This document shows, in pieces, positions 1-64,000 of a DNA stretch of 64,000 bases (position 1 is its first letter; every line of letters begins with the position of its first letter). Both the position numbers and the translations under genes were made by a program. Where the stretch lies: positions 214,427-278,426 of the forward strand of contig CAVZLN010000008.1 of the NCBI GenBank assembly GCA_963776245.1, in the 5' to 3' direction. This DNA comes from Candidatus Eiseniibacteriota bacterium. GTDB lineage: Bacteria > Eisenbacteria > RBG-16-71-46. The notes beneath the pieces were generated by a model, which did not search any database, had not been told where the DNA came from, and saw only the letters and a list, made by a program, of their open reading frames with translations.

Positions 1-117
1 GGCAGGTCCGGGCCGCGCTCGAAGATCACCACGTCGTGCCCGGCGCGCGTGAAGGTGTCGGCGAACGCCGCGGCCACCACCCCGGCCCCGACGATCGCGA
101 TGCTCCGGCCGCTCATG
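1..117 (-). CDS. FAD-dependent oxidoreductase, N-terminal fragment (gene continues beyond window start)
   Basis: Minus-strand ATG at 115-117. Translation MSGRSIAIVGAGVVAAAFADTFTRAGHDVVIFERGPDL shows a classic GxGxxG dinucleotide-binding Rossmann N-terminus. Confidence 0.5.
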
Positions 118-675
118 CGCCCGACCCGCGGGGCGCGGTGAGCGCGCGCGGCACTCCCGGCCACGCGTCGTAGCCCAGACGCACCCACGCGTCGGTGGCG
201 GCGAAGCGTGCCAGCAGGGTGCGCACGATGTGCTGGCTGTCGCGCGCGCGCTCGTGCGCGACGAGCCCGCGCCACCCGCGCCGCCAGCCCCGCAGCGGGC
301 GCAACTCGGCCAGCAGGCGCCGCTGCCCCGCGCGCGGCAGCTCCGCGAAGCCCGCCGCCCCCGCGGCGCGCCCCGCGGCGTCGAGACGCGCGACGAAGCG
401 CTCGACCAGCGACCGGTGTCCCGGCAGGTTCTCCGCGCGCCAGCGGAACGCCTCGACATAGTGCCCGGGATCGATGGGCTCCCCGAGCAACGCCACCACC
501 ACCGCGCCCAGCACCGTGCCGGCGCGGGTCGAGAGCGGGCCGGGCGCCGAGCGGTCGAGCGGGGCGTCGAGCGCCCAGCGGCGCAGCGCGCGCCGCTGGG
601 TCCACGCGGCGCCCGCCGCGAGCGCCAGGGCCGCGGCGGCGCCGAGGGTGAGGAAGCGGCGGCGGCTGATCCGGG

Positions 676-2880
676 TCATGGTCGTCCCTCTCCCGCGGCC
701 TTGATCCCGTCCATGCGCACGACGTACGCGGTGTCGCAGGTCTGGGTCACGAAGCGCGTGAAGCGCGCGCTGTCCCCCATGCACCAGTCGCCCTCGACGT
801 AGCGTTCGCGGCACCACTCGCCGGGCGAGCCCACCACCACCACCGCCGCCCCCGAGCGCGCGAGATTGCCGAGCCACCGCGCGCGGTCGGCGAGAGCGCG
901 CCGTGATGGCTGGAAGTCCCATGCATGCGGACCCTCCCGCCAGTCTCGATCGACCGGAAGGTACACCGGGCGGCCCGAGAAGTCGCGGCCCCAGTACGCC
1001 CACGACAGGTCCACGCCGGTGAGCGCGATGGGCCGTCCCGCGGCACGGGCGCGCACCTCGCGCACCTGCGCCGCGGTCAGGTTGTGGACCCGGCAGGCGA
1101 ACGCGTCCCACGCGCGCTCGAAAGCGCGCTGGCGTCTCGGTTCCACCACCGCCACGGCGAGCGCCAGCACGCCGGACACCGCCAGCACCGCGAGCGCGCG
1201 CGCCGCCAGCGGCCATCGCCGACGCGCCAGCACGCGCACCATCAGCACGCCCAGGATCGCGGCCACCATGCCGGGCACGAGATGGCTGGCGCCGCGGCGC
1301 AGCATCGCCAGCGCGAGCAGTCCGGCCACCACGCTGGCCGCCCCGGGCAGCGGCAGGCGCGACAGTCCGACCGCGGCGAGCGGGGCGAAGGCCACCAGCG
1401 CGGGCGCCGCGAGGCGCAGGTTGTCGAGGTTCAGCCGCGGGGCCCGGCCCGCGGCCGCGGGCTCGTACGACCCCGAGAACGGACCGAACAGATAGAGCGC
1501 CGAGCACGCGAGCGCGATCACGAACAGCGTCCGCGCGCCGTCGCGGGGCGCGGTCGAGGCCAGCCCGCCGTCCTGGCGGCCGCGCATCGCGAGCCACAGC
1601 GGCAGGCCGGTCACGAGCACGGCGAGCGACATGCCGTAGAAGCCCCACAGCCGCGGCAGCGTGGTGTGCCCGCCGTACCCGTCGAACCACACGTGCACCT
1701 GCGAGGTGCGCGCCTGGTCGAGCGTGTTCATCAGCCCGGGCAGCACCCAGGGCCCGACGCGCAGCTCGGCCGGGTAGAGCGGGTTGCCCGCCACCCACAC
1801 GTTGCGCACCATCCAGTAACCGCCGATGAGGAGCGCGGCGGCCAGGCTGGTGGGATGTCCGAGCACCGAACGGATGCGCGCGAACGCGCCGCGGCCGGTG
1901 ATCGCCACCAGCAGGACGAGCACGGCGTACGCGGGCCCGGTGCCCTTGGTGCCGGCGAGCAGCCCGAGGGCCAGCAGCATGAGCGCGAGCTGCGGTCCGG
2001 TCGCGCCCCGGCGCGCCCGCACGGCGAACAGCAGCGCCACCGCGAACCACATCGCCAGCGAATCGTCCACGCGCGTGCCGAGCGTGAGCTGCACCAGCCC
2101 GGGCGCGATCGCCACGCACAGCGCCACGCCCTCGGCCGCCACCGCGCGGGCCCCCGCGAGCAGGCCGAGACGGCGCACCGCGAGTCCGAGCAGACCGAGC
2201 GCCATCGCGTTCTGCCACGGCATCAGGGTCTCGCGCCGCACCGCCCAGCCCGCCCACATCTGCAGCACCTCGCCATTGCCCGGGAAGTAGAGCCCGAACA
2301 CCGGCGGGTCGTGCAGCGCCGCGCCGAGGGTGCCGCTCTGCATCCAGTGCGCGACCATCGGCAGGTGGTAATGGAAGCTGTCCCAGTCCACGGGCGGGTT
2401 GCGGAGCGAGAACAGCATGCGCCCGAGCACCACCCCGCCCACCAGGGTGAGGAACATCGCCGAGGGGAGCGCGGCCTCCTCGAGCGGCGCCCCGCCGGGC
2501 ATGGCGTCGCGTGCGCGCCGGCGGCCCACCAGGGCGAACGCCGCGCATGCCGCGAGCGCCCAGCTCCAGTCGCGCAGCGCGGAGAACGTGCCGAGCACCA
2601 TCGCGGACGCGACCACCACCGCGGCGACCTCGGTGGCGACCGCGAGCACGACGATGTCCCACGGGGTCCCGCCCAGCCGCCGGCGCACCGCGGCGTGCGC
2701 GCGCGCCGCGCCGAAGGCGAGGATGCCCCCGGCGACCGCGAGTCGCGGCCACACGGTCTGCGCGAGATCCAGGGCGGTCGGGTCGAAGGGCATGGGCGCT
2801 CGATTGCGCGGACGCCCGGGGCGGCGCGTCCGCTCGTGGAACGGGTCCGCTCCGGCGGCCAGGAGCCCGCCGGGCGGCAC
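676..2880 (-). CDS. Large polytopic membrane protein (about 700 aa) with a C-terminal extracytoplasmic domain; putative GT-C-type glycosyltransferase
   Basis: Long minus ORF. The translation is rich in hydrophobic helices (LAVAGGILAFGAARAHA, VVLAVATEVAAVVVASAMVLGTF, LALMLLALGLLAGTKGTGPAYAVLVLLVAITG) and ends in a soluble C-terminal region. A more likely start is the ATG at 2793 (MPFDPTAL...). The overlapping 113..2752 Arg-rich ORF is the wrong frame. Confidence 0.6.
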   Translation of the reverse strand: MPPGGLLAAGADPFHERTRRPGRPRNRAPMPFDPTALDLAQTVWPRLAVAGGILAFGAARAHAAVRRRLGGTPWDIVVLAVATEVAAVVVASAMVLGTFSALRDWSWALAACAAFALVGRRRARDAMPGGAPLEEAALPSAMFLTLVGGVVLGRMLFSLRNPPVDWDSFHYHLPMVAHWMQSGTLGAALHDPPVFGLYFPGNGEVLQMWAGWAVRRETLMPWQNAMALGLLGLAVRRLGLLAGARAVAAEGVALCVAIAPGLVQLTLGTRVDDSLAMWFAVALLFAVRARRGATGPQLALMLLALGLLAGTKGTGPAYAVLVLLVAITGRGAFARIRSVLGHPTSLAAALLIGGYWMVRNVWVAGNPLYPAELRVGPWVLPGLMNTLDQARTSQVHVWFDGYGGHTTLPRLWGFYGMSLAVLVTGLPLWLAMRGRQDGGLASTAPRDGARTLFVIALACSALYLFGPFSGSYEPAAAGRAPRLNLDNLRLAAPALVAFAPLAAVGLSRLPLPGAASVVAGLLALAMLRRGASHLVPGMVAAILGVLMVRVLARRRWPLAARALAVLAVSGVLALAVAVVEPRRQRAFERAWDAFACRVHNLTAAQVREVRARAAGRPIALTGVDLSWAYWGRDFSGRPVYLPVDRDWREGPHAWDFQPSRRALADRARWLGNLARSGAAVVVVGSPGEWCRERYVEGDWCMGDSARFTRFVTQTCDTAYVVRMDGIKAAGEGRP

Positions 2881-2961
2881 TGGGTCATCGGCTCGCGGAG
2901 CCGCCGACTTCAGGCGGACGGGAGCGCCACGGGCCGCCCCGTGCGCGCCACGCGCCGCGTC

Positions 2962-4188
2962 CTATTTCGCTCCCACCACCAGCCTCAGTGTGTCCCGCGC
3001 GATGATGAGCTCCTCATTGGTCGGGATCACCAGGGTGCGCACCGGGGCGTCGTCGGCCGAGATGTCGGCCTCCCGGCCCACCGCCGCGGCGTTCTTCTCC
3101 GGATCCACCCGCACTCCCATGAATCCCAGCCCCTCGAGCGCGCGCGCCCGGATGGGGGGCGCGTTCTCGCCGATCCCGCCGGTGAAGATCACCGCGTCCA
3201 TCCCGCCCATGGCACCGGCATAGGCCGCGACGTACTTCTTCACACGGTAGCAGAAGATCGCGATCGCCACCGCCGCGCCCTCGTGTCCGCGGGCCTCGGC
3301 CGCGAGCAGCTCGGCCATGTCGTTCGAGAAGCCGGACACCCCGAACAGGCCCGAGTGCTTGTTGAGCAGGGTCGAGGCCTGGTGCTCGGTGAGGTCCTCC
3401 TTGTGCATGATGTGGAAGATCACCGCGGGATCGAGATCGCCGCAGCGCGTGCCCATCAGCAGGCCTTCGAGCGGGGTGAAGCCCATCGAGGTGTCCACCG
3501 AGCGGCCGCGCTCGATGGCGCACACGCTCGCGCCGTTGCCGAGATGGCAGGTGACGAGCCGGGTCTCCTCGCGCGGACGCCCGAGCAGTTCCTGCGAGCG
3601 CCAGCCCACGAAACGGTGCGACGTGCCGTGGAAGCCGTAGCGGCGGATCCCGTGGCGGGTGTGGAGCACACGCGGCAGCCCGTAGAGGTAGGCGTGCTGC
3701 GGCAGGGTCTGGTGGTACGCGGTGTCGAACACCGCCGCGTGCGGCACCCGGGGCATGAGCTTCTGGGCGGCGTAGTACCCGCGCAGGTTGTGCGGATTGT
3801 GCAGCGGCGCGAGCTCCGAGCAGTCCTCGATCCCGCGCACCACCTCGGGGGTGACGATCGCGCTGGCGGCGAACTTCTCGCCCCCATGCACCATGCGGTG
3901 CCCGACCGCCTCGATCTCCCGCGGGTCGTGGATGACCCCGGTCTCGGGCGCCGTGAGCGCGCGCAGGATGTCCGCGATCGCCACGCGGTGCTCGAGGATC
4001 TCCTTCGACTCGACCGTCTTGCCGCGTCCCTCGGGCTGATAGCTGTGCAGCGCGCTCGCGGTGCCGATGCGCTCGACCGAGCCGCGCGCGATGGGGTGGT
4101 CGCGGTTCTTCTCGATCAGATCGAGCGAGGTCTCGATGAGCTGGTACTTGACCGACGAGGAGCCTGAGTTGAGGACCAGGATCATCAT
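2962..4188 (-). CDS. ackA: Acetate kinase
   Basis: Translation starts MMILVLNSGSSSVKYQLIE and contains FHGTSHRFV and TCHLGNGASVCAIE, matching the acetate/propionate kinase family. A GGAGGT ribosome-binding site sits upstream of the ATG at 4186-4188. Length is 408 aa. Confidence 0.9.
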   Translation of the reverse strand: MMILVLNSGSSSVKYQLIETSLDLIEKNRDHPIARGSVERIGTASALHSYQPEGRGKTVESKEILEHRVAIADILRALTAPETGVIHDPREIEAVGHRMVHGGEKFAASAIVTPEVVRGIEDCSELAPLHNPHNLRGYYAAQKLMPRVPHAAVFDTAYHQTLPQHAYLYGLPRVLHTRHGIRRYGFHGTSHRFVGWRSQELLGRPREETRLVTCHLGNGASVCAIERGRSVDTSMGFTPLEGLLMGTRCGDLDPAVIFHIMHKEDLTEHQASTLLNKHSGLFGVSGFSNDMAELLAAEARGHEGAAVAIAIFCYRVKKYVAAYAGAMGGMDAVIFTGGIGENAPPIRARALEGLGFMGVRVDPEKNAAAVGREADISADDAPVRTLVIPTNEELIIARDTLRLVVGAK

Positions 4189-5081
4189 CGCGCCACCTCC
4201 GCCGCGGCGGGATCCGCGACGCGCGCGTGGCCCGCGTAGGTGAAGAAGCCGCGCCCGGTCTTGCGGCCGAGGTGGCCGGCGCGGACCATCTTGCGCAGCA
4301 GCGGGCAGGGCCGGTACTTGAGCTCGCCCAGCTCGTCGAACAGGTGGTCCATCCAGCCCATCACCTTGTCGAGGCCGACGCGGTCGGCGTACTCGAGCGG
4401 GCCCATCTTGAGCTCGTAGGCCAGCCGGATCGCCTCGTCCACGCTCTCGGCGCTCGCCACGCCCTCCATCACGACGTGGATGGCCTCGTTGAGCAGCGGG
4501 AGCATCACCCGCGTGAGCACGTAGCCCGGGGTCTCGAACACCTCGACCACCTTCTTGTCGAGCGCGCGCGCCAGCTCGAGCGCCCTCTGGAAGGTGTCGT
4601 CCGAGGTCTCGGCGCCGCGCACCACCTCGACCAGCGGGGTGCGCGTCACCGGGTGCATGAAGTGCATGCCCACCACCTTGTCCGGCCGCCCCGAGGCGGT
4701 GGCGATCTCGGTGATGGAGAGGGTCGAGGTGTTGGTGATGAAGATGCGGTCGGCGGGCAGCACCGCGCCGAGATGCCGCATCACGCGCTTCTTGGTCTCG
4801 AGGTCCTCCTGCACGGTCTCGATGACCATGTCGGTGTCGGCGAGCGCCGCCGGGTCGGTCACGAAGCGCACGCGCGACAGCACCACGTTCTTCTCCGACG
4901 CCGTGATGCCCCACTTGGCCAGTTCGGCGTCGAGGATGCGCGCCAGGTCATGCGCCGCCGCCCGGGCGCGCTCCTCGGAGACCTCCAGTACGGAAACGTC
5001 GATGCCGTTCGAGGCGACCTTCTCGGCGATGGACTTGCCCATGTGTCCGCCGCCCACGATGCCCAGCCTGCGGAATTCCAT
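4185..5081 (-). CDS. hbd: 3-hydroxyacyl-CoA / 3-hydroxybutyryl-CoA dehydrogenase
   Basis: Translation MEFRRLGIVGGGHMGKSIAEK shows an NAD-binding N-terminus. The internal motifs VVGMHFMHPV and TPGYVLTRVMLPLLNEA match the 3HCDH family. Its stop overlaps the ackA start (ATGA at 4185-4188). Confidence 0.85.
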   Translation of the reverse strand: MEFRRLGIVGGGHMGKSIAEKVASNGIDVSVLEVSEERARAAAHDLARILDAELAKWGITASEKNVVLSRVRFVTDPAALADTDMVIETVQEDLETKKRVMRHLGAVLPADRIFITNTSTLSITEIATASGRPDKVVGMHFMHPVTRTPLVEVVRGAETSDDTFQRALELARALDKKVVEVFETPGYVLTRVMLPLLNEAIHVVMEGVASAESVDEAIRLAYELKMGPLEYADRVGLDKVMGWMDHLFDELGELKYRPCPLLRKMVRAGHLGRKTGRGFFTYAGHARVADPAAAEVAR

Positions 5082-5399
5082 CCCTGTTCCATCCTGTGTT
5101 GGAGCCGGGGGCGCGCGATGCCGCGGCCGCCCGGACGAGCTCACCTGAGGGTCGCCCGCAGTCTAGCGCGAGTGTCGGCGCTTGTCCCGGCGGGGCGGGC
5201 GCGGTTGCGCTCGATGAGGCCGCTCCGTATCGTGCTCGTGGACCGCGACGAGACCCCACCCGCGCGGCCCACCGTGAGATCGGTCACGGATCGCGTCGAG
5301 CGGACCCCGGCGACGTCGCCCCCACGCCGCGCCCGCTCCCTCGCCTGGTCTTCGTGCGGCCGCGGCTACCACGGCCCACGCCACCTCTGGAGGTTTGCG

Positions 5400-6434
5400 A
5401 TGCATGGTCTCCGCCGCGCCTGGATCGGATCGGCGCTCGCGTCGGTGATGGCCGCGACGCTCGCGTTCGCGATGGACCCCCTGCCGAAGACGCCGCCCAT
5501 CCCCGCCGACAACCCGCAGACGGTCGCCAAGGCCGAGCTGGGCAAGATGCTGTTCTTCGACCCGCGGCTCTCGAAGACCGGCACGGTGTCCTGCAACTCG
5601 TGCCACAACGTGATGGAGGCCGGCGAGGACGACCGGCCCAACTCGGTCGGCGTGGACGGGAAGACCGGCGACCGTTCGGCGCCCACGGTGTGGAACGCCG
5701 CCTACCTCTCGTCCCAGTTCTGGGACGGGCGCGCGGGCACGCTCGAGGAGCAGGCCAAGGGCCCGATGGTGAATCCGATCGAGATGGGCATGCCGGACCA
5801 CGGGTTCGTGGTGGGGCGGCTGGAGCGGATCCCCGGCTACGCCCCGCGCTTCGCGGCGGTGTTCGGCGCCACCCGGCCGCTCACCATCGAGAACGTGGCC
5901 AAGGCCATCGCCTGCTACGAGCGCACGCTGATCACCCCCAACAGCGCCTTCGACCGCTACGCGCGCGGCGACAAGGCGGCGCTGAGCGCGGCCGCGGTGC
6001 GCGGCATGAAGACCGCCGAGAGCGTCGGGTGCACCGCGTGCCACAGCGGCCCGGTGTTCGCCGGTCCGATCACCACGCCGGGCACGCCGTTCCTGCAGAA
6101 GTTCCCGGCCTACACCGACAACGGCTACGTCGCGCAGTACCGGCTGGCCGACGACCCGGGCCGCTTCAAGGTCACGAAGGACGAGGCCGACCGGCACTTC
6201 TGGCGCGTGCCGATGTGGCGCAACGTGGCCCTCACCGCGCCCTACTTCCACAATGGCGCGGTGCCGACGCTGCACGAGGCGGTGAAGGTGATGGCGAAGG
6301 CCCAGCTCGGGAAGGACCTGACCGACGCCGAGGCGGGTGACATCGTCGCCTTCCTCGAGAGCCTCAACGGCACCTTCCCCGCGCAGACCATGCCGCGCCT
6401 GCCCGAGACCCCGGGGCACACGCTGATCGACTGA
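5400..6434 (+). CDS. Di-heme cytochrome c peroxidase (CcpA/MauG family)
   Basis: GGAGG ribosome-binding site at 5388-5392. There is an N-terminal signal peptide and two CxxCH heme motifs (CNSCH and CTACH). The conserved stretch PMWRNVALTAPYFHNGAVPTLHEAV is present. Confidence 0.9.
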   Translation: MHGLRRAWIGSALASVMAATLAFAMDPLPKTPPIPADNPQTVAKAELGKMLFFDPRLSKTGTVSCNSCHNVMEAGEDDRPNSVGVDGKTGDRSAPTVWNAAYLSSQFWDGRAGTLEEQAKGPMVNPIEMGMPDHGFVVGRLERIPGYAPRFAAVFGATRPLTIENVAKAIACYERTLITPNSAFDRYARGDKAALSAAAVRGMKTAESVGCTACHSGPVFAGPITTPGTPFLQKFPAYTDNGYVAQYRLADDPGRFKVTKDEADRHFWRVPMWRNVALTAPYFHNGAVPTLHEAVKVMAKAQLGKDLTDAEAGDIVAFLESLNGTFPAQTMPRLPETPGHTLID

Positions 6435-6512
6435 GCGCGACGGCGGGGCGCCCCATCGGCCGGGGCGCCCCGTCGCGTCACGCCGGCGGCGCCGCGCCCG
6501 GCGCGGAGGCGC

Positions 6513-7754
6513 TCACTCGATGTCGAGCCGCCGGAACACCAGCACGCCGTTGTGCCCGCCGAAGCCGAAGGCGTTCGACATCACGCACCGCACGTCCGCG
6601 CGGCGCGCCTGATTCGGCACGTAGTCGAGGTCGCACGCCGGATCCGGCTGCAGCAGGTTGATGGTGGGATGGATCACGCCGTGCCGCAGCGTGAGCACCG
6701 CGGCCACCGCCTCGATGGACGCCGACCCGGAGAGCGAGTGCCCGGTCATGGACTTGGTGGAGTGCACCGCGAGGCGGTAGGCGTGGTCGCCGAACACCCG
6801 CTTGATGGCCGCGGTCTCCACCGCGTCGTTGATCGGCGTCGAGGTGCCGTGCGCGTTCACCACGTCCACCTGCTCGGGGGCGATCCCGGCGTCGGCCAGC
6901 GCCATCCGCATCGCGCGGGTGGCGCCGCGCCCCTCGGGATCGGGCGCGGTGAGGTGATGGCCGTCGGCCGTGACGCCATAGCCCACCAGTTCGGCGAGCG
7001 GGGTGGCGCCACGACCGCGCGCGTGGTCGAGCGTCTCGAGCACCACCATCCCCGCGCCCTCCGCGATCACGAACCCGTCGCGGTCGGCGCTGAACGGGCG
7101 CGAGGCGGTGGCCGGGGAATCATTGCGGGTCGAGAGCGCGCGCAACTGGCAGTAGCTGTCGACGGCGAACGGCGAGATGGTGCTCTCGGACGAGCCCGCG
7201 ACCACCGCCCGGGCGCGGCCCAGACGCAGCAGGTCGAGCGCGGTGCCGATCGCATGCGCGCCGGTGGCGCAGGCGGTGGAAAGCGACAGGTTCGGGCCGC
7301 GGCATCCGGTCTCCATCGCCACCACTCCGGCGGCCATGTTGGAGATCACGATCGGCACCGTGAGCGGATTGAAGCGCCCCGGCCCCTTGGCGAGGAACGC
7401 CTCGTGTTCCCGTTCGAGCACCTCGAAGCCGCCCACCGTGGATCCCACCACCACGCCCACGTCCTCGCGCGTCTCGCCTTCGGGCAGCCGCGCGTCGGCG
7501 AGGGCCTCGATCGCCGCGGCGAGCGCGAGCTGGGAGAAGCGCGCGGTGCGCTTGAGCGTGCGGGACGGGAGGAGCCGCTCGGGCTCGAAGTCGGTCACCT
7601 CTCCCGCGATGCGACTGCGCAGCCCCGAGGCATCGAAGGCGCGGATCGGGCCGACGCCCGAGCGCCCGTGGACCAGCGCGTCCCAGAACGCCGGCACCCC
7701 GGTGCCGACCGAGGCGCACACGCCCAGCCCGGTCACCACGATGCGGGGGTGCAT
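6513..7754 (-). CDS. fabF: Beta-ketoacyl-ACP synthase II
   Basis: 413 aa starting MHPRIVVTGLGVCASVGTG. Contains the active-site Cys motif in SLSTACATGAHAIG, the HGTSTPIND motif and the C-terminal NAFGFGGHNGVLVF. Confidence 0.9.
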   Translation of the reverse strand: MHPRIVVTGLGVCASVGTGVPAFWDALVHGRSGVGPIRAFDASGLRSRIAGEVTDFEPERLLPSRTLKRTARFSQLALAAAIEALADARLPEGETREDVGVVVGSTVGGFEVLEREHEAFLAKGPGRFNPLTVPIVISNMAAGVVAMETGCRGPNLSLSTACATGAHAIGTALDLLRLGRARAVVAGSSESTISPFAVDSYCQLRALSTRNDSPATASRPFSADRDGFVIAEGAGMVVLETLDHARGRGATPLAELVGYGVTADGHHLTAPDPEGRGATRAMRMALADAGIAPEQVDVVNAHGTSTPINDAVETAAIKRVFGDHAYRLAVHSTKSMTGHSLSGSASIEAVAAVLTLRHGVIHPTINLLQPDPACDLDYVPNQARRADVRCVMSNAFGFGGHNGVLVFRRLDIE

Positions 7755-8078
7755 GCGTCAGTCCGCCCCGGCGCGATGCGGTGCCCACGGCGACGGCGGT
7801 CGATCACGGCGCGACGGTCCGGCGTGCACGGGGCCTCCGGTTCCTGGGGGCGTTCCACTCGTAGGCGCGCACCATAATGGAGACGGGCGCCGAGATGAAG
7901 CCCGAAACCCCGCGAGGCCCTCGTTCCGGCCGCCGCGGCGGCCGGGAGCCGGGCCGCGGCCCGGAATCGGGGCCGCGGGACGGCGGCCCCCCCGCCACGG
8001 CTTGCCCGCGCGGCGCAGCCTGATACATTGCCCACCGATCCTGGCCGCTCGTCGCGGCCGGCGGAGGAGGGCAGAGTG

Positions 8079-8516
8079 ATGGCGTTCGACTGGAACTGGG
8101 TGCTCATCGTCGGCGGCGCGCTGCTGGTGCTCGTCGAGGTGGCGCTCGGGGGATTCGCGGGCTTCGACCTGGTGCTCATCGGTTCGGCGCTGGTGCTCGG
8201 CGGCGCGCTCGGGCTCGTGTTCCAGAACACCGCCCTCGGCTTCCTGGTGGCCGGTGTCCTGTGCGTCGCCTACATCGTCGCCGGACGGCGCTGGGTGCGG
8301 GCGCGGATGCTCCACCGCAAGGTGGCGAGCAACGTGGACGCGATCATCGGCCAGCGCGCCCTGGTGATGACGCCCGTCACCGAGCACGTGGCGGGGCAGG
8401 TGAAGGTGCGGAGCGAGACGTGGCGCGCGCTGCCGGCGCCCGGGGCGGGGCCGTTCGAGCCCGGCACCGAGGTGACCGTGGATGGCGTGGATGGCGTGAC
8501 CCTTCAGGTGAGGTGA
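8079..8516 (+). CDS. NfeD-family membrane protein (SPFH partner)
   Basis: GGAGGAGG ribosome-binding site at 8062-8069, then ATG at 8079. The protein has TM helices followed by a C-terminal OB-fold-like region (VKVRSETWRALPAPGAGPFEPGTEVTVDGVDGVTLQV). It lies immediately upstream of an SPFH gene. Confidence 0.7.
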   Translation: MAFDWNWVLIVGGALLVLVEVALGGFAGFDLVLIGSALVLGGALGLVFQNTALGFLVAGVLCVAYIVAGRRWVRARMLHRKVASNVDAIIGQRALVMTPVTEHVAGQVKVRSETWRALPAPGAGPFEPGTEVTVDGVDGVTLQVR

Positions 8517-8519
8517 CCC

Positions 8520-9401
8520 ATGGAGCTGCTCGGACCGTTCATGTCGATGCTGTTGATCATCGTGGTGCTCATCGCCGTGATCTCGCTGGCGCGTTCGGCG
8601 CGCGTCGTGGCCCAGTACGAGAAGGGGCTGGTGCTGAGGCTCGGCCGCTATCGTTCCACGGTGGACTCGGGGCTCACCTTCCTGGTGCCGGTCATCGAGG
8701 ACATGCTCAAGGTGGACATGCGCGAGCGCGTGATCAACGTGGAGCCCCAGAAGGTCATCACCAAGGACAACGTCTCGGTGACCGTGGACGCGGTGATCTA
8801 CTACCGCATCAGCGACCCGGTGAAGGCCACCTTCGAGGTCCAGAACTTCGCCTATGCCGCCACCACGCTGGCGCAGACCAACCTGCGCAATCTGATCGGC
8901 GACAAATCGCTGGACGAGACGCTCACCGCGCGCGATACCATCAACGCCAACCTGCGGCTGGTGCTCGACGAGGCGACCAACACGTGGGGCGTGAAGGTCA
9001 CGCGGGTCGAGGTCCAGAAGATCGATCCGCCCGCCGACATCACCGAGGCGATGTCGCGGCAGATGAAGGCCGAGCGTGACAAGCGCGCCAACATCCTCGA
9101 GGCCGAGGGCGTGAAGCAGTCGCAGATCCTCGCGGCCGAGGGGGTGCGCCAGTCCGAGATCCTGCGGGCCGAGGGCGACGCGCAGGCGAAGATCACCCGC
9201 GCCACCGCCGAGGCCCGGGCCATCGAGATGGTGTCGAACGCGGCGGAGGCCTTCTTCAAGGAGCGCGCCGAGGTGAGCAAGCGCCTCGACGTTCTCAACA
9301 ACGTGCTCGCCCAGCAGTCCAAGTTCATCGTGCCCTCGGGCTCCGATCTGGTGAACGTGCTCGGGCTCGACGACCGGACGGTGGTGCCGATCAAGAAGTA
9401 G
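8520..9401 (+). CDS. SPFH/Band 7 (stomatin-like) protein
   Basis: N-terminal TM helix followed by an SPFH core ([49 protein letters not shown]) and a coiled-coil tail. Confidence 0.9.
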
Positions 9402-9423
9402 CGCCGGTCGCGGTGCGGCGGGG

Positions 9424-9451
9424 CGTCTCCCGGCGGGAGGCGCCCCGTTCC
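9424..9451. terminator. Bidirectional intrinsic-terminator-like hairpin between convergent genes
   Basis: Near-perfect inverted repeat ggggcgtctcccg-gc-cgggaggcgcccc (12 of 13 bp pairing) followed by a T-containing tract. It sits between the SPFH end (9401) and the end of the minus-strand oxidoreductase (9469). Confidence 0.4.
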
Positions 9452-9468
9452 CTTTCCCGGGGCGCCGC

Positions 9469-10432
9469 TCAGTCGCGGCCGGCGCGTCCCGCGCCGGGGC
9501 GCTCCGGCCCGGCGTCGCCGCGCAGCACGGCGCGGATGTCGGCGAGCGCGAGGGCGCCCTGGCCGAGCGCCACCGGCACGCTCGGCAATCGCGGACGCGT
9601 CACGTCCCCGGCCGCCCACACGCCGGGCGCCGAGGTGCGAAGCCGCGCGTCCACCGGCAGGTAGCCGTCGGCGTCCCGTTCCAGAGCGCCCGCGCACCAT
9701 TCGGTGTTGGGCGTCGCGCCCAGCTTGATGACCACGCCCTCGACCACGCGCACCCGCTCGTCGAGCCCGTCGGAGAGGCGCACCGCGCGCACCCGGTCCT
9801 CGCCCTCGATGGCGACCACCCGGGTGCCCTCGAGCACCTCGATGCGCGGCTCGGCCGCGACCCGCGACCGGAACTCGGCGCGCGCCCGCGGCCGGCCGCG
9901 CACCGCGATGCCCACTCGGCAGCCGGCGGCCGCGAGGATGAGCGCGTTCTCGAACGCGGCGTCGCCACCGCCCACCACCAGCACGTCGCGACCGGCGAAG
10001 CGCTCGCGATCGCGGGTCGCGGATGACGACACCCCGCGCCCCTCGAGCTCGCGCTCGCCCGGCACCTCGAGGTGACGACGGCGCAGCCCGGTCGCGACCA
10101 GCACCGCCCGGGCCTCGTGGCGGGCCCCGCCGGCGGTGCGCACCGCACAGCTCGTGCCGGCACGGGCCGGCTCGAGCGCCGTCACCGCATCGCCCAGCGA
10201 CGCCGCGATGCCGCGCTCCTCGAGCTGGCGCGCCATCACCGCGGCGACCGTGGGACCGTCTCCCGACGCGAGCCCCGCCCAGTCGCGCGGGTGGAAGTGG
10301 ATGGCGAGCAGCTGGCCCCCCACTCGCGCGGCGCCTTCGACCAGCGTCACGGCGAGATCGAACTCGCGCGCCCACAGCGCCGCCGAGATCCCGGCCGGGC
10401 CGGCGCCCACGATCACCAGGTCGGGGCTCACG
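9469..10432 (-). CDS. Pyridine-nucleotide-disulfide / thioredoxin-reductase-like FAD/NAD(P) oxidoreductase
   Basis: Two dinucleotide-binding motifs ([14 protein letters not shown] and [14 protein letters not shown]) and a C-terminal [11 protein letters not shown] motif. The GTG start at 10430-10432 overlaps the upstream gene stop (GTGA). Confidence 0.7.
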
Positions 10433-11190
10433 CGACCGGCGCCGCGGCCTCCGCCGCGACCTCCCAGAACGTCTTGGGCTCGAGCGGCGCCAGCCCGTGC
10501 CGCCGCGCCAGCCGCGCGAGGCACTCGAGCCGCTCGGGACCGAGGTCCGCCGACGCGTTGCCGAGCGCGCGCAGGCGCACTTCGACGCTCACGCCGTGCA
10601 CGCGTCGCGGCGTGGTGAGCGCGGCCGCGCGCAGCAGGAAGTCCCAGTCCTCGGAGTAGCGGAAGCTCTCGTCGAAGCCCGCGAGGCGCTCGAACAGCGC
10701 GCGCCGCACGCCCCAGGTGCTCGGCGGCACGTGGTCGTCACGGCGCACGCGCGCGTCATCCCAGTCGAGCGCCACCATCTGCCGGTCGAGCTCCACGCGC
10801 GCGCCCGAGGGGTCCACGCGCTCGCGCACCGCCGCCCAGTCGGTGAAGGCGAGGTCGACCGCGTCGTCCTCGAACGCGCGGGTCAGCCGGGCGAGGTGGT
10901 CCGCGCGCCAGCGGTCGTCGTCGTCGAGGAACGCGAGCACCTCGCCGCGCGCGCCCGCGACGGCCGCGTTGCGCGCCGCTGCCGCCTGACCGGCGCGCAC
11001 CGGCACCACCGTCACCTCGAGGGAGGCGAGCGCCGCGGCGGCCTCGTGCGCGGGCCGCTCGCCGTCGTCCGCGATCCGCACCTCGAGCGGGCGCAGGGTC
11101 TGCGCGGCGACCGTCGCGAGCGCGTCGCGCAGCAGCTCGGGGCGATCGCGGGTCGCCATCACCACCGTCACCGTGCGACCGGCGGCCATG
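10428..11190 (-). CDS. Glycosyltransferase family 2
   Basis: Translation [31 protein letters not shown] shows a GT2 N-terminus. A DDD-type motif ([10 protein letters not shown]) and YSEDWDF are present. Length is 253 aa. Confidence 0.75.
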
Positions 11191-11196
11191 GGCTGC

Positions 11197-11767
11197 TCAG
11201 CCCCGGGACGGCCCGTCGCCGCGCAGCGCCTGCGCCCAGCGCGGCTCCGCGAGCGCGCCGCGGACGGTGCGCGTCTCGATCCAGCCGGTCGTTGCGGATC
11301 GCCGCGCATCTCCATGCACAGGTGGCGCGCCTCGAGCACCACCGCCACGCCGCGCGGCGCCAGCAACCGCTCGAGATGGTCGGCGATCTGTGTGGTGATG
11401 CGCTCCTGCAGCTGCGGCCGTCGCGCGTAGCGGTCCAGCAGCCGGGCCAGCCCGCTGATGCCGATGATGCGCTCGCCCGGCAGGTAGGCGATCAGCGCGC
11501 GCCCGAAGAACGGCACGAAGTGGTGCACGCACACCGAGTGGAACGGCAGGTCGCGCGCCAGCACCAGGTCGTCCCCCCCGGGTGCGGGAAGGTGACGAGT
11601 TCGGGCTCGGTGGCCGGATCGAGGCCGTCGAAGACCTCGAGATACAGGTCCGCGACCCGGGCCGGGGTGGCGTCGAGCTCGGGCTCGGTGGCCGGGATCG
11701 AGACCGAGGGCGCGGATGAGGCTGGCGACGGCGCGCTCGGCGGCGGCGCGGTCGGGGCCGGGACGGC
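11197..11767 (-). pseudogene. folE: GTP cyclohydrolase I (FolE), readable only across 3 frameshifts; either a pseudogene or consensus indel errors
   Basis: FolE segments appear in three minus-strand frames: [14 protein letters not shown], then [32 protein letters not shown], then [24 protein letters not shown]...[14 protein letters not shown], then [12 protein letters not shown]. The shifts lie at an extra G in gccggg at 11691-11696, at a 7-C homopolymer at 11573-11579, and near 11255-11280. GGGAGGG ribosome-binding site plus GTG start at 11765-11767. Confidence 0.7.
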
Positions 11768-11829
11768 TCGAGGCCACGTATCCCTCCCGCGAAGCGGCGG
11801 GGCCGGTCGTTCGACCGGCCCCGCGAAGA

Positions 11830-11906
11830 TGGAGCGGAAGACGGGATTTGAACCCGCGACATCCACCTTGGCAAGGTGGCGCTCTACCGGTCTGAGCTAC
11901 TTCCGC
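11830..11906 (-). tRNA. tRNA-Gly (anticodon GCC)
   Basis: Reverse complement reads GCGGAAGTAGCTCAGACCGGTAGAGCGCCACCTTGCCAAGGTGGATGTCGCGGGTTCAAATCCCGTCTTCCGCTCCA. A 7-bp acceptor stem pairs perfectly, with D, anticodon (loop TTGCCAA) and T arms and a CCA 3' end. Confidence 0.85.
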
Positions 11907-12034
11907 ACGATTCGAGTGGGGGGAATATAGCGTTCCCGCTTCGCGACCGTCAAGACAGCGCACGCGCGCGGCCTCGGGCCAATCGCGCCCGGAGCGGCGT
12001 TCCGATGCGGAGGGGGCTTGGGTATAGTGCGCCC

Positions 12035-13238
12035 ATGCCCTTGCTGGTCCAGAAGTACGGCGGCACCTCGGTGGACGGCGCCGAGCGCATCCGCGCGGTG
12101 GCGCGCCGGGTCGCCGCCGCGCGCGCGGCGGGCAACGACACCGTGGTGGTGGTGTCCGCGATGGGCCACACCACCGACGAACTGCTGGCGCTCGCACGCG
12201 AGGTCTCGCCCGCCCCGAGCCGGCGCGAGCTCGACATGCTGCTCACCACCGGCGAGCGCGTGTCGATGGCGCTGCTCGCGATGGCGCTGCACGACCTGGG
12301 GGTGGACGCGATCTCGTTCACCGGCTCGCAGAGCGGCGTGCTCACCGATTCCGCCCACGGCGCGGCGCGCATCACGGGCGTCCGCCCCGACCGCATCCGC
12401 GCGGAGCTCGAGCGCGGGCGCGTCGTGATCGTGGCCGGCTTCCAGGGCGTGAACCCCGAGACCCGGGAGATCACCACGCTCGGCCGGGGCGGCTCCGACA
12501 CCACCGCCGTGGCGCTGGCCGCCGTGCTCGGCGGCGACTGCGAGATCTACACCGACGTGGCCGGGGTGTTCACCGCCGACCCGCGCGTCGCCCCGGGGGC
12601 GCGCCTGATCCCGGAGCTCTCCTATCGCGCGTGCTCGACGCTCGCCCACCTCGGCGGGCGCGTGCTGCACGCGCGCTGCGTGGACCTCGCCGCGCGCCAT
12701 CGCGTGCCTCTCGTCGTGCGTTCGTCGTTCGACGACGTCACCGGGGACGCGGCTCGTGGAGGACGACATGGAAGGACCGCACGTCGACGCGGTGACCCAC
12801 CGCGACGACTGTTCGATCGCGATCGCCGAAGGCAACGCCGGCGCAGCGGCGAGGCCCGCGGCATCCTCGAGGCGGTGGCCGCCGGAGCTGCCCGGGCTCG
12901 AGCTCGTCGCGCACGAGCAGGACACCGCGACGCACGGCGCGCATCGTGTGGATCGGGCACCCGCGCGGAGGTCGCGGAGCTGCAGGCGCGCTTCCGCGAA
13001 CTGCGCGGGCCGGGCGGCGAGTGGCGGCTCGAGGTCGTGAACGACGCGGCGTTCGTCTCGGTGGTCGGCCTGGGGCTGGGCGCGCCCTCAGGCGGCACGC
13101 GCGGAGGCGGCGCTCGAGCGCGCCGGCGTGCCGCTGGTGGCGCTGCGCGTCACCCCGACCGCCCTCATCTTCCGCGTGCCCGACGACCGCTGCGAGGACG
13201 CGGTGCGCGCGCTGCACGCGGAGATGATCGAACGGGAC
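12035..13238 (+). pseudogene. lysC: Aspartate kinase, intact for the first 235 codons then readable only across about 6 frameshifts
   Basis: The N-terminus [22 protein letters not shown]...VRSSFDD is a contiguous match to the kinase domain. The ACT-domain segments are then split over all three frames: [31 protein letters not shown], then [13 protein letters not shown], then [11 protein letters not shown], then [11 protein letters not shown], then [22 protein letters not shown], then [22 protein letters not shown]. The stop codon is at 13236-13238. Confidence 0.75.
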
Positions 13239-13259
13239 TAGCGGGACGCCCGCGCCGTC

Positions 13260-14480
13260 TCAGCGGCGGCGGCGCTCCAGCAGGGCGGCCCAGCCCACGC
13301 CCGCCAGCCAGAGCAGCAGCACCTCGACGCTCATCCGATAGCGCAGCACGGTGTAGTAGCACGAGATCATCAGGGTGTAGGAGAGGATGCCGAGCGGGAA
13401 GGCGACCAGTCCGGCGCTCGCGATCCGACCGAGGCCGAGCAGCGCTCCCGCGAAGATCGCCAGGCTGCACGTGCCCTGCGCCCAATCGGTCACCGAGGTG
13501 CTGTAGGGGACGCGGGTGTGGGTGCGAGGGAACAGCGCCCACAGGTTCCGCACCCGCAGCAGGTAGAGCCACGCCGCCCGCCCCGGGTGCTCGCGGATGA
13601 ATCGCCTGCCCGCCTCGTAGTAGAGGTTCTCCTGCTGGGCCGGCTGGGGGAGCCGGGCGATCACCGCCCGCATCGAGTCCGGCACCACCGGGAAGTACGT
13701 GGTGCCTCCCGTGTACGCGGGGTTGTTCCCCATCCAGAACACGCGTCCGCCCCCCACCGTGATGAGGAACCAGCGCCCATGGACCTGGTGGTTGCGCACG
13801 ATCCACGGCAGGATCACGAGCGCGAGCGCCGCCGCGAAGGTCGCCCCCCACCGCATCATCCGCGCCCACCCGTGCCGGCGCAGCTGGAGGAACGCCCCGG
13901 CGGCCAGGCCCGGTAGCAGCGTGAAGAGCGTCGGCTTGCCGAGCAACGCGATGCCGTAGAGCGCGCCGGCCCCCAGCCAGCGCACCACCGAGGGGCGGCG
14001 CAGCGCGAAGGCCAGCATCCCGAAGGCGAGCACGGTCTGCAGCAGCAGCAGGTTCTCGGCATAGTGCGCGATCGGCAGGTACGCCATCACCGGATGCAGC
14101 GCGGCGAGCGCGGCCGCCAGCCATCCGGCAGCCGGCGAGAACAACGCGACCCCGAAGACCCCGATGAGGACGACCGTGCCGGTCGCGAGCGCGGCTTCCA
14201 CGAGACGCAGCGCGAACAGGTTGCGGCCGGTGACCGAGTACACGGCCCCGATCAGCACGGGGTAGGCGGGCGCAAGGTAGAAATCGGCGGTGTAGCGGTG
14301 CTCCGACGCCAGCAGCCAGCCGGCCTGCTCGTTGGCGCGCCCGTCCGGCCAGGCGATGGTCGGGGGCGCGGTGAACACGAACGCCAGCCGCAGCGCGAGG
14401 GCCACCCCGATCACGGCCGCCCACGCCGCCGGGCCGCGCGCCAGGCGATCGAGCCGTCCCCCGGTGACTCCCGCGCTCAT
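13260..14480 (-). CDS. GT-C membrane glycosyltransferase, GT39/83 (PMT/ArnT-like) family
   Basis: 406 aa with about 10 TM helices. The N-terminal [23 protein letters not shown] region is typical of PMT_2-type dolichyl/undecaprenyl-phosphate-sugar-dependent transferases. Confidence 0.75.
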
Positions 14481-16009
14481 GGCTTCAGCATCCCGCGCAC
14501 GGTCTCGATCGACGGCACGTCGTCCGTGGTGACCCGGGCGCGCGCCTCATCGTAGAGGGCGTCGTAGCCGTCGGCGCTCACGCGCCACGAGAAGTCCGCC
14601 GCCATGCCGTTGCGCTGGAGCGCGCGCCACAGTTCGGGCTGGCGATGGAACGCCAGCGCGCGGCGGAGCGTCTGCACCATGTCGTGCGGGTCGAAGCGCT
14701 CGAAGGTGAAGCCATTCCCCTCGCGCATGATGGGATCGAATTCGCGCACGGTGTCGGCGAGCCCGCCCACGGCGCGCACCACCGGCACCGTGCCGTAGCG
14801 CAGGCTGTACATCTGGTTGAGCCCGCAGGGCTCGTAGCGCGACGGCATGAAGAAGATGTCCGCCCCGCCCTCGACCAGGTGCGCGAAGGGCTCGTCGTGG
14901 CCGCCGCGGTAGTGGAAGCGCTCGGGGTGCCGGGCGGCGAGGCGCCGGAACAGCTCCATGTAGCGCGGTTGCCCGGTGCCCAGCACGACGAAGCGCGCTT
15001 CGAGGCGCGACAGCTCGTGCTCCGCCTGCTCGACCAGGTCGAAGCCCTTCTGGACCACGAGGCGCGACGACCATGCCGATCACCGGCCAGTCGGGCGCCC
15101 CCGGCAGCCCGGCTTCGCGCAGCAGCACGGCCCGATTGGCGGTCTTGCGCTCGAGCGTCTCGCGGTCGTAGCGGCTCGGCAGGTGGGGATCGCGCGCCGG
15201 ATCCCAGACCGCGTCGTCGATGCCGTTGAGGATGCCGCGAGCACGTCGCCGCGGCGCTCGAGCAGGCCCTCGAGGCCGAACCCGAACTCGCCGGTGGTCT
15301 GCATCTCGCGCGCGTAGCGCGGGCTCACCGTGGTGATCATGTCCGCGAACACGATCCCGACCTTCATGTAGTTCACGCGGCCCCAGAACTCGAACGGGCT
15401 GGCCGGATAGAACAGGTCGCGTCCGAAGCCCGCCAGCCCGAGCACCCACGGATCGTAGATGCCCTGGTAGCCGAGATTGTGGATCGTGAACACCGTCGCG
15501 ACCCCGCCGAACGCCAGTTCGTAGGCGTCGTGGGTGCGGACAAAGCACGGCGCCCACGCCGCCTGGTGGTCGTGGGCGTGGATCACGTCGAAGCGCTCGC
15601 CGATGCGCTTGAGCCCCTCGAGGGCGGCGCGCGCGAAGAACAGGAAGCGCTCGGCGTTGTCGGGCCAGCCCTCGCCGGTGTGCGGGTCGTCGTACACGCC
15701 GGGGCGGTCGAAGAAGCGGCGCTCGCCCGCGTGTCCGACCAGCAGCACGCGCGGACCGGCGCCGGGCGGCTCGAGCAGCGAGAACCCCGCGGGCTCGCGC
15801 CCCATGCCCCACGGCACCAGGGCGCCGTCGAGCTCGCGGTGGGACCAGCCCGGCGGCACCTCGAGTGTCGCGTAGCGCGGCAGCGCCACGGTCACGCGGT
15901 GACCGCGGCGCGACTGCTCGGACGAGAGCGCGCCGATGACGTCGCCGAGCCCGCCGACCTTGACGAACGGCGACATCTCGCTCGCGATGTGCGCGATCGT
16001 GAGCTTCAT
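14477..16009 (-). pseudogene. glgA: Glycogen synthase (ADP/UDP-glucose type), split by 2 frameshifts
   Basis: N-terminal frame gives MKLTIAHIASEMSPFVKVGGLGDVIGALS. The middle frame gives ILNGIDDAVWDPARDPHLPSRYDRETLERKTANRAVL. The C-terminal frame gives VQKGFDLVEQ...FMPSRYEPCGLNQMYSLRYGTVPVV. The shifts lie near 15230-15260 and 15060-15075. Confidence 0.8.
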
Positions 16010-16028
16010 CGAGGCCCCGCGGCCCGGC

Positions 16029-17042
16029 TCAGGCCTCGACCGCGATCTCGCGCAGGTACTGCGCGGCGTCCTCAGGCGGCGTCGGGTTGATGTAGAAGCC
16101 CGATCCGATCTCGAACCCCGCGACGCGCGAGAGCTTCGGCATGATCTCGAGGTGCCAGTGGTAGTACTCGAGGTCGCCGTCGCTCACCGGCGAGGTGTGG
16201 ATGACGAAGTTGTAGGGCGGGCGCGTCAGCGCGCGGTCGAGCCGCCACAGCACGTCCTTGAGGATCGCGGCGAAGTCGTGGAACTCGCCGGGATCCTCGA
16301 CCGACTGGAACGCGGCGTCGTGCCGCCGCGGCAGGATCCAGGTCTCGAACGGGAAGCGCGGCGCGAACGGGGCGAGCGCGACGAAGCGCTCGTTCATGGT
16401 CACCACGCGGCGGCCGTCGTTCTCGGCGGTCTCCTGCTGGACGATGTCGCAGAAGACGCAGCGCTCCTTGAGCTCGAAGTAGCGCCGGCTGCCCTCGAGC
16501 TCCTCCTGCACCAGGCGCGGGATGATGGGGGTGGCGATCATCTGGGTGTGGCCGTGCTCGATGGTCGCGCCCGCCCCCGCGCCCTGGTTCTTGAAGATGA
16601 GCACGTAGCGGAAGCGCCGGTCGCGGTGCAGGTCGAGCATCCGCTCGCGATAGGCGACCAGCATCTGCGCCAGGTGCTCGACCGGCAGGTCGTGCAGGAC
16701 CCCGTCGTGCTGCGGACACTCGATCACCACCTCGTGCGCACCGATGCCGTTCATCTTGTCGTACAGCCCCTCGCCGCGGCGGTCGAGCGTGCCCTCGATC
16801 TGGAGCGCCGGGAACTTGTTCGGCACCACGCGCACCGTCCAGCCCGGCGTGTTCTGCGCGCCGCCGCCGGGCCGGTAGGCGTACACCTCGGGCGGGGTCT
16901 TGTCCTCGTGACCGGGACAGAACGGGCAGAAAGTCGGCGACTTCGGGACCGGAGCGGGCTCGAAACTGCTGGGCCTCCTGCTGCGCTCGGTGGAGATGAT
17001 GACCCACCGACCGACCACCGGATCCTTCCGTAGCTCAGGCAT
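16029..17042 (-). CDS. galT: Galactose-1-phosphate uridylyltransferase family (HIT superfamily) enzyme
   Basis: 337 aa. Contains the CPFCPGHE zinc motif, the active-site HGHTQ motif, and the IHTSPVSDGDLEYYHWHLEIMPKL C-terminal repeat half. Confidence 0.85.
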   Translation of the reverse strand: MPELRKDPVVGRWVIISTERSRRPSSFEPAPVPKSPTFCPFCPGHEDKTPPEVYAYRPGGGAQNTPGWTVRVVPNKFPALQIEGTLDRRGEGLYDKMNGIGAHEVVIECPQHDGVLHDLPVEHLAQMLVAYRERMLDLHRDRRFRYVLIFKNQGAGAGATIEHGHTQMIATPIIPRLVQEELEGSRRYFELKERCVFCDIVQQETAENDGRRVVTMNERFVALAPFAPRFPFETWILPRRHDAAFQSVEDPGEFHDFAAILKDVLWRLDRALTRPPYNFVIHTSPVSDGDLEYYHWHLEIMPKLSRVAGFEIGSGFYINPTPPEDAAQYLREIAVEA

Positions 17043-17192
17043 GAGCTTCCTCGTGTGCGTTGCGGTGTCGGCGGGCCGGGGCGGGCCCGTCTCCGATGGG
17101 AGTGTCCGAGTCTAGGGACCGGCGCCACGCGCGGTCAAGGCGCGGGCGGGCCGGTGCGGGAAGGCCGGCGAGCGCGCCGCAGCGCCCGCGGC

Positions 17193-18436
17193 TCAGGCTC
17201 CGGCGGCCCGTGCGCGCTCCTTCGCGGTCTCCTCGAAGAGCTCCCGCAGCAGGCTCTCCTCGCCGGGCGCCAGCGAGCGGCCGCGCCGCGACAGCGCGAT
17301 GCGCGCCGTCGCCAGGAACGGCTCGAGCCGGTGTTCGACCGTGGCTTCGCCATCCCACCACGCGAACGGCGCCACCGCGGCCGGTGCGAAACGCCCGCCG
17401 CCGAACAGGTTCGCGCCCACGCCGACCGCGCGCCGGTGGGCAGCAGCGTGCCGATGCCGGTCTTCACGTGCGCGCCGACCACCGCGCCGACCTTGGGGTT
17501 GCCGCTGTCCACGCGCGTGCCGTCGATCCACACCCGCACCGGTCCGTAGTTGTTCTTGAGATCGCTGGTGGTGGTGAGCGCGCCGAGGTTCACCCATTCG
17601 GCCAGCACGCTGTGCCCGACGAAGCCGTGGTGGCGCTTGTTGCCGTAGCCCTGCCACACGCACTCCTCGACCTCGCCCGCGATCCGGCACTCGGGGCCGA
17701 ACGTGGTGCGCGAGACGGAGCCGCCGAGCAGTTGCGTGCCCTCGCCGACCACGCACGGCCCGGTCACCACGGTGTGCGAGCGCACCAGCGCGCGCGCGCC
17801 GACGCGGATCGGGCCGGCGCTCGCGTCGAGCACCGCGAGCGCCTCCACGCGCGCGCCCGCCTCGACCACGATGCGCTCGGGCGCCCGAAGCACCGCGGAC
17901 GGGTGCACGTCGCCCGCGACGCGCCCGCGCTCGTCCGCGAGGTCGGCGGCGATGGCGTCCGCGTTCCACTCCACCAGGTTCCAGGGGAAGGTGACGAAGC
18001 GCGCCTCGGGCACCGCGACCGCCGGCAGGCCGAGCCCGAGCAGGAACGCCTCGAAGTCCGCGCCCCGGCCGAGCCCGGGGGCCACCATCTCGAACGGCAG
18101 CCGCGCGCCCACGATGCGCCCGTCGCCCACGAACAGCGCCGGAGCGCGCGACGCGAGCGCGTCCGCGAGCCACGCCCCGGGGAGCGCCGCGGCGTTGAAC
18201 GCCAGCACCTCGTCGCCGCGCCGCGGCGCGGTGGCCTCGATCGCGGGGGCCTCCCGCCAGGCGCCGAGCGCGCGCGGGCGCGCCTCGACGGCGAGCAGCG
18301 GCACGCCCGCGGCGCGGCGCCAGCGCTGCCCGAGCGCCGACGCGCCGAACGCCAGCGCCGGCACCGGCAGCACGTCGGTGAGCGGACGCAGGCTCCGCCA
18401 GTGGCGGTCCTCGTACACCACCAGCATCGCGCTCAC
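17193..18436 (-). CDS. GlmU-like sugar nucleotidyltransferase with a C-terminal left-handed beta-helix; one frameshift
   Basis: The N-terminus MLVVYEDRHWRSLRPLTDVLPVPALAFG is the alternative-GlmU-type signature. Hexapeptide repeats occur in CVWQGYGNKRHHGFVGHSVLAEWVNLGALTTTSDL. The last roughly 85 aa (AVGVGANLFGGGRF...EETAKERARAAGA) are in another frame, with the shift near 17440-17465. Confidence 0.6.
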
Positions 18437-19303
18437 CGCGCCCCTCCCGCGAACCGGAACACGCCGGTGAACCCGGCGAGCGCGGCGCGGCGCCGGAGGC
18501 TCTCGGAGGCCTCGTCACCGACGCACGCCACGGTGCGCACCTTGTACAGCCCGCGCTCGCGCTCGACCACGAACGGCACCATGAGCTGGGACTCCGCCGC
18601 GGCGCGCAGTCCGGCCGCGCGGACGCGATCCGCGGGGGCGCCGACCTGGACCCGCCAGCAGCCGCCGGCGGCGGGGGCCGCGGGCGCCGGCTTCGCCTCC
18701 CCGGGGGTCGCCGCGGGGGCGCTCGGCGCGGCGGCCGGCGCGGCTCCCGGGACGCGCGCTCGCGCTGGTGTCGGGCGCGAGCAGGCGCTCGAGCGTGCCC
18801 GGCCGGTCCCCGAGCGGCTGGGTCGGCGCGGGCACCGGCACGTCGGCGGAGGTGCTGTCCGCGGGCGGTGCCGCCGCGCTGCCCGACGAGTCGGACGCGA
18901 CCGCGGGCGAAGGAGCGCCCGAGGCGGCCGACGCGGGCGGCACGGCCGCGCGCGCGGCCAGCAGTTCCTCGCGGGTCGGCGCGGGGACGCGCTCGCTCGC
19001 CGCCAGCGGCTCGGGGATCGCCGCCAGCACCGCGCGTCCCTCGGGCGAGACCGCGGTCGTGTCCACCGCCGCGCTCGCGGGGGACGCGGATGCGGGCGGC
19101 GCCGGCCGGGGCGCGGGCACGCCCGTCGCGGGCGGCGCGGGCCGCGTGCCCGGGGACGAGATGGGCATCATCCCGGCGCAGCCTCCGACCCCGAGAAGGG
19201 AAGCGCCCAGGACCAGGCCCAGCAGGACCAGGCCGCACGGGACGACGCGCGCCCGGGGTCGGCGATCGCGGGTTCCGCGGCGCATCGGCCGGCCCCCGCT
19301 CAT
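18433..19303 (-). CDS. SPOR-domain lipoprotein (peptidoglycan-binding); one frameshift
   Basis: ATG at 19301-19303 overlaps the manC stop (ATGA). There is a signal peptide with a lipobox (LLGVGGC). An Ala/Pro-rich linker follows. A C-terminal SPOR fold (CWRVQVGAPADRVRAAGLRAAAESQLMVPFVVERERGLYKVRTVACVGDEASESLRRRAALAGFTGVF) is readable only in the +1 frame from about 18750 to the stop at 18433. Confidence 0.6.
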
Positions 19304-20352
19304 GCCCCGCTCCGCGCCCGCACCGTCTCGGCCACCTGTCGCACCTGCCCGCTGTCCTCGAGCCGGCAACAGAGCGTCGAGCCCTCGGCGTGCACCACCA
19401 CCATGTCGCGCAGACCCATCGCCGCGGCCGTCCCCCCGTCGCCCACCACCACGCATCCGTCGCACTCGATCGCCACCGCGTCGCCGAACAGCACGTTGCC
19501 GCGCGCGTCGTGGGTCTGCCGCCGCGCCCACGCGCTCCACGAGCCGAGGTCGTCCCAGTCGAACGACGCCTCGAGCACCAGCGTGTTGGGCGCCCGCTCC
19601 ATCACCGCGTAGTCCACCGAGATGGACTCGAGTCCCGGGAACACGGCGTCGAGCGCGCGCTCGAATCCCGCGTCGCCGTCCTCCCAGCGCATCGCGTCGA
19701 GCGGCGCGTGGAGCGACGGGCGGAAGGACTCCAGCGCGTCCAGGAAGGTCTTCGCCCGCCACACGAAGATGCCCGCGTTCCAGGCGTACTCGCCGGTGGC
19801 GATCCAGGCCTCCGCGCTGGCCCGGTCGGGCTTCTCGGTGAATCTCGCCACGCGCGACAGGCGGTCGCCGACGGCGGCGCCCCGCTGGACGTAGCCGAAG
19901 TTGGTCTCGCCGTGCGTCGGGCGGATGCCGAACGTGAGCAGCACCGGCTCCCGCTCGCACGACTCGAACGCGCGCGCGAGGTCGGCCGCGAAGGCGTCCT
20001 CGTCGTCGATGGCGTGGTCCGCCGGCAGCACCGCGAACGAGGCCTGGGGCGCCTCGGCGCGGAACAGCACAGCGGCCGCTCCGGTGGCCGCCGCGGTGTT
20101 GCGCAGCATGGGCTCGCCCAGCACCCGCACCCCGGGGCACTCGCGGCGCACGGCGTCCACCAGGTCGCGCGCCGTGAGGATCACGATGCGGTCCCGGGGC
20201 GCCACGCGCCGCGCGCGATCGAGCGTGGCCGCGAGCAGCGAGCGCCCGCCCTTCGCGAGCGGCAGCAGCTGCTTCGGCCGGCCGGGACGGCTCCACGGCC
20301 AGAACCGCTCGCCGCGGCCGCCGGCGAGGATGAGGACGAATCGATCAGGCAT
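19300..20352 (-). CDS. manC: Mannose-1-phosphate guanylyltransferase
   Basis: 350 aa. MPDRFVLILAGGRGERFWPWSRPGRPKQLLPL shows the NTP-transferase fold, and conserved manC mid-region motifs are present. Confidence 0.85.
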   Translation of the reverse strand: MPDRFVLILAGGRGERFWPWSRPGRPKQLLPLAKGGRSLLAATLDRARRVAPRDRIVILTARDLVDAVRRECPGVRVLGEPMLRNTAAATGAAAVLFRAEAPQASFAVLPADHAIDDEDAFAADLARAFESCEREPVLLTFGIRPTHGETNFGYVQRGAAVGDRLSRVARFTEKPDRASAEAWIATGEYAWNAGIFVWRAKTFLDALESFRPSLHAPLDAMRWEDGDAGFERALDAVFPGLESISVDYAVMERAPNTLVLEASFDWDDLGSWSAWARRQTHDARGNVLFGDAVAIECDGCVVVGDGGTAAAMGLRDMVVVHAEGSTLCCRLEDSGQVRQVAETVRARSGA

Positions 20353-20481
20353 GCGAGGGTCTCCGGTGCGTCACGACGGACCCGGCAGGATAGGCTCGAC
20401 CGCGACCGCCGGCAAGGGCCGCCGGCCCGCGCGCGGCCGCCGGGCACGGCCGCCCCGCGGGGCGCGCGCCCGGGCGACCGG

Positions 20482-21585
20482 TCAGCCGCGCCTCTTGTCC
20501 AGCAGCTCGCGGTACACCGTCTCGGTGTTCTCGGTGACCTTCTCCCACGAGTAGTTCTGCAGGATGTGGCCGCGCGCCCGGCTCTCGTACTGCTTCACCA
20601 GGTCGGGCTGCAGGATGAGCTGCTCGAGCTTCTCGCGCAGGTCCGCCACGTCCTTGTTGCGGAACGAGGGCGCCACGCCCTCGGCCACCTCGCGGTTCTC
20701 GGGGATGTCCGAGATCAGCACGCACCGTCCGTACGAGAGCGCCTCGAGCAGGGCGATCGAGAGCCCCTCCATGGTCGACGGCTGCACCACGCAGTAGGCG
20801 TTGCTCCAGAGCTCCTCGAGGCCTTCGCCGAACACGTAGTCGAGCAGCCGCACGCGCGGGCCCTCGTACTGCCGCAGCAGGCTCACGTAGTCCTGCGAGA
20901 ACGACATCCCTCCCACCAGCGCCAGCGTCATGTCGGTGTCGATCCGCTGGAACGCCTCGCACAGGTAGTGCACGCCCTTCTCCGGCACCAGGCGCCCGAC
21001 GAACAGCACGTACTTCCCGGGCGTGAGGCCCTGCTGGAGGATCTTCTTCGCCGGCCGCTGGACCGGCAGCGCGGTGCCATTGGGGATGAACACGGTCTCG
21101 CGGCGGTGATGCTCGCGGAAGTAGTCGCGCAGCGTCTTCGACACCACGATGGTGCGGTCGGGGAAGTTCACCGCCGGCCCCTCGCACTGGCGCAGCACCC
21201 ACTGGGCCGTCCGCCCCCACTTCTCGCGCTGCCAGTCGAGGCCGTGCACGGTCACCACCGTCTTCGCGCCGCGCAGCCGCGGCAGACCGGCGAACAGCGA
21301 CGGCCCGAGCGCGTGGAAGTGCACCACGTCGTACCCGCGCAGGGTGGCCTCGAGCGTGCTCCACGCCACGTGGGTGGCGGTATCGAGGTGCTTGGTATGG
21401 ATGCTGGGCCGCCGCAGCAGGCGCACGCCCTCCATGCGGGCATCCGCGGGGGTGTAGTACAGCCGGCAGTACACCGAGAGGTCGTGGCCGCGCGCGGCGA
21501 GGCGCCGCGTGATCTCCTCGACGTGCCGCTCGATGCCGCCGTAGGTCGCGGGCACGCCCTTCTGGCCGATCATCGCGATCCTCAT
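20482..21585 (-). CDS. Glycosyltransferase family 4 (GT-B)
   Basis: 367 aa. Contains the FVGRLVPEKGV and EGLSIALLEALSYGRCVLISD EX7E-type motifs. Confidence 0.85.
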   Translation of the reverse strand: MRIAMIGQKGVPATYGGIERHVEEITRRLAARGHDLSVYCRLYYTPADARMEGVRLLRRPSIHTKHLDTATHVAWSTLEATLRGYDVVHFHALGPSLFAGLPRLRGAKTVVTVHGLDWQREKWGRTAQWVLRQCEGPAVNFPDRTIVVSKTLRDYFREHHRRETVFIPNGTALPVQRPAKKILQQGLTPGKYVLFVGRLVPEKGVHYLCEAFQRIDTDMTLALVGGMSFSQDYVSLLRQYEGPRVRLLDYVFGEGLEELWSNAYCVVQPSTMEGLSIALLEALSYGRCVLISDIPENREVAEGVAPSFRNKDVADLREKLEQLILQPDLVKQYESRARGHILQNYSWEKVTENTETVYRELLDKRRG

Positions 21586-21628
21586 GCCCGCCCTCCCTTG
21601 GGGTCCGCACCGCGCGCGGCGCTGGGGA

Positions 21629-22609
21629 TCAGCATGGCGCGCCCCCCGCCGTCACGGCACGCGTCGCGCGCACGCGGAAGAAGCCGACCACCAGCCCGGC
21701 GCCGTGCAGCGTCCAGGCGAGCAGCGAGAGGAACCCGAGGCGGAGGCTCGCCTTGCGCACGCTCATCAGGGCCCACACGCCGAACGGCATCAGCGCCCCG
21801 AGCGCCAGCAGGCCGGCGTCCCGGCGCGCGAGGGCGATCGCCGACGCGGGCAGCGCGAGCAGCCACAGCGCGAGCGTGCCGAGGTAGAGCGACTGGCGCC
21901 GCAACAGGCGGCCGAAGCCCGGGCGGCCGAGATACACGCGCAGCGCCTGCCCCTGTCCGAAGCACAGGCCGGTGCGCCAGCGCCGCCCCAGCTCCGCGAG
22001 CGACGGGCGCGGCGCGCTCCAGTGACGCGCGGCGAGCGGCGCGATGGCACGCAGTTCCAGCCTGGCGCGCGCGAACCTCAGGCCGAGCTCGAAGTCCTCC
22101 TCCGAGTTCAGGCGGGCGTCGTATCCCCCCACCGCGAGCAGCGCCGCGCGCCGGTAGAACGAGAGCGTCGCGGTGTACTCGGACGGATGGTCGCCGTCGC
22201 CGACCCGGTACAGATCGTGGCTGCCGGCGCGCTCGCCCGCGGCGTCCACGAACCACTCCTCGATGCGCCCCCACAGCCCGCCGATCGCCGGCTCGCCGGC
22301 GATCACCGCCGACGCGCGCGCGATCCACGCCGCTTCGACCTCGACGTCGGCGTCCACGAACAGCACCCAGTCCCCGTCGCACGCCGAGCAGCCGAGCATG
22401 CGCGCGGCGCCGGGGGTGAGCGGCTGCCCGACCGGCGGGGCGAGCACCGTCCAGCGCGACGAGAGCGCCGGCAGCGGTGCGGGATCGGGCGCGGAGCGCA
22501 CCAGCACCCCGCTCCAGTCGCGGCCCGTGAGCGCGCCCTCGAGCGCGGCCACGGTGCGCGGCAGGAAGCGCTCCTGGCGGTAGCACGGGATCACCACGCC
22601 GATCCTCAT
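21629..22609 (-). CDS. Glycosyltransferase family 2 with C-terminal TM helices
   Basis: MRIGVVIPCYRQERFLPRTVAALEG shows a GT2 N-terminus. A VDADVEV DxD-type motif is present, followed by hydrophobic C-terminal helices. Confidence 0.75.
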   Translation of the reverse strand: MRIGVVIPCYRQERFLPRTVAALEGALTGRDWSGVLVRSAPDPAPLPALSSRWTVLAPPVGQPLTPGAARMLGCSACDGDWVLFVDADVEVEAAWIARASAVIAGEPAIGGLWGRIEEWFVDAAGERAGSHDLYRVGDGDHPSEYTATLSFYRRAALLAVGGYDARLNSEEDFELGLRFARARLELRAIAPLAARHWSAPRPSLAELGRRWRTGLCFGQGQALRVYLGRPGFGRLLRRQSLYLGTLALWLLALPASAIALARRDAGLLALGALMPFGVWALMSVRKASLRLGFLSLLAWTLHGAGLVVGFFRVRATRAVTAGGAPC

Positions 22610-23767
22610 GACCGCCCCCGCGCCGCGTTCGCTCCGGCGAACGTGGCGAGCCCGAGCACCTCGTCGTACACCGATTCGAACGTCTCGACCACGCGGGACC
22701 AGGTGTAGTGCTCGCGCACCCGGTGCGCGCCGTCGCGGCCCATCCGCAGGGCGGCGTCAGGACGGCGATGGAACGCTTCGAGCGCTTCCGCCAGCGCGTG
22801 CGCGTCCCCGGCCGGCACCAGCCGCCCGTGCACCCCGTCCTCGATCACCTCGGGCACCCCCCCGACCGCGCTCGCGATGGTCGGGCGGGCGCGCACCAGT
22901 CCCTCGAGCAGGCTGAGCGGCAGTCCTTCCCAGCGCGAGGGCAGCACCACGGCGTCGGCGGCGGTGAGCAGCGGGCCGATGTCGTCCACCTGCCCCAGGA
23001 AGCGCACCCGCGCGGCCACGCCCAGCTCCCGGGCCCGCGCCTCGAGCGCCGCGCGGCGGCTCCCCTCGCCCGCGAACGCCGCCACGAACTCGAGGCCGTG
23101 GCCCTGCACCCGGGCGAGCGCCTCGAGCAGCACGTCGTGGCCCTTCTGCGCCTCGAGCCGCGCCACGCACACCCACAGCGGGCGCAGCGGCCCGGCGCCG
23201 AGTCGCTCGCGCAGCGCCCGCGCCGGCACCCACTCGGCCATCTCGTCGGGCAGGTCGGCGCCGTTGGGCACGATGCGGATGCGCTCCCGCGCGAGTCCAT
23301 GGTCGCGCACCAGCGTGTCGGCGACCGCGCCGCACACCGCGGTCACCGCGCCGGCGTGGGCCAGCTCGCGGTAGCGGAGCGTGTCCGGCGACGACGGGTG
23401 GGCGGGGCCGGTGACGTGCTCGGTCACCACCAGGTGGGGGACGCCGGCGAGGCCGGCGAGCGCCGAGAGGTAGCGGTCCGCCGCGGGCCAGACGTGGTGC
23501 ACGTGGAGCAGGTGCGGACCGGCGCGGCGCAGGCGCCGCCAGGTGTCGAGCATGCCCTTCCAGTCCCAGCGCGAGTCCACCTCGGGCACCCGGTCCACCG
23601 GGATGTCGCGCGCCGCGAGCGCTCCCGCCAGCTCGTCCACGCCGGGCGCGGTCGCGAGCCACACCCGCACGTCGAAGCGGGCGCGCGGCAGACGCGTGGC
23701 CAGCTCCCAGACGACCCTTTCGGTGCCGCCCACGGAAGTGCCGCTCTCGGCGAGCACCACGCTCACG
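22606..23767 (-). CDS. Glycosyltransferase family 4
   Basis: GT4 motifs (VARLEAQKGHDVL and LPSRWEGLPLSLLEGLVRARPTIASAVGGVPEVIEDGVHGRL). The GTG start at 23765-23767 overlaps the upstream stop (GTGA). The stop overlaps the downstream GT2 start (ATGA at 22606-22609). Confidence 0.8.
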
Positions 23768-24977
23768 CGTGCTTCGGAGGTCCGCATAGCCGGTCGTAGG
23801 CCTCGAGCAACTGGACCTTGCTGAACTCCCATGCCATCGATTCGATGAAACGCTTCCGGTTGTAGGCACCCATGCGCGCGCGGCGGTCGGGATCGTCGAG
23901 CAACTCGACGATGCGCTCCGCCATGTCGGCCACCTGATTGGGGCGGGCGTACAGCGCGCCCTCACCCGCCGAGAAGCGGTGCTCGCGCAGGTCGTAGCAC
24001 ACGATCGGCCGGGCGCACGCCATGTACTCCAGGATCTTGTTCATGGTCGAGATGTCGTTGAGCGGATTGAGCGGGTCCGGCGACACGCACACGTCGGCGG
24101 TGGTCAACACGCGCTCGACATCGGCGTCGGGGATGCGGCCGGTGAACTCGACGAACGGCTCGAGCCCGAGCTCCCGGGTGAGCCGCCGCAGGTCCTCGAA
24201 CGAGTCGCCGCCGCCCACCAGCGTGAACGACACGTCGTGGCGCCCGAGGTCCTTCACCACGTGGCGTGCCGCGCGCAGCAGGTGGTCGACGCCGTCCTGC
24301 GGCGCCATCACACCGAGGTAGGCGACCAGGAAGGTCCGCCCGCGGCGGAGCGCGGGGTCGGGCGCCCGCCCGGCCGCGAAGCGCTCGCGGCTCGGGCCGC
24401 TGCGCACCACGACCACGCGGTGGCCGGGCACCCGCCCGCGGGTCATCGCCACCTCGCGGTAGGACTCGTTGGTCGAGATCACCAGGTCCGCGGTCGCGAA
24501 CTGCAGGCGCTCGAGCAGCCGCAGCGCGCGGTGGAGCGGATCGCCCTCGCGCTGCGACCCGAAGCGCGCTACGTAGAGCTCGGGGCACAGGTCATGGTGA
24601 TCGAACACGAAGCGCTTCCCGAACAGCTTGAACGGGGCGGCGATGGCCCAGAAGGTGTCGGGCGGATTGGCGGCGTGGATGACGTCGAAGCCGCGACGCG
24701 CCAGCACCACGAACGTCAGGCGCAGGGTCTGGAGCCAGCAGTAGAGGAACTCCCAGGCGTAGGACATGAACCCGCGCGCGGGCGGAGGCGCCGGGTAGCG
24801 CCAGATGTGGATGTCGTCGATCACCTCGTGGGCGCGGGTCCACTGCTCGCCCTTCGGGCAGATCGCCGACACCTCGAAGCCGCCGGCGCGGAGCGCGTTG
24901 AGCTCCATCCACACGCGGCGGTCGAATGGCAGCGGGAGGTTCTCCGAGAGGTGGAGGACCCTACCACGCGAGGCCAT
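23763..24977 (-). CDS. Glycosyltransferase family 4 (WbuB-like)
   Basis: 404 aa. Contains YLGVMAPQDGVDHLLRAA and VSPDPLNPLNDISTMNKILEYMACARPIVCYD. Confidence 0.8.
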   Translation of the reverse strand: MASRGRVLHLSENLPLPFDRRVWMELNALRAGGFEVSAICPKGEQWTRAHEVIDDIHIWRYPAPPPARGFMSYAWEFLYCWLQTLRLTFVVLARRGFDVIHAANPPDTFWAIAAPFKLFGKRFVFDHHDLCPELYVARFGSQREGDPLHRALRLLERLQFATADLVISTNESYREVAMTRGRVPGHRVVVVRSGPSRERFAAGRAPDPALRRGRTFLVAYLGVMAPQDGVDHLLRAARHVVKDLGRHDVSFTLVGGGDSFEDLRRLTRELGLEPFVEFTGRIPDADVERVLTTADVCVSPDPLNPLNDISTMNKILEYMACARPIVCYDLREHRFSAGEGALYARPNQVADMAERIVELLDDPDRRARMGAYNRKRFIESMAWEFSKVQLLEAYDRLCGPPKHA

Positions 24978-26285
24978 GGTACTCCCCGGCGGACACGCTG
25001 GACGGATCGACGGCGTGCACCAGGTCCACCAGCACCTGGCCGGGCTTCAGCATCCGGCCCACGTCCCGGTACTCCGGCGAGCCGTTCGCCACCACCACCA
25101 CCTCGCTCTGGTCCACCACCTCGCGCACCGTCGCGCGCAGCCGGTCGGGCAGGTAGGGCACCTCGTCCTCGACGAAACGGCGGTTGGCGCCGAGCACCCG
25201 TTCCATGTCCACGTTGGGGTCGTGGAGCGACAGGGTGTAGCCCTTGCCGACCAGCGTCCCGATGACGCGCAGGATGGGGCTCTCGCGCAGGTCGTCGGTC
25301 CCGGCCTTGAACGACAGGCCGAGCACGCCCACCTTGCGCAGCTTGAATCGTTCGATCATCGCGATCGCGGCCTCGACGTGGACGTCGTTGGAGCGCATCA
25401 CCGAGTAGAGCAGCGGCAGATCGAGCTGGCCCTGCCGGCCCGCGCGCGCTCAGGGCGCGCACGTCCTTGGGCAGGCACGAGCCGCCGAAGGCGAACCCCG
25501 GCTTGAAGTAGTACGCGCTGAGGTTGAGACGCGTGTCCTTGCAGAACAGGCGCATCACCTCGTGGCTGTCGACGCCCTCGCGCTTGGCCCAGCGGCCGAC
25601 CTCGTTGGCGAACGCGACCTTGAGCGCGTGGAACGTGTTGTTCACGTACTTGAGCGTCTCGGCGGTGCGGATGGGGGTCACCAGCATCTCGCCCCCGACA
25701 TCGCCGTACATGTCCCGCATGACCTGCGCGCTCCGCGCGTCGCCCGCGCCGAGCACGGTGTACTCGGCGCCGAAGAAGTCGGCGACCGCGCTCCCCTCGC
25801 GCAGGAACTCGGGGTTGTAGCCGACGCCGAAGTCCACGCCCGCCCGCTTGCCCGACGCGCTGCTCGAGCACCGGCGTGAGCTCCCGCTCGACGCTGCCCG
25901 GCAGCATGGTGCTGCGCTGCACCACCACCGTCCAGCGGCCACTGGCGGCGATCGCCCACCCGACCTCGGAGCAGGCGCGCTTCACGTGGTCCAGGTTCAG
26001 GCTGCCGTCCTCGGCGCTCGGGGTGCCGACGCACACCAGCACGATGTCGGCCTCCCGCATCGCCTCCGCGATGCGCGTCGTGGCGCGCAGCCGCCCGGCG
26101 TCGCGCGACGAGCGGATGAGATCCGCGAGGCCGTTCTCGACGATCGGGCTCTCGCCGCGCTCGATGCAGTCCACCTTGTAGGCGTTGGTGTCCACGCCCG
26201 TGACCGAGTGCCCGCGGGTGGCGAGACAGGCCGAGCACACCGAACCCACGTAACCCAAACCGACCACCACGACGTTCATGTCCAT
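24961..26285 (-). pseudogene. ugd: UDP-glucose/GDP-mannose 6-dehydrogenase, split by 2 frameshifts
   Basis: N-terminal frame gives MDMNVVVVGLGYVGSVCSACLATRGHSVTGVD. The middle frame gives DFGVGYNPEFLREGSAVADF...FGGSCLPKDV. The C-terminal frame gives GLSFKAGTDDLRESP...AGEYHGLAW. The shifts lie near 25810-25840 and 25390-25400. Confidence 0.75.
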
Positions 26286-26293
26286 CCTCTCGG

Positions 26294-27799
26294 CTATCGC
26301 GCGGCGCGACCCCGCGGGGTCTCCTGCGCCAGCCGCAGCCTCAGGTGCCAGAGACGGACGCCGTTCAGCGCGAAGCGCTCAGCGTCCGGGTAGAGTGTAT
26401 CGAATCGGCGCGCGAAGGCGCCGGACGGATCCAGGTCCTCGGTACGGCTCGCCACCACCCACACCCCGCCCGCGCCCTCCATCGCCTCGCCCATCATCCG
26501 GTCGAGGCGCTCCGGGTGCCCGATCAGCCCGAGCCACACGGCGGCCGCCGGGAGCGGACCGCGATAGTAATACGCGAGCGGGTCCTCGGTGTTAATCGAG
26601 ATGATCCGCTCGTCTGCCGAGGCCCGCGCGCGCAGGATCGCGGCCGCGCCCCGGTAGTCCTCCTTGCCGTAGCGCGGATCCCAGTAGTGGTGGACGAGCG
26701 AGAGCGCCCAGAGCGCCGCCACCGCGCCGCCCAGGACCCGCCTCGTCCCCACCCGGGCATCGGCCAGCCCGGCCGCCAGCACCAGCAGGAACGCCGGCAT
26801 CGCCACCATCAGGTAGCGTGGATTGAACACTTTGAAGTTCGATGCCGCCATCCACGACAGCAGGGCCGCTGGCGCCGCCATCCACAGCCACGCATCGAAG
26901 GTCCGGCCGCGTCGCGCCACCGCCCGCAGGCCGAGCAGCCCGAGCGTTCCGAACACCAGCGCCACCACTGCGATGCCGGGCGCGTGGCGCGCGACCGTGG
27001 CCAGACCGGCGTCGGCTCGCAGCTCGCGCAGCGAGGGCCCGAGCGTGTACCCGACCGCGAACGCGTGGAGCGCGAACGGCAGCGCCGCGGCGTGGAAGGT
27101 CGTGGACCCGCGCAGCGCAAGCTCGTCCGGGGCCGGCACCCGCCCCGGGCTCAGCCGCGCCCAGTCCCAGGTGCGCGACAACTGGGGCAGGAACGGCAGG
27201 CCGACGAGCGCGAGCAGCGCGAGCACACCGGCGAGCAGCGCCAGCCGCCGCGCGCGCCCCGCGGCTCCACCCCACCACCACCAGGCGTGCACCGGCACCA
27301 CGAACAGGAAGGTCCAGTTGGAGAGCAGCCCGCCGGCGGCGGCCGCGGCGTAGCCCAGCACGGTGCGGGTCCGCGGGGCCCGGGCGAGCCCGAGCAGCGT
27401 CCCCGCGGACAGCACGGTGCAGAGCGCCAGCAGCGCGTAGTTGCGCGACTCCTGCGAGTACCACACCAGGAACGGGGAGCCTGCGGTCAGCCAGGCCGCC
27501 GGCAGGGCGGTCTCGCGCCCGAGCCAGCGCCCGGCGAGCCACGCCATGGCCGGCACGGTGGCGATGCCGAACAGCGCCGAGGGCAGGCGCATCGCCCACT
27601 CCGAGTCGCCCGCCACGCGGGTCCAGGCATGCACGATCACGCTGAAGAGCGGGCCGTGGAGCTCGTGGACCAGGTCGGCGAAGAGGAACGGACGGCCGAC
27701 GCTGGCGTTCACCCAGGTGAGCACCTCGTCGATCCACAGACTCTGCGAACCGAGGCGGAACAGGCGCAGCGCCGCCGCCACCAGGATGGCGGCAGCCAA
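26294..27799 (-). CDS. GT-C membrane glycosyltransferase, GT39/83 (PMT/ArnT-like) family
   Basis: 501 aa. The N-terminus ALRLFRLGSQSLWIDEVLTWVNAS matches the PMT_2 signature. There are many TM helices and a C-terminal soluble domain. Confidence 0.75.
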   Translation of the reverse strand: MAAAILVAAALRLFRLGSQSLWIDEVLTWVNASVGRPFLFADLVHELHGPLFSVIVHAWTRVAGDSEWAMRLPSALFGIATVPAMAWLAGRWLGRETALPAAWLTAGSPFLVWYSQESRNYALLALCTVLSAGTLLGLARAPRTRTVLGYAAAAAGGLLSNWTFLFVVPVHAWWWWGGAAGRARRLALLAGVLALLALVGLPFLPQLSRTWDWARLSPGRVPAPDELALRGSTTFHAAALPFALHAFAVGYTLGPSLRELRADAGLATVARHAPGIAVVALVFGTLGLLGLRAVARRGRTFDAWLWMAAPAALLSWMAASNFKVFNPRYLMVAMPAFLLVLAAGLADARVGTRRVLGGAVAALWALSLVHHYWDPRYGKEDYRGAAAILRARASADERIISINTEDPLAYYYRGPLPAAAVWLGLIGHPERLDRMMGEAMEGAGGVWVVASRTEDLDPSGAFARRFDTLYPDAERFALNGVRLWHLRLRLAQETPRGRAAR

Positions 27800-28034
27800 C
27801 CAGCGGTGGAAGACCGGATCAGGGGTGGAAGGCAGGGAGGTCGGATGGCGGTCCGGGCGGGCGTCCGATGGGTCTCGCGTCGCGGCTCTCCCGACCGGGC
27901 GGTGTCGGAGTGCCCGATCGCGGCGTCAGGTTGGGTCGCTTCTCGATGCGGCGCGCCCCATGTCGCGACGCGCTCGCCGCTCCTTCGCCGGCACCGCCGG
28001 CGCGGGCCACCGTACCCGGAACTCCCTCCGCCGC

Positions 28035-28982
28035 CTAGTAGGCACCCTCGCGGGAGATCACGGCGGGGATGGTGCGAAGCAGGATCTTGAGGTCCATCGC
28101 GAAGGAGCGGTTCCGGATGTACTCGAGGTCGAGCCGCATCCATTCCTGGAAACCGATGCGGCTGCGTCCGCTGATCTGCCACAGGCAGGTGATGCCGGGG
28201 GCGACATCGAGCCGGTGCATCTGCCACGGCTCGTACTTCGCGACTTCCTCCGGGATCGGAGGACGCGGCCCCACCAGGCTCATCTCGCCCCGCAGCACGT
28301 TGATGAACTGGGGGATCTCGTCGACCGAGGTCCGTCGCAGCAGCCGGCCGATGCGCGTCACGCGCGGGTCCTGGCTGATCTTGAACACCGGGCCATCGCA
28401 CTCGTTGAGGTGGGCGACGCGGTGCCGCATGTGCTCGGCGTCGTTCACCATCGAGCGCAGCTTGAAGAAGATGAACGGTCGTCCGCCGCGCCCGATGCGG
28501 GTCGAGCGGTAGATGACCGGACCGCGCGATTCGAGCTTGATGAGGAGGGCCGCGATCGCGAGCACCGGCAGGGCGAAGCCCAGTGCCACCAGCGCGCCGA
28601 GCAGGTCGAGCGCCCGCTTGCCGCTCCGCAGGTAGAAGCCCTCGGTGCGCGCCGGGGCGCCGGGAAGCAGGTCGAGAGCGGCCGCGGGAGGCCCGGCGAG
28701 CACGAGCGTGGGACGGACGTGGCCGTTGTGATGACCGTTCGTCCCGCCGTTCGCGTGGACGGCACGATGGAGCGCGCCCGCGGCATGGCCGTTGGCGTGT
28801 CCGCGAGCGTCACCGTTCGTGGCGGGCTCGGCCGTGACCGCGGGCGTGGACACCGGGCTGGCAGTCGCGCTGGCGCTCATGTTCTCCACGGAAAGATCGA
28901 GGACCGAATGGTCCCACCCAGCGGTCTGATCGGGACCGCCGGACAATCGCGGACTGGGCTTCGCGAGGATGTCGGGCTCCAT
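28035..28982 (-). CDS. Priming polyprenyl-phosphate sugar-phosphate transferase (bacterial sugar transferase, WbaP/EpsL/PssY-like)
   Basis: C-terminal catalytic domain LLIKLESRGPVIYRSTRIGRGGRPFIFFKLRSMV...GPRPPIPEEVAKYEPWQMHRLDVAPGITCLWQISGRS. The N-terminus has an unusual His/Asn/Gly-rich stretch. Confidence 0.9.
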   Translation of the reverse strand: MEPDILAKPSPRLSGGPDQTAGWDHSVLDLSVENMSASATASPVSTPAVTAEPATNGDARGHANGHAAGALHRAVHANGGTNGHHNGHVRPTLVLAGPPAAALDLLPGAPARTEGFYLRSGKRALDLLGALVALGFALPVLAIAALLIKLESRGPVIYRSTRIGRGGRPFIFFKLRSMVNDAEHMRHRVAHLNECDGPVFKISQDPRVTRIGRLLRRTSVDEIPQFINVLRGEMSLVGPRPPIPEEVAKYEPWQMHRLDVAPGITCLWQISGRSRIGFQEWMRLDLEYIRNRSFAMDLKILLRTIPAVISREGAY

Positions 28983-29455
28983 GACGCCGATCTCTAGTTG
29001 AGTCGCCCGAAAATAATGCCGAAGGGAACGCTTCAGTCCCTTCGGCTCAAAGCTCTCGCTTCATCCGTTCGAACTGGGTCGAGGACTTGTCGAGCACGAG
29101 CGACGGGGGAAACACCAAGATGTCGATCCTCGGATGCTGTTCCCGGCTTGTGGCCGGTCGACCAGCCCACGCTTCCCGCGTGGAACCGGCCTGCTTGGCT
29201 CGTTTGTACGGGTACCCAGTTAGCGAAGTCCCAGAGGCGATCTCCTCCGTTGCCGGCGCGAACTGCTTCTTGCGGCTGCAAAGACATTAGCAAAACCATG
29301 ACAGCCGAATCAAGCACTGGATTCGGCGGTCCCTCCGGCCGAATCCTCCCCCGGGGCGGGGCCCGGCGGGCCGTGCTAGAGTCGGTCCCGGCGGTCTCGG
29401 TCGGCCCCCCCTTCCCCAGTCCAAGTCGCACCCCCCAGACCCGGCAGGAGGTCTC
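28983..29455. promoter_or_regulatory. Long (about 470 bp) divergent intergenic control region between two EPS operons, with two strong hairpins
   Basis: GC content is visibly lower than in the flanks. Hairpin ccgaaggga-N9-tcccttcgg lies at 29025-29051. Hairpin ggattcggc-N10-gccgaatcc lies at 29322-29349. A C-rich tract runs 29400-29440 before the GGAGGT ribosome-binding site and TTG start of the plus operon. Confidence 0.4.
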
Positions 29456-30223
29456 TTGAGCAGCCTCTGGCTCGCCCTTCCCGCGTACAACGAGGAGAAG
29501 TCCCTTCCCGCGCTGCTCGAGCGCTGCGTCCCGGTGGCCAAGGCGCTGGAGGCCAGCGGCCTGCGGCTTTCGGTCATCGTGGTCGACGACGGCAGCAAGG
29601 ACGGGACGATCGCCGCGGCCAGGGCCTTCGAGGGTCGGCTCGCGATCGAGGTCGTCCCGCATGTCGTGAATCAGGGCCTCGGGGCCGCGCTGCGCACCTG
29701 CCTGAGATCCGCCCTGGAGCGGGCCGGGGACGGCGATGCCATCGCCACCATGGACGCCGACAACACCCACGATCCCGCGCTGCTGGTGGAGATGCACCGC
29801 AGGCTGCTCGGGGCTCCGGCCGATCTCGTCATCGCCTCCCGGTACACCCCGGGCGGGGACGAGGTCGGGCTCACCCCGCTCCGCAAGGTGCTTTCGCGCG
29901 GCGCGTCGTTCCTGCTCACCCTGGTGGCGCCGGTGCACGGCGCGCGCGACTACACCTGCGGCTTCCGGCTCTACCGCGAGTCGCTGCTGCGCAGCGCGGC
30001 GCGGGCGTGGGGCGAGCGGCTGGTCGAGGAGGCCGGGTTCACCTGCATGGCCGAGGTCCTGCTCAAGCTCGGTCGCGGCGGGGCCCGTGTGACCGAGGCG
30101 CCGCTGGTGCTCCGCTACGATCTCAAGGAGGGCGCCAGCAAGATGAAGATCATGCGCACCATCACCCGGTATTTCGCCCTGGCGTGGCGCATCCGCAGCG
30201 GACCGCTGCCCCGCCTCGCGTGA
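29456..30223 (+). CDS. GT2 polyprenyl-phosphate glycosyltransferase (DPM1/GtrB-like)
   Basis: TTG start after a GGAGGT ribosome-binding site. Translation LALPAYNEEKSLPALLERC...VIVVDDGSKDGT...ATMDADNTHDP matches DPM1-like enzymes. The protein is soluble, with no TM tail. Confidence 0.8.
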   Translation: MSSLWLALPAYNEEKSLPALLERCVPVAKALEASGLRLSVIVVDDGSKDGTIAAARAFEGRLAIEVVPHVVNQGLGAALRTCLRSALERAGDGDAIATMDADNTHDPALLVEMHRRLLGAPADLVIASRYTPGGDEVGLTPLRKVLSRGASFLLTLVAPVHGARDYTCGFRLYRESLLRSAARAWGERLVEEAGFTCMAEVLLKLGRGGARVTEAPLVLRYDLKEGASKMKIMRTITRYFALAWRIRSGPLPRLA

Positions 30224-30295
30224 CGCCCGACGCCCGGCGGCGATGCATCCCGCACGACCGCGAAGATTCTGCAACGCGTTGTGGCCCAGCCGACT

Positions 30296-30330
30296 CTTGC
30301 CACGGCTGACAGGCCGCTGATAGTCTTTTC
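30296..30330 (+). promoter_or_regulatory. Candidate sigma70-like promoter (TTGCCA-N17/18-TAGTCT) upstream of the second DPM1-like gene
   Basis: ttgccacggctgacaggccgctgatagtct lies in the 180-bp gap between the two GT2 genes. This rests on pattern only. Confidence 0.25.
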
Positions 30331-30405
30331 AAGCCCCTGCAAGGGCGGCCCGCCCGGCACTCCGGGCGGCCAGCCCTCGACCCACCCCGGAACCCCTGCT
30401 CCCCC

Positions 30406-31080
30406 ATGCACCGAGACCTGAAGCTGAGCGTCGTCATCCCCTGCTACAACGAGGAGGAGGGAGTCCGCCTCGTCATCGACCGGACTCCGAAGATCGTCGA
30501 CGAGATCGTGGTGGTGGACAACAACTGCACCGACCGCACCGCGGAGGTCGCGCGTGCGCTCGGCGCCGTGGTGGTGGCGGAGAAGACCCCCGGCTACGGC
30601 GCGGCCTACAAGCGTGGGCTGAATGCCGCCACCGGCGACATCATCATCACGTTCGACGGCGATGGCACCTACCCGCCCGAGGACATCCCACGCCTGGTGG
30701 ATGAACTGGTGGACAGGAACTGGGACTTCCTCTCGGCGTCGCGCTTCCCGCTGGTGGATCCGAAGGCCATGCCGTTCACGAACCGGCTCGGCAACTGGGT
30801 GCTCACGATCGCCGCCGCGGTGCTGTTCTTCAAGCCCATCCGCGACAGCCAGTCGGGGATGTGGGTGTTCAAGCGCGCCATGCTCGGCCGCCTGAAGCTG
30901 ACGTCCGACGGGATGGCGTTCAGCGAGGAGATCAAGCTCGAAGCCCTGATGCGCGGCCTGCGATTCGGGGAAGGGCACATCCCCTACGGGGCCCGCGTCG
31001 GTGAGGTGAAGCTCGAGAAGTGGAAGGACGGCTGGGAGAATCTCGCGTTCCTCGTCCGCAAGCGTTTCGGAGCGGTATGA
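30406..31080 (+). CDS. GT2 polyprenyl-phosphate glycosyltransferase (DPM1-like)
   Basis: Translation LSVVIPCYNEEEGVRLVIDRT...VVVDNNCTDRTAEVA...ITFDGDGTYPPEDIPRLV. Length is 224 aa. Confidence 0.8.
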   Translation: MHRDLKLSVVIPCYNEEEGVRLVIDRTPKIVDEIVVVDNNCTDRTAEVARALGAVVVAEKTPGYGAAYKRGLNAATGDIIITFDGDGTYPPEDIPRLVDELVDRNWDFLSASRFPLVDPKAMPFTNRLGNWVLTIAAAVLFFKPIRDSQSGMWVFKRAMLGRLKLTSDGMAFSEEIKLEALMRGLRFGEGHIPYGARVGEVKLEKWKDGWENLAFLVRKRFGAV

Positions 31081-32516
31081 GCCGGATGGAGCGCCGCGCG
31101 GACTCGGTGGCCCGCGAGCCTCGCGACATCCTCCCCGTCGTGCTGGGCGTGCTGGTGGTGCTGGCCGCGGGCCTGATGGCCGGGCTCCAGTACGCCGCCC
31201 CGGACAAACGCGTGATCGCCGTGATCGCTGCGATGCTGATGTTCGGCATCGCGTGGCGGATCGACATGACGTCGGGCATCGGGCTGCTGGTGTTCGCGCT
31301 CCCCTTCCCCCGCGGCACGGTGTTCGGCAACACCAACTTCGCCCTCATCCTGCTCCTGCTCGTCATCTGGCTGCTGCGCACCTCCCAGCGCCAGAGCCCC
31401 GCGCTGCGCCGAACCCCGATCGACGCGCCCCTCGGCGCGTTCGTGATCGTCTGGATCGTGTCCTTCTACAACATCCAGCGCCCCGAGATCCTGAAGCCGG
31501 CGCTCCTGAACACCCAGTTGCTGGTCGCCTGCATCCTGATGTTCTACCTGATCGTGAGCAACGTGCGGACCGAGCGCGACCTCCAGCGGCTGCACGCCTT
31601 CCAGCTCGTGTCGCTCACGGCCGTGGCGCTGGTCGGGGTCTACGAGCTCACCACGCCCGGCGCCTCGCTCTTCCCGGGCTGGATCTACTTCCCGGGCGCT
31701 TCGAGCGCGGAGATGGGCCTCCACAACTTCCGCATCGGCGGCCCGTTCTTCGACTACGAACTGTTCGGGGAGTACGCCGCCGTCAACCTGCCGCTGGCGG
31801 TGTTCGCGTTCACGCGCGCGCGCAGCATGCTGCTGCGCGTGGCGACCGGCGGTGTGGCCCTGCTCACCATCTTCATCCTGTTCGCCACGGTGACCCGCGG
31901 GGCCATGATGGCGCTGGGCGCTGGCGTCCTCTATCTCACCTGGATCGTGCGCCGGCGTCTCCGCGTGGTGCCGTTCACGATCGTCCTCGCCGCCCTCGTG
32001 GTGGGCTTCCTCGCCATGGACTTCTTCGTCGCGAACTACACCCGCTCGGGCTCCATGCTGGAGCGGCTGGTCGGCACCGAGTTCAAGGGCCTCGTGCCGG
32101 AAAGCCGCGAGCGGGCGTGGCGGGACGGCTGGGACCGCTTCCTGCTCCATCCCATCCTCGGGCATGGCCCGTTCTACGCCGGGCAGATCGGGACGCGCAC
32201 CTATTTCTGGCCGCACAGCGGCTACCTGCTGATCGCCAACCTGGTGGGCTCGGTGGGACTCGGGTTCTTCCTCTGGCTGCTGTTCCGGCTGTGGCAGTGC
32301 ACGCGGCCGTCCGTGGACACCCTCGATGATCCGTCCTATGCGCGCTCCTACCTGGTGATCGCGCACACCCAGCTCATCATCTTCATGGCGGACCAGATCA
32401 AGATCGAGTTCCTGAGGAATCCCAGCTATCAGTTCCAGGTGTGGATGTACTTCGCGATCTGGGTGTCGGCGTATTTCGTGGCGCGCTCGCTCCCCGCATC
32501 GCCGAGCGGCCGGTGA
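31077..32516 (+). CDS. O-antigen ligase/polymerase family membrane protein (Wzy-like)
   Basis: The ATG overlaps the upstream stop (ATGA at 31077-31080). There are about 10 TM helices and a central loop with ATVTRGAMMALGAGVLYL typical of the O-antigen ligase (Wzy_C) family. Confidence 0.7.
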   Translation: MSRMERRADSVAREPRDILPVVLGVLVVLAAGLMAGLQYAAPDKRVIAVIAAMLMFGIAWRIDMTSGIGLLVFALPFPRGTVFGNTNFALILLLLVIWLLRTSQRQSPALRRTPIDAPLGAFVIVWIVSFYNIQRPEILKPALLNTQLLVACILMFYLIVSNVRTERDLQRLHAFQLVSLTAVALVGVYELTTPGASLFPGWIYFPGASSAEMGLHNFRIGGPFFDYELFGEYAAVNLPLAVFAFTRARSMLLRVATGGVALLTIFILFATVTRGAMMALGAGVLYLTWIVRRRLRVVPFTIVLAALVVGFLAMDFFVANYTRSGSMLERLVGTEFKGLVPESRERAWRDGWDRFLLHPILGHGPFYAGQIGTRTYFWPHSGYLLIANLVGSVGLGFFLWLLFRLWQCTRPSVDTLDDPSYARSYLVIAHTQLIIFMADQIKIEFLRNPSYQFQVWMYFAIWVSAYFVARSLPASPSGR

Positions 32517-33871
32517 GCGCGCGCGCGGCGCTCCAGCGCCTCGCCATCCCGCTCAAGCGCAGCGCGCTCGGCGAGGATCTGGTGCGGCGGAACCCGCTCT
32601 GGTACCCGGCCGCGGCGCGGCACTTCACGCGGCTGCTCGCCGCGCCGCTCGAGCAGCGGCGCGTCTGGGACGCGCGCGCCCTGCAGCGCGCGCTGGCACG
32701 CGCCGCGCGCACGCCGTACGGCCGGCGCGTCGGCGGCGGGGCGGACCTCGCGTCGTGGCCGCTGCTCGCGCCCGCCACGGTGCGGGATGCGCCCGGCGAG
32801 GTGATGCATCCCGGTCCGCTCTCGCTCCCCGCGGCGACGGGAGGCACGACCGGCGTGCCGCTGCCCCTGGTCCGCTCGCCCCGCTCCGTCGCGGTGGAGC
32901 AGGCGGCCATCGACCACCTGCTGCGCGCGCACGGCGTGGACCCGCGACGCGCGCGCGTCTGCGTGCTGCGCGGGGACGACGTAAAGGACCCGGCCGACCG
33001 CACGGCGCCGTTCTGGGTGGATGCCTCCGACGGCCGGCGCCGCATCTTCTCGTCCAACCACCTCGCGGCCGACACCGTGACGGCCTACGTCGAATCGCTG
33101 GTCGCCTTCCGCGCCGACTACTGGTGGGTGTACCCGAGCGCGCTCGAGTCGCTGCTGCGACGGATGACCGCGGCCGGTCTCCGGGCGACCGTGCCCTTGT
33201 TGCTGGCGTCCTCCGAACGACTGTCGCCGGCGGTGAACCGCCAGGCGCGCGCCGCCCTCGGCTGCGCCGTGATCGACTACTACGGCCAGGCCGAGCGCGT
33301 GGCGTTCGCGTGGTGCGAGGACCCGGGGACGTGGCGGTTCCTGCCCGGGTACGCCCACGTCGAACTGGTGCCGCATCCGGATTCGGGCGACGGCCTCCGC
33401 TACGAGATCGTGGGCACGCCGTTCTGGAACGCGAGCATGCCGCTGGTGCGATATCGCACCGGTGACCTGGTGCGGTTCGACACCGCGCCCGATGCCGCGG
33501 CGCTGGAGGAGATCGCCCTCGGGGTCCGGGCGTTCCCGGGCGTGCTCGGTCGCGACGGCGACATCCTGGTGGCCCCGGACGGCACCCATCTCACCGGCAT
33601 CGACCACTTCCACCGCGGCGTGGACCGCGTGATGCGGATCCAGGTGGTCCACGAGCGCCCCGACCTCGTCCTCGTCCGGGTCCTGCCCGCCGCCGGCTTC
33701 GGAGCGCCGGAGCGCGCCGCGATCCTCGCCAACGCCCGCCGGAAGCTCCCCCCTTCGATGCGGGTCGAGGTGGAGCTGGCCGACGTCCTGGAGCGCACCG
33801 CGCTCGGCAAGACGCCCTTCGTGCTGCGCCGGCCCGGGGTCCCGGGGCCGTCGCACGGCGTCGCGCGATGA
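32513..33871 (+). CDS. Adenylate-forming CapK/F390-synthetase-like (phenylacetate-CoA ligase family) protein
   Basis: GTG start overlaps the Wzy stop (GTGA). The AMP-binding-like core [17 protein letters not shown] and [10 protein letters not shown] are present. This family is common in capsule/EPS loci. Confidence 0.75.
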
Positions 33872-34890
33872 CCTCGGTGCGGGGGTTCGCGCCCGCGGAT
33901 CGCGGACGCTGGGACGCCTATGTGGCCGGCGCCCCGGGCGCCCACTTCGCCCAGCGCGCAGCGTGGAAGGACGTGACCGAGCGCGGCTACGGCGCGCGCG
34001 CACGCTGGTGGCTGGCCGAGCGCGAGGGACGGGTGACGGGCGTGCTGCCGTTGTTCGAGGCGCGCGGGCTCACCGGCGAGCGGCGGCTGTTCTCGGCGCC
34101 CGGGGGGCTGCTCGCGGACGACGCGTCCACCGCGGCGGGCCTGCTCGAGCCGGCACGCGAGGCCGTCGCCCGCGAGGGCCACGCCCTGCTGGAACTGCGC
34201 GACCAGCGCCATCGTTGGCCCGGGCTCGTCACCGTCGAGGAGCACGTGACCATGGAGCTCGCGCTCCCGCCCGACCCCGCGATGTTGTGGAAGGCGTTCG
34301 ACGCCAAGCTGCGCAATCAGATCCGCAAGGGCGAGAAGTCGGGCCTCACAGCGCGTTGGGGCCGCGATGGCGCCGCGTTCCACCGCGTGCTGCTCGAGAA
34401 CATGCGCGACCTCGGCACCCCGATCCTGGGGCCGGAGTACTTCCGCGGCGTGCTGGACGCGTACGGCGAGGACGCGGGCGTGCTGGTGGTCGAGGCCGGG
34501 GGCGAGCCGGCCGGCACCATGTTCGTGATCGAGCATGCCGGCGTGGCGGCCGACCCATGGGCGTCGTCGCTGCGCCGCTTCTTCGCGCTCTGCCCCAATC
34601 AGGTGGTCTACTGGGAGGCGCTCCGGCGCGCCATCGCGCGGGGGATGACCCGCTTCGACTTCGGCCGCAGCCAGCCGGGGTCGGGCACGTTCCGATTCAA
34701 GGAACAGTGGCTCGCGCGGCCGGTCCCGCTGTACTACCAGTACGTGCTGGGCTCCGCGGCGCGGCCCCCCACGCTGGAGGACCAGAAGCATGCGTTCGCG
34801 CTCGCGGTGCGGCTCTGGCAGCACCTGCCCGTGCCGGTCGCGGGGACGCTGGGGCGGCAGGTGAAGCGCCTGTTCCCCGAGGCGCTGTGA
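33868..34890 (+). CDS. FemAB-like (GNAT-fold, Acetyltransf_6) protein of the PEP-CTERM/EPS-locus-associated type
   Basis: 340 aa. The [41 protein letters not shown] and [19 protein letters not shown] pattern is typical of FemAB-family EPS proteins. ATGA overlap with the upstream gene. Confidence 0.65.
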
Positions 34891-34925
34891 CGGCGCGCCA
34901 CGGCGCGCCGGGGAAGGTGGACGAT

Positions 34926-35426
34926 ATGAGGATCACGGGCCGGACCGACCGCCGGGAATACGAGCGTCGCATCGCGCCCCGCAGCCTGCTGCGCGTGTTC
35001 TGGCAGAAGCAGCTCCACATGATCGCGCGCTTCTGCATCCCCGGCGAGCCGCGCGTGGCGCTCTACCGCGCGATGGGCATGGAGATCGGCCGTCACGTCT
35101 ACATCGGGATGGACAGCTGGCTCGACGACCAGTTCCCCGAGCTCATCCGCATCGAGGACGACGTCGTGATCTCGTTCCGCGTCACGGTCGTCGTGCACGA
35201 CGACGCGCGGCGCATGGACCGCATCGAGCCCGGCCAGCTCGAGGGCACGGTGGCGCCGGTGGTGCTGAAGCGCGGCTGCTACCTGGGGGCGGGCGCGCTG
35301 GTGCTGCCCGGCATCACGGTGGGCGAGCGCGCGGTGGTGGCGGCGGGCGCGGTGGTGACCCGCGACGTGCCACCGGGGACGGTGGTGGCGGGAGTGCCCG
35401 CCCGCGTCATCCGGGAACTCGCGTGA
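34926..35426 (+). CDS. Hexapeptide-repeat (LbH) O-acetyltransferase, WbbJ/LacA-like
   Basis: GGAAGGTGG ribosome-binding site at 34912-34920, then ATG at 34926. The hexapeptide region is [15 protein letters not shown]...[36 protein letters not shown]. Confidence 0.8.
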
Positions 35427-37453
35427 GACGCCTGCCCCCGGTGGTGCCGCTGCTCACGGCCGGGGTGGTCGTCGGGTGGCTGCTGCCGGGGACTCCCGGG
35501 GCGTGGGGGGTGTTCCCGTTGCTGGGCTTCTTCCCCGGACTCGCGGCGGCCCGGCTGCTGCCGCTCGAGAGCGGTGCGCTCGCGCGCTGGGCGCTGGGGC
35601 TGGCGGCCTCCCCGCTGGTGGCCACGGTGGCGGCGCTGGCGCTGGTGGGGGCCGGTCTGCCGCTGCCGGCCGCGGGGCGCGTGGTGGCCGCGCTGGCGTG
35701 GGCGCTGTGGGTGGCGCTCGAATGGCGCGCCTCCCGTCCAGCCGCCGGCCCGCCGGCCGGGCCCGAACGCTTCCTGTGGGCCTGGGCCATCGGCGGCGCG
35801 CTGGTGGTCGCGATCGTGATGTTCGCGAATCCCCACCTGCGGCTGCGGGGGGACGCGTGGGTGCACGGGGGCATCGTGTGGGAGATCATCGAGCGGGGCC
35901 TCCCGCCCCAGGACCCGCGCTTCGCCGGGCTCACCCTCAACTACGTATGGTGTTTCAACTGCTTCGTCGCATTGCTCGCCACGCTGCGCGGCGGCGATCC
36001 GTTCACCTTCATGGCGATCTCGAACGCCGCCAGCCTGTTCGCCGTCCTCGCGCTCGGGGCGCTGCTCGCGCGCGCGGTGTGGGGCGGGGCGCGCGCCGCG
36101 GTGGGCGGCGCGGTGCTGCTCGGCCTCGCGTACAACGCCGGGGTCTGGATGCTGTGGCCCCTGCGGCTGGTGCGCGCGTTCGTGGGCCACGACCGCGGCC
36201 CCGCCGCGCTGGCGAGCGAGTTCGCCCAGAGCCACTGGAGCGACGCGCTGGTCATCTTCTCGCTCAACGCGCCGTTCTCGTTCATGGCGAGCTTCCTCGA
36301 CAAGTTCCTCCACGGCACGGCGATCAATATCGCCTACGCGATGATGCTGGTGTACCTGTGGGCGATGGTGCGGGCGCTCGACGGGGCGCGGTGGGCGGCC
36401 TGGGGGTGGGGGGCGGCCGCGGTGAGCGCGATGCTGCTGTTCCACGGGGTGGTCGGGCTGTCCGTGGCCCCGGTGGCGATCGGCACGCTGGCGCTGGCGT
36501 GGGTGCTCGCCGGGCGGCTGCCGTGGCTGCCCGCGCGCGCGCGCCTGGCGTCCTTCGCGGTCGCCACCGGGGCGGGAGCGCTGCTCGCCACGCCCTACAC
36601 GCTGGCGATCTCCCGCGGCTGGGCCTCGTCGAAGTCGGGGCTGAAGCACTCCTACCTGCACGTCGATCCCGCGATGCTGTGGACCATCGTCACCGCGCTC
36701 GCGGTCGCGCTCTGGTTCGCCCGCGGGCCGCTCCGGCGCGTGGTCCGGGAACGACGCGGGGTCGCAGCGGTCCTGGCGCTCTACGCGGCCGGCATGATCG
36801 CGTTCGCGTGCGTCGTCTCGCTGCCGCTCGGGAATCACGTGAAGTTCGTGTTCCAGGCGTTCGCCGCGCTCGCGGTGCTGGGGAGCGTGGGATTCCATGA
36901 TGAGCTCGCGGCGTGGCGCCGCGTCCTCGGCCGCGCGGGAGCGGCGGCGGTGTTCGCGCTGGTGCTGTGCGCTCCCGCGGCGCTCACCGTGCGCGGCTAC
37001 CTGCTCGACCGCCCCGAGGCCGGCACCCCCGAGGCTCCCCGCGGCCCGGGCGAGGAGGCGCTCTACGCGTGGATGCGGGAGAACCTCCCGGTGGACGCGG
37101 TGGTGGTGGATGACCGCTACCGCGCGCTGGTCATGGTCGAGGCGCGCCGGCAGATGCTGCTGGGGGACTTCTCGGGCCCGGAGCGCGCCGCCTATCCGCT
37201 CGACCAGGTGCTCGAGCGCCGCGCCGTGATGGCCGACCTGTACGGACCGGCCGACTCGCTGGAGCGCGACGTCGCGCTGCTCGCCCGACTGCATCGCCCC
37301 GCCTACGTGCTGGTGCGGGAATCCGACTTCGCGGCCCCGGGGTCGTCCCGGCCGCGGCTCGGAGCGCATCCGGACCGGTTCGAAGGCGTCTACAGCCGCG
37401 ACGGGTTCGTCGTCTATCATGTGAGCCGCCGTGTGGCCCCACCCACGCGATGA
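35423..37453 (+). CDS. Large polytopic membrane protein (676 aa) with a C-terminal soluble domain; putative GT-C-type glycosyltransferase or polymerase
   Basis: GTG start overlaps the upstream stop (GTGA). There are more than 12 predicted TM helices through about aa 500, then a hydrophilic domain. No exosortase CSG-type motif is present. Confidence 0.65.
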
Positions 37454-37469
37454 CCGGAGAACCAGGACC

Positions 37470-38204
37470 ATGACCGAGTCCCCCCTGACGCGCCCCCCGC
37501 GATTGCTCGTCGTGATGCCCGCGCACGACGAGGAGGAGAGCGTCGGCACGACGCTCGAGCGCGTGCGCCTCGCGCTCCCGGAGGCCGACGTGGTGGTCGT
37601 GAATGACTACTCGAGCGACCGCACTACCGCGGTCGCCGAGGCGCATGGCGCCCGCGTGGTCGAATTGCCGTGCAACCTCGGCTATGGGGGGGCGGTGCAG
37701 ACCGGCTTCAAGTACGCGGTCGCCCACGGCTATGACGTGGTGATCCAGATGGACGCCGACGGGCAGCACGATCCCGGCTCCGCGCGCGCGCTGCTCGCGC
37801 CGGTGCTCGCGGGCGAGGCGGAGGTCGCGATCGGATCGCGCTTCCTGGGGCAGGCGAAGTACCGCATCCCGGGACTGCGGCGCCTCGGCATGCAGGTGTT
37901 CGGCGGGATCGTCACGTTCGTCACCCGCCAGCGCTTCTCCGATCCGACCTCGGGGTTCCAGGCGCTCGACCGTCGCGTCGTCGAGTTCCTCGCGCGCGAC
38001 CACTACCCTTCCGACTTCCCCGACGCCGACACCATCATCCTGCTCGCGCTGGCGGGATTCCGCGTGCGGGAAGTGCCCGTGACCATGGAGGCGCGCGTCG
38101 CCGGGACCTCGATGCACTCCAACCTGAAGGCGTTCTACTACGTCGCCAAGATGACGCTCTCGATCCTGATGGTGCTGCTGCGCCGCAAGCGACTGCGCGT
38201 GTGA
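37470..38204 (+). CDS. GT2 polyprenyl-phosphate glycosyltransferase (DPM1-like)
   Basis: Translation LLVVMPAHDEEESVGTTLERV...VVVVNDYSSDRT...IQMDADGQHDP shows GT2 and DPM1-like motifs. Confidence 0.8.
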   Translation: MTESPLTRPPRLLVVMPAHDEEESVGTTLERVRLALPEADVVVVNDYSSDRTTAVAEAHGARVVELPCNLGYGGAVQTGFKYAVAHGYDVVIQMDADGQHDPGSARALLAPVLAGEAEVAIGSRFLGQAKYRIPGLRRLGMQVFGGIVTFVTRQRFSDPTSGFQALDRRVVEFLARDHYPSDFPDADTIILLALAGFRVREVPVTMEARVAGTSMHSNLKAFYYVAKMTLSILMVLLRRKRLRV

Positions 38205-39079
38205 CCCCCGTGCACGCCGGCGCCATCACCTTCGATGTCGAGGACTGGTTCCACCCGGAATTGGTGCGTTCGCGCGCGCCCGCGGACGACCCGCGGTCGG
38301 TGGTGCACCAGGGCATCGGCGCGATCCTCGCCATGCTGGGGCGGCACTCCGTCCGCGGGACGTTCTTCGTGATGGGCGAGGTCGTGGCGCGCCATCCCGG
38401 CATCCTGCGCACACTCGAGGGCGCGGGGCACGAGATCGCCTGTCACGGCATGACCCACCGTGCGCTCTGGTCGCACACCCCTCAGTCCCTCCGCGAGGAA
38501 CTGAGGGAGTTCCGCCGCGTGGTGCGCGCCACGCTCGGGCACGACCGGGTGATCGGCTTCCGCGCCCCCACGTTCAGCCTCGATCGCTCCACCGCGTGGG
38601 CGATCGAGGTGCTGCGCGGGGAAGGTTTCCGCTACGATTCGAGCGTGTTCCCGGTGCGCGTGTACCTGTACGGCGTGGCGGGAGCGCCGCTCGGCATCTA
38701 CCGGCCCGCGGCGGACGACATGGCGCGCCACGACGCGGGGGCCGCGCTGGTGGAGTTTCCGGTCGCCATCGGGACGCTGGGGCCGCTGCGCCTGCCGGCG
38801 GCCGGCGGTTTCTACCTGCGCGCGCTGCCCTACGCGCTGCTCGCGGCGACGCTCGACCGCGTGGCGCGGGAGCGGCCGTTCTGTCTCTACCTGCACCCCT
38901 GGGAATGCGCGCCCGACGTGCCGCGCGTCCGGCTCTCGCCTGCCGACGCGTGGATCACCTATGTGGGACTCGGCTCGGTCATGGGCAAGCTCGACCGACT
39001 GCTCGGTCGCTATCGTTTCGACACCATGCGCGGGATCCTCGAGAGCGGGGGCCATCTCGCGCAGTCCCCGGAGGACTGA
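38201..39079 (+). CDS. Polysaccharide deacetylase (carbohydrate esterase family 4), PEP-CTERM/EPS-locus subfamily type
   Basis: Translation ITFDVEDWFHPELV...RGTFFVMGEVVARHPGIL...HEIACHGMTH matches the NodB-fold motifs of the DUF3473-containing subfamily. GTG start overlaps the upstream stop. Confidence 0.85.
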   Translation: MTPVHAGAITFDVEDWFHPELVRSRAPADDPRSVVHQGIGAILAMLGRHSVRGTFFVMGEVVARHPGILRTLEGAGHEIACHGMTHRALWSHTPQSLREELREFRRVVRATLGHDRVIGFRAPTFSLDRSTAWAIEVLRGEGFRYDSSVFPVRVYLYGVAGAPLGIYRPAADDMARHDAGAALVEFPVAIGTLGPLRLPAAGGFYLRALPYALLAATLDRVARERPFCLYLHPWECAPDVPRVRLSPADAWITYVGLGSVMGKLDRLLGRYRFDTMRGILESGGHLAQSPED

Positions 39080-39080
39080 T

Positions 39081-39470
39081 CATGGTTCCCGTCCAGTTCT
39101 ACACCGGCATCCAGCTGCGCACGCAGGTGTTCGCGTTCCTGCTCGGCGCCGGCCTGCTGCTGTTCGTCCTCGACACCGTGCGCCGCAAGCGGCTGCGCGA
39201 GCAGTACTCGCTGTTGTGGCTGCTCGCCTCGGCGGTGATGGCCCTGGCGGCGGTGTTCATCAAGAGCATCGAGCGCCTCTCCCACCTGGTGGGGATCTAT
39301 TACCCCCCGGCGTTCCTGTTCCTGCTGGCGATCCTGCTGGTGCTGGTGCTCCAGTTCCACTTCTCGATCGTGATCTCGAACCTGCGCGAGCAGAACAAGA
39401 GCCTCACGCAGGACCTCGGCCTGCTGGGCGCCGAACTGCGCGAGCTCCGACAGGCGCGGAAGCGCGAGTG
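39081..39470 (+). CDS. DUF2304-family small membrane protein (GT2/GtrA-associated)
   Basis: GGAGGA ribosome-binding site, then ATG at 39081. About 4 TM helices (FLLGAGLLLFVLDTV, LWLLASAVMALAAVF, FLFLLAILLVLVLQF) and a C-terminal coiled-coil-like tail. Confidence 0.6.
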
Positions 39471-39490
39471 AGCGCTCCGGACGGCAGCGC

Positions 39491-39913
39491 GTGAGCGACC
39501 CGATCCGCCCTGCGGGCAGCCCGGGCGCCGCCCGTCTCATCGCGCGCCATCTGATCGGAGAGGAGCCGACCTCCGACGAGGTGGCGCGCTGGGTCCATGC
39601 GCTCGAGATCGCGGCGGCCCCGCTCGAACGGGCGCGCGACCAGCGGTTCTGGATGCTCGCGACGCGGTCGCAGCTCACGCTCGGCCTGGTGGACGCCGGG
39701 CTGGCGCTCACCGATCCGCACTCACCGGTGCGCCAGCGCATCGGTCTGATGCTCGCCATCCTCGAGGCCTCCCCGGCGCACGTGACGCGCTTCGAAGCGC
39801 GCGCGCGGTCCGGGGTGGAGCTCGTCGCGCTGGCGCCGCGCGCCGCCCTGGCGGTGCTCCGCTCGGCCGCCGGGCTGGCGCTGGTGCGCTCGTGGGGGGT
39901 GCTGTGGCGGTGA
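39491..39913 (+). CDS. Hypothetical protein (140 aa), translationally coupled to the downstream FAD oxidoreductase
   Basis: ORF with a GTG start at 39491. Its stop TGA at 39911-39913 overlaps the GTG of the next gene. I recognise no motif. Confidence 0.4.
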   Translation: MSDPIRPAGSPGAARLIARHLIGEEPTSDEVARWVHALEIAAAPLERARDQRFWMLATRSQLTLGLVDAGLALTDPHSPVRQRIGLMLAILEASPAHVTRFEARARSGVELVALAPRAALAVLRSAAGLALVRSWGVLWR

Positions 39914-41517
39914 TCCACGACCATGTCGTGGTGGGCTCGGGCATCACCGGCGCCGAGGCGGCGCACGCGCTGGTCGCCGGCGGCGCTCGCGTGCTGATGC
40001 TGGACGGCGGACGGCGCGAGACCACCTACGCGCCGATCATCCCGGAGCAGGACCACCTCACGCTCCGGGCCGCGGACGCCGCGCAACATCGCTACCTGCT
40101 GGGCGACCGCTTCGAAGGGGTGCCGTGGGGCGAGGCGGCGCACACCCTGACCCCGCCGCGGCAGCACATCATCCGCGACACCGACCACTGGCTGCCGTTC
40201 CAGGGCGACTTCGCGCGAATGGAGAGCCTCGCCTACGGCGGGCTCGGGGCCGGTTGGGGAGCCGGATGCGCGGTCTATACGCCTGCCGAGCTGGTGGCCG
40301 CCGGGTTCGACCCCGCGGTGATCGGACCGGCCTACGAGGCCGTGGGACGCCGCGTCGGGCTGGCCGCCGAGGCCGACGACGCCACGCCCTACTGCGCGCG
40401 CGGCCTCGTGACGCTGCAGCCGCCGCTGCGCATGGACGAGAGCATCGCCGCCCTGCACGCCGCCTACCAGCGCCGGCGCGACGCGCTGCGGGCCCGCGGC
40501 GTGGTGATGGGGAAGATGCCGATGGCGGTGCTCACGCGGCCCCACGACGACCGCGGCGCGAATCCCTACACCGACATGGAATTCTGGGCCGACCACGCGC
40601 GGTCGGTCTACCGGCCATGGATGACCGTGGAAGCGCTCCGGCGCGCGCCGTCGTTCGAGTACCGGCCCGGCCGGCTGGTCACGCGCTTCGAGGAGACCGC
40701 CGATCACGTGGCAGTGCACGCACGCCGCCTCGACACCCTCGAGGACGAGGTCGTGCTCGCGCGCCGGCTGGTGCTCGGGACCGGGGCGCTCGGCAGCGCG
40801 CGTCTGGTGATGCGCTCCCAGCCCGGGCTCGAGCACCGGCCGCTGCTCACCAACGCTTATTGCATCGCCCCCTGCCTGCACCTGCGCCGCCTCGGCCGCC
40901 CGCTCGAACGCGCGCGCACCAGCCTCGGCCAGCTCGAGATGTTCCTCGACCCGCGCGGCGACGGCTCCGACGTGCGCATGGTGTCGCTCTACACCTACCG
41001 CTCGCTGCTGTTGTTCAAGCTCGTCAAGGAGCTGCCGTTCGCGCTCGCGGACGGGCTGCCGCTGATGCGCGCGCTGGCGCCGGCGCTCGTGCTCGCCACC
41101 ATCAATCACCCCGACCACGCCGCGCCCGGCAAGGGCGTGCGTCGCGTGCGCGACGAGGCCTCGCCGACCGGCGACGCGCTGCGCGCCGACTACGCCCGCA
41201 CCGCGGAGGAGACGCGCGACGATGAGGCCTGCGAGCGCCGCATCGCGGGGGCGATGGCGACCCTCGGCGCCCCGGCGCTCAAGCGCCAGAAGATGCGCGC
41301 CGGCGCCACCGTGCACTACGCGGGCACGCTCCCGTTCGGGGACGGCGAGACGCCGGGCACGCTCGCGCCCGATGGCCGCCTCGCCGGCACCCGCCGGGTG
41401 TACGTCGCGGACGGCTCGGGGCTGCGGTTCCTGCCCGGCAACGGCCTCACGTTCACCCTCATGGCGTGGGCCCACGTGGTGGGCCGCGACCTCGCGCGCC
41501 GGGGCGCGGACGCGTGA
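39910..41517 (+). CDS. FAD-dependent oxidoreductase (GMC-like)
   Basis: N-terminal Rossmann motif HDHVVVGSGITGAEAAHALVAGGARVLMLDGG. The C-terminal region YVADGSGLRFLPGNGLTFTLMAWA is a GMC-type FAD motif. Confidence 0.7.
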   Translation: MIHDHVVVGSGITGAEAAHALVAGGARVLMLDGGRRETTYAPIIPEQDHLTLRAADAAQHRYLLGDRFEGVPWGEAAHTLTPPRQHIIRDTDHWLPFQGDFARMESLAYGGLGAGWGAGCAVYTPAELVAAGFDPAVIGPAYEAVGRRVGLAAEADDATPYCARGLVTLQPPLRMDESIAALHAAYQRRRDALRARGVVMGKMPMAVLTRPHDDRGANPYTDMEFWADHARSVYRPWMTVEALRRAPSFEYRPGRLVTRFEETADHVAVHARRLDTLEDEVVLARRLVLGTGALGSARLVMRSQPGLEHRPLLTNAYCIAPCLHLRRLGRPLERARTSLGQLEMFLDPRGDGSDVRMVSLYTYRSLLLFKLVKELPFALADGLPLMRALAPALVLATINHPDHAAPGKGVRRVRDEASPTGDALRADYARTAEETRDDEACERRIAGAMATLGAPALKRQKMRAGATVHYAGTLPFGDGETPGTLAPDGRLAGTRRVYVADGSGLRFLPGNGLTFTLMAWAHVVGRDLARRGADA

Positions 41518-42389
41518 GCCCCCGCCGCATCGGCATCACCGGCGCCACCGGCTTCATCGGCCGCCACCTGCTCGCGCACTTCGCCGCCCGCGGCGACGCG
41601 GTGGTCGCGTTCCAGCGCGGCCCCGCCGCCGCCGCCCGGCCGCGCGTCACGGTGGTCCCGTTCGTCCTCCCCGACCGCTTCGATCCCGGGGACCTCGCGG
41701 GGCTCGACGCGATCGTCCATGGCGCGCTGGTGGAGCACGGCCCGGGCACGCCCGACGCCGACGCGATCAATCGCGAGGGCGCGCGGCGCGTGCTCGCGGC
41801 CGCGCGCACCCATGGCGTGCGCGTGGTGTTCCTGTCCACGCTCTCCGCCCATCCGGAAGCCGAGTCCCACTACGGGCGCAACAAGCTCGAGCTCGAGCGC
41901 CTGTTGGATCCGGCGCGCGACACGGTGCTGCGACTGGGGCTGGTGCTCGGAGACGGCGGCCTGTTCGGCGGCATGGTGGACGTGCTGCGCGGCGCGCGGG
42001 TGGTCCCGCTGGCCGACGGCGGCCGCCAGCCGATCCAGACGCTGTGGATGGGCGACCTGTGCGCGGCGGTCGAGCACGTCGTGGACCGCGGCCTCGCCGG
42101 GAGCTTCGACGTCGCGGCGCCCGAGGTCCACACCCTGCGCGGCCTCCACCAGGCGGTGGCGCGCGGACTGGGGGTGCGGCGCACGCTGGTCGCCGTGCCG
42201 CTGCCGCTGGTCGAGCTGGGCGTCTCGGTGCTCGAAGCGCTGCGGGTGCCGTTCTCGATCCGCCGCGAGAACGTGCTCGGCCTCAAGCGCCTGCGCGCGT
42301 TCGACACCGCGCCCTCGATGCGCGCGCTCGGGATCGAGCACCCGCTGGGGCTCGAGGAGGCGGTGCGCCGCCTGCTCGCCGGCGCCTGA
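41514..42389 (+). CDS. NAD-dependent epimerase/dehydratase (SDR) family protein
   Basis: GTG start overlaps the upstream stop (GTGA). A GITGATGFIGRHL Rossmann motif and a YGRNK catalytic motif are present. Confidence 0.8.
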   Translation: MSPRRIGITGATGFIGRHLLAHFAARGDAVVAFQRGPAAAARPRVTVVPFVLPDRFDPGDLAGLDAIVHGALVEHGPGTPDADAINREGARRVLAAARTHGVRVVFLSTLSAHPEAESHYGRNKLELERLLDPARDTVLRLGLVLGDGGLFGGMVDVLRGARVVPLADGGRQPIQTLWMGDLCAAVEHVVDRGLAGSFDVAAPEVHTLRGLHQAVARGLGVRRTLVAVPLPLVELGVSVLEALRVPFSIRRENVLGLKRLRAFDTAPSMRALGIEHPLGLEEAVRRLLAGA

Positions 42390-42398
42390 CGCCCGCGC

Positions 42399-43577
42399 TC
42401 AGCGCGGGCGCGGTCCGAGCAGCTCGCTCAGCACCGCGCGCACGCGCGCGGCTCCCACCTCGATGCCGAACTCGCGCGGCGCGCGCTCGCGCACGTGCTC
42501 ACTCATGCGCCGCCGCCGCGGCTCGTCGTCCAGCAGGAGGTTCACGCCGTCCGCGAGCGCCGCGGGATCGCGCGGCGGGACCAGCCAGCCGTCCTCACCG
42601 TCCCGCACGAAGTCGGGGATGGCGCCCACCGCCGTCACCACCAGCGGCAGCCCGGCCGCCATCGCCTCCGGGATCACGAGCGGGAAGGCCTCGGTCCACG
42701 AGGGCGAGACGAACACCGAGGAGGAGGCGTAGGCGAGGACGCGGTCCCGCCCTTCGAGCGAGCCGAGGAACGTGACCCGGCCGGACCATCCGCTTCGCGC
42801 GACCGCCTCGCGCAGCGCCGGTTCGTGCGCTTCGCTCTCGGCCACGCCGCACAACACGAAGCGCGCCTCGGGATGGCGCGCGAGCACCGCGGGGATGGCC
42901 GCGAACAGGTCGTACACGCCCTTGGGGGCCGACAGCCGTCCCATGAAGAGCACCCCGCGCTCGCCCGCCGCCAGCCACGGCGCGGGTGAGCCCGGCGGCA
43001 GCGCGCGGAACTCCTCGACATCGACCAGGTTCGGCGACCACGCGAGGTCGGGGCGATGCCACGCGGCGGCGAAGCGGTCGCGATAGGTCGGCCCCAGCAC
43101 GATCACGCGCTGGGCCGCCGCCATCATCAGCCGGCCGGCCAGCCGGCCGAACCGGCGCTCGGGCGAGGGGAACACGGTGTGGGTGGTGCCGTGGTAGTGG
43201 CAGACCACGCGCGCGCCCAGCAGGCGCGCGATCGCCATCATCGCCCAGTCGCGCGTAAACGAGACGCCCGAGGCGGCGTGGACGTAGACCACGTCCGGGC
43301 GCAGCCGGAGGATCGCGCGCGCCAGCGCGCCCGCGTGCCGCAGGAAGTCCACCGCGCTGCGCCACGACTGCCGCTCGACCGCCCATCGCAGGCGTTTCTT
43401 CGAGGTGTCCACGGTGTGGATCTCGAAGTCCCGCGCGAGGCTCGAGCCCAGGAGCATCGCGTTCATCAACTGCACGCCGCCCAGCGGCGGCGGCAGCGGA
43501 CCGACCGCGAGCAGGCGCGGACGGCGTTCCGGCGGGGAGGCCGGACCCGGGGAGGGCGGCGCCGGCGGACTCACCAC
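42399..43577 (-). CDS. Glycosyltransferase family 4
   Basis: Contains FMGRLSAPKGV and SPSWTEAFPLVIPEAMAAGLPLVVTAVGAIPDFVRDGEDGWLV (EX7E). Confidence 0.8.
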   Translation of the reverse strand: MVSPPAPPSPGPASPPERRPRLLAVGPLPPPLGGVQLMNAMLLGSSLARDFEIHTVDTSKKRLRWAVERQSWRSAVDFLRHAGALARAILRLRPDVVYVHAASGVSFTRDWAMMAIARLLGARVVCHYHGTTHTVFPSPERRFGRLAGRLMMAAAQRVIVLGPTYRDRFAAAWHRPDLAWSPNLVDVEEFRALPPGSPAPWLAAGERGVLFMGRLSAPKGVYDLFAAIPAVLARHPEARFVLCGVAESEAHEPALREAVARSGWSGRVTFLGSLEGRDRVLAYASSSVFVSPSWTEAFPLVIPEAMAAGLPLVVTAVGAIPDFVRDGEDGWLVPPRDPAALADGVNLLLDDEPRRRRMSEHVRERAPREFGIEVGAARVRAVLSELLGPRPR

Positions 43578-43578
43578 G

Positions 43579-45768
43579 TCAGTGGGGCGCGTACGGGAAA
43601 TGGGTGTCCATCAGGACCACGCGTCGCTCCCGGATCGAGCGCTGCGCGGCGAGCAGCGCCTGCGCGGCGACCACGAACGAGTCGGTCTCGTCGGCCGCGC
43701 CGGGCGCCCGCCGGAACTGCGCGAACATGCGCTCGAGCATGTCGCGCTGGCCGAGGTCGGGCTGCAGCCTCGAGGCCTGGCGGGGCGCCCCGCCCCCGCG
43801 CAGCGCGAGCCGGCGGAATCCCGCGAGCCGCGCCGAACGTCCGCCGCCCAGGAGCTCGACCGATTCGCGCTCGAGGCCCTGCTGGCTGCCGCAGGTGTAG
43901 TTCACGGACGCCAGTCCGCCGCTGGCGAAGCGCATCTGGACCGCCCAGGCCTCCTCGCGGCGCCCCGGGTCGGGGGTCGCGAGCGCGTGCACCTCGACCG
44001 GGAGGCTGCGCGCGAACCAGATCGCGAGGTCGATGAAGTGGCAGGCGTCTCCGAACAGCACGCCGCCGCCCTCGATGGGATCCTGGTACCAGGAGTCCGC
44101 CGGGATCCCGGCCGAGCGCACGGTGATCGCGACCTGCCGCACCGCGACCCCGTCGAAGTGCGCCAGCGCCTGGCGGCTGAGCGGCGCGTAGCGGCGATTG
44201 TGTCCCATCCACAGCGTCGGTCCGTCCGGGCCCCGCCCGGCCAGCGCCTCGATCACCGGCGCGAGCTGCTCGTCGCTCAGCGCGAGCGGCTTCTCGACGT
44301 ATACGTGCTTCCCCGCGCGCAGCGCCTCGGCGGTGTAGCGCGCGTGGCTGTCGTGGCGGGTGGCGATCATCACCGCGTTGACCCGCTCGTCCGTCATCAC
44401 CTGCGCCGTGTCGGTGGTGGCGAGGCGGAACCCGTAGCGCTTCGCGAGCGCCTCCGCGTTCGCCCCGCGGGCGGTGCAGATGGCCTCCAGCCCCACGCCC
44501 GGGAATCCCGGCAGGTGCGGGAGGATCATCGATTTCACGTAATTGCCGGCGCCGATGACCCCCAGTCGCACGTCGCCCTGCGCGTGGGTCCCGGGGAACG
44601 TGAGGGAGCGCGGCCCGCCGGCCGGGGCGGTGGTCTCGGCGTCCGGATACTCGAACACGATGCCGACCGCCGACGCCAGCGCTCCGGACGCGATGCGGTC
44701 GAACACCGCGGGCGCCTCGGCGAACGGGAAGCGATGGGTCACCAGCCGGCCGAGATCCAGCTGTCCGCGCGCGATCAGGTCGAGGAACGAGCCCATGTTG
44801 CGGTTCGCCGTCCAGCGCACGTAGGCCGCCGGGTAGTCCTTCGCGCGCATCGTGTAGTCGCCGTCGTACATCCCCGCGCCCATCGCCCGGCTGAACCGGA
44901 AGTCGATCTCCTTGCCGAACCAGGTGCGCCAGTCGAGCTCGATGTGCGTGTTGCCGAGGCACACCACGCGGCCGCGCTCGCGCACGATCGCGGCCGCCAT
45001 CTCGATCGGTCCATTGTCCTTCACCGCCGGCGTCAGCATCACCGCGTCCACGCCCAGCCCCTCGCTGGCGCGCAGGGTGTGGTGGAGCGCCTCCTCGAGC
45101 GCGGGCGGGCACGCCGCCTCGGCGCCGTTCTGGAGCGCGAGCGCCTGCTTGCCCGGATCCGGATCCACGCCCACCACCCGGCAGCCGTTCGCGTGAGCGA
45201 GCTGGACCAGGAACTGGCCGAGCAGCCCGAGCCCGATCACCGCCACGGTCTCGCCCAGCTCGAGGTGCGCCTGGCGCACCCCCTGCAGCGCGATCGCTCC
45301 GACCGCGGCGCTGCACGCGTGGTCGAGCCGCACCCCGTCCGGCACCGCGACCACCAGATTGCGCGGCACCGCGTTGTACTCGGCATGCGTGGCGATGGCC
45401 TCGCCGATCGCCGCCACGCGGTCGCCGACCCGGAAGTCCTCGACCTGCGCCCCCACCGCGACCACGGTCCCGGCGCACGAGTAGCCCAGCGTGGCGGGGG
45501 CCTTGAGGCGCTCCTGCACCTTGCGCCACGTCGGCATCAGGCCCTGTTCCTTCATGGTCTGGAGCACCTGGCGCACCTGGTCGGGGCGCTCGGCGGCCTT
45601 GCCGGCGAGGCTCAGCCGGGCCTGCGTGACCTTCATCTTCTCGGTGCCGACGCTCACGAACGAGTAGTGGGTGCGGATCAGCACGTCGCCGGGCGCGACC
45701 GCGGGAAGGGGCACCTCGCTCACGTCGAGCGTGCCGTCCCTGAGGTACTGGCGGATCTGCTTCAACAC
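43579..45768 (-). CDS. Bi-domain oxidoreductase: N-terminal zinc-type alcohol dehydrogenase (MDR) fused to C-terminal Gfo/Idh/MocA oxidoreductase
   Basis: 729 aa. An MDR Rossmann motif (VAVIGLGLLGQFLVQLA) sits in the N-terminal half. The GVIGAGNYVKSMILPHL and EKPLALS motifs of Gfo/Idh/MocA sit in the C-terminal half. Confidence 0.85.
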   Translation of the reverse strand: MLKQIRQYLRDGTLDVSEVPLPAVAPGDVLIRTHYSFVSVGTEKMKVTQARLSLAGKAAERPDQVRQVLQTMKEQGLMPTWRKVQERLKAPATLGYSCAGTVVAVGAQVEDFRVGDRVAAIGEAIATHAEYNAVPRNLVVAVPDGVRLDHACSAAVGAIALQGVRQAHLELGETVAVIGLGLLGQFLVQLAHANGCRVVGVDPDPGKQALALQNGAEAACPPALEEALHHTLRASEGLGVDAVMLTPAVKDNGPIEMAAAIVRERGRVVCLGNTHIELDWRTWFGKEIDFRFSRAMGAGMYDGDYTMRAKDYPAAYVRWTANRNMGSFLDLIARGQLDLGRLVTHRFPFAEAPAVFDRIASGALASAVGIVFEYPDAETTAPAGGPRSLTFPGTHAQGDVRLGVIGAGNYVKSMILPHLPGFPGVGLEAICTARGANAEALAKRYGFRLATTDTAQVMTDERVNAVMIATRHDSHARYTAEALRAGKHVYVEKPLALSDEQLAPVIEALAGRGPDGPTLWMGHNRRYAPLSRQALAHFDGVAVRQVAITVRSAGIPADSWYQDPIEGGGVLFGDACHFIDLAIWFARSLPVEVHALATPDPGRREEAWAVQMRFASGGLASVNYTCGSQQGLERESVELLGGGRSARLAGFRRLALRGGGAPRQASRLQPDLGQRDMLERMFAQFRRAPGAADETDSFVVAAQALLAAQRSIRERRVVLMDTHFPYAPH

Positions 45769-45983
45769 TCCTCCTCGATGGACGACGCACGGGGGCGGAG
45801 GGTGTCCGAGCCACGCGACCGCTTCCCGACACGGGGGAGCCGCATGCTAGCAGACCCCGCGGCCGGGGGCATTCCGGCCCCTCCGGATGGTGGCGCGACG
45901 CCATCGCGCGGAGGGTCCGTGCACGGTCGGGACGCACCCGCGGGTGGCCCGGGGGCGGCACGTCCTGTATCCTCGAGGTCCGC

Positions 45984-47462
45984 ATGAGCCCATTCCCCGT
46001 CGCCATCCATCGGTCGGAGCGCGCGGCCTACCCCGCGCGCGCGCCGTTCCACCCGCCGGCGCGTTACCCCGAACTGCCCGAAGGTCTCGAGCTCGACCCC
46101 ACCAACACCGCGTACGCGGCGGTGCGCGACGCACTGTCGCTGCTCGGGCTCGACCGCGAGCACGCCGGGACGCGCGACTGGAACCCGCTCGGCGCGCTGG
46201 TGAAGCCGGGCGACACCGTGTTCCTCAAGCCCAACATGATCGCGCACCGCCACCGGCTGCGCGACGAGTGGGACGATGTCATCACCCACGGCTCGGTGAT
46301 CCGGGCGGTGATGGACTACGTCCGCCTCGCGCTCCACGGCGAGGGCGCGATCCTGATCGGGGACGCGCCGCAGACCGACTCCCGGTGGGACGGACTGATG
46401 GAGCGGATGGGACTGCCCGAGATCCGGGACTGGTACCGGGCGCGCCACGGGTTCCCGATCGAGCTGCTCGACCTGCGCGACGAGCACCACGTGGAGCGGG
46501 ACGGGATCTACGTCGAGACCGTGCGCCTGCCGGGGGACCCGCGCGGGGGCGTCGCCGTGGATCTGGCCGACGACAGCATGTTCCGCGAGCTGGACGCGCA
46601 GGGGAAGCGCTACTACGGCGCGTACTACGACTGGAAGGAGACCAACGCCCATCAGCGCGCCGGCCGCCACGAGTACGCCGTCTCGCGCTCCCCCCTGACC
46701 GCCGACGTGTTCATCAATCTGCCGAAGCTCAAGACCCACAAGAAGTGTGGGATGACCGTCAATCTGAAGAGCCTGGTGGGGATCAACGCCAACAAGAACT
46801 GGCTCCCCCACTACGCCTTCGGCGCGCCCGCGGACGGCGGCGACCAGTTCGATCGCGCCACGCTCAAGACGCGGCTCGAGAACTGGGTGGTGATGCCGGC
46901 CAAGCAGCTCCTGCTCGCCGACCTGCCCCTGTTCAAGGGCCTTGCGCGGCGCACCAAGCAGGTGGGCTACGACGTGTTCGGCGGGACCGAGGAAGTGGTG
47001 CGCTCGGGCAACTGGCATGGCAACGACACGGTGTGGCGCATGTGCCTCGACCTCCACCGCATCCTGCTCTACGGCGAGCCGGACGGCTCGATGCGGGCGG
47101 CGGGCGCCGCCAAGCGCTACTTCTCGGTGGTGGACGGCATCGTGGCGATGGAGGGCAACGGCCCGGTGGCCGGGGACCGCCGCGAGGCCGGGCTGATCGT
47201 CGCCGGCGCGAACCCGGTCGCGGTGGACGCCGTGTGCGCGCGGGTGATGGGTTTCGATCCGCAGCGCCTGGCGCTGGTGCGCCGCGCCTTCGAGCCCCAC
47301 CGGTGGCCGCTGATCGACGGCACCGAGGCCGACATCGCGCCCATCAGCGACGTGCCGGCGTGGGATCGTCCGCTGGCGGCGTGGCGGCTCGAGGACACCC
47401 TGCGGTTCCGCCCGCACTTCGGCTGGACCGGGGCGATCGAGTGGGGCCCGCCGCGCCCCTGA
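45984..47462 (+). CDS. DUF362 domain-containing protein
   Basis: 492 aa. A DUF362-like core (VFLKPNMIAHRH...VFINLPKLKTHKKCGMTVNLKSLVGIN...VDGIVAMEGNGP) is present. Confidence 0.7.
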   Translation: MSPFPVAIHRSERAAYPARAPFHPPARYPELPEGLELDPTNTAYAAVRDALSLLGLDREHAGTRDWNPLGALVKPGDTVFLKPNMIAHRHRLRDEWDDVITHGSVIRAVMDYVRLALHGEGAILIGDAPQTDSRWDGLMERMGLPEIRDWYRARHGFPIELLDLRDEHHVERDGIYVETVRLPGDPRGGVAVDLADDSMFRELDAQGKRYYGAYYDWKETNAHQRAGRHEYAVSRSPLTADVFINLPKLKTHKKCGMTVNLKSLVGINANKNWLPHYAFGAPADGGDQFDRATLKTRLENWVVMPAKQLLLADLPLFKGLARRTKQVGYDVFGGTEEVVRSGNWHGNDTVWRMCLDLHRILLYGEPDGSMRAAGAAKRYFSVVDGIVAMEGNGPVAGDRREAGLIVAGANPVAVDAVCARVMGFDPQRLALVRRAFEPHRWPLIDGTEADIAPISDVPAWDRPLAAWRLEDTLRFRPHFGWTGAIEWGPPRP

Positions 47463-47493
47463 CGGGCGCCGCGCGCGCGCGGCGCCGGCCGGT

Positions 47494-48393
47494 TCACGCC
47501 ATGTCGCGCAGCGAGCGCTCGAGCGGGAGCGTGGCGCTCCAGCCGGTGGCCGCGCGCAGCGCGGAGGCGTCCCCGACCTGCTCGAGCACCTCCACGGCCC
47601 GCACCCGCGCCGGATCCACGACGATGCGCGCCTCCACCCCGGCGGCCGCGAGCACCTGCTCGAGCAGCGCGCGCACCGCCACCGGACGCCCCGAGGCCAC
47701 GTTGAACACGCGGCCGCGCAGGTCCTCGCGCTCCAGCAGCTCGAGGTAGGCGCGCACCGCGTCGCGCACGTCCACGAAGTCCCGGCGCGGCTCGAGCGCA
47801 CCCACGTGGATCGCGCCGTCGCCTTCCCCGGCGCGCAGCGCGCGCGCCTGGGCCATGAAGTCCGAGGGCGCGAACCCCGCGCGCAGGCCGGGGCCGACCA
47901 GGTTGAACGGACGCGCGACCGTGACCGGCAGCAGGCCGCGGCGGTGCATCGACAGCGCGGCGTGCTCGGCCGCGGCCTTGCTGGCGCCGTAGGGCGTGAC
48001 CGGACGCAGCGGGGTGTCCTCGCGCACCGGCGATTCCTCGGCGCGCGTGAGGCCGTACACCGCCGCGCTCGAGACCACCACCACCGCGGGAGGCCGGGGC
48101 TGCGCGGCGCACGCCTCGAGCAGATGCCGCGTCGCGTCCAGGTTGACGGCCCAGCAGCGGTCGACGTCCTGCGAGCTCACCCCGGCGAGGTGGAGCACGC
48201 GCTCCGGACGGACCTGGTCGAGCAGCGCGCGGACCGCGCCCGGCGCGGCGAGGTCGAGGGAGGCGTAGCGCAGCCCCGCCGGCCCCTGCGCGGCGAGGTC
48301 GGTGCCCCACGCCTCGAGGTCCCGCCCGGTGAGGGCGTCCAGCAGGTGCCGGGCGGTGAACGACGCCGCACCGGTGATGAGCAGGCGCGTCAT
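47494..48393 (-). CDS. NAD-dependent epimerase/reductase (SDR), NDP-4-keto-6-deoxyhexose reductase-like
   Basis: Translation MTRLLITGAASFTARHL...YGASKAAAE. Lies in an operon with a nucleotidyltransferase and a 4,6-dehydratase. Confidence 0.8.
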   Translation of the reverse strand: MTRLLITGAASFTARHLLDALTGRDLEAWGTDLAAQGPAGLRYASLDLAAPGAVRALLDQVRPERVLHLAGVSSQDVDRCWAVNLDATRHLLEACAAQPRPPAVVVVSSAAVYGLTRAEESPVREDTPLRPVTPYGASKAAAEHAALSMHRRGLLPVTVARPFNLVGPGLRAGFAPSDFMAQARALRAGEGDGAIHVGALEPRRDFVDVRDAVRAYLELLEREDLRGRVFNVASGRPVAVRALLEQVLAAAGVEARIVVDPARVRAVEVLEQVGDASALRAATGWSATLPLERSLRDMA

Positions 48394-49130
48394 CGGGGCG
48401 GAGCGGACGCCGTTCCCGGATCGCCCTCCCGCAGGAACTCCGCGCGGTGCGCCTCGAAGGTCTCGAGCGCCTCCGCGTAGTCGTCGGCGCGCCCGATGTC
48501 GAGCCAGCGGCAGGGCTGTTCGAACGTGGCGACCGTCTCCCCCGCCTGCTTCAACCGCATCATCAGGTCCGGCATCCCGAGCGCCTCGTCCGCGCCGATC
48601 GCGTCCAGCGCGCGCGGCTCCAGGATGTTGATGCCCATGCTCACCGCGTAGTGGATCTCGGGCTTCTCGATGTAGCGCTCCAGGGTGCCGTCGCGGGCGG
48701 TCTCCACCACGCCGTAGTCGATCCGCACGCTGCGCCGGTGCATCGCGATGGTCGCCAGCGCCCCGGCCCGGCGGTGGTGCGCCAGCATCGCGCCATAGTC
48801 CAGGGTCGTGAGCACATCCCCGTTCATGACCAGGAAGGTGTCGTCGAGCCCTCGCACCAGCCGCAGCGGTCCCGCCGTCGAGAGCGACCGGTCCTCGCGC
48901 GAGTAGTCGATCCGCATGCCGAGCCGCTCACCGTTCCCGAAGAACGCCTCGATCAGCTCCGCCAGGTACGACACCGCGAGCGTGATGCGGGTGAACCCGC
49001 TCGCTTTGAGCTGGCGCAGCACGATCTCGAGGATCGGCATCTCGCCGATCGGCATCAGGGGCTTGGGGAAGATGGTGGTGTAGGGACGCAGGCGCGTGCC
49101 CTTGCCGCCGGCCAGGATCACCGCACGCAT
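48390..49130 (-). CDS. Sugar-1-phosphate nucleotidyltransferase (RfbF/RmlA-like)
   Basis: MRAVILAGGKGTRLRPYTTIFPKPLMPIGEMPIL shows the NTP-transferase fold. Length is 246 aa. ATGA overlap with the downstream gene. Confidence 0.85.
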   Translation of the reverse strand: MRAVILAGGKGTRLRPYTTIFPKPLMPIGEMPILEIVLRQLKASGFTRITLAVSYLAELIEAFFGNGERLGMRIDYSREDRSLSTAGPLRLVRGLDDTFLVMNGDVLTTLDYGAMLAHHRRAGALATIAMHRRSVRIDYGVVETARDGTLERYIEKPEIHYAVSMGINILEPRALDAIGADEALGMPDLMMRLKQAGETVATFEQPCRWLDIGRADDYAEALETFEAHRAEFLREGDPGTASAPPR

Positions 49131-49143
49131 GTGGGTCGCTCCT

Positions 49144-50139
49144 TCATACGGTGTAGAGGCCGGGCTTGTAGTCCCCGAGGTGGCGGCCGATCCACTCCGC
49201 GGTGCGCCGCACCCCGTCCTCGAGGCTCACGCGACTGCTCCAGCCGAGCCGCTCGCGCGCGACCGTCGCGTCGGCGATCAGCGCCATCACCTCGCTGCGA
49301 TCGGGGCGCACGCGCGCGGCCTCGATCTCGACGCGCGGGCTGCGGCCGGTGACCCGCAGCGCGAGATCGAGCAGTTCGCGCATGGTGACGCCGCGCCCGC
49401 TGCCCAGATTGACCGTCAGCCCTTCGATGCCCGGCGCGATGGCGGCGGCGAGGAAGCCCGCCACCGTGTCCGCGACGTAATTCATGTCGCGCACCGGATC
49501 GAGCGAGCCCACGCGCACCACGTCCGCGGTGAGCGCCTGGGTGAGCACGGTGGGCAGGAAGGCGCGCGCCGACTGGCGCGGTCCGTAGGTGTTGAACGGG
49601 CGCACGGTCACCACCGGGGTCTCGAACGAGCACCGGTAGGCCTCCGCCAGCTTGTCCGCCCCGATCTTGCTGGCCGAGTACGGCGATTGCCCCTGGAGCG
49701 GATGCCCCTCGTCGATCGGGGTGTAGCGCGCGGTGCCGTAGGTCTCGCTGGTCGAGGTATGGAGCAGGCGGCGTACGTCGTGGCGGCGCACCGCCTCGAG
49801 CACGTGGAGGGTCCCGCGCACGTTGGTGTCGACGTACTCCGAGGGCGCGAGATACGAATACGGGATCGGGATGAGCGCAGCGAGATGGAACACGCAGTCC
49901 GTGCCGGCGACCGCGCGATCGACCAGGAACGGGTCCCGCAGGTCGCCCGCCATCACCTCGACGGCCGCCCGCGCCCCGGGATCGATGCGCTCGAGGTGGC
50001 CCCAGTCGTCCCGCGAGTTGTAGTGCACGAGCGCGCGCACCCGCGCGCCCGCCACCACCAGCGCCTCCACCAGATGGCTGCCGATGAACCCGCCGGCGCC
50101 GGTGACCAGCACCGGGCGGCCCTCGAGATCCTGCGACAT
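49144..50139 (-). CDS. NDP-sugar 4,6-dehydratase / epimerase (extended SDR)
   Basis: GGGAGGA ribosome-binding site, then ATG at 50137-50139. Contains VLVTGAGGFIGSHLVEAL and YSASKIGAD (the YxxxK catalytic motif). Confidence 0.85.
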   Translation of the reverse strand: MSQDLEGRPVLVTGAGGFIGSHLVEALVVAGARVRALVHYNSRDDWGHLERIDPGARAAVEVMAGDLRDPFLVDRAVAGTDCVFHLAALIPIPYSYLAPSEYVDTNVRGTLHVLEAVRRHDVRRLLHTSTSETYGTARYTPIDEGHPLQGQSPYSASKIGADKLAEAYRCSFETPVVTVRPFNTYGPRQSARAFLPTVLTQALTADVVRVGSLDPVRDMNYVADTVAGFLAAAIAPGIEGLTVNLGSGRGVTMRELLDLALRVTGRSPRVEIEAARVRPDRSEVMALIADATVARERLGWSSRVSLEDGVRRTAEWIGRHLGDYKPGLYTV

Positions 50140-50200
50140 GCGTCCTCCCATCACGGCGATCCATTTCCGGCGCGCGAGTATAGCATCCGCGCGTCGGCGT

Positions 50201-51346
50201 TCAGCGGCGGCGGCGCGACCGCACCTGCGCGAGCAGCGCGTCCAGCTCACGGGTGAGCGTGCCGAGCACGCGCTCGGGCGTGTGATGCTCCTCGACATAG
50301 CGCCGCGCCCGCCCACCTGCTTTCCGACGCGTTTCCGGGTCCCCCATCAGCCGTTCGACGGTCTCGACCAGGAAGGGGAAGTCCGTCGCGACCGCGCCGA
50401 GGCGCAGGCGCGTGACCAGCGCGTCCGGGTTCACCGACGACACCGTGGGCAGTCCCAGCGCCCAGGCTTCGAGCATGACGTTCGAGAAGCCCTCGACCGG
50501 GGAGGTATGGACCACCAGCGAGGCGGTGCGCATCAGTCGCTCCAGTTCCTCCCCGGTCTGGAATCCGCGCACCTCGAGGTTGGGGCATTCGCGGGCCTGC
50601 GCCACTGCGGCATCCCAGTGACTGCGACTGAGCGGCGGCGGCGGCACCACCCCGGCCATCAGGAACCGGCGGTGAGGGAGCTCGCGCGCCAGCCGCGTGA
50701 ACCACTCCGGCCGCTTGATCGACTTGTAGGTGCCGAGCCACATGACGTGGCCATCCTGCCCCGCGTCCACCAGCGATGCCGGCAGCTCGATGAGATTGGG
50801 GAGCAACTGACTCTCGACACCATGGTTCCGCTGGAACGCCTCGCGTTGGTGCTCGGTCTGCGCGAACAGCCGGTCGGCATCGCGCAGCGCCCGGCGGTAC
50901 CACGCCCGGTCCCGGAGGCCATAGCGCTTGAGATCCTTGAGCACGTCGTAGTCGCTCATCGCGTGGAGCGCGAATCCCGCGCCCCGCACACGCGCCAGGT
51001 CGTGCGTGAGTCCGGCGGGCATCCCCGCGCCGACCACGTAGTAGATCTCGGCGTCGGCGCGCGCCAGGGCGCGGATGGCGAGCGAGAGGCGCGGATGGAA
51101 GAAGCGCAGCACCGGGAGGCCGCCCGCGACCGGGAAGGCCCGGTGCACGGTGATGCCGTCGATCACCACGGTCGCGGGCTGGCCGAAGTCGCAGGTCACG
51201 AGCTGGACGTCGTAGCCCCGCTCGACCAGGCCGCGCGCGAGCAGCACGACGAGCATCTCGGCCCCTCCGGCGAAGTCCCCGGCGGTCGCGTCCAGCACCG
51301 GGTAGGCGCGCTCGGAATAGAAGCAGATGCGCCCGCGGGCGGTCAC
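50201..51346 (-). CDS. Glycosyltransferase family 4
   Basis: 381 aa with a GT-B fold and a C-terminal EX7E-type region VHTSPVEGFSNVMLEAWALGLPTVSS. Confidence 0.8.
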   Translation of the reverse strand: MTARGRICFYSERAYPVLDATAGDFAGGAEMLVVLLARGLVERGYDVQLVTCDFGQPATVVIDGITVHRAFPVAGGLPVLRFFHPRLSLAIRALARADAEIYYVVGAGMPAGLTHDLARVRGAGFALHAMSDYDVLKDLKRYGLRDRAWYRRALRDADRLFAQTEHQREAFQRNHGVESQLLPNLIELPASLVDAGQDGHVMWLGTYKSIKRPEWFTRLARELPHRRFLMAGVVPPPPLSRSHWDAAVAQARECPNLEVRGFQTGEELERLMRTASLVVHTSPVEGFSNVMLEAWALGLPTVSSVNPDALVTRLRLGAVATDFPFLVETVERLMGDPETRRKAGGRARRYVEEHHTPERVLGTLTRELDALLAQVRSRRRR

Positions 51347-52455
51347 GACACGCTCCAGCGCTCGAGCACGCGTTCGAGCCGCGGCTGCACCCGGTCCCAG
51401 GCATAGGCCTCGGCGGTGCGCCGGGCCTCGGCCCCGAGCCGCTCGGCCAGGCCACGCCCGTTCGCGATCCGTGCCAGGGCGCCGCGGAGCGCCAGCGGGT
51501 CCCCGGGCGGCACGAGCAGGCCATTGACGCCATCCACCAGCAGCCCGGGCACCCCCGCGACCGCGCTAGCGACCACCGGGCGACCCCATGCCATGGCCTC
51601 CAGCAGCACGTTCGGAAGCCCCTCGCCCCGTCGCGCCGCCAGCACCACGCATGAGGCGTCGCGGTAGACCGCGCCGATCCGGTCGCGCGGGACGAAGCCC
51701 TCGAAGCGCACGTCGAGACGGCACTCGCGCGCGCGCGCCTCGAGTCGGGCCCGCTCCGGACCGCTGCCGGCGATGGTGAGCCGTCCCGACTCCCCGGCCA
51801 TCGCGTCGATCAGCACGTCCATCCCCTTGTCCGGGATGAGCCGCCCCACCGAGACCACGCGTCCCTCGGCGGCCGCGCCGACGCCGGACTGCGATCCCGG
51901 CAGATCGAGGCCGTTCGGCACCACCTCGAGGTGGGCGGCGACCGCCGCGCGCGCCGTCGGTGCGCGACGGTCGAGAGCGTCGAGCAGCGCGCGGCGCCCC
52001 TCCTCGGTCTGGACCAGCACGCCGCGCGCCGCGCGCCAGGTGCGCGGGTTCAGCCACGCTTCGACCGAGCGCGCGCGGAGGTCGTACTCCCCTTCACCGC
52101 GGATCCACACCACCGCCGGGATCCCGAGCGCACGTTGCGCGCGCACGCCCGCCCAGCCGCTCACGAACGACTGGAAGCACAGCATCAGTTGGGGCCGCGG
52201 GTCGAGCCCGCGCAGCGTGCGCTCGATGGCGACCGCGTCCCGCCACGTCTTCCACCCCGGCAGGCGCGACAGCGGCAGGCGCACCACCGCGAAGCCCTCA
52301 CGGGCCTCGCGACCCGGCGGGGCGGGAGGCTCCTGGCGGGTCACCACCGTCACCCGATGGCGTTCCGAGAGCCGGCGCGCCCAGCCCTCGGCCTGGTGTT
52401 CGGCACCCCCCTGCGGGCCCGGCGGGAACCGCCCGATGAGGATCGCGAGATTCAC
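51343..52455 (-). CDS. Glycosyltransferase family 4
   Basis: GTG start at 52453-52455 overlaps the asnB-type stop (GTGA). Contains VGRLIPDKGMDVLIDA and ARRGEGLPNVLLEAMAWGRPVVASAVAGVPGLLVDGVNGLLV. Confidence 0.8.
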   Translation of the reverse strand: MNLAILIGRFPPGPQGGAEHQAEGWARRLSERHRVTVVTRQEPPAPPGREAREGFAVVRLPLSRLPGWKTWRDAVAIERTLRGLDPRPQLMLCFQSFVSGWAGVRAQRALGIPAVVWIRGEGEYDLRARSVEAWLNPRTWRAARGVLVQTEEGRRALLDALDRRAPTARAAVAAHLEVVPNGLDLPGSQSGVGAAAEGRVVSVGRLIPDKGMDVLIDAMAGESGRLTIAGSGPERARLEARARECRLDVRFEGFVPRDRIGAVYRDASCVVLAARRGEGLPNVLLEAMAWGRPVVASAVAGVPGLLVDGVNGLLVPPGDPLALRGALARIANGRGLAERLGAEARRTAEAYAWDRVQPRLERVLERWSVS

Positions 52456-54370
52456 GCCAGGTCCCCCCCGCCCCAGGCGGGGATGGGCTGCGCGAGCGCC
52501 TCGCGCGGCCGGTCGACGTAGGTCTGGGCCCACAGCTCGAGGCAGAGCAGCGCCCAGGTCTGGCGCGTGCGCCGCTCGTCGCGCGATCCGACGTCGCTCA
52601 ACTGGCGCTCGATGGCGGCCGGATCGAGCCAGCCGCGCGCGCGCGCGCGGGGGTCGAGCAGGACCTCGCGCGCCAGCCGGTCGAATCCACCGCCGAACCA
52701 GTGCGTGAGGGGCACCCCGAAGCCCTGTTTCGAACGGGCGAGGATGGACGGCGGCAGCAGCCCCTTCAGGCTCTCGCGCAGGATCCATTTCCCCGTCATG
52801 CCGGCGAGCTTGAGATCGAACGGGATACCGGCCGCGAACTCCTGGAGCGGGTAGTCGAGCAGCGGCTCGCGCACCTCGAGGCTGTTGAGCATCGAGGTGC
52901 GGTCCACCTTCACCATCACGTCGTCGATCATGTAGGTCTGGGCATCGAGCTGGAGCAGCGCCGCGACGTCCCCGAGCCCCCGCGCGGCGGCCTGATGGAT
53001 CGTCCGCATCGCCGCGAACGGGTCGTGGGTGCGCAGCTCGCGGCGCAGATCCGCGCCGAGCAGCGCCATCATCTCGGGCCGTGGGAAGAACGACTCCACG
53101 TGCAGGTGCCGGTCCACCACGCTCATCGGCAGCCGCCGCAGCTTGCGGCCGAGCACGTGGTCGGGGTGCAGCGCCAGCGCCGGACGCGCGGCCAGCCGTC
53201 TCAGCACGCGCGGCACCGCGTCGAGCGCGGCGTATTGCCGCGCGAAGGAGTAGGTCGTGTACCCGCCGAAGGTCTCGTCGCCGCCGTCGCCCGAGAGCGC
53301 CACGGTCACGTGGCGGCGAGCCATCTCGGCGAGGTAGAAGCTCGGGATGACGGACGCGTCGGCCAGCGGCTCATCCATCTGCCACACCAGCCGCGGCAGC
53401 AGCTCGAGCGCGCGCGGACGCACGATCAGCTCGTGGTGGTCGGTGCCGAGATACGTCGCCACGCGGCGGGCGTGCTCGACCTCGCTGAAGTCCTGTTCCT
53501 CGAACCCGATGGTGAAGGTCTTGACCGGCTCCTGCACGATCTGCTGCATCATCGCCACCACCGCGCTCGAATCCACGCCCCCCGACAGGAATGCGCCGAG
53601 CGGGACGTCCGAGACGAGGCGTACGCGCACCGCCTCGCGGATCAGCCCGAGGAGGCGCTCGCGGTAGTAGTCCAGCGAGTGCCCGGCGTCCACCTCGGAG
53701 GGGAGCGTCCAGTACCGCTCCACCCGCGCGCCGTTCGCGTCGCACACCAGCCGGTGCGCCGGCGGGAGCTTGCGCACCCCGCGCCAGATCGTGCCGGGCG
53801 CCGGGACGTACTGGAACGTCAGGTAGTCGGCGATGGCACGCTCGTCGATCTCGCGCGGGACCGAGGGGTCGAGCATCAGGGCCTTGAGCTCCGATGCGAA
53901 CACCAGCCGCCGGCCGTCGTCGTGGTAGTAGAGCGGCTTCACGCCGAACCGGTCGCGCCCGAGCAGCAGACGGCGGCGCGGGCGGTCGTAGAGGGCGAAC
54001 GCGAACATGCCGCGCAGGTGCGTCAGCATGCCGTCCCCGTGCTCCTCGTAGAGGTGCAGCAGCGCCTCGGTGTCGCTCGAGCCGCGGAAACGATGCCCGC
54101 GGGAGCCGAGGATGGTGCGCAGCGCCGGCCAGCCGTAGATCTCGCCGTTGAACGTGACCCACAGGCTCTCGTCCTCATTGGGCATCGGCTGGTGCCCGCC
54201 GGGCGAGAGGTCGACGATCGCGAGACGGCGGTGGGCGAGCGCGACCGGGCCTTCCGACCACGTGCCCTGCCCGTCGGGACCACGGTGGACCATGCAGTCG
54301 CGCTGGCGCTCGAGCAGAGCGAGATCGGGCGTGCCACCGCCATAATGGAAGACGCCATTGATGCCGCACA
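52452..54370 (-). CDS. asnB: Asparagine synthase (glutamine-hydrolysing) family amidotransferase, EPS/exosortase-locus type
   Basis: N-terminal MCGINGVF shows the class-II GATase Cys2. The synthetase domain carries PLGAFLSGGVDSSAVVA (the PP-loop). Length is 639 aa. Confidence 0.9.
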
Positions 54371-54381
54371 TGGCCGCGCTC

Positions 54382-56934
54382 CTAGTCTCGCGCCGGCGTC
54401 GCGCGCGGACGGCGCACCACCAGCGTGCCGACCGGCACGCCGGAGTAGTAGTCATCGTCCGAGAGATAATCGCTCAACCGCAGGTTAGGATAATGCGGCG
54501 TCCGACGCAGGCGCACCTCCACCCGGTAGGTGCCTTCCGCCATGTCGGACGGGACCTGCACCACGAAGGGATCCCGCACCACCTCGTCGGGGCGCCAGAG
54601 GTCCACGCCGTACCGTCCACCGACGGGCAGGTGATCGCCCCGGAAGCGGTAGCGCTCGTGGCGCAGGCGCTCGATCAGCTTGCGCGCGGGCTTGTGGATC
54701 CAGGCGGGCGGGTGGAATCCGGGCGGCAGGTCGCGCTCGAAGCGGATCCAGACCCGGTACGAGCCGGGCCGCACGGGAGCGGACACGTGCCACCAGGCCG
54801 CGCCGGCGACCGAGTCCCCGGGGGCGACCGCGGCGCTGGAGAGTTCCCATCCGGCGAGCGCCGGGAGCCCCTCGCCCATCGGCGTGAGCGCGCCGCCCGC
54901 CCGCCACGGGCTCACCATGGGGCGCGGGCGCGGGGGGCCCTCCAGCGTGTCCAGCGCCGCGCGGTGGATGCGATAGACCACGAAGTCCCCGGAGTCGTAC
55001 ACCGGCTCGAAGGCGGCCGGGCGGGCGTCGAACCGGGCCCGCGCCTCCCGGAACCAACCGTGGTCCGGCGCCCAGTAGTCGAGCGGCGGCGGCCGCTCGA
55101 AGCGGTCGTTCAGCACGATCACGTCTGCGCCATAGCGCCTCACCACCGCGCGGGTGGTCGCCCAGGTGGCGCAGGGATCCAACGCGTCCCGCGCGTCGAG
55201 GATGCGGCGCAGCGCGAGCGAGTCGTTGGGCGAGGAATGCTGGTCCACCAGCGTGACCACGTAGTGCCCGGTGAGCATGGGCACCGCGTACGAGGTCGAC
55301 GGGTCCGAGAGCACGACCCTTCCCGGCGCGAGCCGGGTGCGCATCCAGTCGAACGCATCGCGCCAGCGCCGGGGGTCCTCGCTCCGTTCGACGGCGATCA
55401 CGTCCGCCGGGTGGGTGACCGCGTGCACCGCGTCGCGGACCGCGGGGCTCAGCACCGCGAGCGCCAGCGCGAGCGCGGTGCCGGCGCGCAGCCGCGCGGG
55501 GACATCCGCCGCGTGACGCAGCGCGGCGAGCAGCTCCGGCAGCAGCCACGCCACCAGGCCCGCCAGCGGCACCAGCCAGATCATCCGCATCAGCAGGTAG
55601 CCGAGCCGTGGCTCCAGCAGCGCCACCGCGAGCGGGTCGTACATCACCAGCGCCACGGCGACGGACGAGGTGAGCAGGTAGAGCACCGCCGGGTTCCCCC
55701 GCCCGCGCGACCAGAGCCAGGGCCACGATGCCGGGACGAGCACCCACGCGAGCCCGAGGTGGGCCCACAGCTCCGAGAGCCCGACGGTGCGCAGCCCGTC
55801 CGTGAGCAGCAGCAGCCCCTGGGACTCGGTGTGGATCGGGTTGGTGGGCGCATACGCCTGGCGGGCCCGGAAGGCGAGGTAAGGTGCGCAGGCGATGCCG
55901 ATGAGCACCAGGGTCCCCGCGAGCCGCCGGGCCTCGGGGCCGAACCGGCGATCGCGCACGAGCAGGCCGAGGCCGAGCGCGCCGAACACGATCGCGAACT
56001 GGATGGCCGTGAAGACGTGGGTGGCGACCGCCGCGAACGCGAGCGCCGCCGCCGCGAAGCGGATGGCGCGCGCGGGCGTGCGCAGGTCGGCCAGCACCGC
56101 GACGATGGCCGCGAGGGCGAGATGATCGCCGAGCCGCGAGGCGTAGCCGCCGAGCCGGATCGGGCTCTGCATCATGCCGCCGCCGTAGGTGAGCACCAGC
56201 GCCCAGGCGGCGAGGGCGGCCCCCGCCGATCCGCGCACCAGCACGCCGAGTGCCGCCGCCTGGAGCACGAACAGCGGTGCGATCAGGGCCGGCAGCCAGG
56301 CCCAGGCCTCCACGGGGTCGAGCGCGGCGAGCCGGCACAGCAGCGCGACGATCCCGTGCCACAGGCCCTTGCGCGGGTCCGCCCCCAGGCTTCCCGCGTC
56401 GCGGAAGAAGGCGTCGGCCGGAAAGAGATCCCCGGTCATGAGCATGCGCCGCAGCGTGCCGACATGGTCGGGGCCATCGCTCGACAGTCCCATCGGCGGT
56501 CCCAGCCGCGCGGAATGCCAGGCGGCCAGGGCTGCCGCCAGCACCACCGCGAGCGCGGCCGCTCGCGCCATACCGGGCCAAGGGCCCGGCGTGCCGCGCG
56601 ACCCGCGCGCGGCCACCCACAGCCACGGGGCGGCCGCGGCCGCCGGGACCCACGGCAGGAGCGTCAGGAACGACAGCCCCGCAAGGCGCGTCCCCCACAC
56701 CAGCGCGGCGCACCACGCCACGCCGAGGCCGAACGCCCACCCCGGCGCGGTCCACCCACCGCCCGGCGGGCGCGCGCCGAGCGCCACGAAGGCCGCGCCG
56801 GGAGCCAGCAGGAGCACCGCGAACGCGAGCGCGAGCCGCGCCGGTCCGGGCAGCGCGCCGCAGGCGCCGCCGGCCAGTGCCTGCGCCAGGGCCGCGACGC
56901 ACGCGGCGACGGCGAGCGCCCGCACGCGCGTCAT
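54382..56934 (-). CDS. Very large polytopic membrane protein (850 aa) with a roughly 330-aa C-terminal extracytoplasmic domain; putative GT-C-type glycosyltransferase
   Basis: ATG at 56932-56934 overlaps the upstream stop (ATGA). The N-terminal 520 aa are almost entirely TM helices. A hydrophilic domain follows. The first roughly 270 codons of the ORF-track entry (54382..57747) are Arg-rich wrong-frame sequence. Confidence 0.65.
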   Translation of the reverse strand: MTRVRALAVAACVAALAQALAGGACGALPGPARLALAFAVLLLAPGAAFVALGARPPGGGWTAPGWAFGLGVAWCAALVWGTRLAGLSFLTLLPWVPAAAAAPWLWVAARGSRGTPGPWPGMARAAALAVVLAAALAAWHSARLGPPMGLSSDGPDHVGTLRRMLMTGDLFPADAFFRDAGSLGADPRKGLWHGIVALLCRLAALDPVEAWAWLPALIAPLFVLQAAALGVLVRGSAGAALAAWALVLTYGGGMMQSPIRLGGYASRLGDHLALAAIVAVLADLRTPARAIRFAAAALAFAAVATHVFTAIQFAIVFGALGLGLLVRDRRFGPEARRLAGTLVLIGIACAPYLAFRARQAYAPTNPIHTESQGLLLLTDGLRTVGLSELWAHLGLAWVLVPASWPWLWSRGRGNPAVLYLLTSSVAVALVMYDPLAVALLEPRLGYLLMRMIWLVPLAGLVAWLLPELLAALRHAADVPARLRAGTALALALAVLSPAVRDAVHAVTHPADVIAVERSEDPRRWRDAFDWMRTRLAPGRVVLSDPSTSYAVPMLTGHYVVTLVDQHSSPNDSLALRRILDARDALDPCATWATTRAVVRRYGADVIVLNDRFERPPPLDYWAPDHGWFREARARFDARPAAFEPVYDSGDFVVYRIHRAALDTLEGPPRPRPMVSPWRAGGALTPMGEGLPALAGWELSSAAVAPGDSVAGAAWWHVSAPVRPGSYRVWIRFERDLPPGFHPPAWIHKPARKLIERLRHERYRFRGDHLPVGGRYGVDLWRPDEVVRDPFVVQVPSDMAEGTYRVEVRLRRTPHYPNLRLSDYLSDDDYYSGVPVGTLVVRRPRATPARD

Positions 56935-57911
56935 CGAGCCGCCTCGGGGTCGGCGGCCAGTCGCCGGGTCAGCAGCCGCGTCACGTGGCCGATCAGCCCG
57001 GCGACATGCGCCGCGCGGCGCCGGCGCCGCGGCGCGAACGGGGCGAGCGCCGCGTTCTTCAGGAGCGTCAGCGCCAGGCTCAGGATGAGGCTCAGCTTGA
57101 ACAGGAACGCGAGAGGAGGCGTGAAGGAGAGGTCCCAGAAGTAACAGGCCGACTCGAGGTTCGCGGCGGGCATGGACTCGCCCTCGAAGATGCGGCTCTG
57201 CCCGCCGAGATGCGTGACCTGGGCTCGCGGCTCGTACGCGAGGCGCAGGCCGGCCCGGCGGGCGCGCAGGCTCCACTCCACGTCGTCGTAATTGAGCACC
57301 AGCCGCCGATCGAGCAGACCCACGCGCTCGAGCGCTTGGCGACGGAACAGCACGCATGCCCCCGACAGCACCTCGGTCTCGTGCGGTCCCCCATACCACG
57401 CGCGGGGGTGGGCGCCGCTCACCCACCCGAGCAGCGCCGGGATGCGCGCCGGGATCGGGGTGTGGCCCAGCAACGTGGGCAGCACGCCGGGCGCCCGGCG
57501 CGCGCACACGAACTGGGTGGTCCCGTCGGCGTTGAGCAGCCGCGGGCCCGCCGCCGCGAGCCCCGGATCCCCCTCGAGCCGCCGCGCCAGTTCGCCGAGC
57601 GCGTCCCCGATCAGGAACGCGTCGGAGTTGAGCGCCAGGACGTGGCGGCCGCGCGCCGCGCGCAGCCCCTGGTTGCAGGCGGGAGCGTAGCCCCGGTTCT
57701 CCGGATTGCGGACCAGTGTCACCGCGGGCCAGCGCTCCGCGACCCACTCGGCCGAGCCGTCGGACGACGCGTTGTCGATGACCAGCACCTCGCGCGACAA
57801 CTCCGGGCTGCTGGCGAACGCGGCCTCCAGACAGCGGTCGAGCATCCGGCGCGTGTTCCAGCTCACGATCACGATGGAGACGTACGGTGCGGCGGCCGGG
57901 AGGTCAGACAT
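56931..57911 (-). CDS. Glycosyltransferase family 2 (rhamnosyltransferase-like)
   Basis: Translation VSIVIVSWNTRRMLDRCLEA...VIDNASSDGS...LNSDAFL shows GT2 motifs. Confidence 0.8.
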   Translation of the reverse strand: MSDLPAAAPYVSIVIVSWNTRRMLDRCLEAAFASSPELSREVLVIDNASSDGSAEWVAERWPAVTLVRNPENRGYAPACNQGLRAARGRHVLALNSDAFLIGDALGELARRLEGDPGLAAAGPRLLNADGTTQFVCARRAPGVLPTLLGHTPIPARIPALLGWVSGAHPRAWYGGPHETEVLSGACVLFRRQALERVGLLDRRLVLNYDDVEWSLRARRAGLRLAYEPRAQVTHLGGQSRIFEGESMPAANLESACYFWDLSFTPPLAFLFKLSLILSLALTLLKNAALAPFAPRRRRRAAHVAGLIGHVTRLLTRRLAADPEAAR

Positions 57912-59388
57912 CCTGGCCCTCCTGCCCCGGCACGCTCGCGGTGCGCAGGCGCGCGCGCACCGCCGCCTTGATCTGCGCGATCTCCAGCGGGGTGATCGAG
58001 GTGGCCGCCCACAGCAGCGCGATGCCCGCGCCGACCAGGCGCCAGCGCCAGTCCGGGAAGGGCAGCGCGGCCACCGCGATCACGGCGGCGAACGAGGTGG
58101 CCAGCAGGCGCAGGTTGTCGCGCGTGAAGCGGAATCCGTTCACGCGGCGCAGGTAGATCACGTGCATGCCCAGGTGCACGCTCCACGACACGGTGTGGCC
58201 CCACACCGCGCCCCACAGGCGCTGCTCGGCGGGCACGCCGAAGAAGATGGCGGCGAAGGTGCCGTAGTGGATCAGCGACATGATGTTGCGGGCCCGGTGA
58301 CGCTCCTGGGGCAGCAGCGGCAGCTGGATGGCGAAGGAGACCGCCTTGACGAGATCGCCCACCAGTTGGACCGGGAACAGCGGCAGGGCGTCCAGGAACC
58401 GGCTCGAGAACAGCAGGTGGATGACCACGTCGCGGGACAGCAGGATGGCCAGGATGCCCGCCGCCGAGAACAGCACGGCGACGCGCGTGGCGTTATTGAC
58501 CTCCTGATTGATGGCCGCGACCTCGCGCAACTGGCTGATGCGGGGGAAGGAGTACGCGGTCATCGCATTGAGCGGGATGGCGAGGTACTGCATGGAGATC
58601 GCGAACAGCGCCTGGAAGATGCCATTGCGGGTCAGACCGCAGTCGTGGACGATCTGCGCCCGCAGGACGAACGGGAAGGCCATCGTGAGGACGAACGGGA
58701 CGAAGTTGGCCGCGCCGAATCGCCACAGGCTGGTGACGACCGTGCGGTCGAAGGGCGCCCGCGCGATCGCCTGCCGCATCTCGCGGTCCATCGTCCGATC
58801 GGCCGTCCAGCGCGCCACGGCCCAGCCGAGCACGGCGAACACCAGCAGGTGGATCGAGGCGCCCTTGAGCCTCCAGATCAGCACCAGCGGCGCCAGCACC
58901 GCGAGTCCGCCGATCGAGGTGATCATGATGGCGCGCGAGTAGGAGCGGATCTCGAGTCCGGCCTGCACGAACATGAGCCAGGTCTGCGACTGCACCAGGA
59001 ACGGGATGCCGAGGACCGGCGCCACCAGCATCACCATGTAGATCGGATCGCCCGTCGCCCACACCGTCAGCGGCTTGAGCCAGACCAGGCACAGCGCGGT
59101 GGCGATCAGCGAGAGCCAGAGGAAGAGCCGCGCCGCGGTCGCGACGAACGAGACCAGCCGCTCGCGGTCCTCCTTGCGGTAGAGCGCGACGTAACGAAGC
59201 GCCCCGGTCTGCAGTCCCAGAGGCACCACTCCGGCAGCGAGGCTCTGCAGCCCGAAGAGCTGGGCGAACAGCCCGATCCCGGTGGGACCGAGCACCTCCG
59301 CGAGGAGCTTGTTGCGCAGCACGGCGACGGCGGTGTTGGCGATGGTCGAGGTGCCGATCAGGAACACCGAACGGAGCAGGGCTCTCAT
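57904..59388 (-). CDS. wzx: Wzx/MOP-superfamily oligosaccharide flippase
   Basis: ATG at 59386-59388 overlaps the upstream stop (ATGA). 494 aa with about 12-14 TM helices. The N-terminus LLRSVFLIGTSTIANTAVAVLRNKLLAEVLGPTGIGLFAQ is typical of polysaccharide biosynthesis (PST) flippases. Confidence 0.8.
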   Translation of the reverse strand: MRALLRSVFLIGTSTIANTAVAVLRNKLLAEVLGPTGIGLFAQLFGLQSLAAGVVPLGLQTGALRYVALYRKEDRERLVSFVATAARLFLWLSLIATALCLVWLKPLTVWATGDPIYMVMLVAPVLGIPFLVQSQTWLMFVQAGLEIRSYSRAIMITSIGGLAVLAPLVLIWRLKGASIHLLVFAVLGWAVARWTADRTMDREMRQAIARAPFDRTVVTSLWRFGAANFVPFVLTMAFPFVLRAQIVHDCGLTRNGIFQALFAISMQYLAIPLNAMTAYSFPRISQLREVAAINQEVNNATRVAVLFSAAGILAILLSRDVVIHLLFSSRFLDALPLFPVQLVGDLVKAVSFAIQLPLLPQERHRARNIMSLIHYGTFAAIFFGVPAEQRLWGAVWGHTVSWSVHLGMHVIYLRRVNGFRFTRDNLRLLATSFAAVIAVAALPFPDWRWRLVGAGIALLWAATSITPLEIAQIKAAVRARLRTASVPGQEGQDV

Positions 59389-60861
59389 GCGCGCGCCCCT
59401 CCGGCCGCCCACGCGCGCGCCAGCGCGCCGATGCCGAGCCCGCGCGCGAACCACCACAGGACCGGCGCGTACACCAGCGCCACGGCGGCGGTGCGCAGCC
59501 ACGCGGCGCCCGCGGATGACGGCGGACCGACCGCGCACACCGCGAATGCCGCCGCCCCCGCCCACGCCGCGGGCAGGAAGCTCGCGATCGCGAACGTCAG
59601 ACGCTCGACCGGCCCGCTCCGCAGGTCGCGCGCCGCGAGCGCCACCAGCGTGATCGCGAACGCCGCCGTAGCCGAGGCACGCCGCCCCCGCCACCGCGGC
59701 CGGGACGCGGAGCGCGCGCGGCGACACCGAACACCATCATCGCGGTGAGCGCGGCGCACGCCGCCGAGGCGCGCGAACAGGGTCCACGTGCGGCCGCTGC
59801 CGAGCAGCCAGTAGCCCGGCAGGGTGGCGGCCGACAGCAGGAGCGCGCCGAACGCGAGCAGGCGCAGGGCGTCGATGCCTCCGCCGTAGCGCGGCAGCCA
59901 CCACAGCACCGCGCGGCCCCGCCCACACCATGCCGATGCGCGACCGCGAGCGGGAGCAGCAGCGTGAGGACGCGCTGCGTGCGGGTCACTTCGTCGCGGG
60001 TGCGCTCGAGGTCGCGCGCGCCGCCGGCCGCCGCCGCGATGCGCGGGTAGAGCACCGCGGCGACGGACTCGGGCGGGTAGAGCACCAGGCCCGCGGCGGT
60101 GAGCCCGAGACTGTAGAGGCCGAGGGACTCGGGGTGGCCGGCGTGGACGAGCGCGATCCGGTCCACCGATCGCAGCGCCAGCGAGGCGAGGAAGGTGCCG
60201 AACACCGGCAGTCCGGCCCACGCCAGCGCGAGCCCGTCGCGCGCGTCGCCGAACGCGAGCGGCACGTCGCGTGCGACGAGACGCAGCGCGCGAGCGCCAC
60301 CAGCGTGCCGACGCAGCCATCCGCCGGCCAGCGCCCACAGACCGAAGCGCGCCACCAGCGCCAGCCCCAGGCCACCACCGAGCAGCGCCTGCAGCGCGGT
60401 GGCCTCGCTCACCGGCGGAACACGCCGCGCGCCCGGAGCGCGGTGGCGTGCAGCTGGAACGCGAGCTGGGCCGCGGCCGCGGCGAGCAGGAGCATCGCGG
60501 GACCCGGCCCGGCGACCGCGGTGAGCAGCGGCGTGCCCGCCACCAGCGCGGCGCCGACGGCGAGCGCGAACAGCGCGAACGCCGCCGCGATCACGGACCA
60601 CGCGCCGCCGAGCAGGCGCCGCGCCGCGGCGCGGTCGCCCTGGCCCTCGGCCACCGGCAGGCGCAGCTCGAGGCCCTGCAGCGCGCCGGCCGAGGCGTAG
60701 CCGCCGTAGTCGAGCACCAGGCTGAGCGCGTTCCACGCCCCGAAGCCGGCGGGCCCGAGCACCACCGCCGCCACCAGCCCGCGCGCCAGCATCACCGCTC
60801 GCGCCACGTAGGTGGCGAGGGCGAGGCCGACCGAGTCGCGGATCAGGGTGCGGGGGGACAC
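59385..60861 (-). pseudogene. Second MOP/PST-family flippase, split over 3 frames (2 frameshifts)
   Basis: The N-terminus MSPRTLIRDSVGLALATYVARAVMLARGLVAAVVLGPAGFGAWNALSLVLDYGGYA reads in frame 1 (60409-60861). The middle reads in frame 2 (ALQALLGGGLGLALV...LYSLGLTAAGLVLYP...). The C-terminal TM region reads in frame 3 (ALRLLAFGALLLSAATLPGYWLLGS...). The shifts lie near 60410 and 59860-59930. Confidence 0.55.
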
Positions 60862-60924
60862 GGGTGCGCGCCTCTCCTACGCCGGGGCTTGGAGCGGGAC
60901 GGGCCGCTCCTCTAGAATGAGCGG

Positions 60925-62170
60925 ATGCACGCGCCCCCGCCCCCACCCCGCGATCTCGCCACCCCGCCCGTGCATCCCGAGCGGCTCGCCTCGCTGGGCG
61001 GCCGCCCGGTGCGCGACACGTTCCTGCCGCTGGCGATGCCGTGGATCGGCGAGCGCGAGAAGGCGCTCGTGCTCGAGACGCTCGAATCCGGCTGGATCAC
61101 CACCGGCCCGAAGGCGCAGGCCCTCGGCGAGCGCATCGCGGCGCTCGCGGGCGCGAAGCACGGGCTGGCGGTGAACTCCGCCACCGGCGCGCTCCATCTC
61201 GCGCTCGCCGCACTCGGCGTGGGCCGGGGCGACGAGGTCATCACGTCGGCCTACACCTTCGCCGCCTGCGTCAACGTCATCGAGCATGTCGGCGCCACGC
61301 CGGTGCTGGTGGACGTCGAGCCCGACACGCTGTGCCTCGACCCGCGCGCCGTCGAGCGCGCGCTCACCCCGCGCACGCGGGCCGTCATGCCGGTGGACTA
61401 CGCCGGGCACCCGTGCGATTACGGGGCGCTCCTGCCGCTGTGCCGCGCCCACGGCGTGCACGTGGTCGAGGACGCCGCTCACGCCCTCGGCGCCGCGTGG
61501 CGCGGGCGCGCCGGTCGGCTCGTTCGCCGACGTCACCGCGTTCTCGTTCTACGCGACCAAGAACCTCACCACCGGCGAGGGGGGCGCCGCGGTCACCGCG
61601 GACGACGCCCTCGCCGAGCGCATGGCGCTGCTCTCGCTGCACGGCATGAGCCGGGACGCCTGGAAGCGCTACGGCGACACCGGGTCGTGGTACTACGAGG
61701 TGACCGCGCCGGGATTCAAGTACAACTTCAGCGACGTGCTCGCGGCGCTGGGGCTCGGCCAGCTCGAGCGCTTCGAAGGGTTCCAGCGCCGCCGCGCGGA
61801 GATCGTGGCGCGCTACGACGCCGGGCTCGCCGGGGTGGCCGGGGTCCGCACCATGCGGGCCCGCCCGGACGTCACGCACGCCCGCCATCTCTATCCGATC
61901 GCGCTCGAGCTCGAACGGCTCACCCTCGATCGCGCGGCATTCATCCGCGAACTGCGGGCCGAGAACATCGGCACCTCGGTGCACTTCATCCCCATCCACT
62001 TCCACCCGCACTTCGCCCGCACGCTCGGCCGCCGCGAAGGGGATTTCCCGGTCGCCGAGGACGCCTACCGCCGGGCCGTGACGCTGCCGCTGTTCCCGCG
62101 CATGAGCGACCGCGACGCCGACGACGTCGTCGCGGCCGTGATCAAGGTCGCCGCGCACTTCGCCCGCTGA
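60925..62170 (+). pseudogene. DegT/DnrJ/EryC1/StrS-family PLP-dependent sugar aminotransferase; one frameshift near 61500
   Basis: The N-terminal half (MPWIGEREKALVLETLESGWITTGPKAQALGERIAALAGAKHGLAVNSATGALHLAL) is in one frame. The C-terminal half (FSFYATKNLTTGEGGAAVT...LSLHGMSRD...) is in the +1 frame and ends at 62170. Confidence 0.75.
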
Positions 62171-62199
62171 CGCGGCGGGCGCGAGCGGTCCGCCTGGAT

Positions 62200-63205
62200 T
62201 CACGTCGCGTCCTCGGTGGCCTGACCCAGCGACGCCAGCGACAGCCCCTCGCGATTCAGGTAGACCAGGCCCACGACGGTGATCGGCAGCCACTGGCTCG
62301 CGAGGTAGAACCACGAGAACGCCGCCGCCGGGCCCGGGGACACCTTGAACAGCGCGAGCCCCGCCACGCACGCCGCATTGAGCGGGCCGACGTAGCCGGG
62401 CGCCGACGGCACCATGATGCCGATGGCTGTGACCACCAGCATGAGCAGCGCGACGTCCCAGCCCGAGCAGGATGTCGAGCGACCACAGGCTCAGCCAGAT
62501 GGCGAACGCGTACACCAGGAACATGCCGAACGAGAGCGACAGCACCACCGCCAGCCGCCGGACGTCGCGGAACAGCCCGAGTCCCTCGATGAACTGGTCC
62601 AGCAGGTGCTGCACCTTGGCGCGCGGGCGGGCGGGCAATGGACGGGTGATCAGCCCGACGAAGCCATGCGCCAGCCGCGGACTGCGCTCGAGCAGGACGA
62701 TGAACACCGTGAGCGTGGCGCTCAGGATGACCAGCAGCAGCGCGCCCTTCTGCAGCAGCTGCGCGGCGGCGGTCTCGGTCGAGATCGGGTGCACGAACAG
62801 CGCGACGCCGAGCAGGGCCAGCAGCGTGAGCATGTCGATGGCCCGCTCCACCACGATGGTGGCGAGCAGCATCGTCTTCGACAGCCCCTCGCGCCGCGCC
62901 AGCGCCCATGGCCGCACGAACTCCCCGAGCCGCAGCGGCAGCACCATGTTCGCCATGAATCCGATCATGGTGGAGCTGAACAGACTGTCGCCGGAGATGC
63001 GCCGCGGCGCGGCGATCAGCAGTCGCCAGCGCATCGCCCTCACCCAGAAGCCGAAGATGGTGAGCGCCATGGTGCCCACGAATCCGAGGTAGTTGGCCTC
63101 GCGCAGGACGTGCATCATCTCGGACAGCGAGACGTGGCGCATGGCCAGCCAGACGCACACGACCGAGACCACCAGCGCGATCAGGATGTTGAGCCATCGC
63201 TTCAC
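62200..63205 (-). CDS. Flippase-like / lysyl-phosphatidylglycerol-synthase-TM-region (UPF0104) family membrane protein; one frameshift near 62450
   Basis: GTG start overlaps the DUF2304 stop (GTGA at 63202-63205). The N-terminus WLNILIALVVSVVCVWLAMRHVSLSEMMHVL is followed by about 8 TM helices. The last roughly 80 aa (IGIMVPSAPGYVGPLNAACVAGLALF...) are in a second frame. Confidence 0.5.
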
Positions 63206-63579
63206 TGGGTCCCCCTGTCCGTGGACGCCGCCCGCAGTTCCTCGAGCTCGCGCCGCACCAGCGCCAATTCGCGGATGGTCTCCGCATGGTCGCGCCCGAT
63301 CCGCGTCAGGCGCACCGAGAGATACAGCAGCATCGTGGTGCCGAAGGCCAGCCCGACCAGGAACACCATGCTGCTCTCGTAGAGGATCCCGAGGGCGTGG
63401 GTCAGGCCGCGCAGGGCGGGGGTCCAGAATCCGAGCACCGCCGCGACGGCGCTCGAGACCATCCACAGGAACGAGTACTCCTCGGCCAGCCGGCGACGTC
63501 GTACCAGCTCGAGCACGACGAGCGCGAGCGCCATCGCGCCGACCGCCGTGATGACCTGGGTCCTCGACAGGAAGTCCAT
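63202..63579 (-). CDS. DUF2304-family small membrane protein (second copy)
   Basis: GGAGGAGGGG ribosome-binding site, then ATG at 63577-63579. Translation MDFLSRTQVITAVGAMALALVVLELVRRRRLAEEYSFLWMVSSAVAAVLGF matches the 39081-39470 protein in architecture and motif (RRKRL/RRRRL...EEYS/EQYSLLW). Confidence 0.6.
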   Translation of the reverse strand: MDFLSRTQVITAVGAMALALVVLELVRRRRLAEEYSFLWMVSSAVAAVLGFWTPALRGLTHALGILYESSMVFLVGLAFGTTMLLYLSVRLTRIGRDHAETIRELALVRRELEELRAASTDRGTQ

Positions 63580-63596
63580 CGGCCCCTCCTCCGCGG

Positions 63597-64000
63597 TCAG
63601 TCGCGCCGCGTCAACAGCGCCATCAGCGATGCGAGCAGGTTCTTGTACGGGTAGTAGAGCTGCTTCCCCAGCGTGTAGAACGATCGTCCGGCGGTCCGCT
63701 CGCGCATCTCCACCGGGACCTCGCACAATCGGAATCCCCGGCGGGCGAGCGCGATCAGCAGCGGCGCGTCCGGGAAGTCCGCCGGGAAGTCGTACTGGCA
63801 GACCTCCATGACCGCGCGCCCGTACGCTCGGAAGCCCGACGTCGTGTCGGCGATCCGGCCGCCCGCCGCGAGACGTACCACCCATGCGAACAGCACCATC
63901 CCCGCGCGGCGCAGCGGCGGCGCATGGTACGCGGTGTGGGCCACGTAGCGCGAGCCGATGCACACGTCGGCCCGGCCGGCGAGCACCGGTTCCGCCACCG
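63597..64000 (-). CDS. GT2 polyprenyl-phosphate glycosyltransferase (DPM1-like), C-terminal part only (gene continues beyond window end)
   Basis: Translation ...CIGSRY...ADTTSGFRAYGRAVME...FPDAPLLIALARRGFRLCEVPVEM matches the conserved DPM1/GtrB C-terminal half. It lies immediately upstream of a DUF2304 gene, the classic pairing. Confidence 0.7.
   Translation of the reverse strand, partial: VAEPVLAGRADVCIGSRYVAHTAYHAPPLRRAGMVLFAWVVRLAAGGRIADTTSGFRAYGRAVMEVCQYDFPADFPDAPLLIALARRGFRLCEVPVEMRERTAGRSFYTLGKQLYYPYKNLLASLMALLTRRD

Follow-up and report, generated by a model that had tools for sequence, protein, structure and literature searches.

The region from 19.3 to 64 kb of the window (the whole 64,000-nt stretch of DNA that was analysed) is probably a conserved envelope-glycan supercluster of Candidatus Eisenbacteria, in which a Wzx/Wzy backbone is combined with three or more three-component modules for extracytoplasmic glycosylation. 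Because the G+C content of the window is 73%, gene calling used codon log-odds. A neighbourhood comparison over related genomes, suggested by an earlier sequence-only reading of this DNA, showed that the module gene order is kept over dozens of Eisenbacteria contigs. The GT2-GT-C-DUF2304 arrangement is not a chance one, as dozens of independent contigs show the same order. In the window itself, start and stop codons overlap by 4 nt along two runs of genes, 30406 to 42389 and 59412 to 51343. What is demonstrated in our reading is the assignment of families and folds and the kept gene order; these fit the earlier proposal that modules for periplasmic glycosylation are added to a Wzx/Wzy pathway.

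The candidate donor synthases and an ordinary GT2 are as follows.

29456..30223, forward strand: GT2a, DPM1-like GT2 of 255 aa, candidate polyprenyl-P-sugar synthase (PF00535, 2e-22)
30406..31080, forward strand: GT2b, DPM1/AglJ-like GT2 of 224 aa (NCBIfam DPhHxTase_Halo 9e-37, AglJ 1e-34)
37470..38204, forward strand: GT2c, PpgS/GacI-like GT2 of 244 aa (NCBIfam PpgS 1e-25)
63597..63998, reverse strand: GT2d, C-terminal 133 aa of a PpgS/GacI-like GT2, N-terminus outside the window (NCBIfam DPhHxTase 2e-11)
56931..57911, reverse strand: GT2e, ordinary GT2 of 326 aa, not DPM1-like (NCBIfam MftF, PgaC and rhamnosyltransferase types)

Four DPM1-like GT2s, the fourth partial, had been proposed, and PF00535, NCBIfam and PDB matches bear this out. 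The Pfam Glycos_transf_2 E-values of GT2a, GT2b and GT2c are about 1e-22, and their best NCBIfam matches are PpgS (top for GT2a, 5e-16), the Haloferax dolichyl-P-hexose transferase, AglJ and ArnC. The top PDB match of GT2a is Pyrococcus DPMS (5mlz, 1e-15, residues 6-246), with ArnC and GtrB next; GT2b matches 5mlz (3e-16), ArnC and GtrB, and GT2c matches 5mlz (3e-14) and ArnC. Locus L004 has a 236-aa PF00535 GT2 at the equivalent position, and GT2d shares 72% identity with its residues 104-230; GT2c aligns with GT2d over the length of the latter. The nearest characterised relatives of GT2a-GT2d are exclusively polyprenyl-P sugar synthases, and the family motif is present (MDADNTHDP in GT2a, MDADGQHDP in GT2c). 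GT2c also has a C-terminal hydrophobic helix (residues 219-237). Within the operon, GT2b is conserved best (orthologues 64-92% identical); Wzy follows it directly in 8 of 11 loci.

All GT2 scores are far below the NCBIfam equivalog cutoffs; therefore, we infer the lipid acceptor. These scores, with generic PF00535 alone passing its curated cutoff, would also suit ordinary cytoplasmic GT2s that extend an Und-PP-linked repeat unit, with the GT-C clustering a by-product of a very large glycan locus. No membrane segment is predicted in GT2a or GT2b, which agrees with such a role, and neither has a DUF2304 partner; both points count against our explanation. However, the top solved or curated relatives of the short GT2s are polyprenyl-P sugar synthases, unlike those of the ordinary GT2s of the window: GT2e matches chondroitin synthase and generic GT2s in the PDB, with neither DPMS nor ArnC among them, and the DPMS/ArnC/GtrB-like signal is specific to the short GT2s. 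Two of these adjoin DUF2304 in nearly every locus, and their size (224-255 aa) suits the single-domain DPM1/PpgS type. A purely cytoplasmic role, which the sequence-only reading had itself raised, is thus very unlikely.

The backbone genes are listed below.

28035..28982, reverse strand: priming polyprenyl-phosphate hexose-1-phosphate transferase (PGT; Pfam Bac_transf 2e-64)
31077..32516, forward strand: Wzy_C polymerase/ligase-type membrane protein (Pfam Wzy_C 5e-14; at least nine hydrophobic segments)
32513..33871, forward strand: AMP-binding/CapK-like ligase (Pfam AMP-binding 1.5e-7)
33868..34890, forward strand: FemAB-like acyl/aminoacyl transferase (Pfam Acetyltransf_6; NCBIfam TIGR03019)
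34887..35426, forward strand: hexapeptide-repeat acyltransferase (Pfam Hexapep)
42399-43577, reverse strand: GT4 (Pfam)
43579-45768, reverse strand: ADH+GFO/IDH fusion (Pfam)
45984-47462, forward strand: DUF362 (Pfam)
47494-50154, reverse strand: epimerase, NTP-transferase and dehydratase (Pfam)
50201-52455, reverse strand: two GT4s (Pfam)
52452-54371, reverse strand: AsnB-like amidotransferase (Pfam; NCBIfam XrtA/PEP-CTERM amidotransferase)
57904..59412, reverse strand: Wzx1, MOP-family flippase (NCBIfam WzxE 3e-26; weak Pfam Polysacc_synt)

The priming PGT, GT4s, Wzy, Wzx, AsnB-like and FemAB-like proteins, acyltransferases and sugar-nucleotide enzymes would together form a Wzx/Wzy-dependent heteropolysaccharide pathway, apparently of XrtA/PEP-CTERM-EPS flavour. 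The FemAB-like protein passes TIGR03019 pepcterm_femAB (263.7 bits; cutoff 260.35). The PGT, with a start codon at 28889 or 28982, scores 287 bits against EPS_sugtrans (cutoff 295.6), and the XrtA/PEP-CTERM amidotransferase is the top NCBIfam match of the AsnB-like protein (570 bits; cutoff 817). CapK_C is present in orthologues of the CapK-like ligase from relatives. The lipid-linked sugar machinery had been thought to replace a priming enzyme and cytoplasmic transferases. It is an addition to them, as the PGT, GT4s, an ordinary GT2, Wzy and Wzx are also present.

Two large membrane proteins are central to the modules.

35423..37453, forward strand: GT-C676, GT-C-fold transferase of 676 aa, unannotated Eisenbacteria-restricted family
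54382..56934, reverse strand: GT-C850, GT-C of 850 aa with an AglB-like periplasmic domain and a C-terminal beta-sandwich

They are paralogues of each other, and confident structure models of both match GT-C enzymes, as had been supposed, and not transporters or other non-glycosyltransferases, the possibility held against that view. They might work like oligosaccharyltransferases or ligases, transferring an Und-PP-linked unit or polymer en bloc to protein or lipid, while the DPM1-like GT2s serve other steps. Such a role would suit the likeness of the backbone to XrtA/PEP-CTERM EPS loci and the 18 of 34 loci in which GT-C676 has no directly adjoining GT2. We nevertheless consider it unlikely: no WWDYG-type motif occurs in the consensus of either family, and the monophosphate-donor users ArnT, AftA, ALG12 and the PMTs score equally well. 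Furthermore, GT-C850 is tied to GT2d-DUF2304-UPF0104 in 22-23 of 24 loci, the distinct Wzy_C protein could serve as ligase or polymerase, and no exosortase gene was found within the window.

The module around GT-C850 (module 2), a donor-synthase, flippase and GT-C system, is the best supported. Its further genes are as follows.

63202..63579, reverse strand: DUF2304b (Pfam DUF2304 4e-17; 23 of 24 loci)
62203..63205, reverse strand: UPF0104/LPG_synthase_TM (PplT) flippase-like protein (Pfam 4e-36 and 5e-5 in two frames; tblastn)
60976..62167, forward strand: DegT-type sugar aminotransferase (Pfam DegT_DnrJ_EryC1 in two frames; tblastn to the L004 orthologue)
59430..60861, reverse strand: Wzx2, second MOP/Wzx-like gene (tblastn, three frames; 489-aa orthologues in L004 and L005)

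The order GT2-DUF2304-UPF0104-(DegT)-Wzx2 is found upstream of GT-C850 in 22-23 of 24 loci (UPF0104 and Wzx2 in 23, DegT in 22). GT2d, with the GacJ-type DUF2304b, would make a polyprenyl-phosphate (amino)sugar at the cytoplasmic face, and the adjacent DegT aminotransferase may help to supply the sugar nucleotide. The lipid-linked sugar would be flipped by UPF0104, for which flipping of lipid-linked sugars has been predicted (PMC12713373; 10.1101/2022.03.11.483950), and/or by Wzx2; GT-C850 would then place it on the exported polymer. With its Wzt-CBM-like beta-sandwich, GT-C850 would more likely act on a glycan than on a protein. For all modules, the donor sugars, the acceptors and the direction in which the lipid-linked sugar is flipped are likewise inferred. 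Two DUF2304 genes and an LPG_synthase_TM gene had been noticed previously, and Pfam agrees, the latter gene being broken by one frameshift near 62466. Frameshifts are numerous in the window (one in DegT, two in Wzx2); they had been overlooked, as had Wzx2 and the CE4 deacetylase described below. An apparent GT-C+GT2 fusion protein (P0002) was rejected as a frameshift artefact.

Module 1 surrounds GT-C676 and includes these genes.

38201..39079, forward strand: CE4 deacetylase, cytoplasmic, Polysacc_deac_1 + DUF3473 (Pfam)
39082..39471, forward strand: DUF2304a, GacJ/Rv3632-type small membrane protein (Pfam DUF2304 1e-24; three hydrophobic segments)
39491..42389, forward strand: conserved trio of a 140-aa protein, a GMC-type FAD oxidoreductase and an SDR 'epimerase' (Pfam GMC_oxred_C, Epimerase)

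The deacetylase keeps the FDVEDW and HGMTH metal-binding motifs, has no signal peptide and scores 221 bits against TIGR03006, under the cutoff of 276. In 29 of 34 loci it lies 3' of GT-C676, either immediately or, in 11, with GT2c in between. The hexapeptide acyltransferase adjoins GT-C676 in 18 of 37 loci, and the trio, which has neither signal peptide nor Tat motif, is kept downstream of DUF2304 in six loci (L001-L003, L011, L016, L038). A polyprenyl-P-HexNAc may be made by GT2c with DUF2304a, or by the constant GT2b; the CE4 enzyme would remove its N-acetyl group, a step shared with the Arn, Lgm and Flm pathways, and GT-C676 would transfer the amino sugar in the periplasm. GT2c-DUF2304 is missing beside GT-C676 in 18 of 34 loci; therefore, the GT2c/GT-C676 pairing is not obligatory, which counts against this explanation.

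Operons of synthase, deacetylase and UPF0104 yield GlcN-phosphatidylglycerol or an aminohexosyl glycolipid (PMC12713373; PMC10128005), and all three kinds of gene occur here. The genes could accordingly lead, as with GpgSDF/HexSDF, to an amino-glycolipid that remodels membrane charge and not to a GT-C donor. However, the published synthases are GT-B enzymes (GT4, MGDG-synthase-like), whereas those here are DPMS/PpgS-like GT2s with GacJ-type DUF2304. The deacetylase and UPF0104 belong to separate modules 23 kb apart, and GT-C genes are tightly linked to both, so that such a product seems highly doubtful.

Module 3 and two further GT-C proteins are of PMT type.

26294..27799, reverse strand: GT-C glycosyltransferase, PMT_2 type, 501 aa (Pfam PMT_2 7e-11, above cutoff)
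676..2880, reverse strand: GT-C734, PMT-related GT-C outside the polysaccharide cluster (PMT/PMT_2 matches of homologues)
13260..14480, reverse strand: PMT_2 GT-C beside glycogen and sugar-nucleotide genes (Pfam PMT_2 7e-10)

The GT-C at 26294, with weak NCBIfam matches to Agl23 and a mannosyltransferase, may be fed by GT2a and/or GT2b; its orthologue lies beside the PGT and GT2a/GT2b in L001, L003 and L038 and between GT2a and GT2b in L002. GT-C734 has no direct Pfam match. Among its 40 homologues, nine match PMT_2 and seven PMT; its profile matches yeast Pmt1 (8e-4), and D167 is invariant within PPxDxDSLxYHLP. The GT-C type proposed for all three proteins is upheld, but those at 676 and 13260 should not be counted with the cluster: their surroundings (acetate kinase; glycogen and sugar-nucleotide genes) are unrelated to it.

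Deacetylation in module 1 recalls Arn (ArnC-ArnD-ArnE/F-ArnT) and its relatives Lgm of Bordetella and FlmF2/NaxD/FlmK of Francisella. The differences are that the module has no ArnA/ArnB-type genes, that its deacetylase is nearest to the XrtA-system family TIGR03006, and that the GT2 is optional beside the GT-C676-deacetylase pair. A lipid A acceptor is unlikely because the module sits inside an EPS operon. As in Gtr (GtrA/GtrB/GtrC) O-antigen glucosylation, a GtrB-like GT2 would supply a periplasmic GT-C acting on a Wzx/Wzy-made polymer. However, the GT2s here are without the two transmembrane helices of GtrB, the genes are chromosomal and multi-copy rather than a phage-borne three-gene cassette, and no GtrA-family flippase appeared in any Pfam scan, which counts against our explanation. 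The likeness to XrtA/PEP-CTERM exopolysaccharide loci extends to the deacetylase, amidotransferase, PGT and GT4s, which best match XrtA-system families; unlike in those loci, all but the FemAB-like protein fall under cutoff and the window holds no exosortase gene.

A GT-C that bears a CBM, a MOP flippase and auxiliary epimerases have precedents in the three-component system (GT136 GT-C, MATE flippase, polyprenyl-P-ribose synthase, auxiliary epimerase) that adds pentofuranose to Citrobacter youngae O antigens (PMC11127046). GT-C850 shares the C-terminal carbohydrate-binding-like domain, a MOP-superfamily flippase candidate is present, and the nearby cytoplasmic SDR and oxidoreductase could alter a lipid-linked sugar; the Citrobacter synthase, in contrast, is a PRPP-dependent phosphoribosyltransferase and not a GT2.

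The combination had been taken for an undescribed system. However, the three-component periplasmic logic is already published (Gtr, GacI/J/L, PpgS/Rv3632/Rv3779, Arn; other examples and reviews in PMC8035078, PMC11127046), and GacI/GacJ/GacL and PpgS/Rv3632 unite GT2, DUF2304 (the activator of GacI/PpgS), flippase and GT-C (10.1101/180810). The modules resemble the side-chain HexNAc/GalN systems of streptococci (GacI/GacJ/GacL, flippase GacK) and mycobacteria (PpgS(Rv3631)/Rv3632/Rv3779) in having a DPM1-like GT2 beside DUF2304 plus a GT-C, and PpgS is the top curated match of GT2c. They differ in that every equivalog cutoff is missed, UPF0104 and a MOP protein are the candidate flippases, the operon includes a CE4 deacetylase, and the host belongs to a Gram-negative-type uncultured phylum. 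The GT-C, moreover, has an AglB-like periplasmic domain and comes from a lineage that is still unannotated; two module copies centre on this membrane transferase family, so far nameless in databases. The novelty lies in the multiplicity of the modules, in this phylum-restricted GT-C lineage and in its deacetylase and FemAB partners.

The evidence best supports reading this locus as a Wzx/Wzy exopolysaccharide (EPS) pathway overlain by several three-component extracytoplasmic glycosylation modules. A GT2 enzyme and its DUF2304 partner would form a lipid-linked sugar, which would be flipped and then transferred by a GT-C enzyme outside the membrane; in this scheme the nature of the donor sugars, of the lipid that accepts them from the GT2s and of the final acceptor is putative, and so is the flipping. 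Module 1 is the operon of a 676-residue GT-C protein, module 2 is the block with an 850-residue GT-C protein, and module 3 is represented by the PMT_2-type GT-C at 26294. The genes concerned are as follows.

29456, 30406, 37470 and 63597 (partial): short DPM1-like GT2s (GT2a, GT2b, GT2c and GT2d)
39082-39471 and 63202-63579: DUF2304a and DUF2304b
35423-37453, plus strand: GT-C676, in module 1
54382-56934, minus strand: GT-C850, in module 2
676-2880, minus strand: GT-C734
26294-27799 and 13260-14480: PMT_2-type GT-Cs
30406 to 42389, plus strand: module 1, in the order GT2b, Wzy, ligase, FemAB-like, hexapeptide transferase, GT-C676, GT2c, CE4 deacetylase, DUF2304a, 140-residue protein, GMC oxidoreductase, SDR, mostly with 4-nt start/stop overlaps
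Module 2, minus strand: GT2d, DUF2304b, UPF0104, DegT (opposite strand), Wzx2, Wzx1, GT2e, GT-C850, AsnB, GT4, GT4

At the 73% G+C of the window, raw ORF lists were swamped by spurious frames; gene calling used GC3 first and a codon log-odds model afterwards. The homologues and the 47 related genome loci used for comparison came almost entirely from Candidatus Eisenbacteria MAGs. Many genes are interrupted by frameshifts, as listed here.

14477-16009: GlgA, present as separate Glyco_transf_5 and Glycos_transf_1 ORFs
24961-26285: UDP-glucose dehydrogenase, two frameshifts
59430-60861: Wzx2, two frameshifts
60976-62167: DegT, one frameshift
62203-63205: UPF0104, one frameshift

A homopolymer check placed the frameshift sites in short G/C runs, not in long homopolymers, and the relatives are also rich in frameshifts. 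The related contigs bear names in the style of long-read assemblers (contig_13502, isolate MFD05942.bin.1.32); therefore, indel errors are likely. Sequencing or assembly error is thus suggested, with pseudogenes as the alternative. Other irregular reading frames were seen upstream of the modules. One ORF at 10428-11564 (minus strand) joins a partial GTP cyclohydrolase I (profile positions 61-148) to a GT2 domain and reflects either an artefact (of a frameshift or of the assembly) or an unusual fusion. The 574-residue ORF at 11876-13600 (plus strand) matches the amino-acid kinase family PF00696 (7e-48) at residues 56-283 only, and its codon-position signal shifts after about 12550; it is probably frameshifted or over-long. 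In the segment 18515-19290, G+C is high in every codon position and no gene was called cleanly; the examined frame holds a stop codon.

All four DPM1-like genes of the sequence-only reading are present, and their nearest curated or solved relatives are polyprenyl-phosphate synthases. GT2a, GT2b and GT2c (255, 224 and 244 residues) each matched PF00535 in Pfam at E about 1e-22, and their top PDB matches were Pyrococcus DPMS (5mlz), ArnC and GtrB. The partial gene GT2d is the C-terminal half of a 236-residue GT2 of the same type, whose orthologue has PF00535; a PDB sequence search with this fragment gave no match. The top NCBIfam matches of the short GT2s were PpgS, the Haloferax dolichyl-phosphate hexose transferase (DPhHxTase), AglJ and ArnC. 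All of them scored far under the NCBIfam equivalog cutoffs (59-126 bits at best versus 370-529); therefore, they are relatives of these enzymes rather than orthologues or equivalogs. The D-x-D metal site reads MDADNTHDP in GT2a and MDADGQHDP in GT2c, with the variant FDGDGTYPP in GT2b, and we take DAD-x-x-H-x-P to be the motif that defines GT2 polyprenyl-phosphate sugar synthases. The alternative that the short GT2s are ordinary cytoplasmic GT2s is contradicted by their pairing with DUF2304 and by specificity controls, in which the ordinary GT2s at 56931 (GT2e) and 21629 retrieved chondroitin synthase, generic GT2s or nothing, without a polyprenyl-phosphate synthase signal. We infer from sequence relationships that the short GT2s are candidate polyprenyl-phosphate sugar synthases with a presumed lipid acceptor.

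Two DUF2304 genes had also been pointed out, and Pfam confirmed both (PF10066, 87.1 bits for DUF2304a and 62.9 bits for DUF2304b versus a cutoff of 25.5). They encode small proteins with three hydrophobic segments. DUF2304b starts 18 nt past the end of GT2d, and DUF2304a is one gene from GT2c, with the deacetylase gene in between. DUF2304 is the family of GacJ and Rv3632; GacJ associates with GacI and raises the GlcNAc-phosphate-undecaprenol synthase activity of GacI in this complex, and Rv3632 stimulates PpgS (10.1101/180810). The previously noted LPG_synthase_TM gene lies at 62203-63205, where the frameshift splits this UPF0104 member. UPF0104 proteins are predicted lipid flippases encoded beside, or fused with, glycosyltransferases (PMC12713373; 10.1101/2022.03.11.483950). 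Together with the MOP/Wzx-like Wzx2 it is a flippase candidate, and polyprenyl-phosphate-sugar flipping is putative for both. No GtrA or SMR flippase was matched in any Pfam scan.

The synteny of module 2 was counted in 24 independent loci, each with 5.5 kb or more of sequence upstream of its GT-C850 homologue. DUF2304, UPF0104 and Wzx2 were each found upstream in 23 of these loci, and GT2d and DegT in 22 each. The block behaves as a unit, in which a lipid-phosphate-sugar synthase, flippase candidates and a GT-C protein are encoded and conserved together. Its GT2-DUF2304-UPF0104 string is a good test case for the flipping of polyprenyl-phosphate sugars by UPF0104 (PplT).

Module 1 is organized around a different set of constant genes. 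Among the 34 loci that were informative downstream of GT-C676, 11 have the order of the window with the synthase adjacent (type A); in 18, the GT-C gene is followed immediately by that for the deacetylase, and GT2c and DUF2304 are missing (type B); five are arranged otherwise. These counts indicate that the deacetylase and the FemAB and hexapeptide genes are the constant partners of GT-C676, and that the GT2c-DUF2304 pair is an optional insert. GT2b is much better conserved than this pair, lying directly upstream of Wzy in 8/11 loci, and it may be the constant synthase of module 1. The CE4 deacetylase has no signal peptide, and its CE4 metal-binding motifs are intact, which fits de-N-acetylation at the cytoplasmic face. 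ArnD deacetylates at this face in the Arn pathway, and the CE4 enzyme would act in an ArnD-like manner on a lipid-linked HexNAc. An amino-glycolipid of the GpgSDF/HexSDF type as the end product is a weakened alternative: the published synthases are GT-B enzymes, either GT4 or MGDG-synthase-like (PMC12713373, PMC10128005), whereas those encoded here are GT2s, and the deacetylase and UPF0104 of the window lie in different operons.

A 924-residue homologue (P0002) appeared to be a fusion of GT-C676 and GT2c and was rejected. The junction DNA in locus L001 contains the stop codon of the GT-C gene in another frame, and the long ORF (L001 10001-12775, on a contig shared with L007) arises because a frameshift leads into high-GC sequence in which the frame stays open. 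False fusion proteins can result from the gene calls of such assemblies. At the 3' side of DUF2304a, a trio at 39491-42389 (plus strand) encodes the family-less 140-residue protein, a GMC-type FAD oxidoreductase and an SDR, and it is kept in L001, L002, L003, L011, L016 and L038. A periplasmic location of the GMC oxidoreductase was considered and discarded; neither it nor the 140-residue protein has a Tat or signal motif, so both are assigned to the cytoplasm. By the logic of DprE1/DprE2, the GMC and SDR proteins could work as an oxidase and a reductase that together epimerise a nucleotide sugar or a lipid-linked one.

The GT-C proteins of the window have the multi-helix membrane domain of the GT-C fold. 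Models of GT-C676 and GT-C850, built from homologue alignments, were confident (pLDDT 89 and 93). Neither protein has a Pfam or NCBIfam match, so neither is placed in an existing sequence family there. A PDB sequence search returned nothing for GT-C676 and one chance-level match (E 1.4) for GT-C850. An hhalign comparison shows homology between the two families (98%, E 5e-14), and relatives of GT-C850 graze DUF6541 (24-29 bits versus a cutoff of 29). In public records, both families, with about 76 and more than 190 clusters, are listed only as "hypothetical protein". Two other GT-C proteins of the window match PMT_2 in Pfam, and GT-C734 is tied to PMT/PMT_2 via its homologues, its profile matching yeast Pmt1. 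The five GT-C proteins of the sequence-only reading are all present; the genes at 676 and 13260 sit in neighbourhoods unrelated to the polysaccharide cluster. A possible additional GT-C gene at 59400-61000 was dismissed: tblastn with the window GT-Cs found none, and the region is the frameshifted Wzx-like gene.

Invariant acidic residues were found in GT-C676 (D144 and D164), GT-C850 (D153, D156 and D186) and GT-C734 (D167), and each invariant Asp lies within an amphipathic helix-loop segment. In a positive-inside analysis, the loop charges on the AF2 helices were too few to favour either membrane side for the invariant Asp/His residues. The C-terminal periplasmic domain has an AglB-like fold (STT3/AglB/PglB type), and GT-C850 bears a Wzt-CBM-like beta-sandwich. 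The similarity to STT3/AglB and the AglB-like C-terminal domains suggest, as a rival reading, that GT-C676 and GT-C850 are OST- or ligase-like enzymes that would transfer a glycan en bloc. However, the WWDYG-type motif is absent, with no WWD in the consensus of either homologue alignment, and GT-Cs that use monophosphate donors score equally well.

Further GT-C676 paralogues occur in L005 (1899-4010 and 13826-15904; 703 and 692 residues, no Pfam match) and in L030 (at about 10107), which indicates that the lineage has expanded within single loci. The family is otherwise restricted to Eisenbacteria; six loci (L014, L016, L020, L021, L041 and L047) carry Udaeobacter, Saccharimonadaceae, Verrucomicrobiia, Terriglobales, Limnocylindria or Methylomirabilota labels. 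All six come from one MAG series (SMAG), and mis-binning seems likelier than lateral transfer.

The sequence-only reading, in which polyprenyl-phosphate-sugar machinery stands here instead of the usual priming enzyme and cytoplasmic transferases, gave too little weight to an ordinary pathway that is encoded here as well. A Bac_transf priming enzyme, Wzy_C, a WzxE-like flippase and a second Wzx-like gene (two frameshifts) are encoded in the stretch, with three GT4s and one ordinary GT2 inside the range and three more GT4s and one GT2 just upstream. Sugar metabolism is represented by UDP-glucose dehydrogenase, nucleotidyltransferases, dehydratases, epimerases, the DegT aminotransferase and the AsnB-like amidotransferase. 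The FemAB-like protein exceeds the TIGR03019 cutoff (263.7 versus 260.35) and is the sole XrtA marker family that passes; TIGR03006, TIGR03108 and TIGR03025 are under cutoff. The best matches of the deacetylase, amidotransferase, PGT and several GT4s are also XrtA-system families, at sub-threshold scores. No exosortase gene is among the matches in the 64-kb window. With TIGR03019 as the only passing marker and no exosortase, the locus resembles XrtA/PEP-CTERM systems but is not a member of them.

Several neighbouring genes are recorded here in addition. A 729-residue fusion of a zinc alcohol dehydrogenase and a GFO/IDH/MocA oxidoreductase (43579-45768, minus strand) lies beside a GT4 gene and is conserved (L002 16203-18064); a 492-residue DUF362 protein (45984-47462) adjoins it. 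Upstream housekeeping genes (5172-6434 and 8076-9401) encode a di-haem cytochrome c peroxidase and an NfeD/SPFH pair, and the peroxidase gene is consistent with the presence of a periplasm.

Two features of the GT-C676/GT-C850 lineage are new: it is phylum-restricted and has no Pfam, NCBIfam or PDB sequence match, its relatives only grazing DUF6541, and a gene for a cytoplasmic CE4 deacetylase and one for a FemAB-like protein accompany it almost constantly. With these results, two large families listed as hypothetical acquire a fold and a role that can be tested, and the marginal Pfam family DUF6541 is placed among GT-C enzymes. The tight linkage of GT-C, deacetylase and FemAB genes also offers a concrete hypothesis for two kinds of gene in XrtA-type EPS loci that have long lacked an explanation, 'pepcterm_polyde' and 'pepcterm_femAB'. 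A bolder proposal, which we consider unlikely, is that GT-C676, GT-C850 and their paralogues are a new Eisenbacteria-restricted GT-C family (its own CAZy family) with an OST-like periplasmic domain and CE4 and FemAB-like partners, marking a new lipid-linked amino-sugar route or a new bacterial OST/ligase class. In such a route, lipid-linked HexNAc could lose its N-acetyl group, perhaps gain an amino acid as a new acyl group and then be transferred outside the membrane; alternatively, an OST/ligase class could attach XrtA-type polysaccharide en bloc to proteins or lipids. None of the findings overturns current understanding.

Most work on three-component periplasmic glycosylation has dealt with single cassettes of pathogens. 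In the window, at least three modules are stacked in one EPS locus of an uncultured soil/sediment phylum, and this stacking is new. The sequence-only reading, which had described periplasmic modules on a Wzx/Wzy pathway as a combination not known as a described system, is upheld in its architecture by the families and synteny, but the type of system is a known one. The Wzt-CBM-like beta-sandwich of GT-C850, Wzx2 and the GMC/SDR pair match features described for a three-component system (PMC11127046). In contrast, GpgSDF/HexSDF systems combine a GT-B synthase, a deacetylase and UPF0104 in one operon, an arrangement that differs from that of the window.
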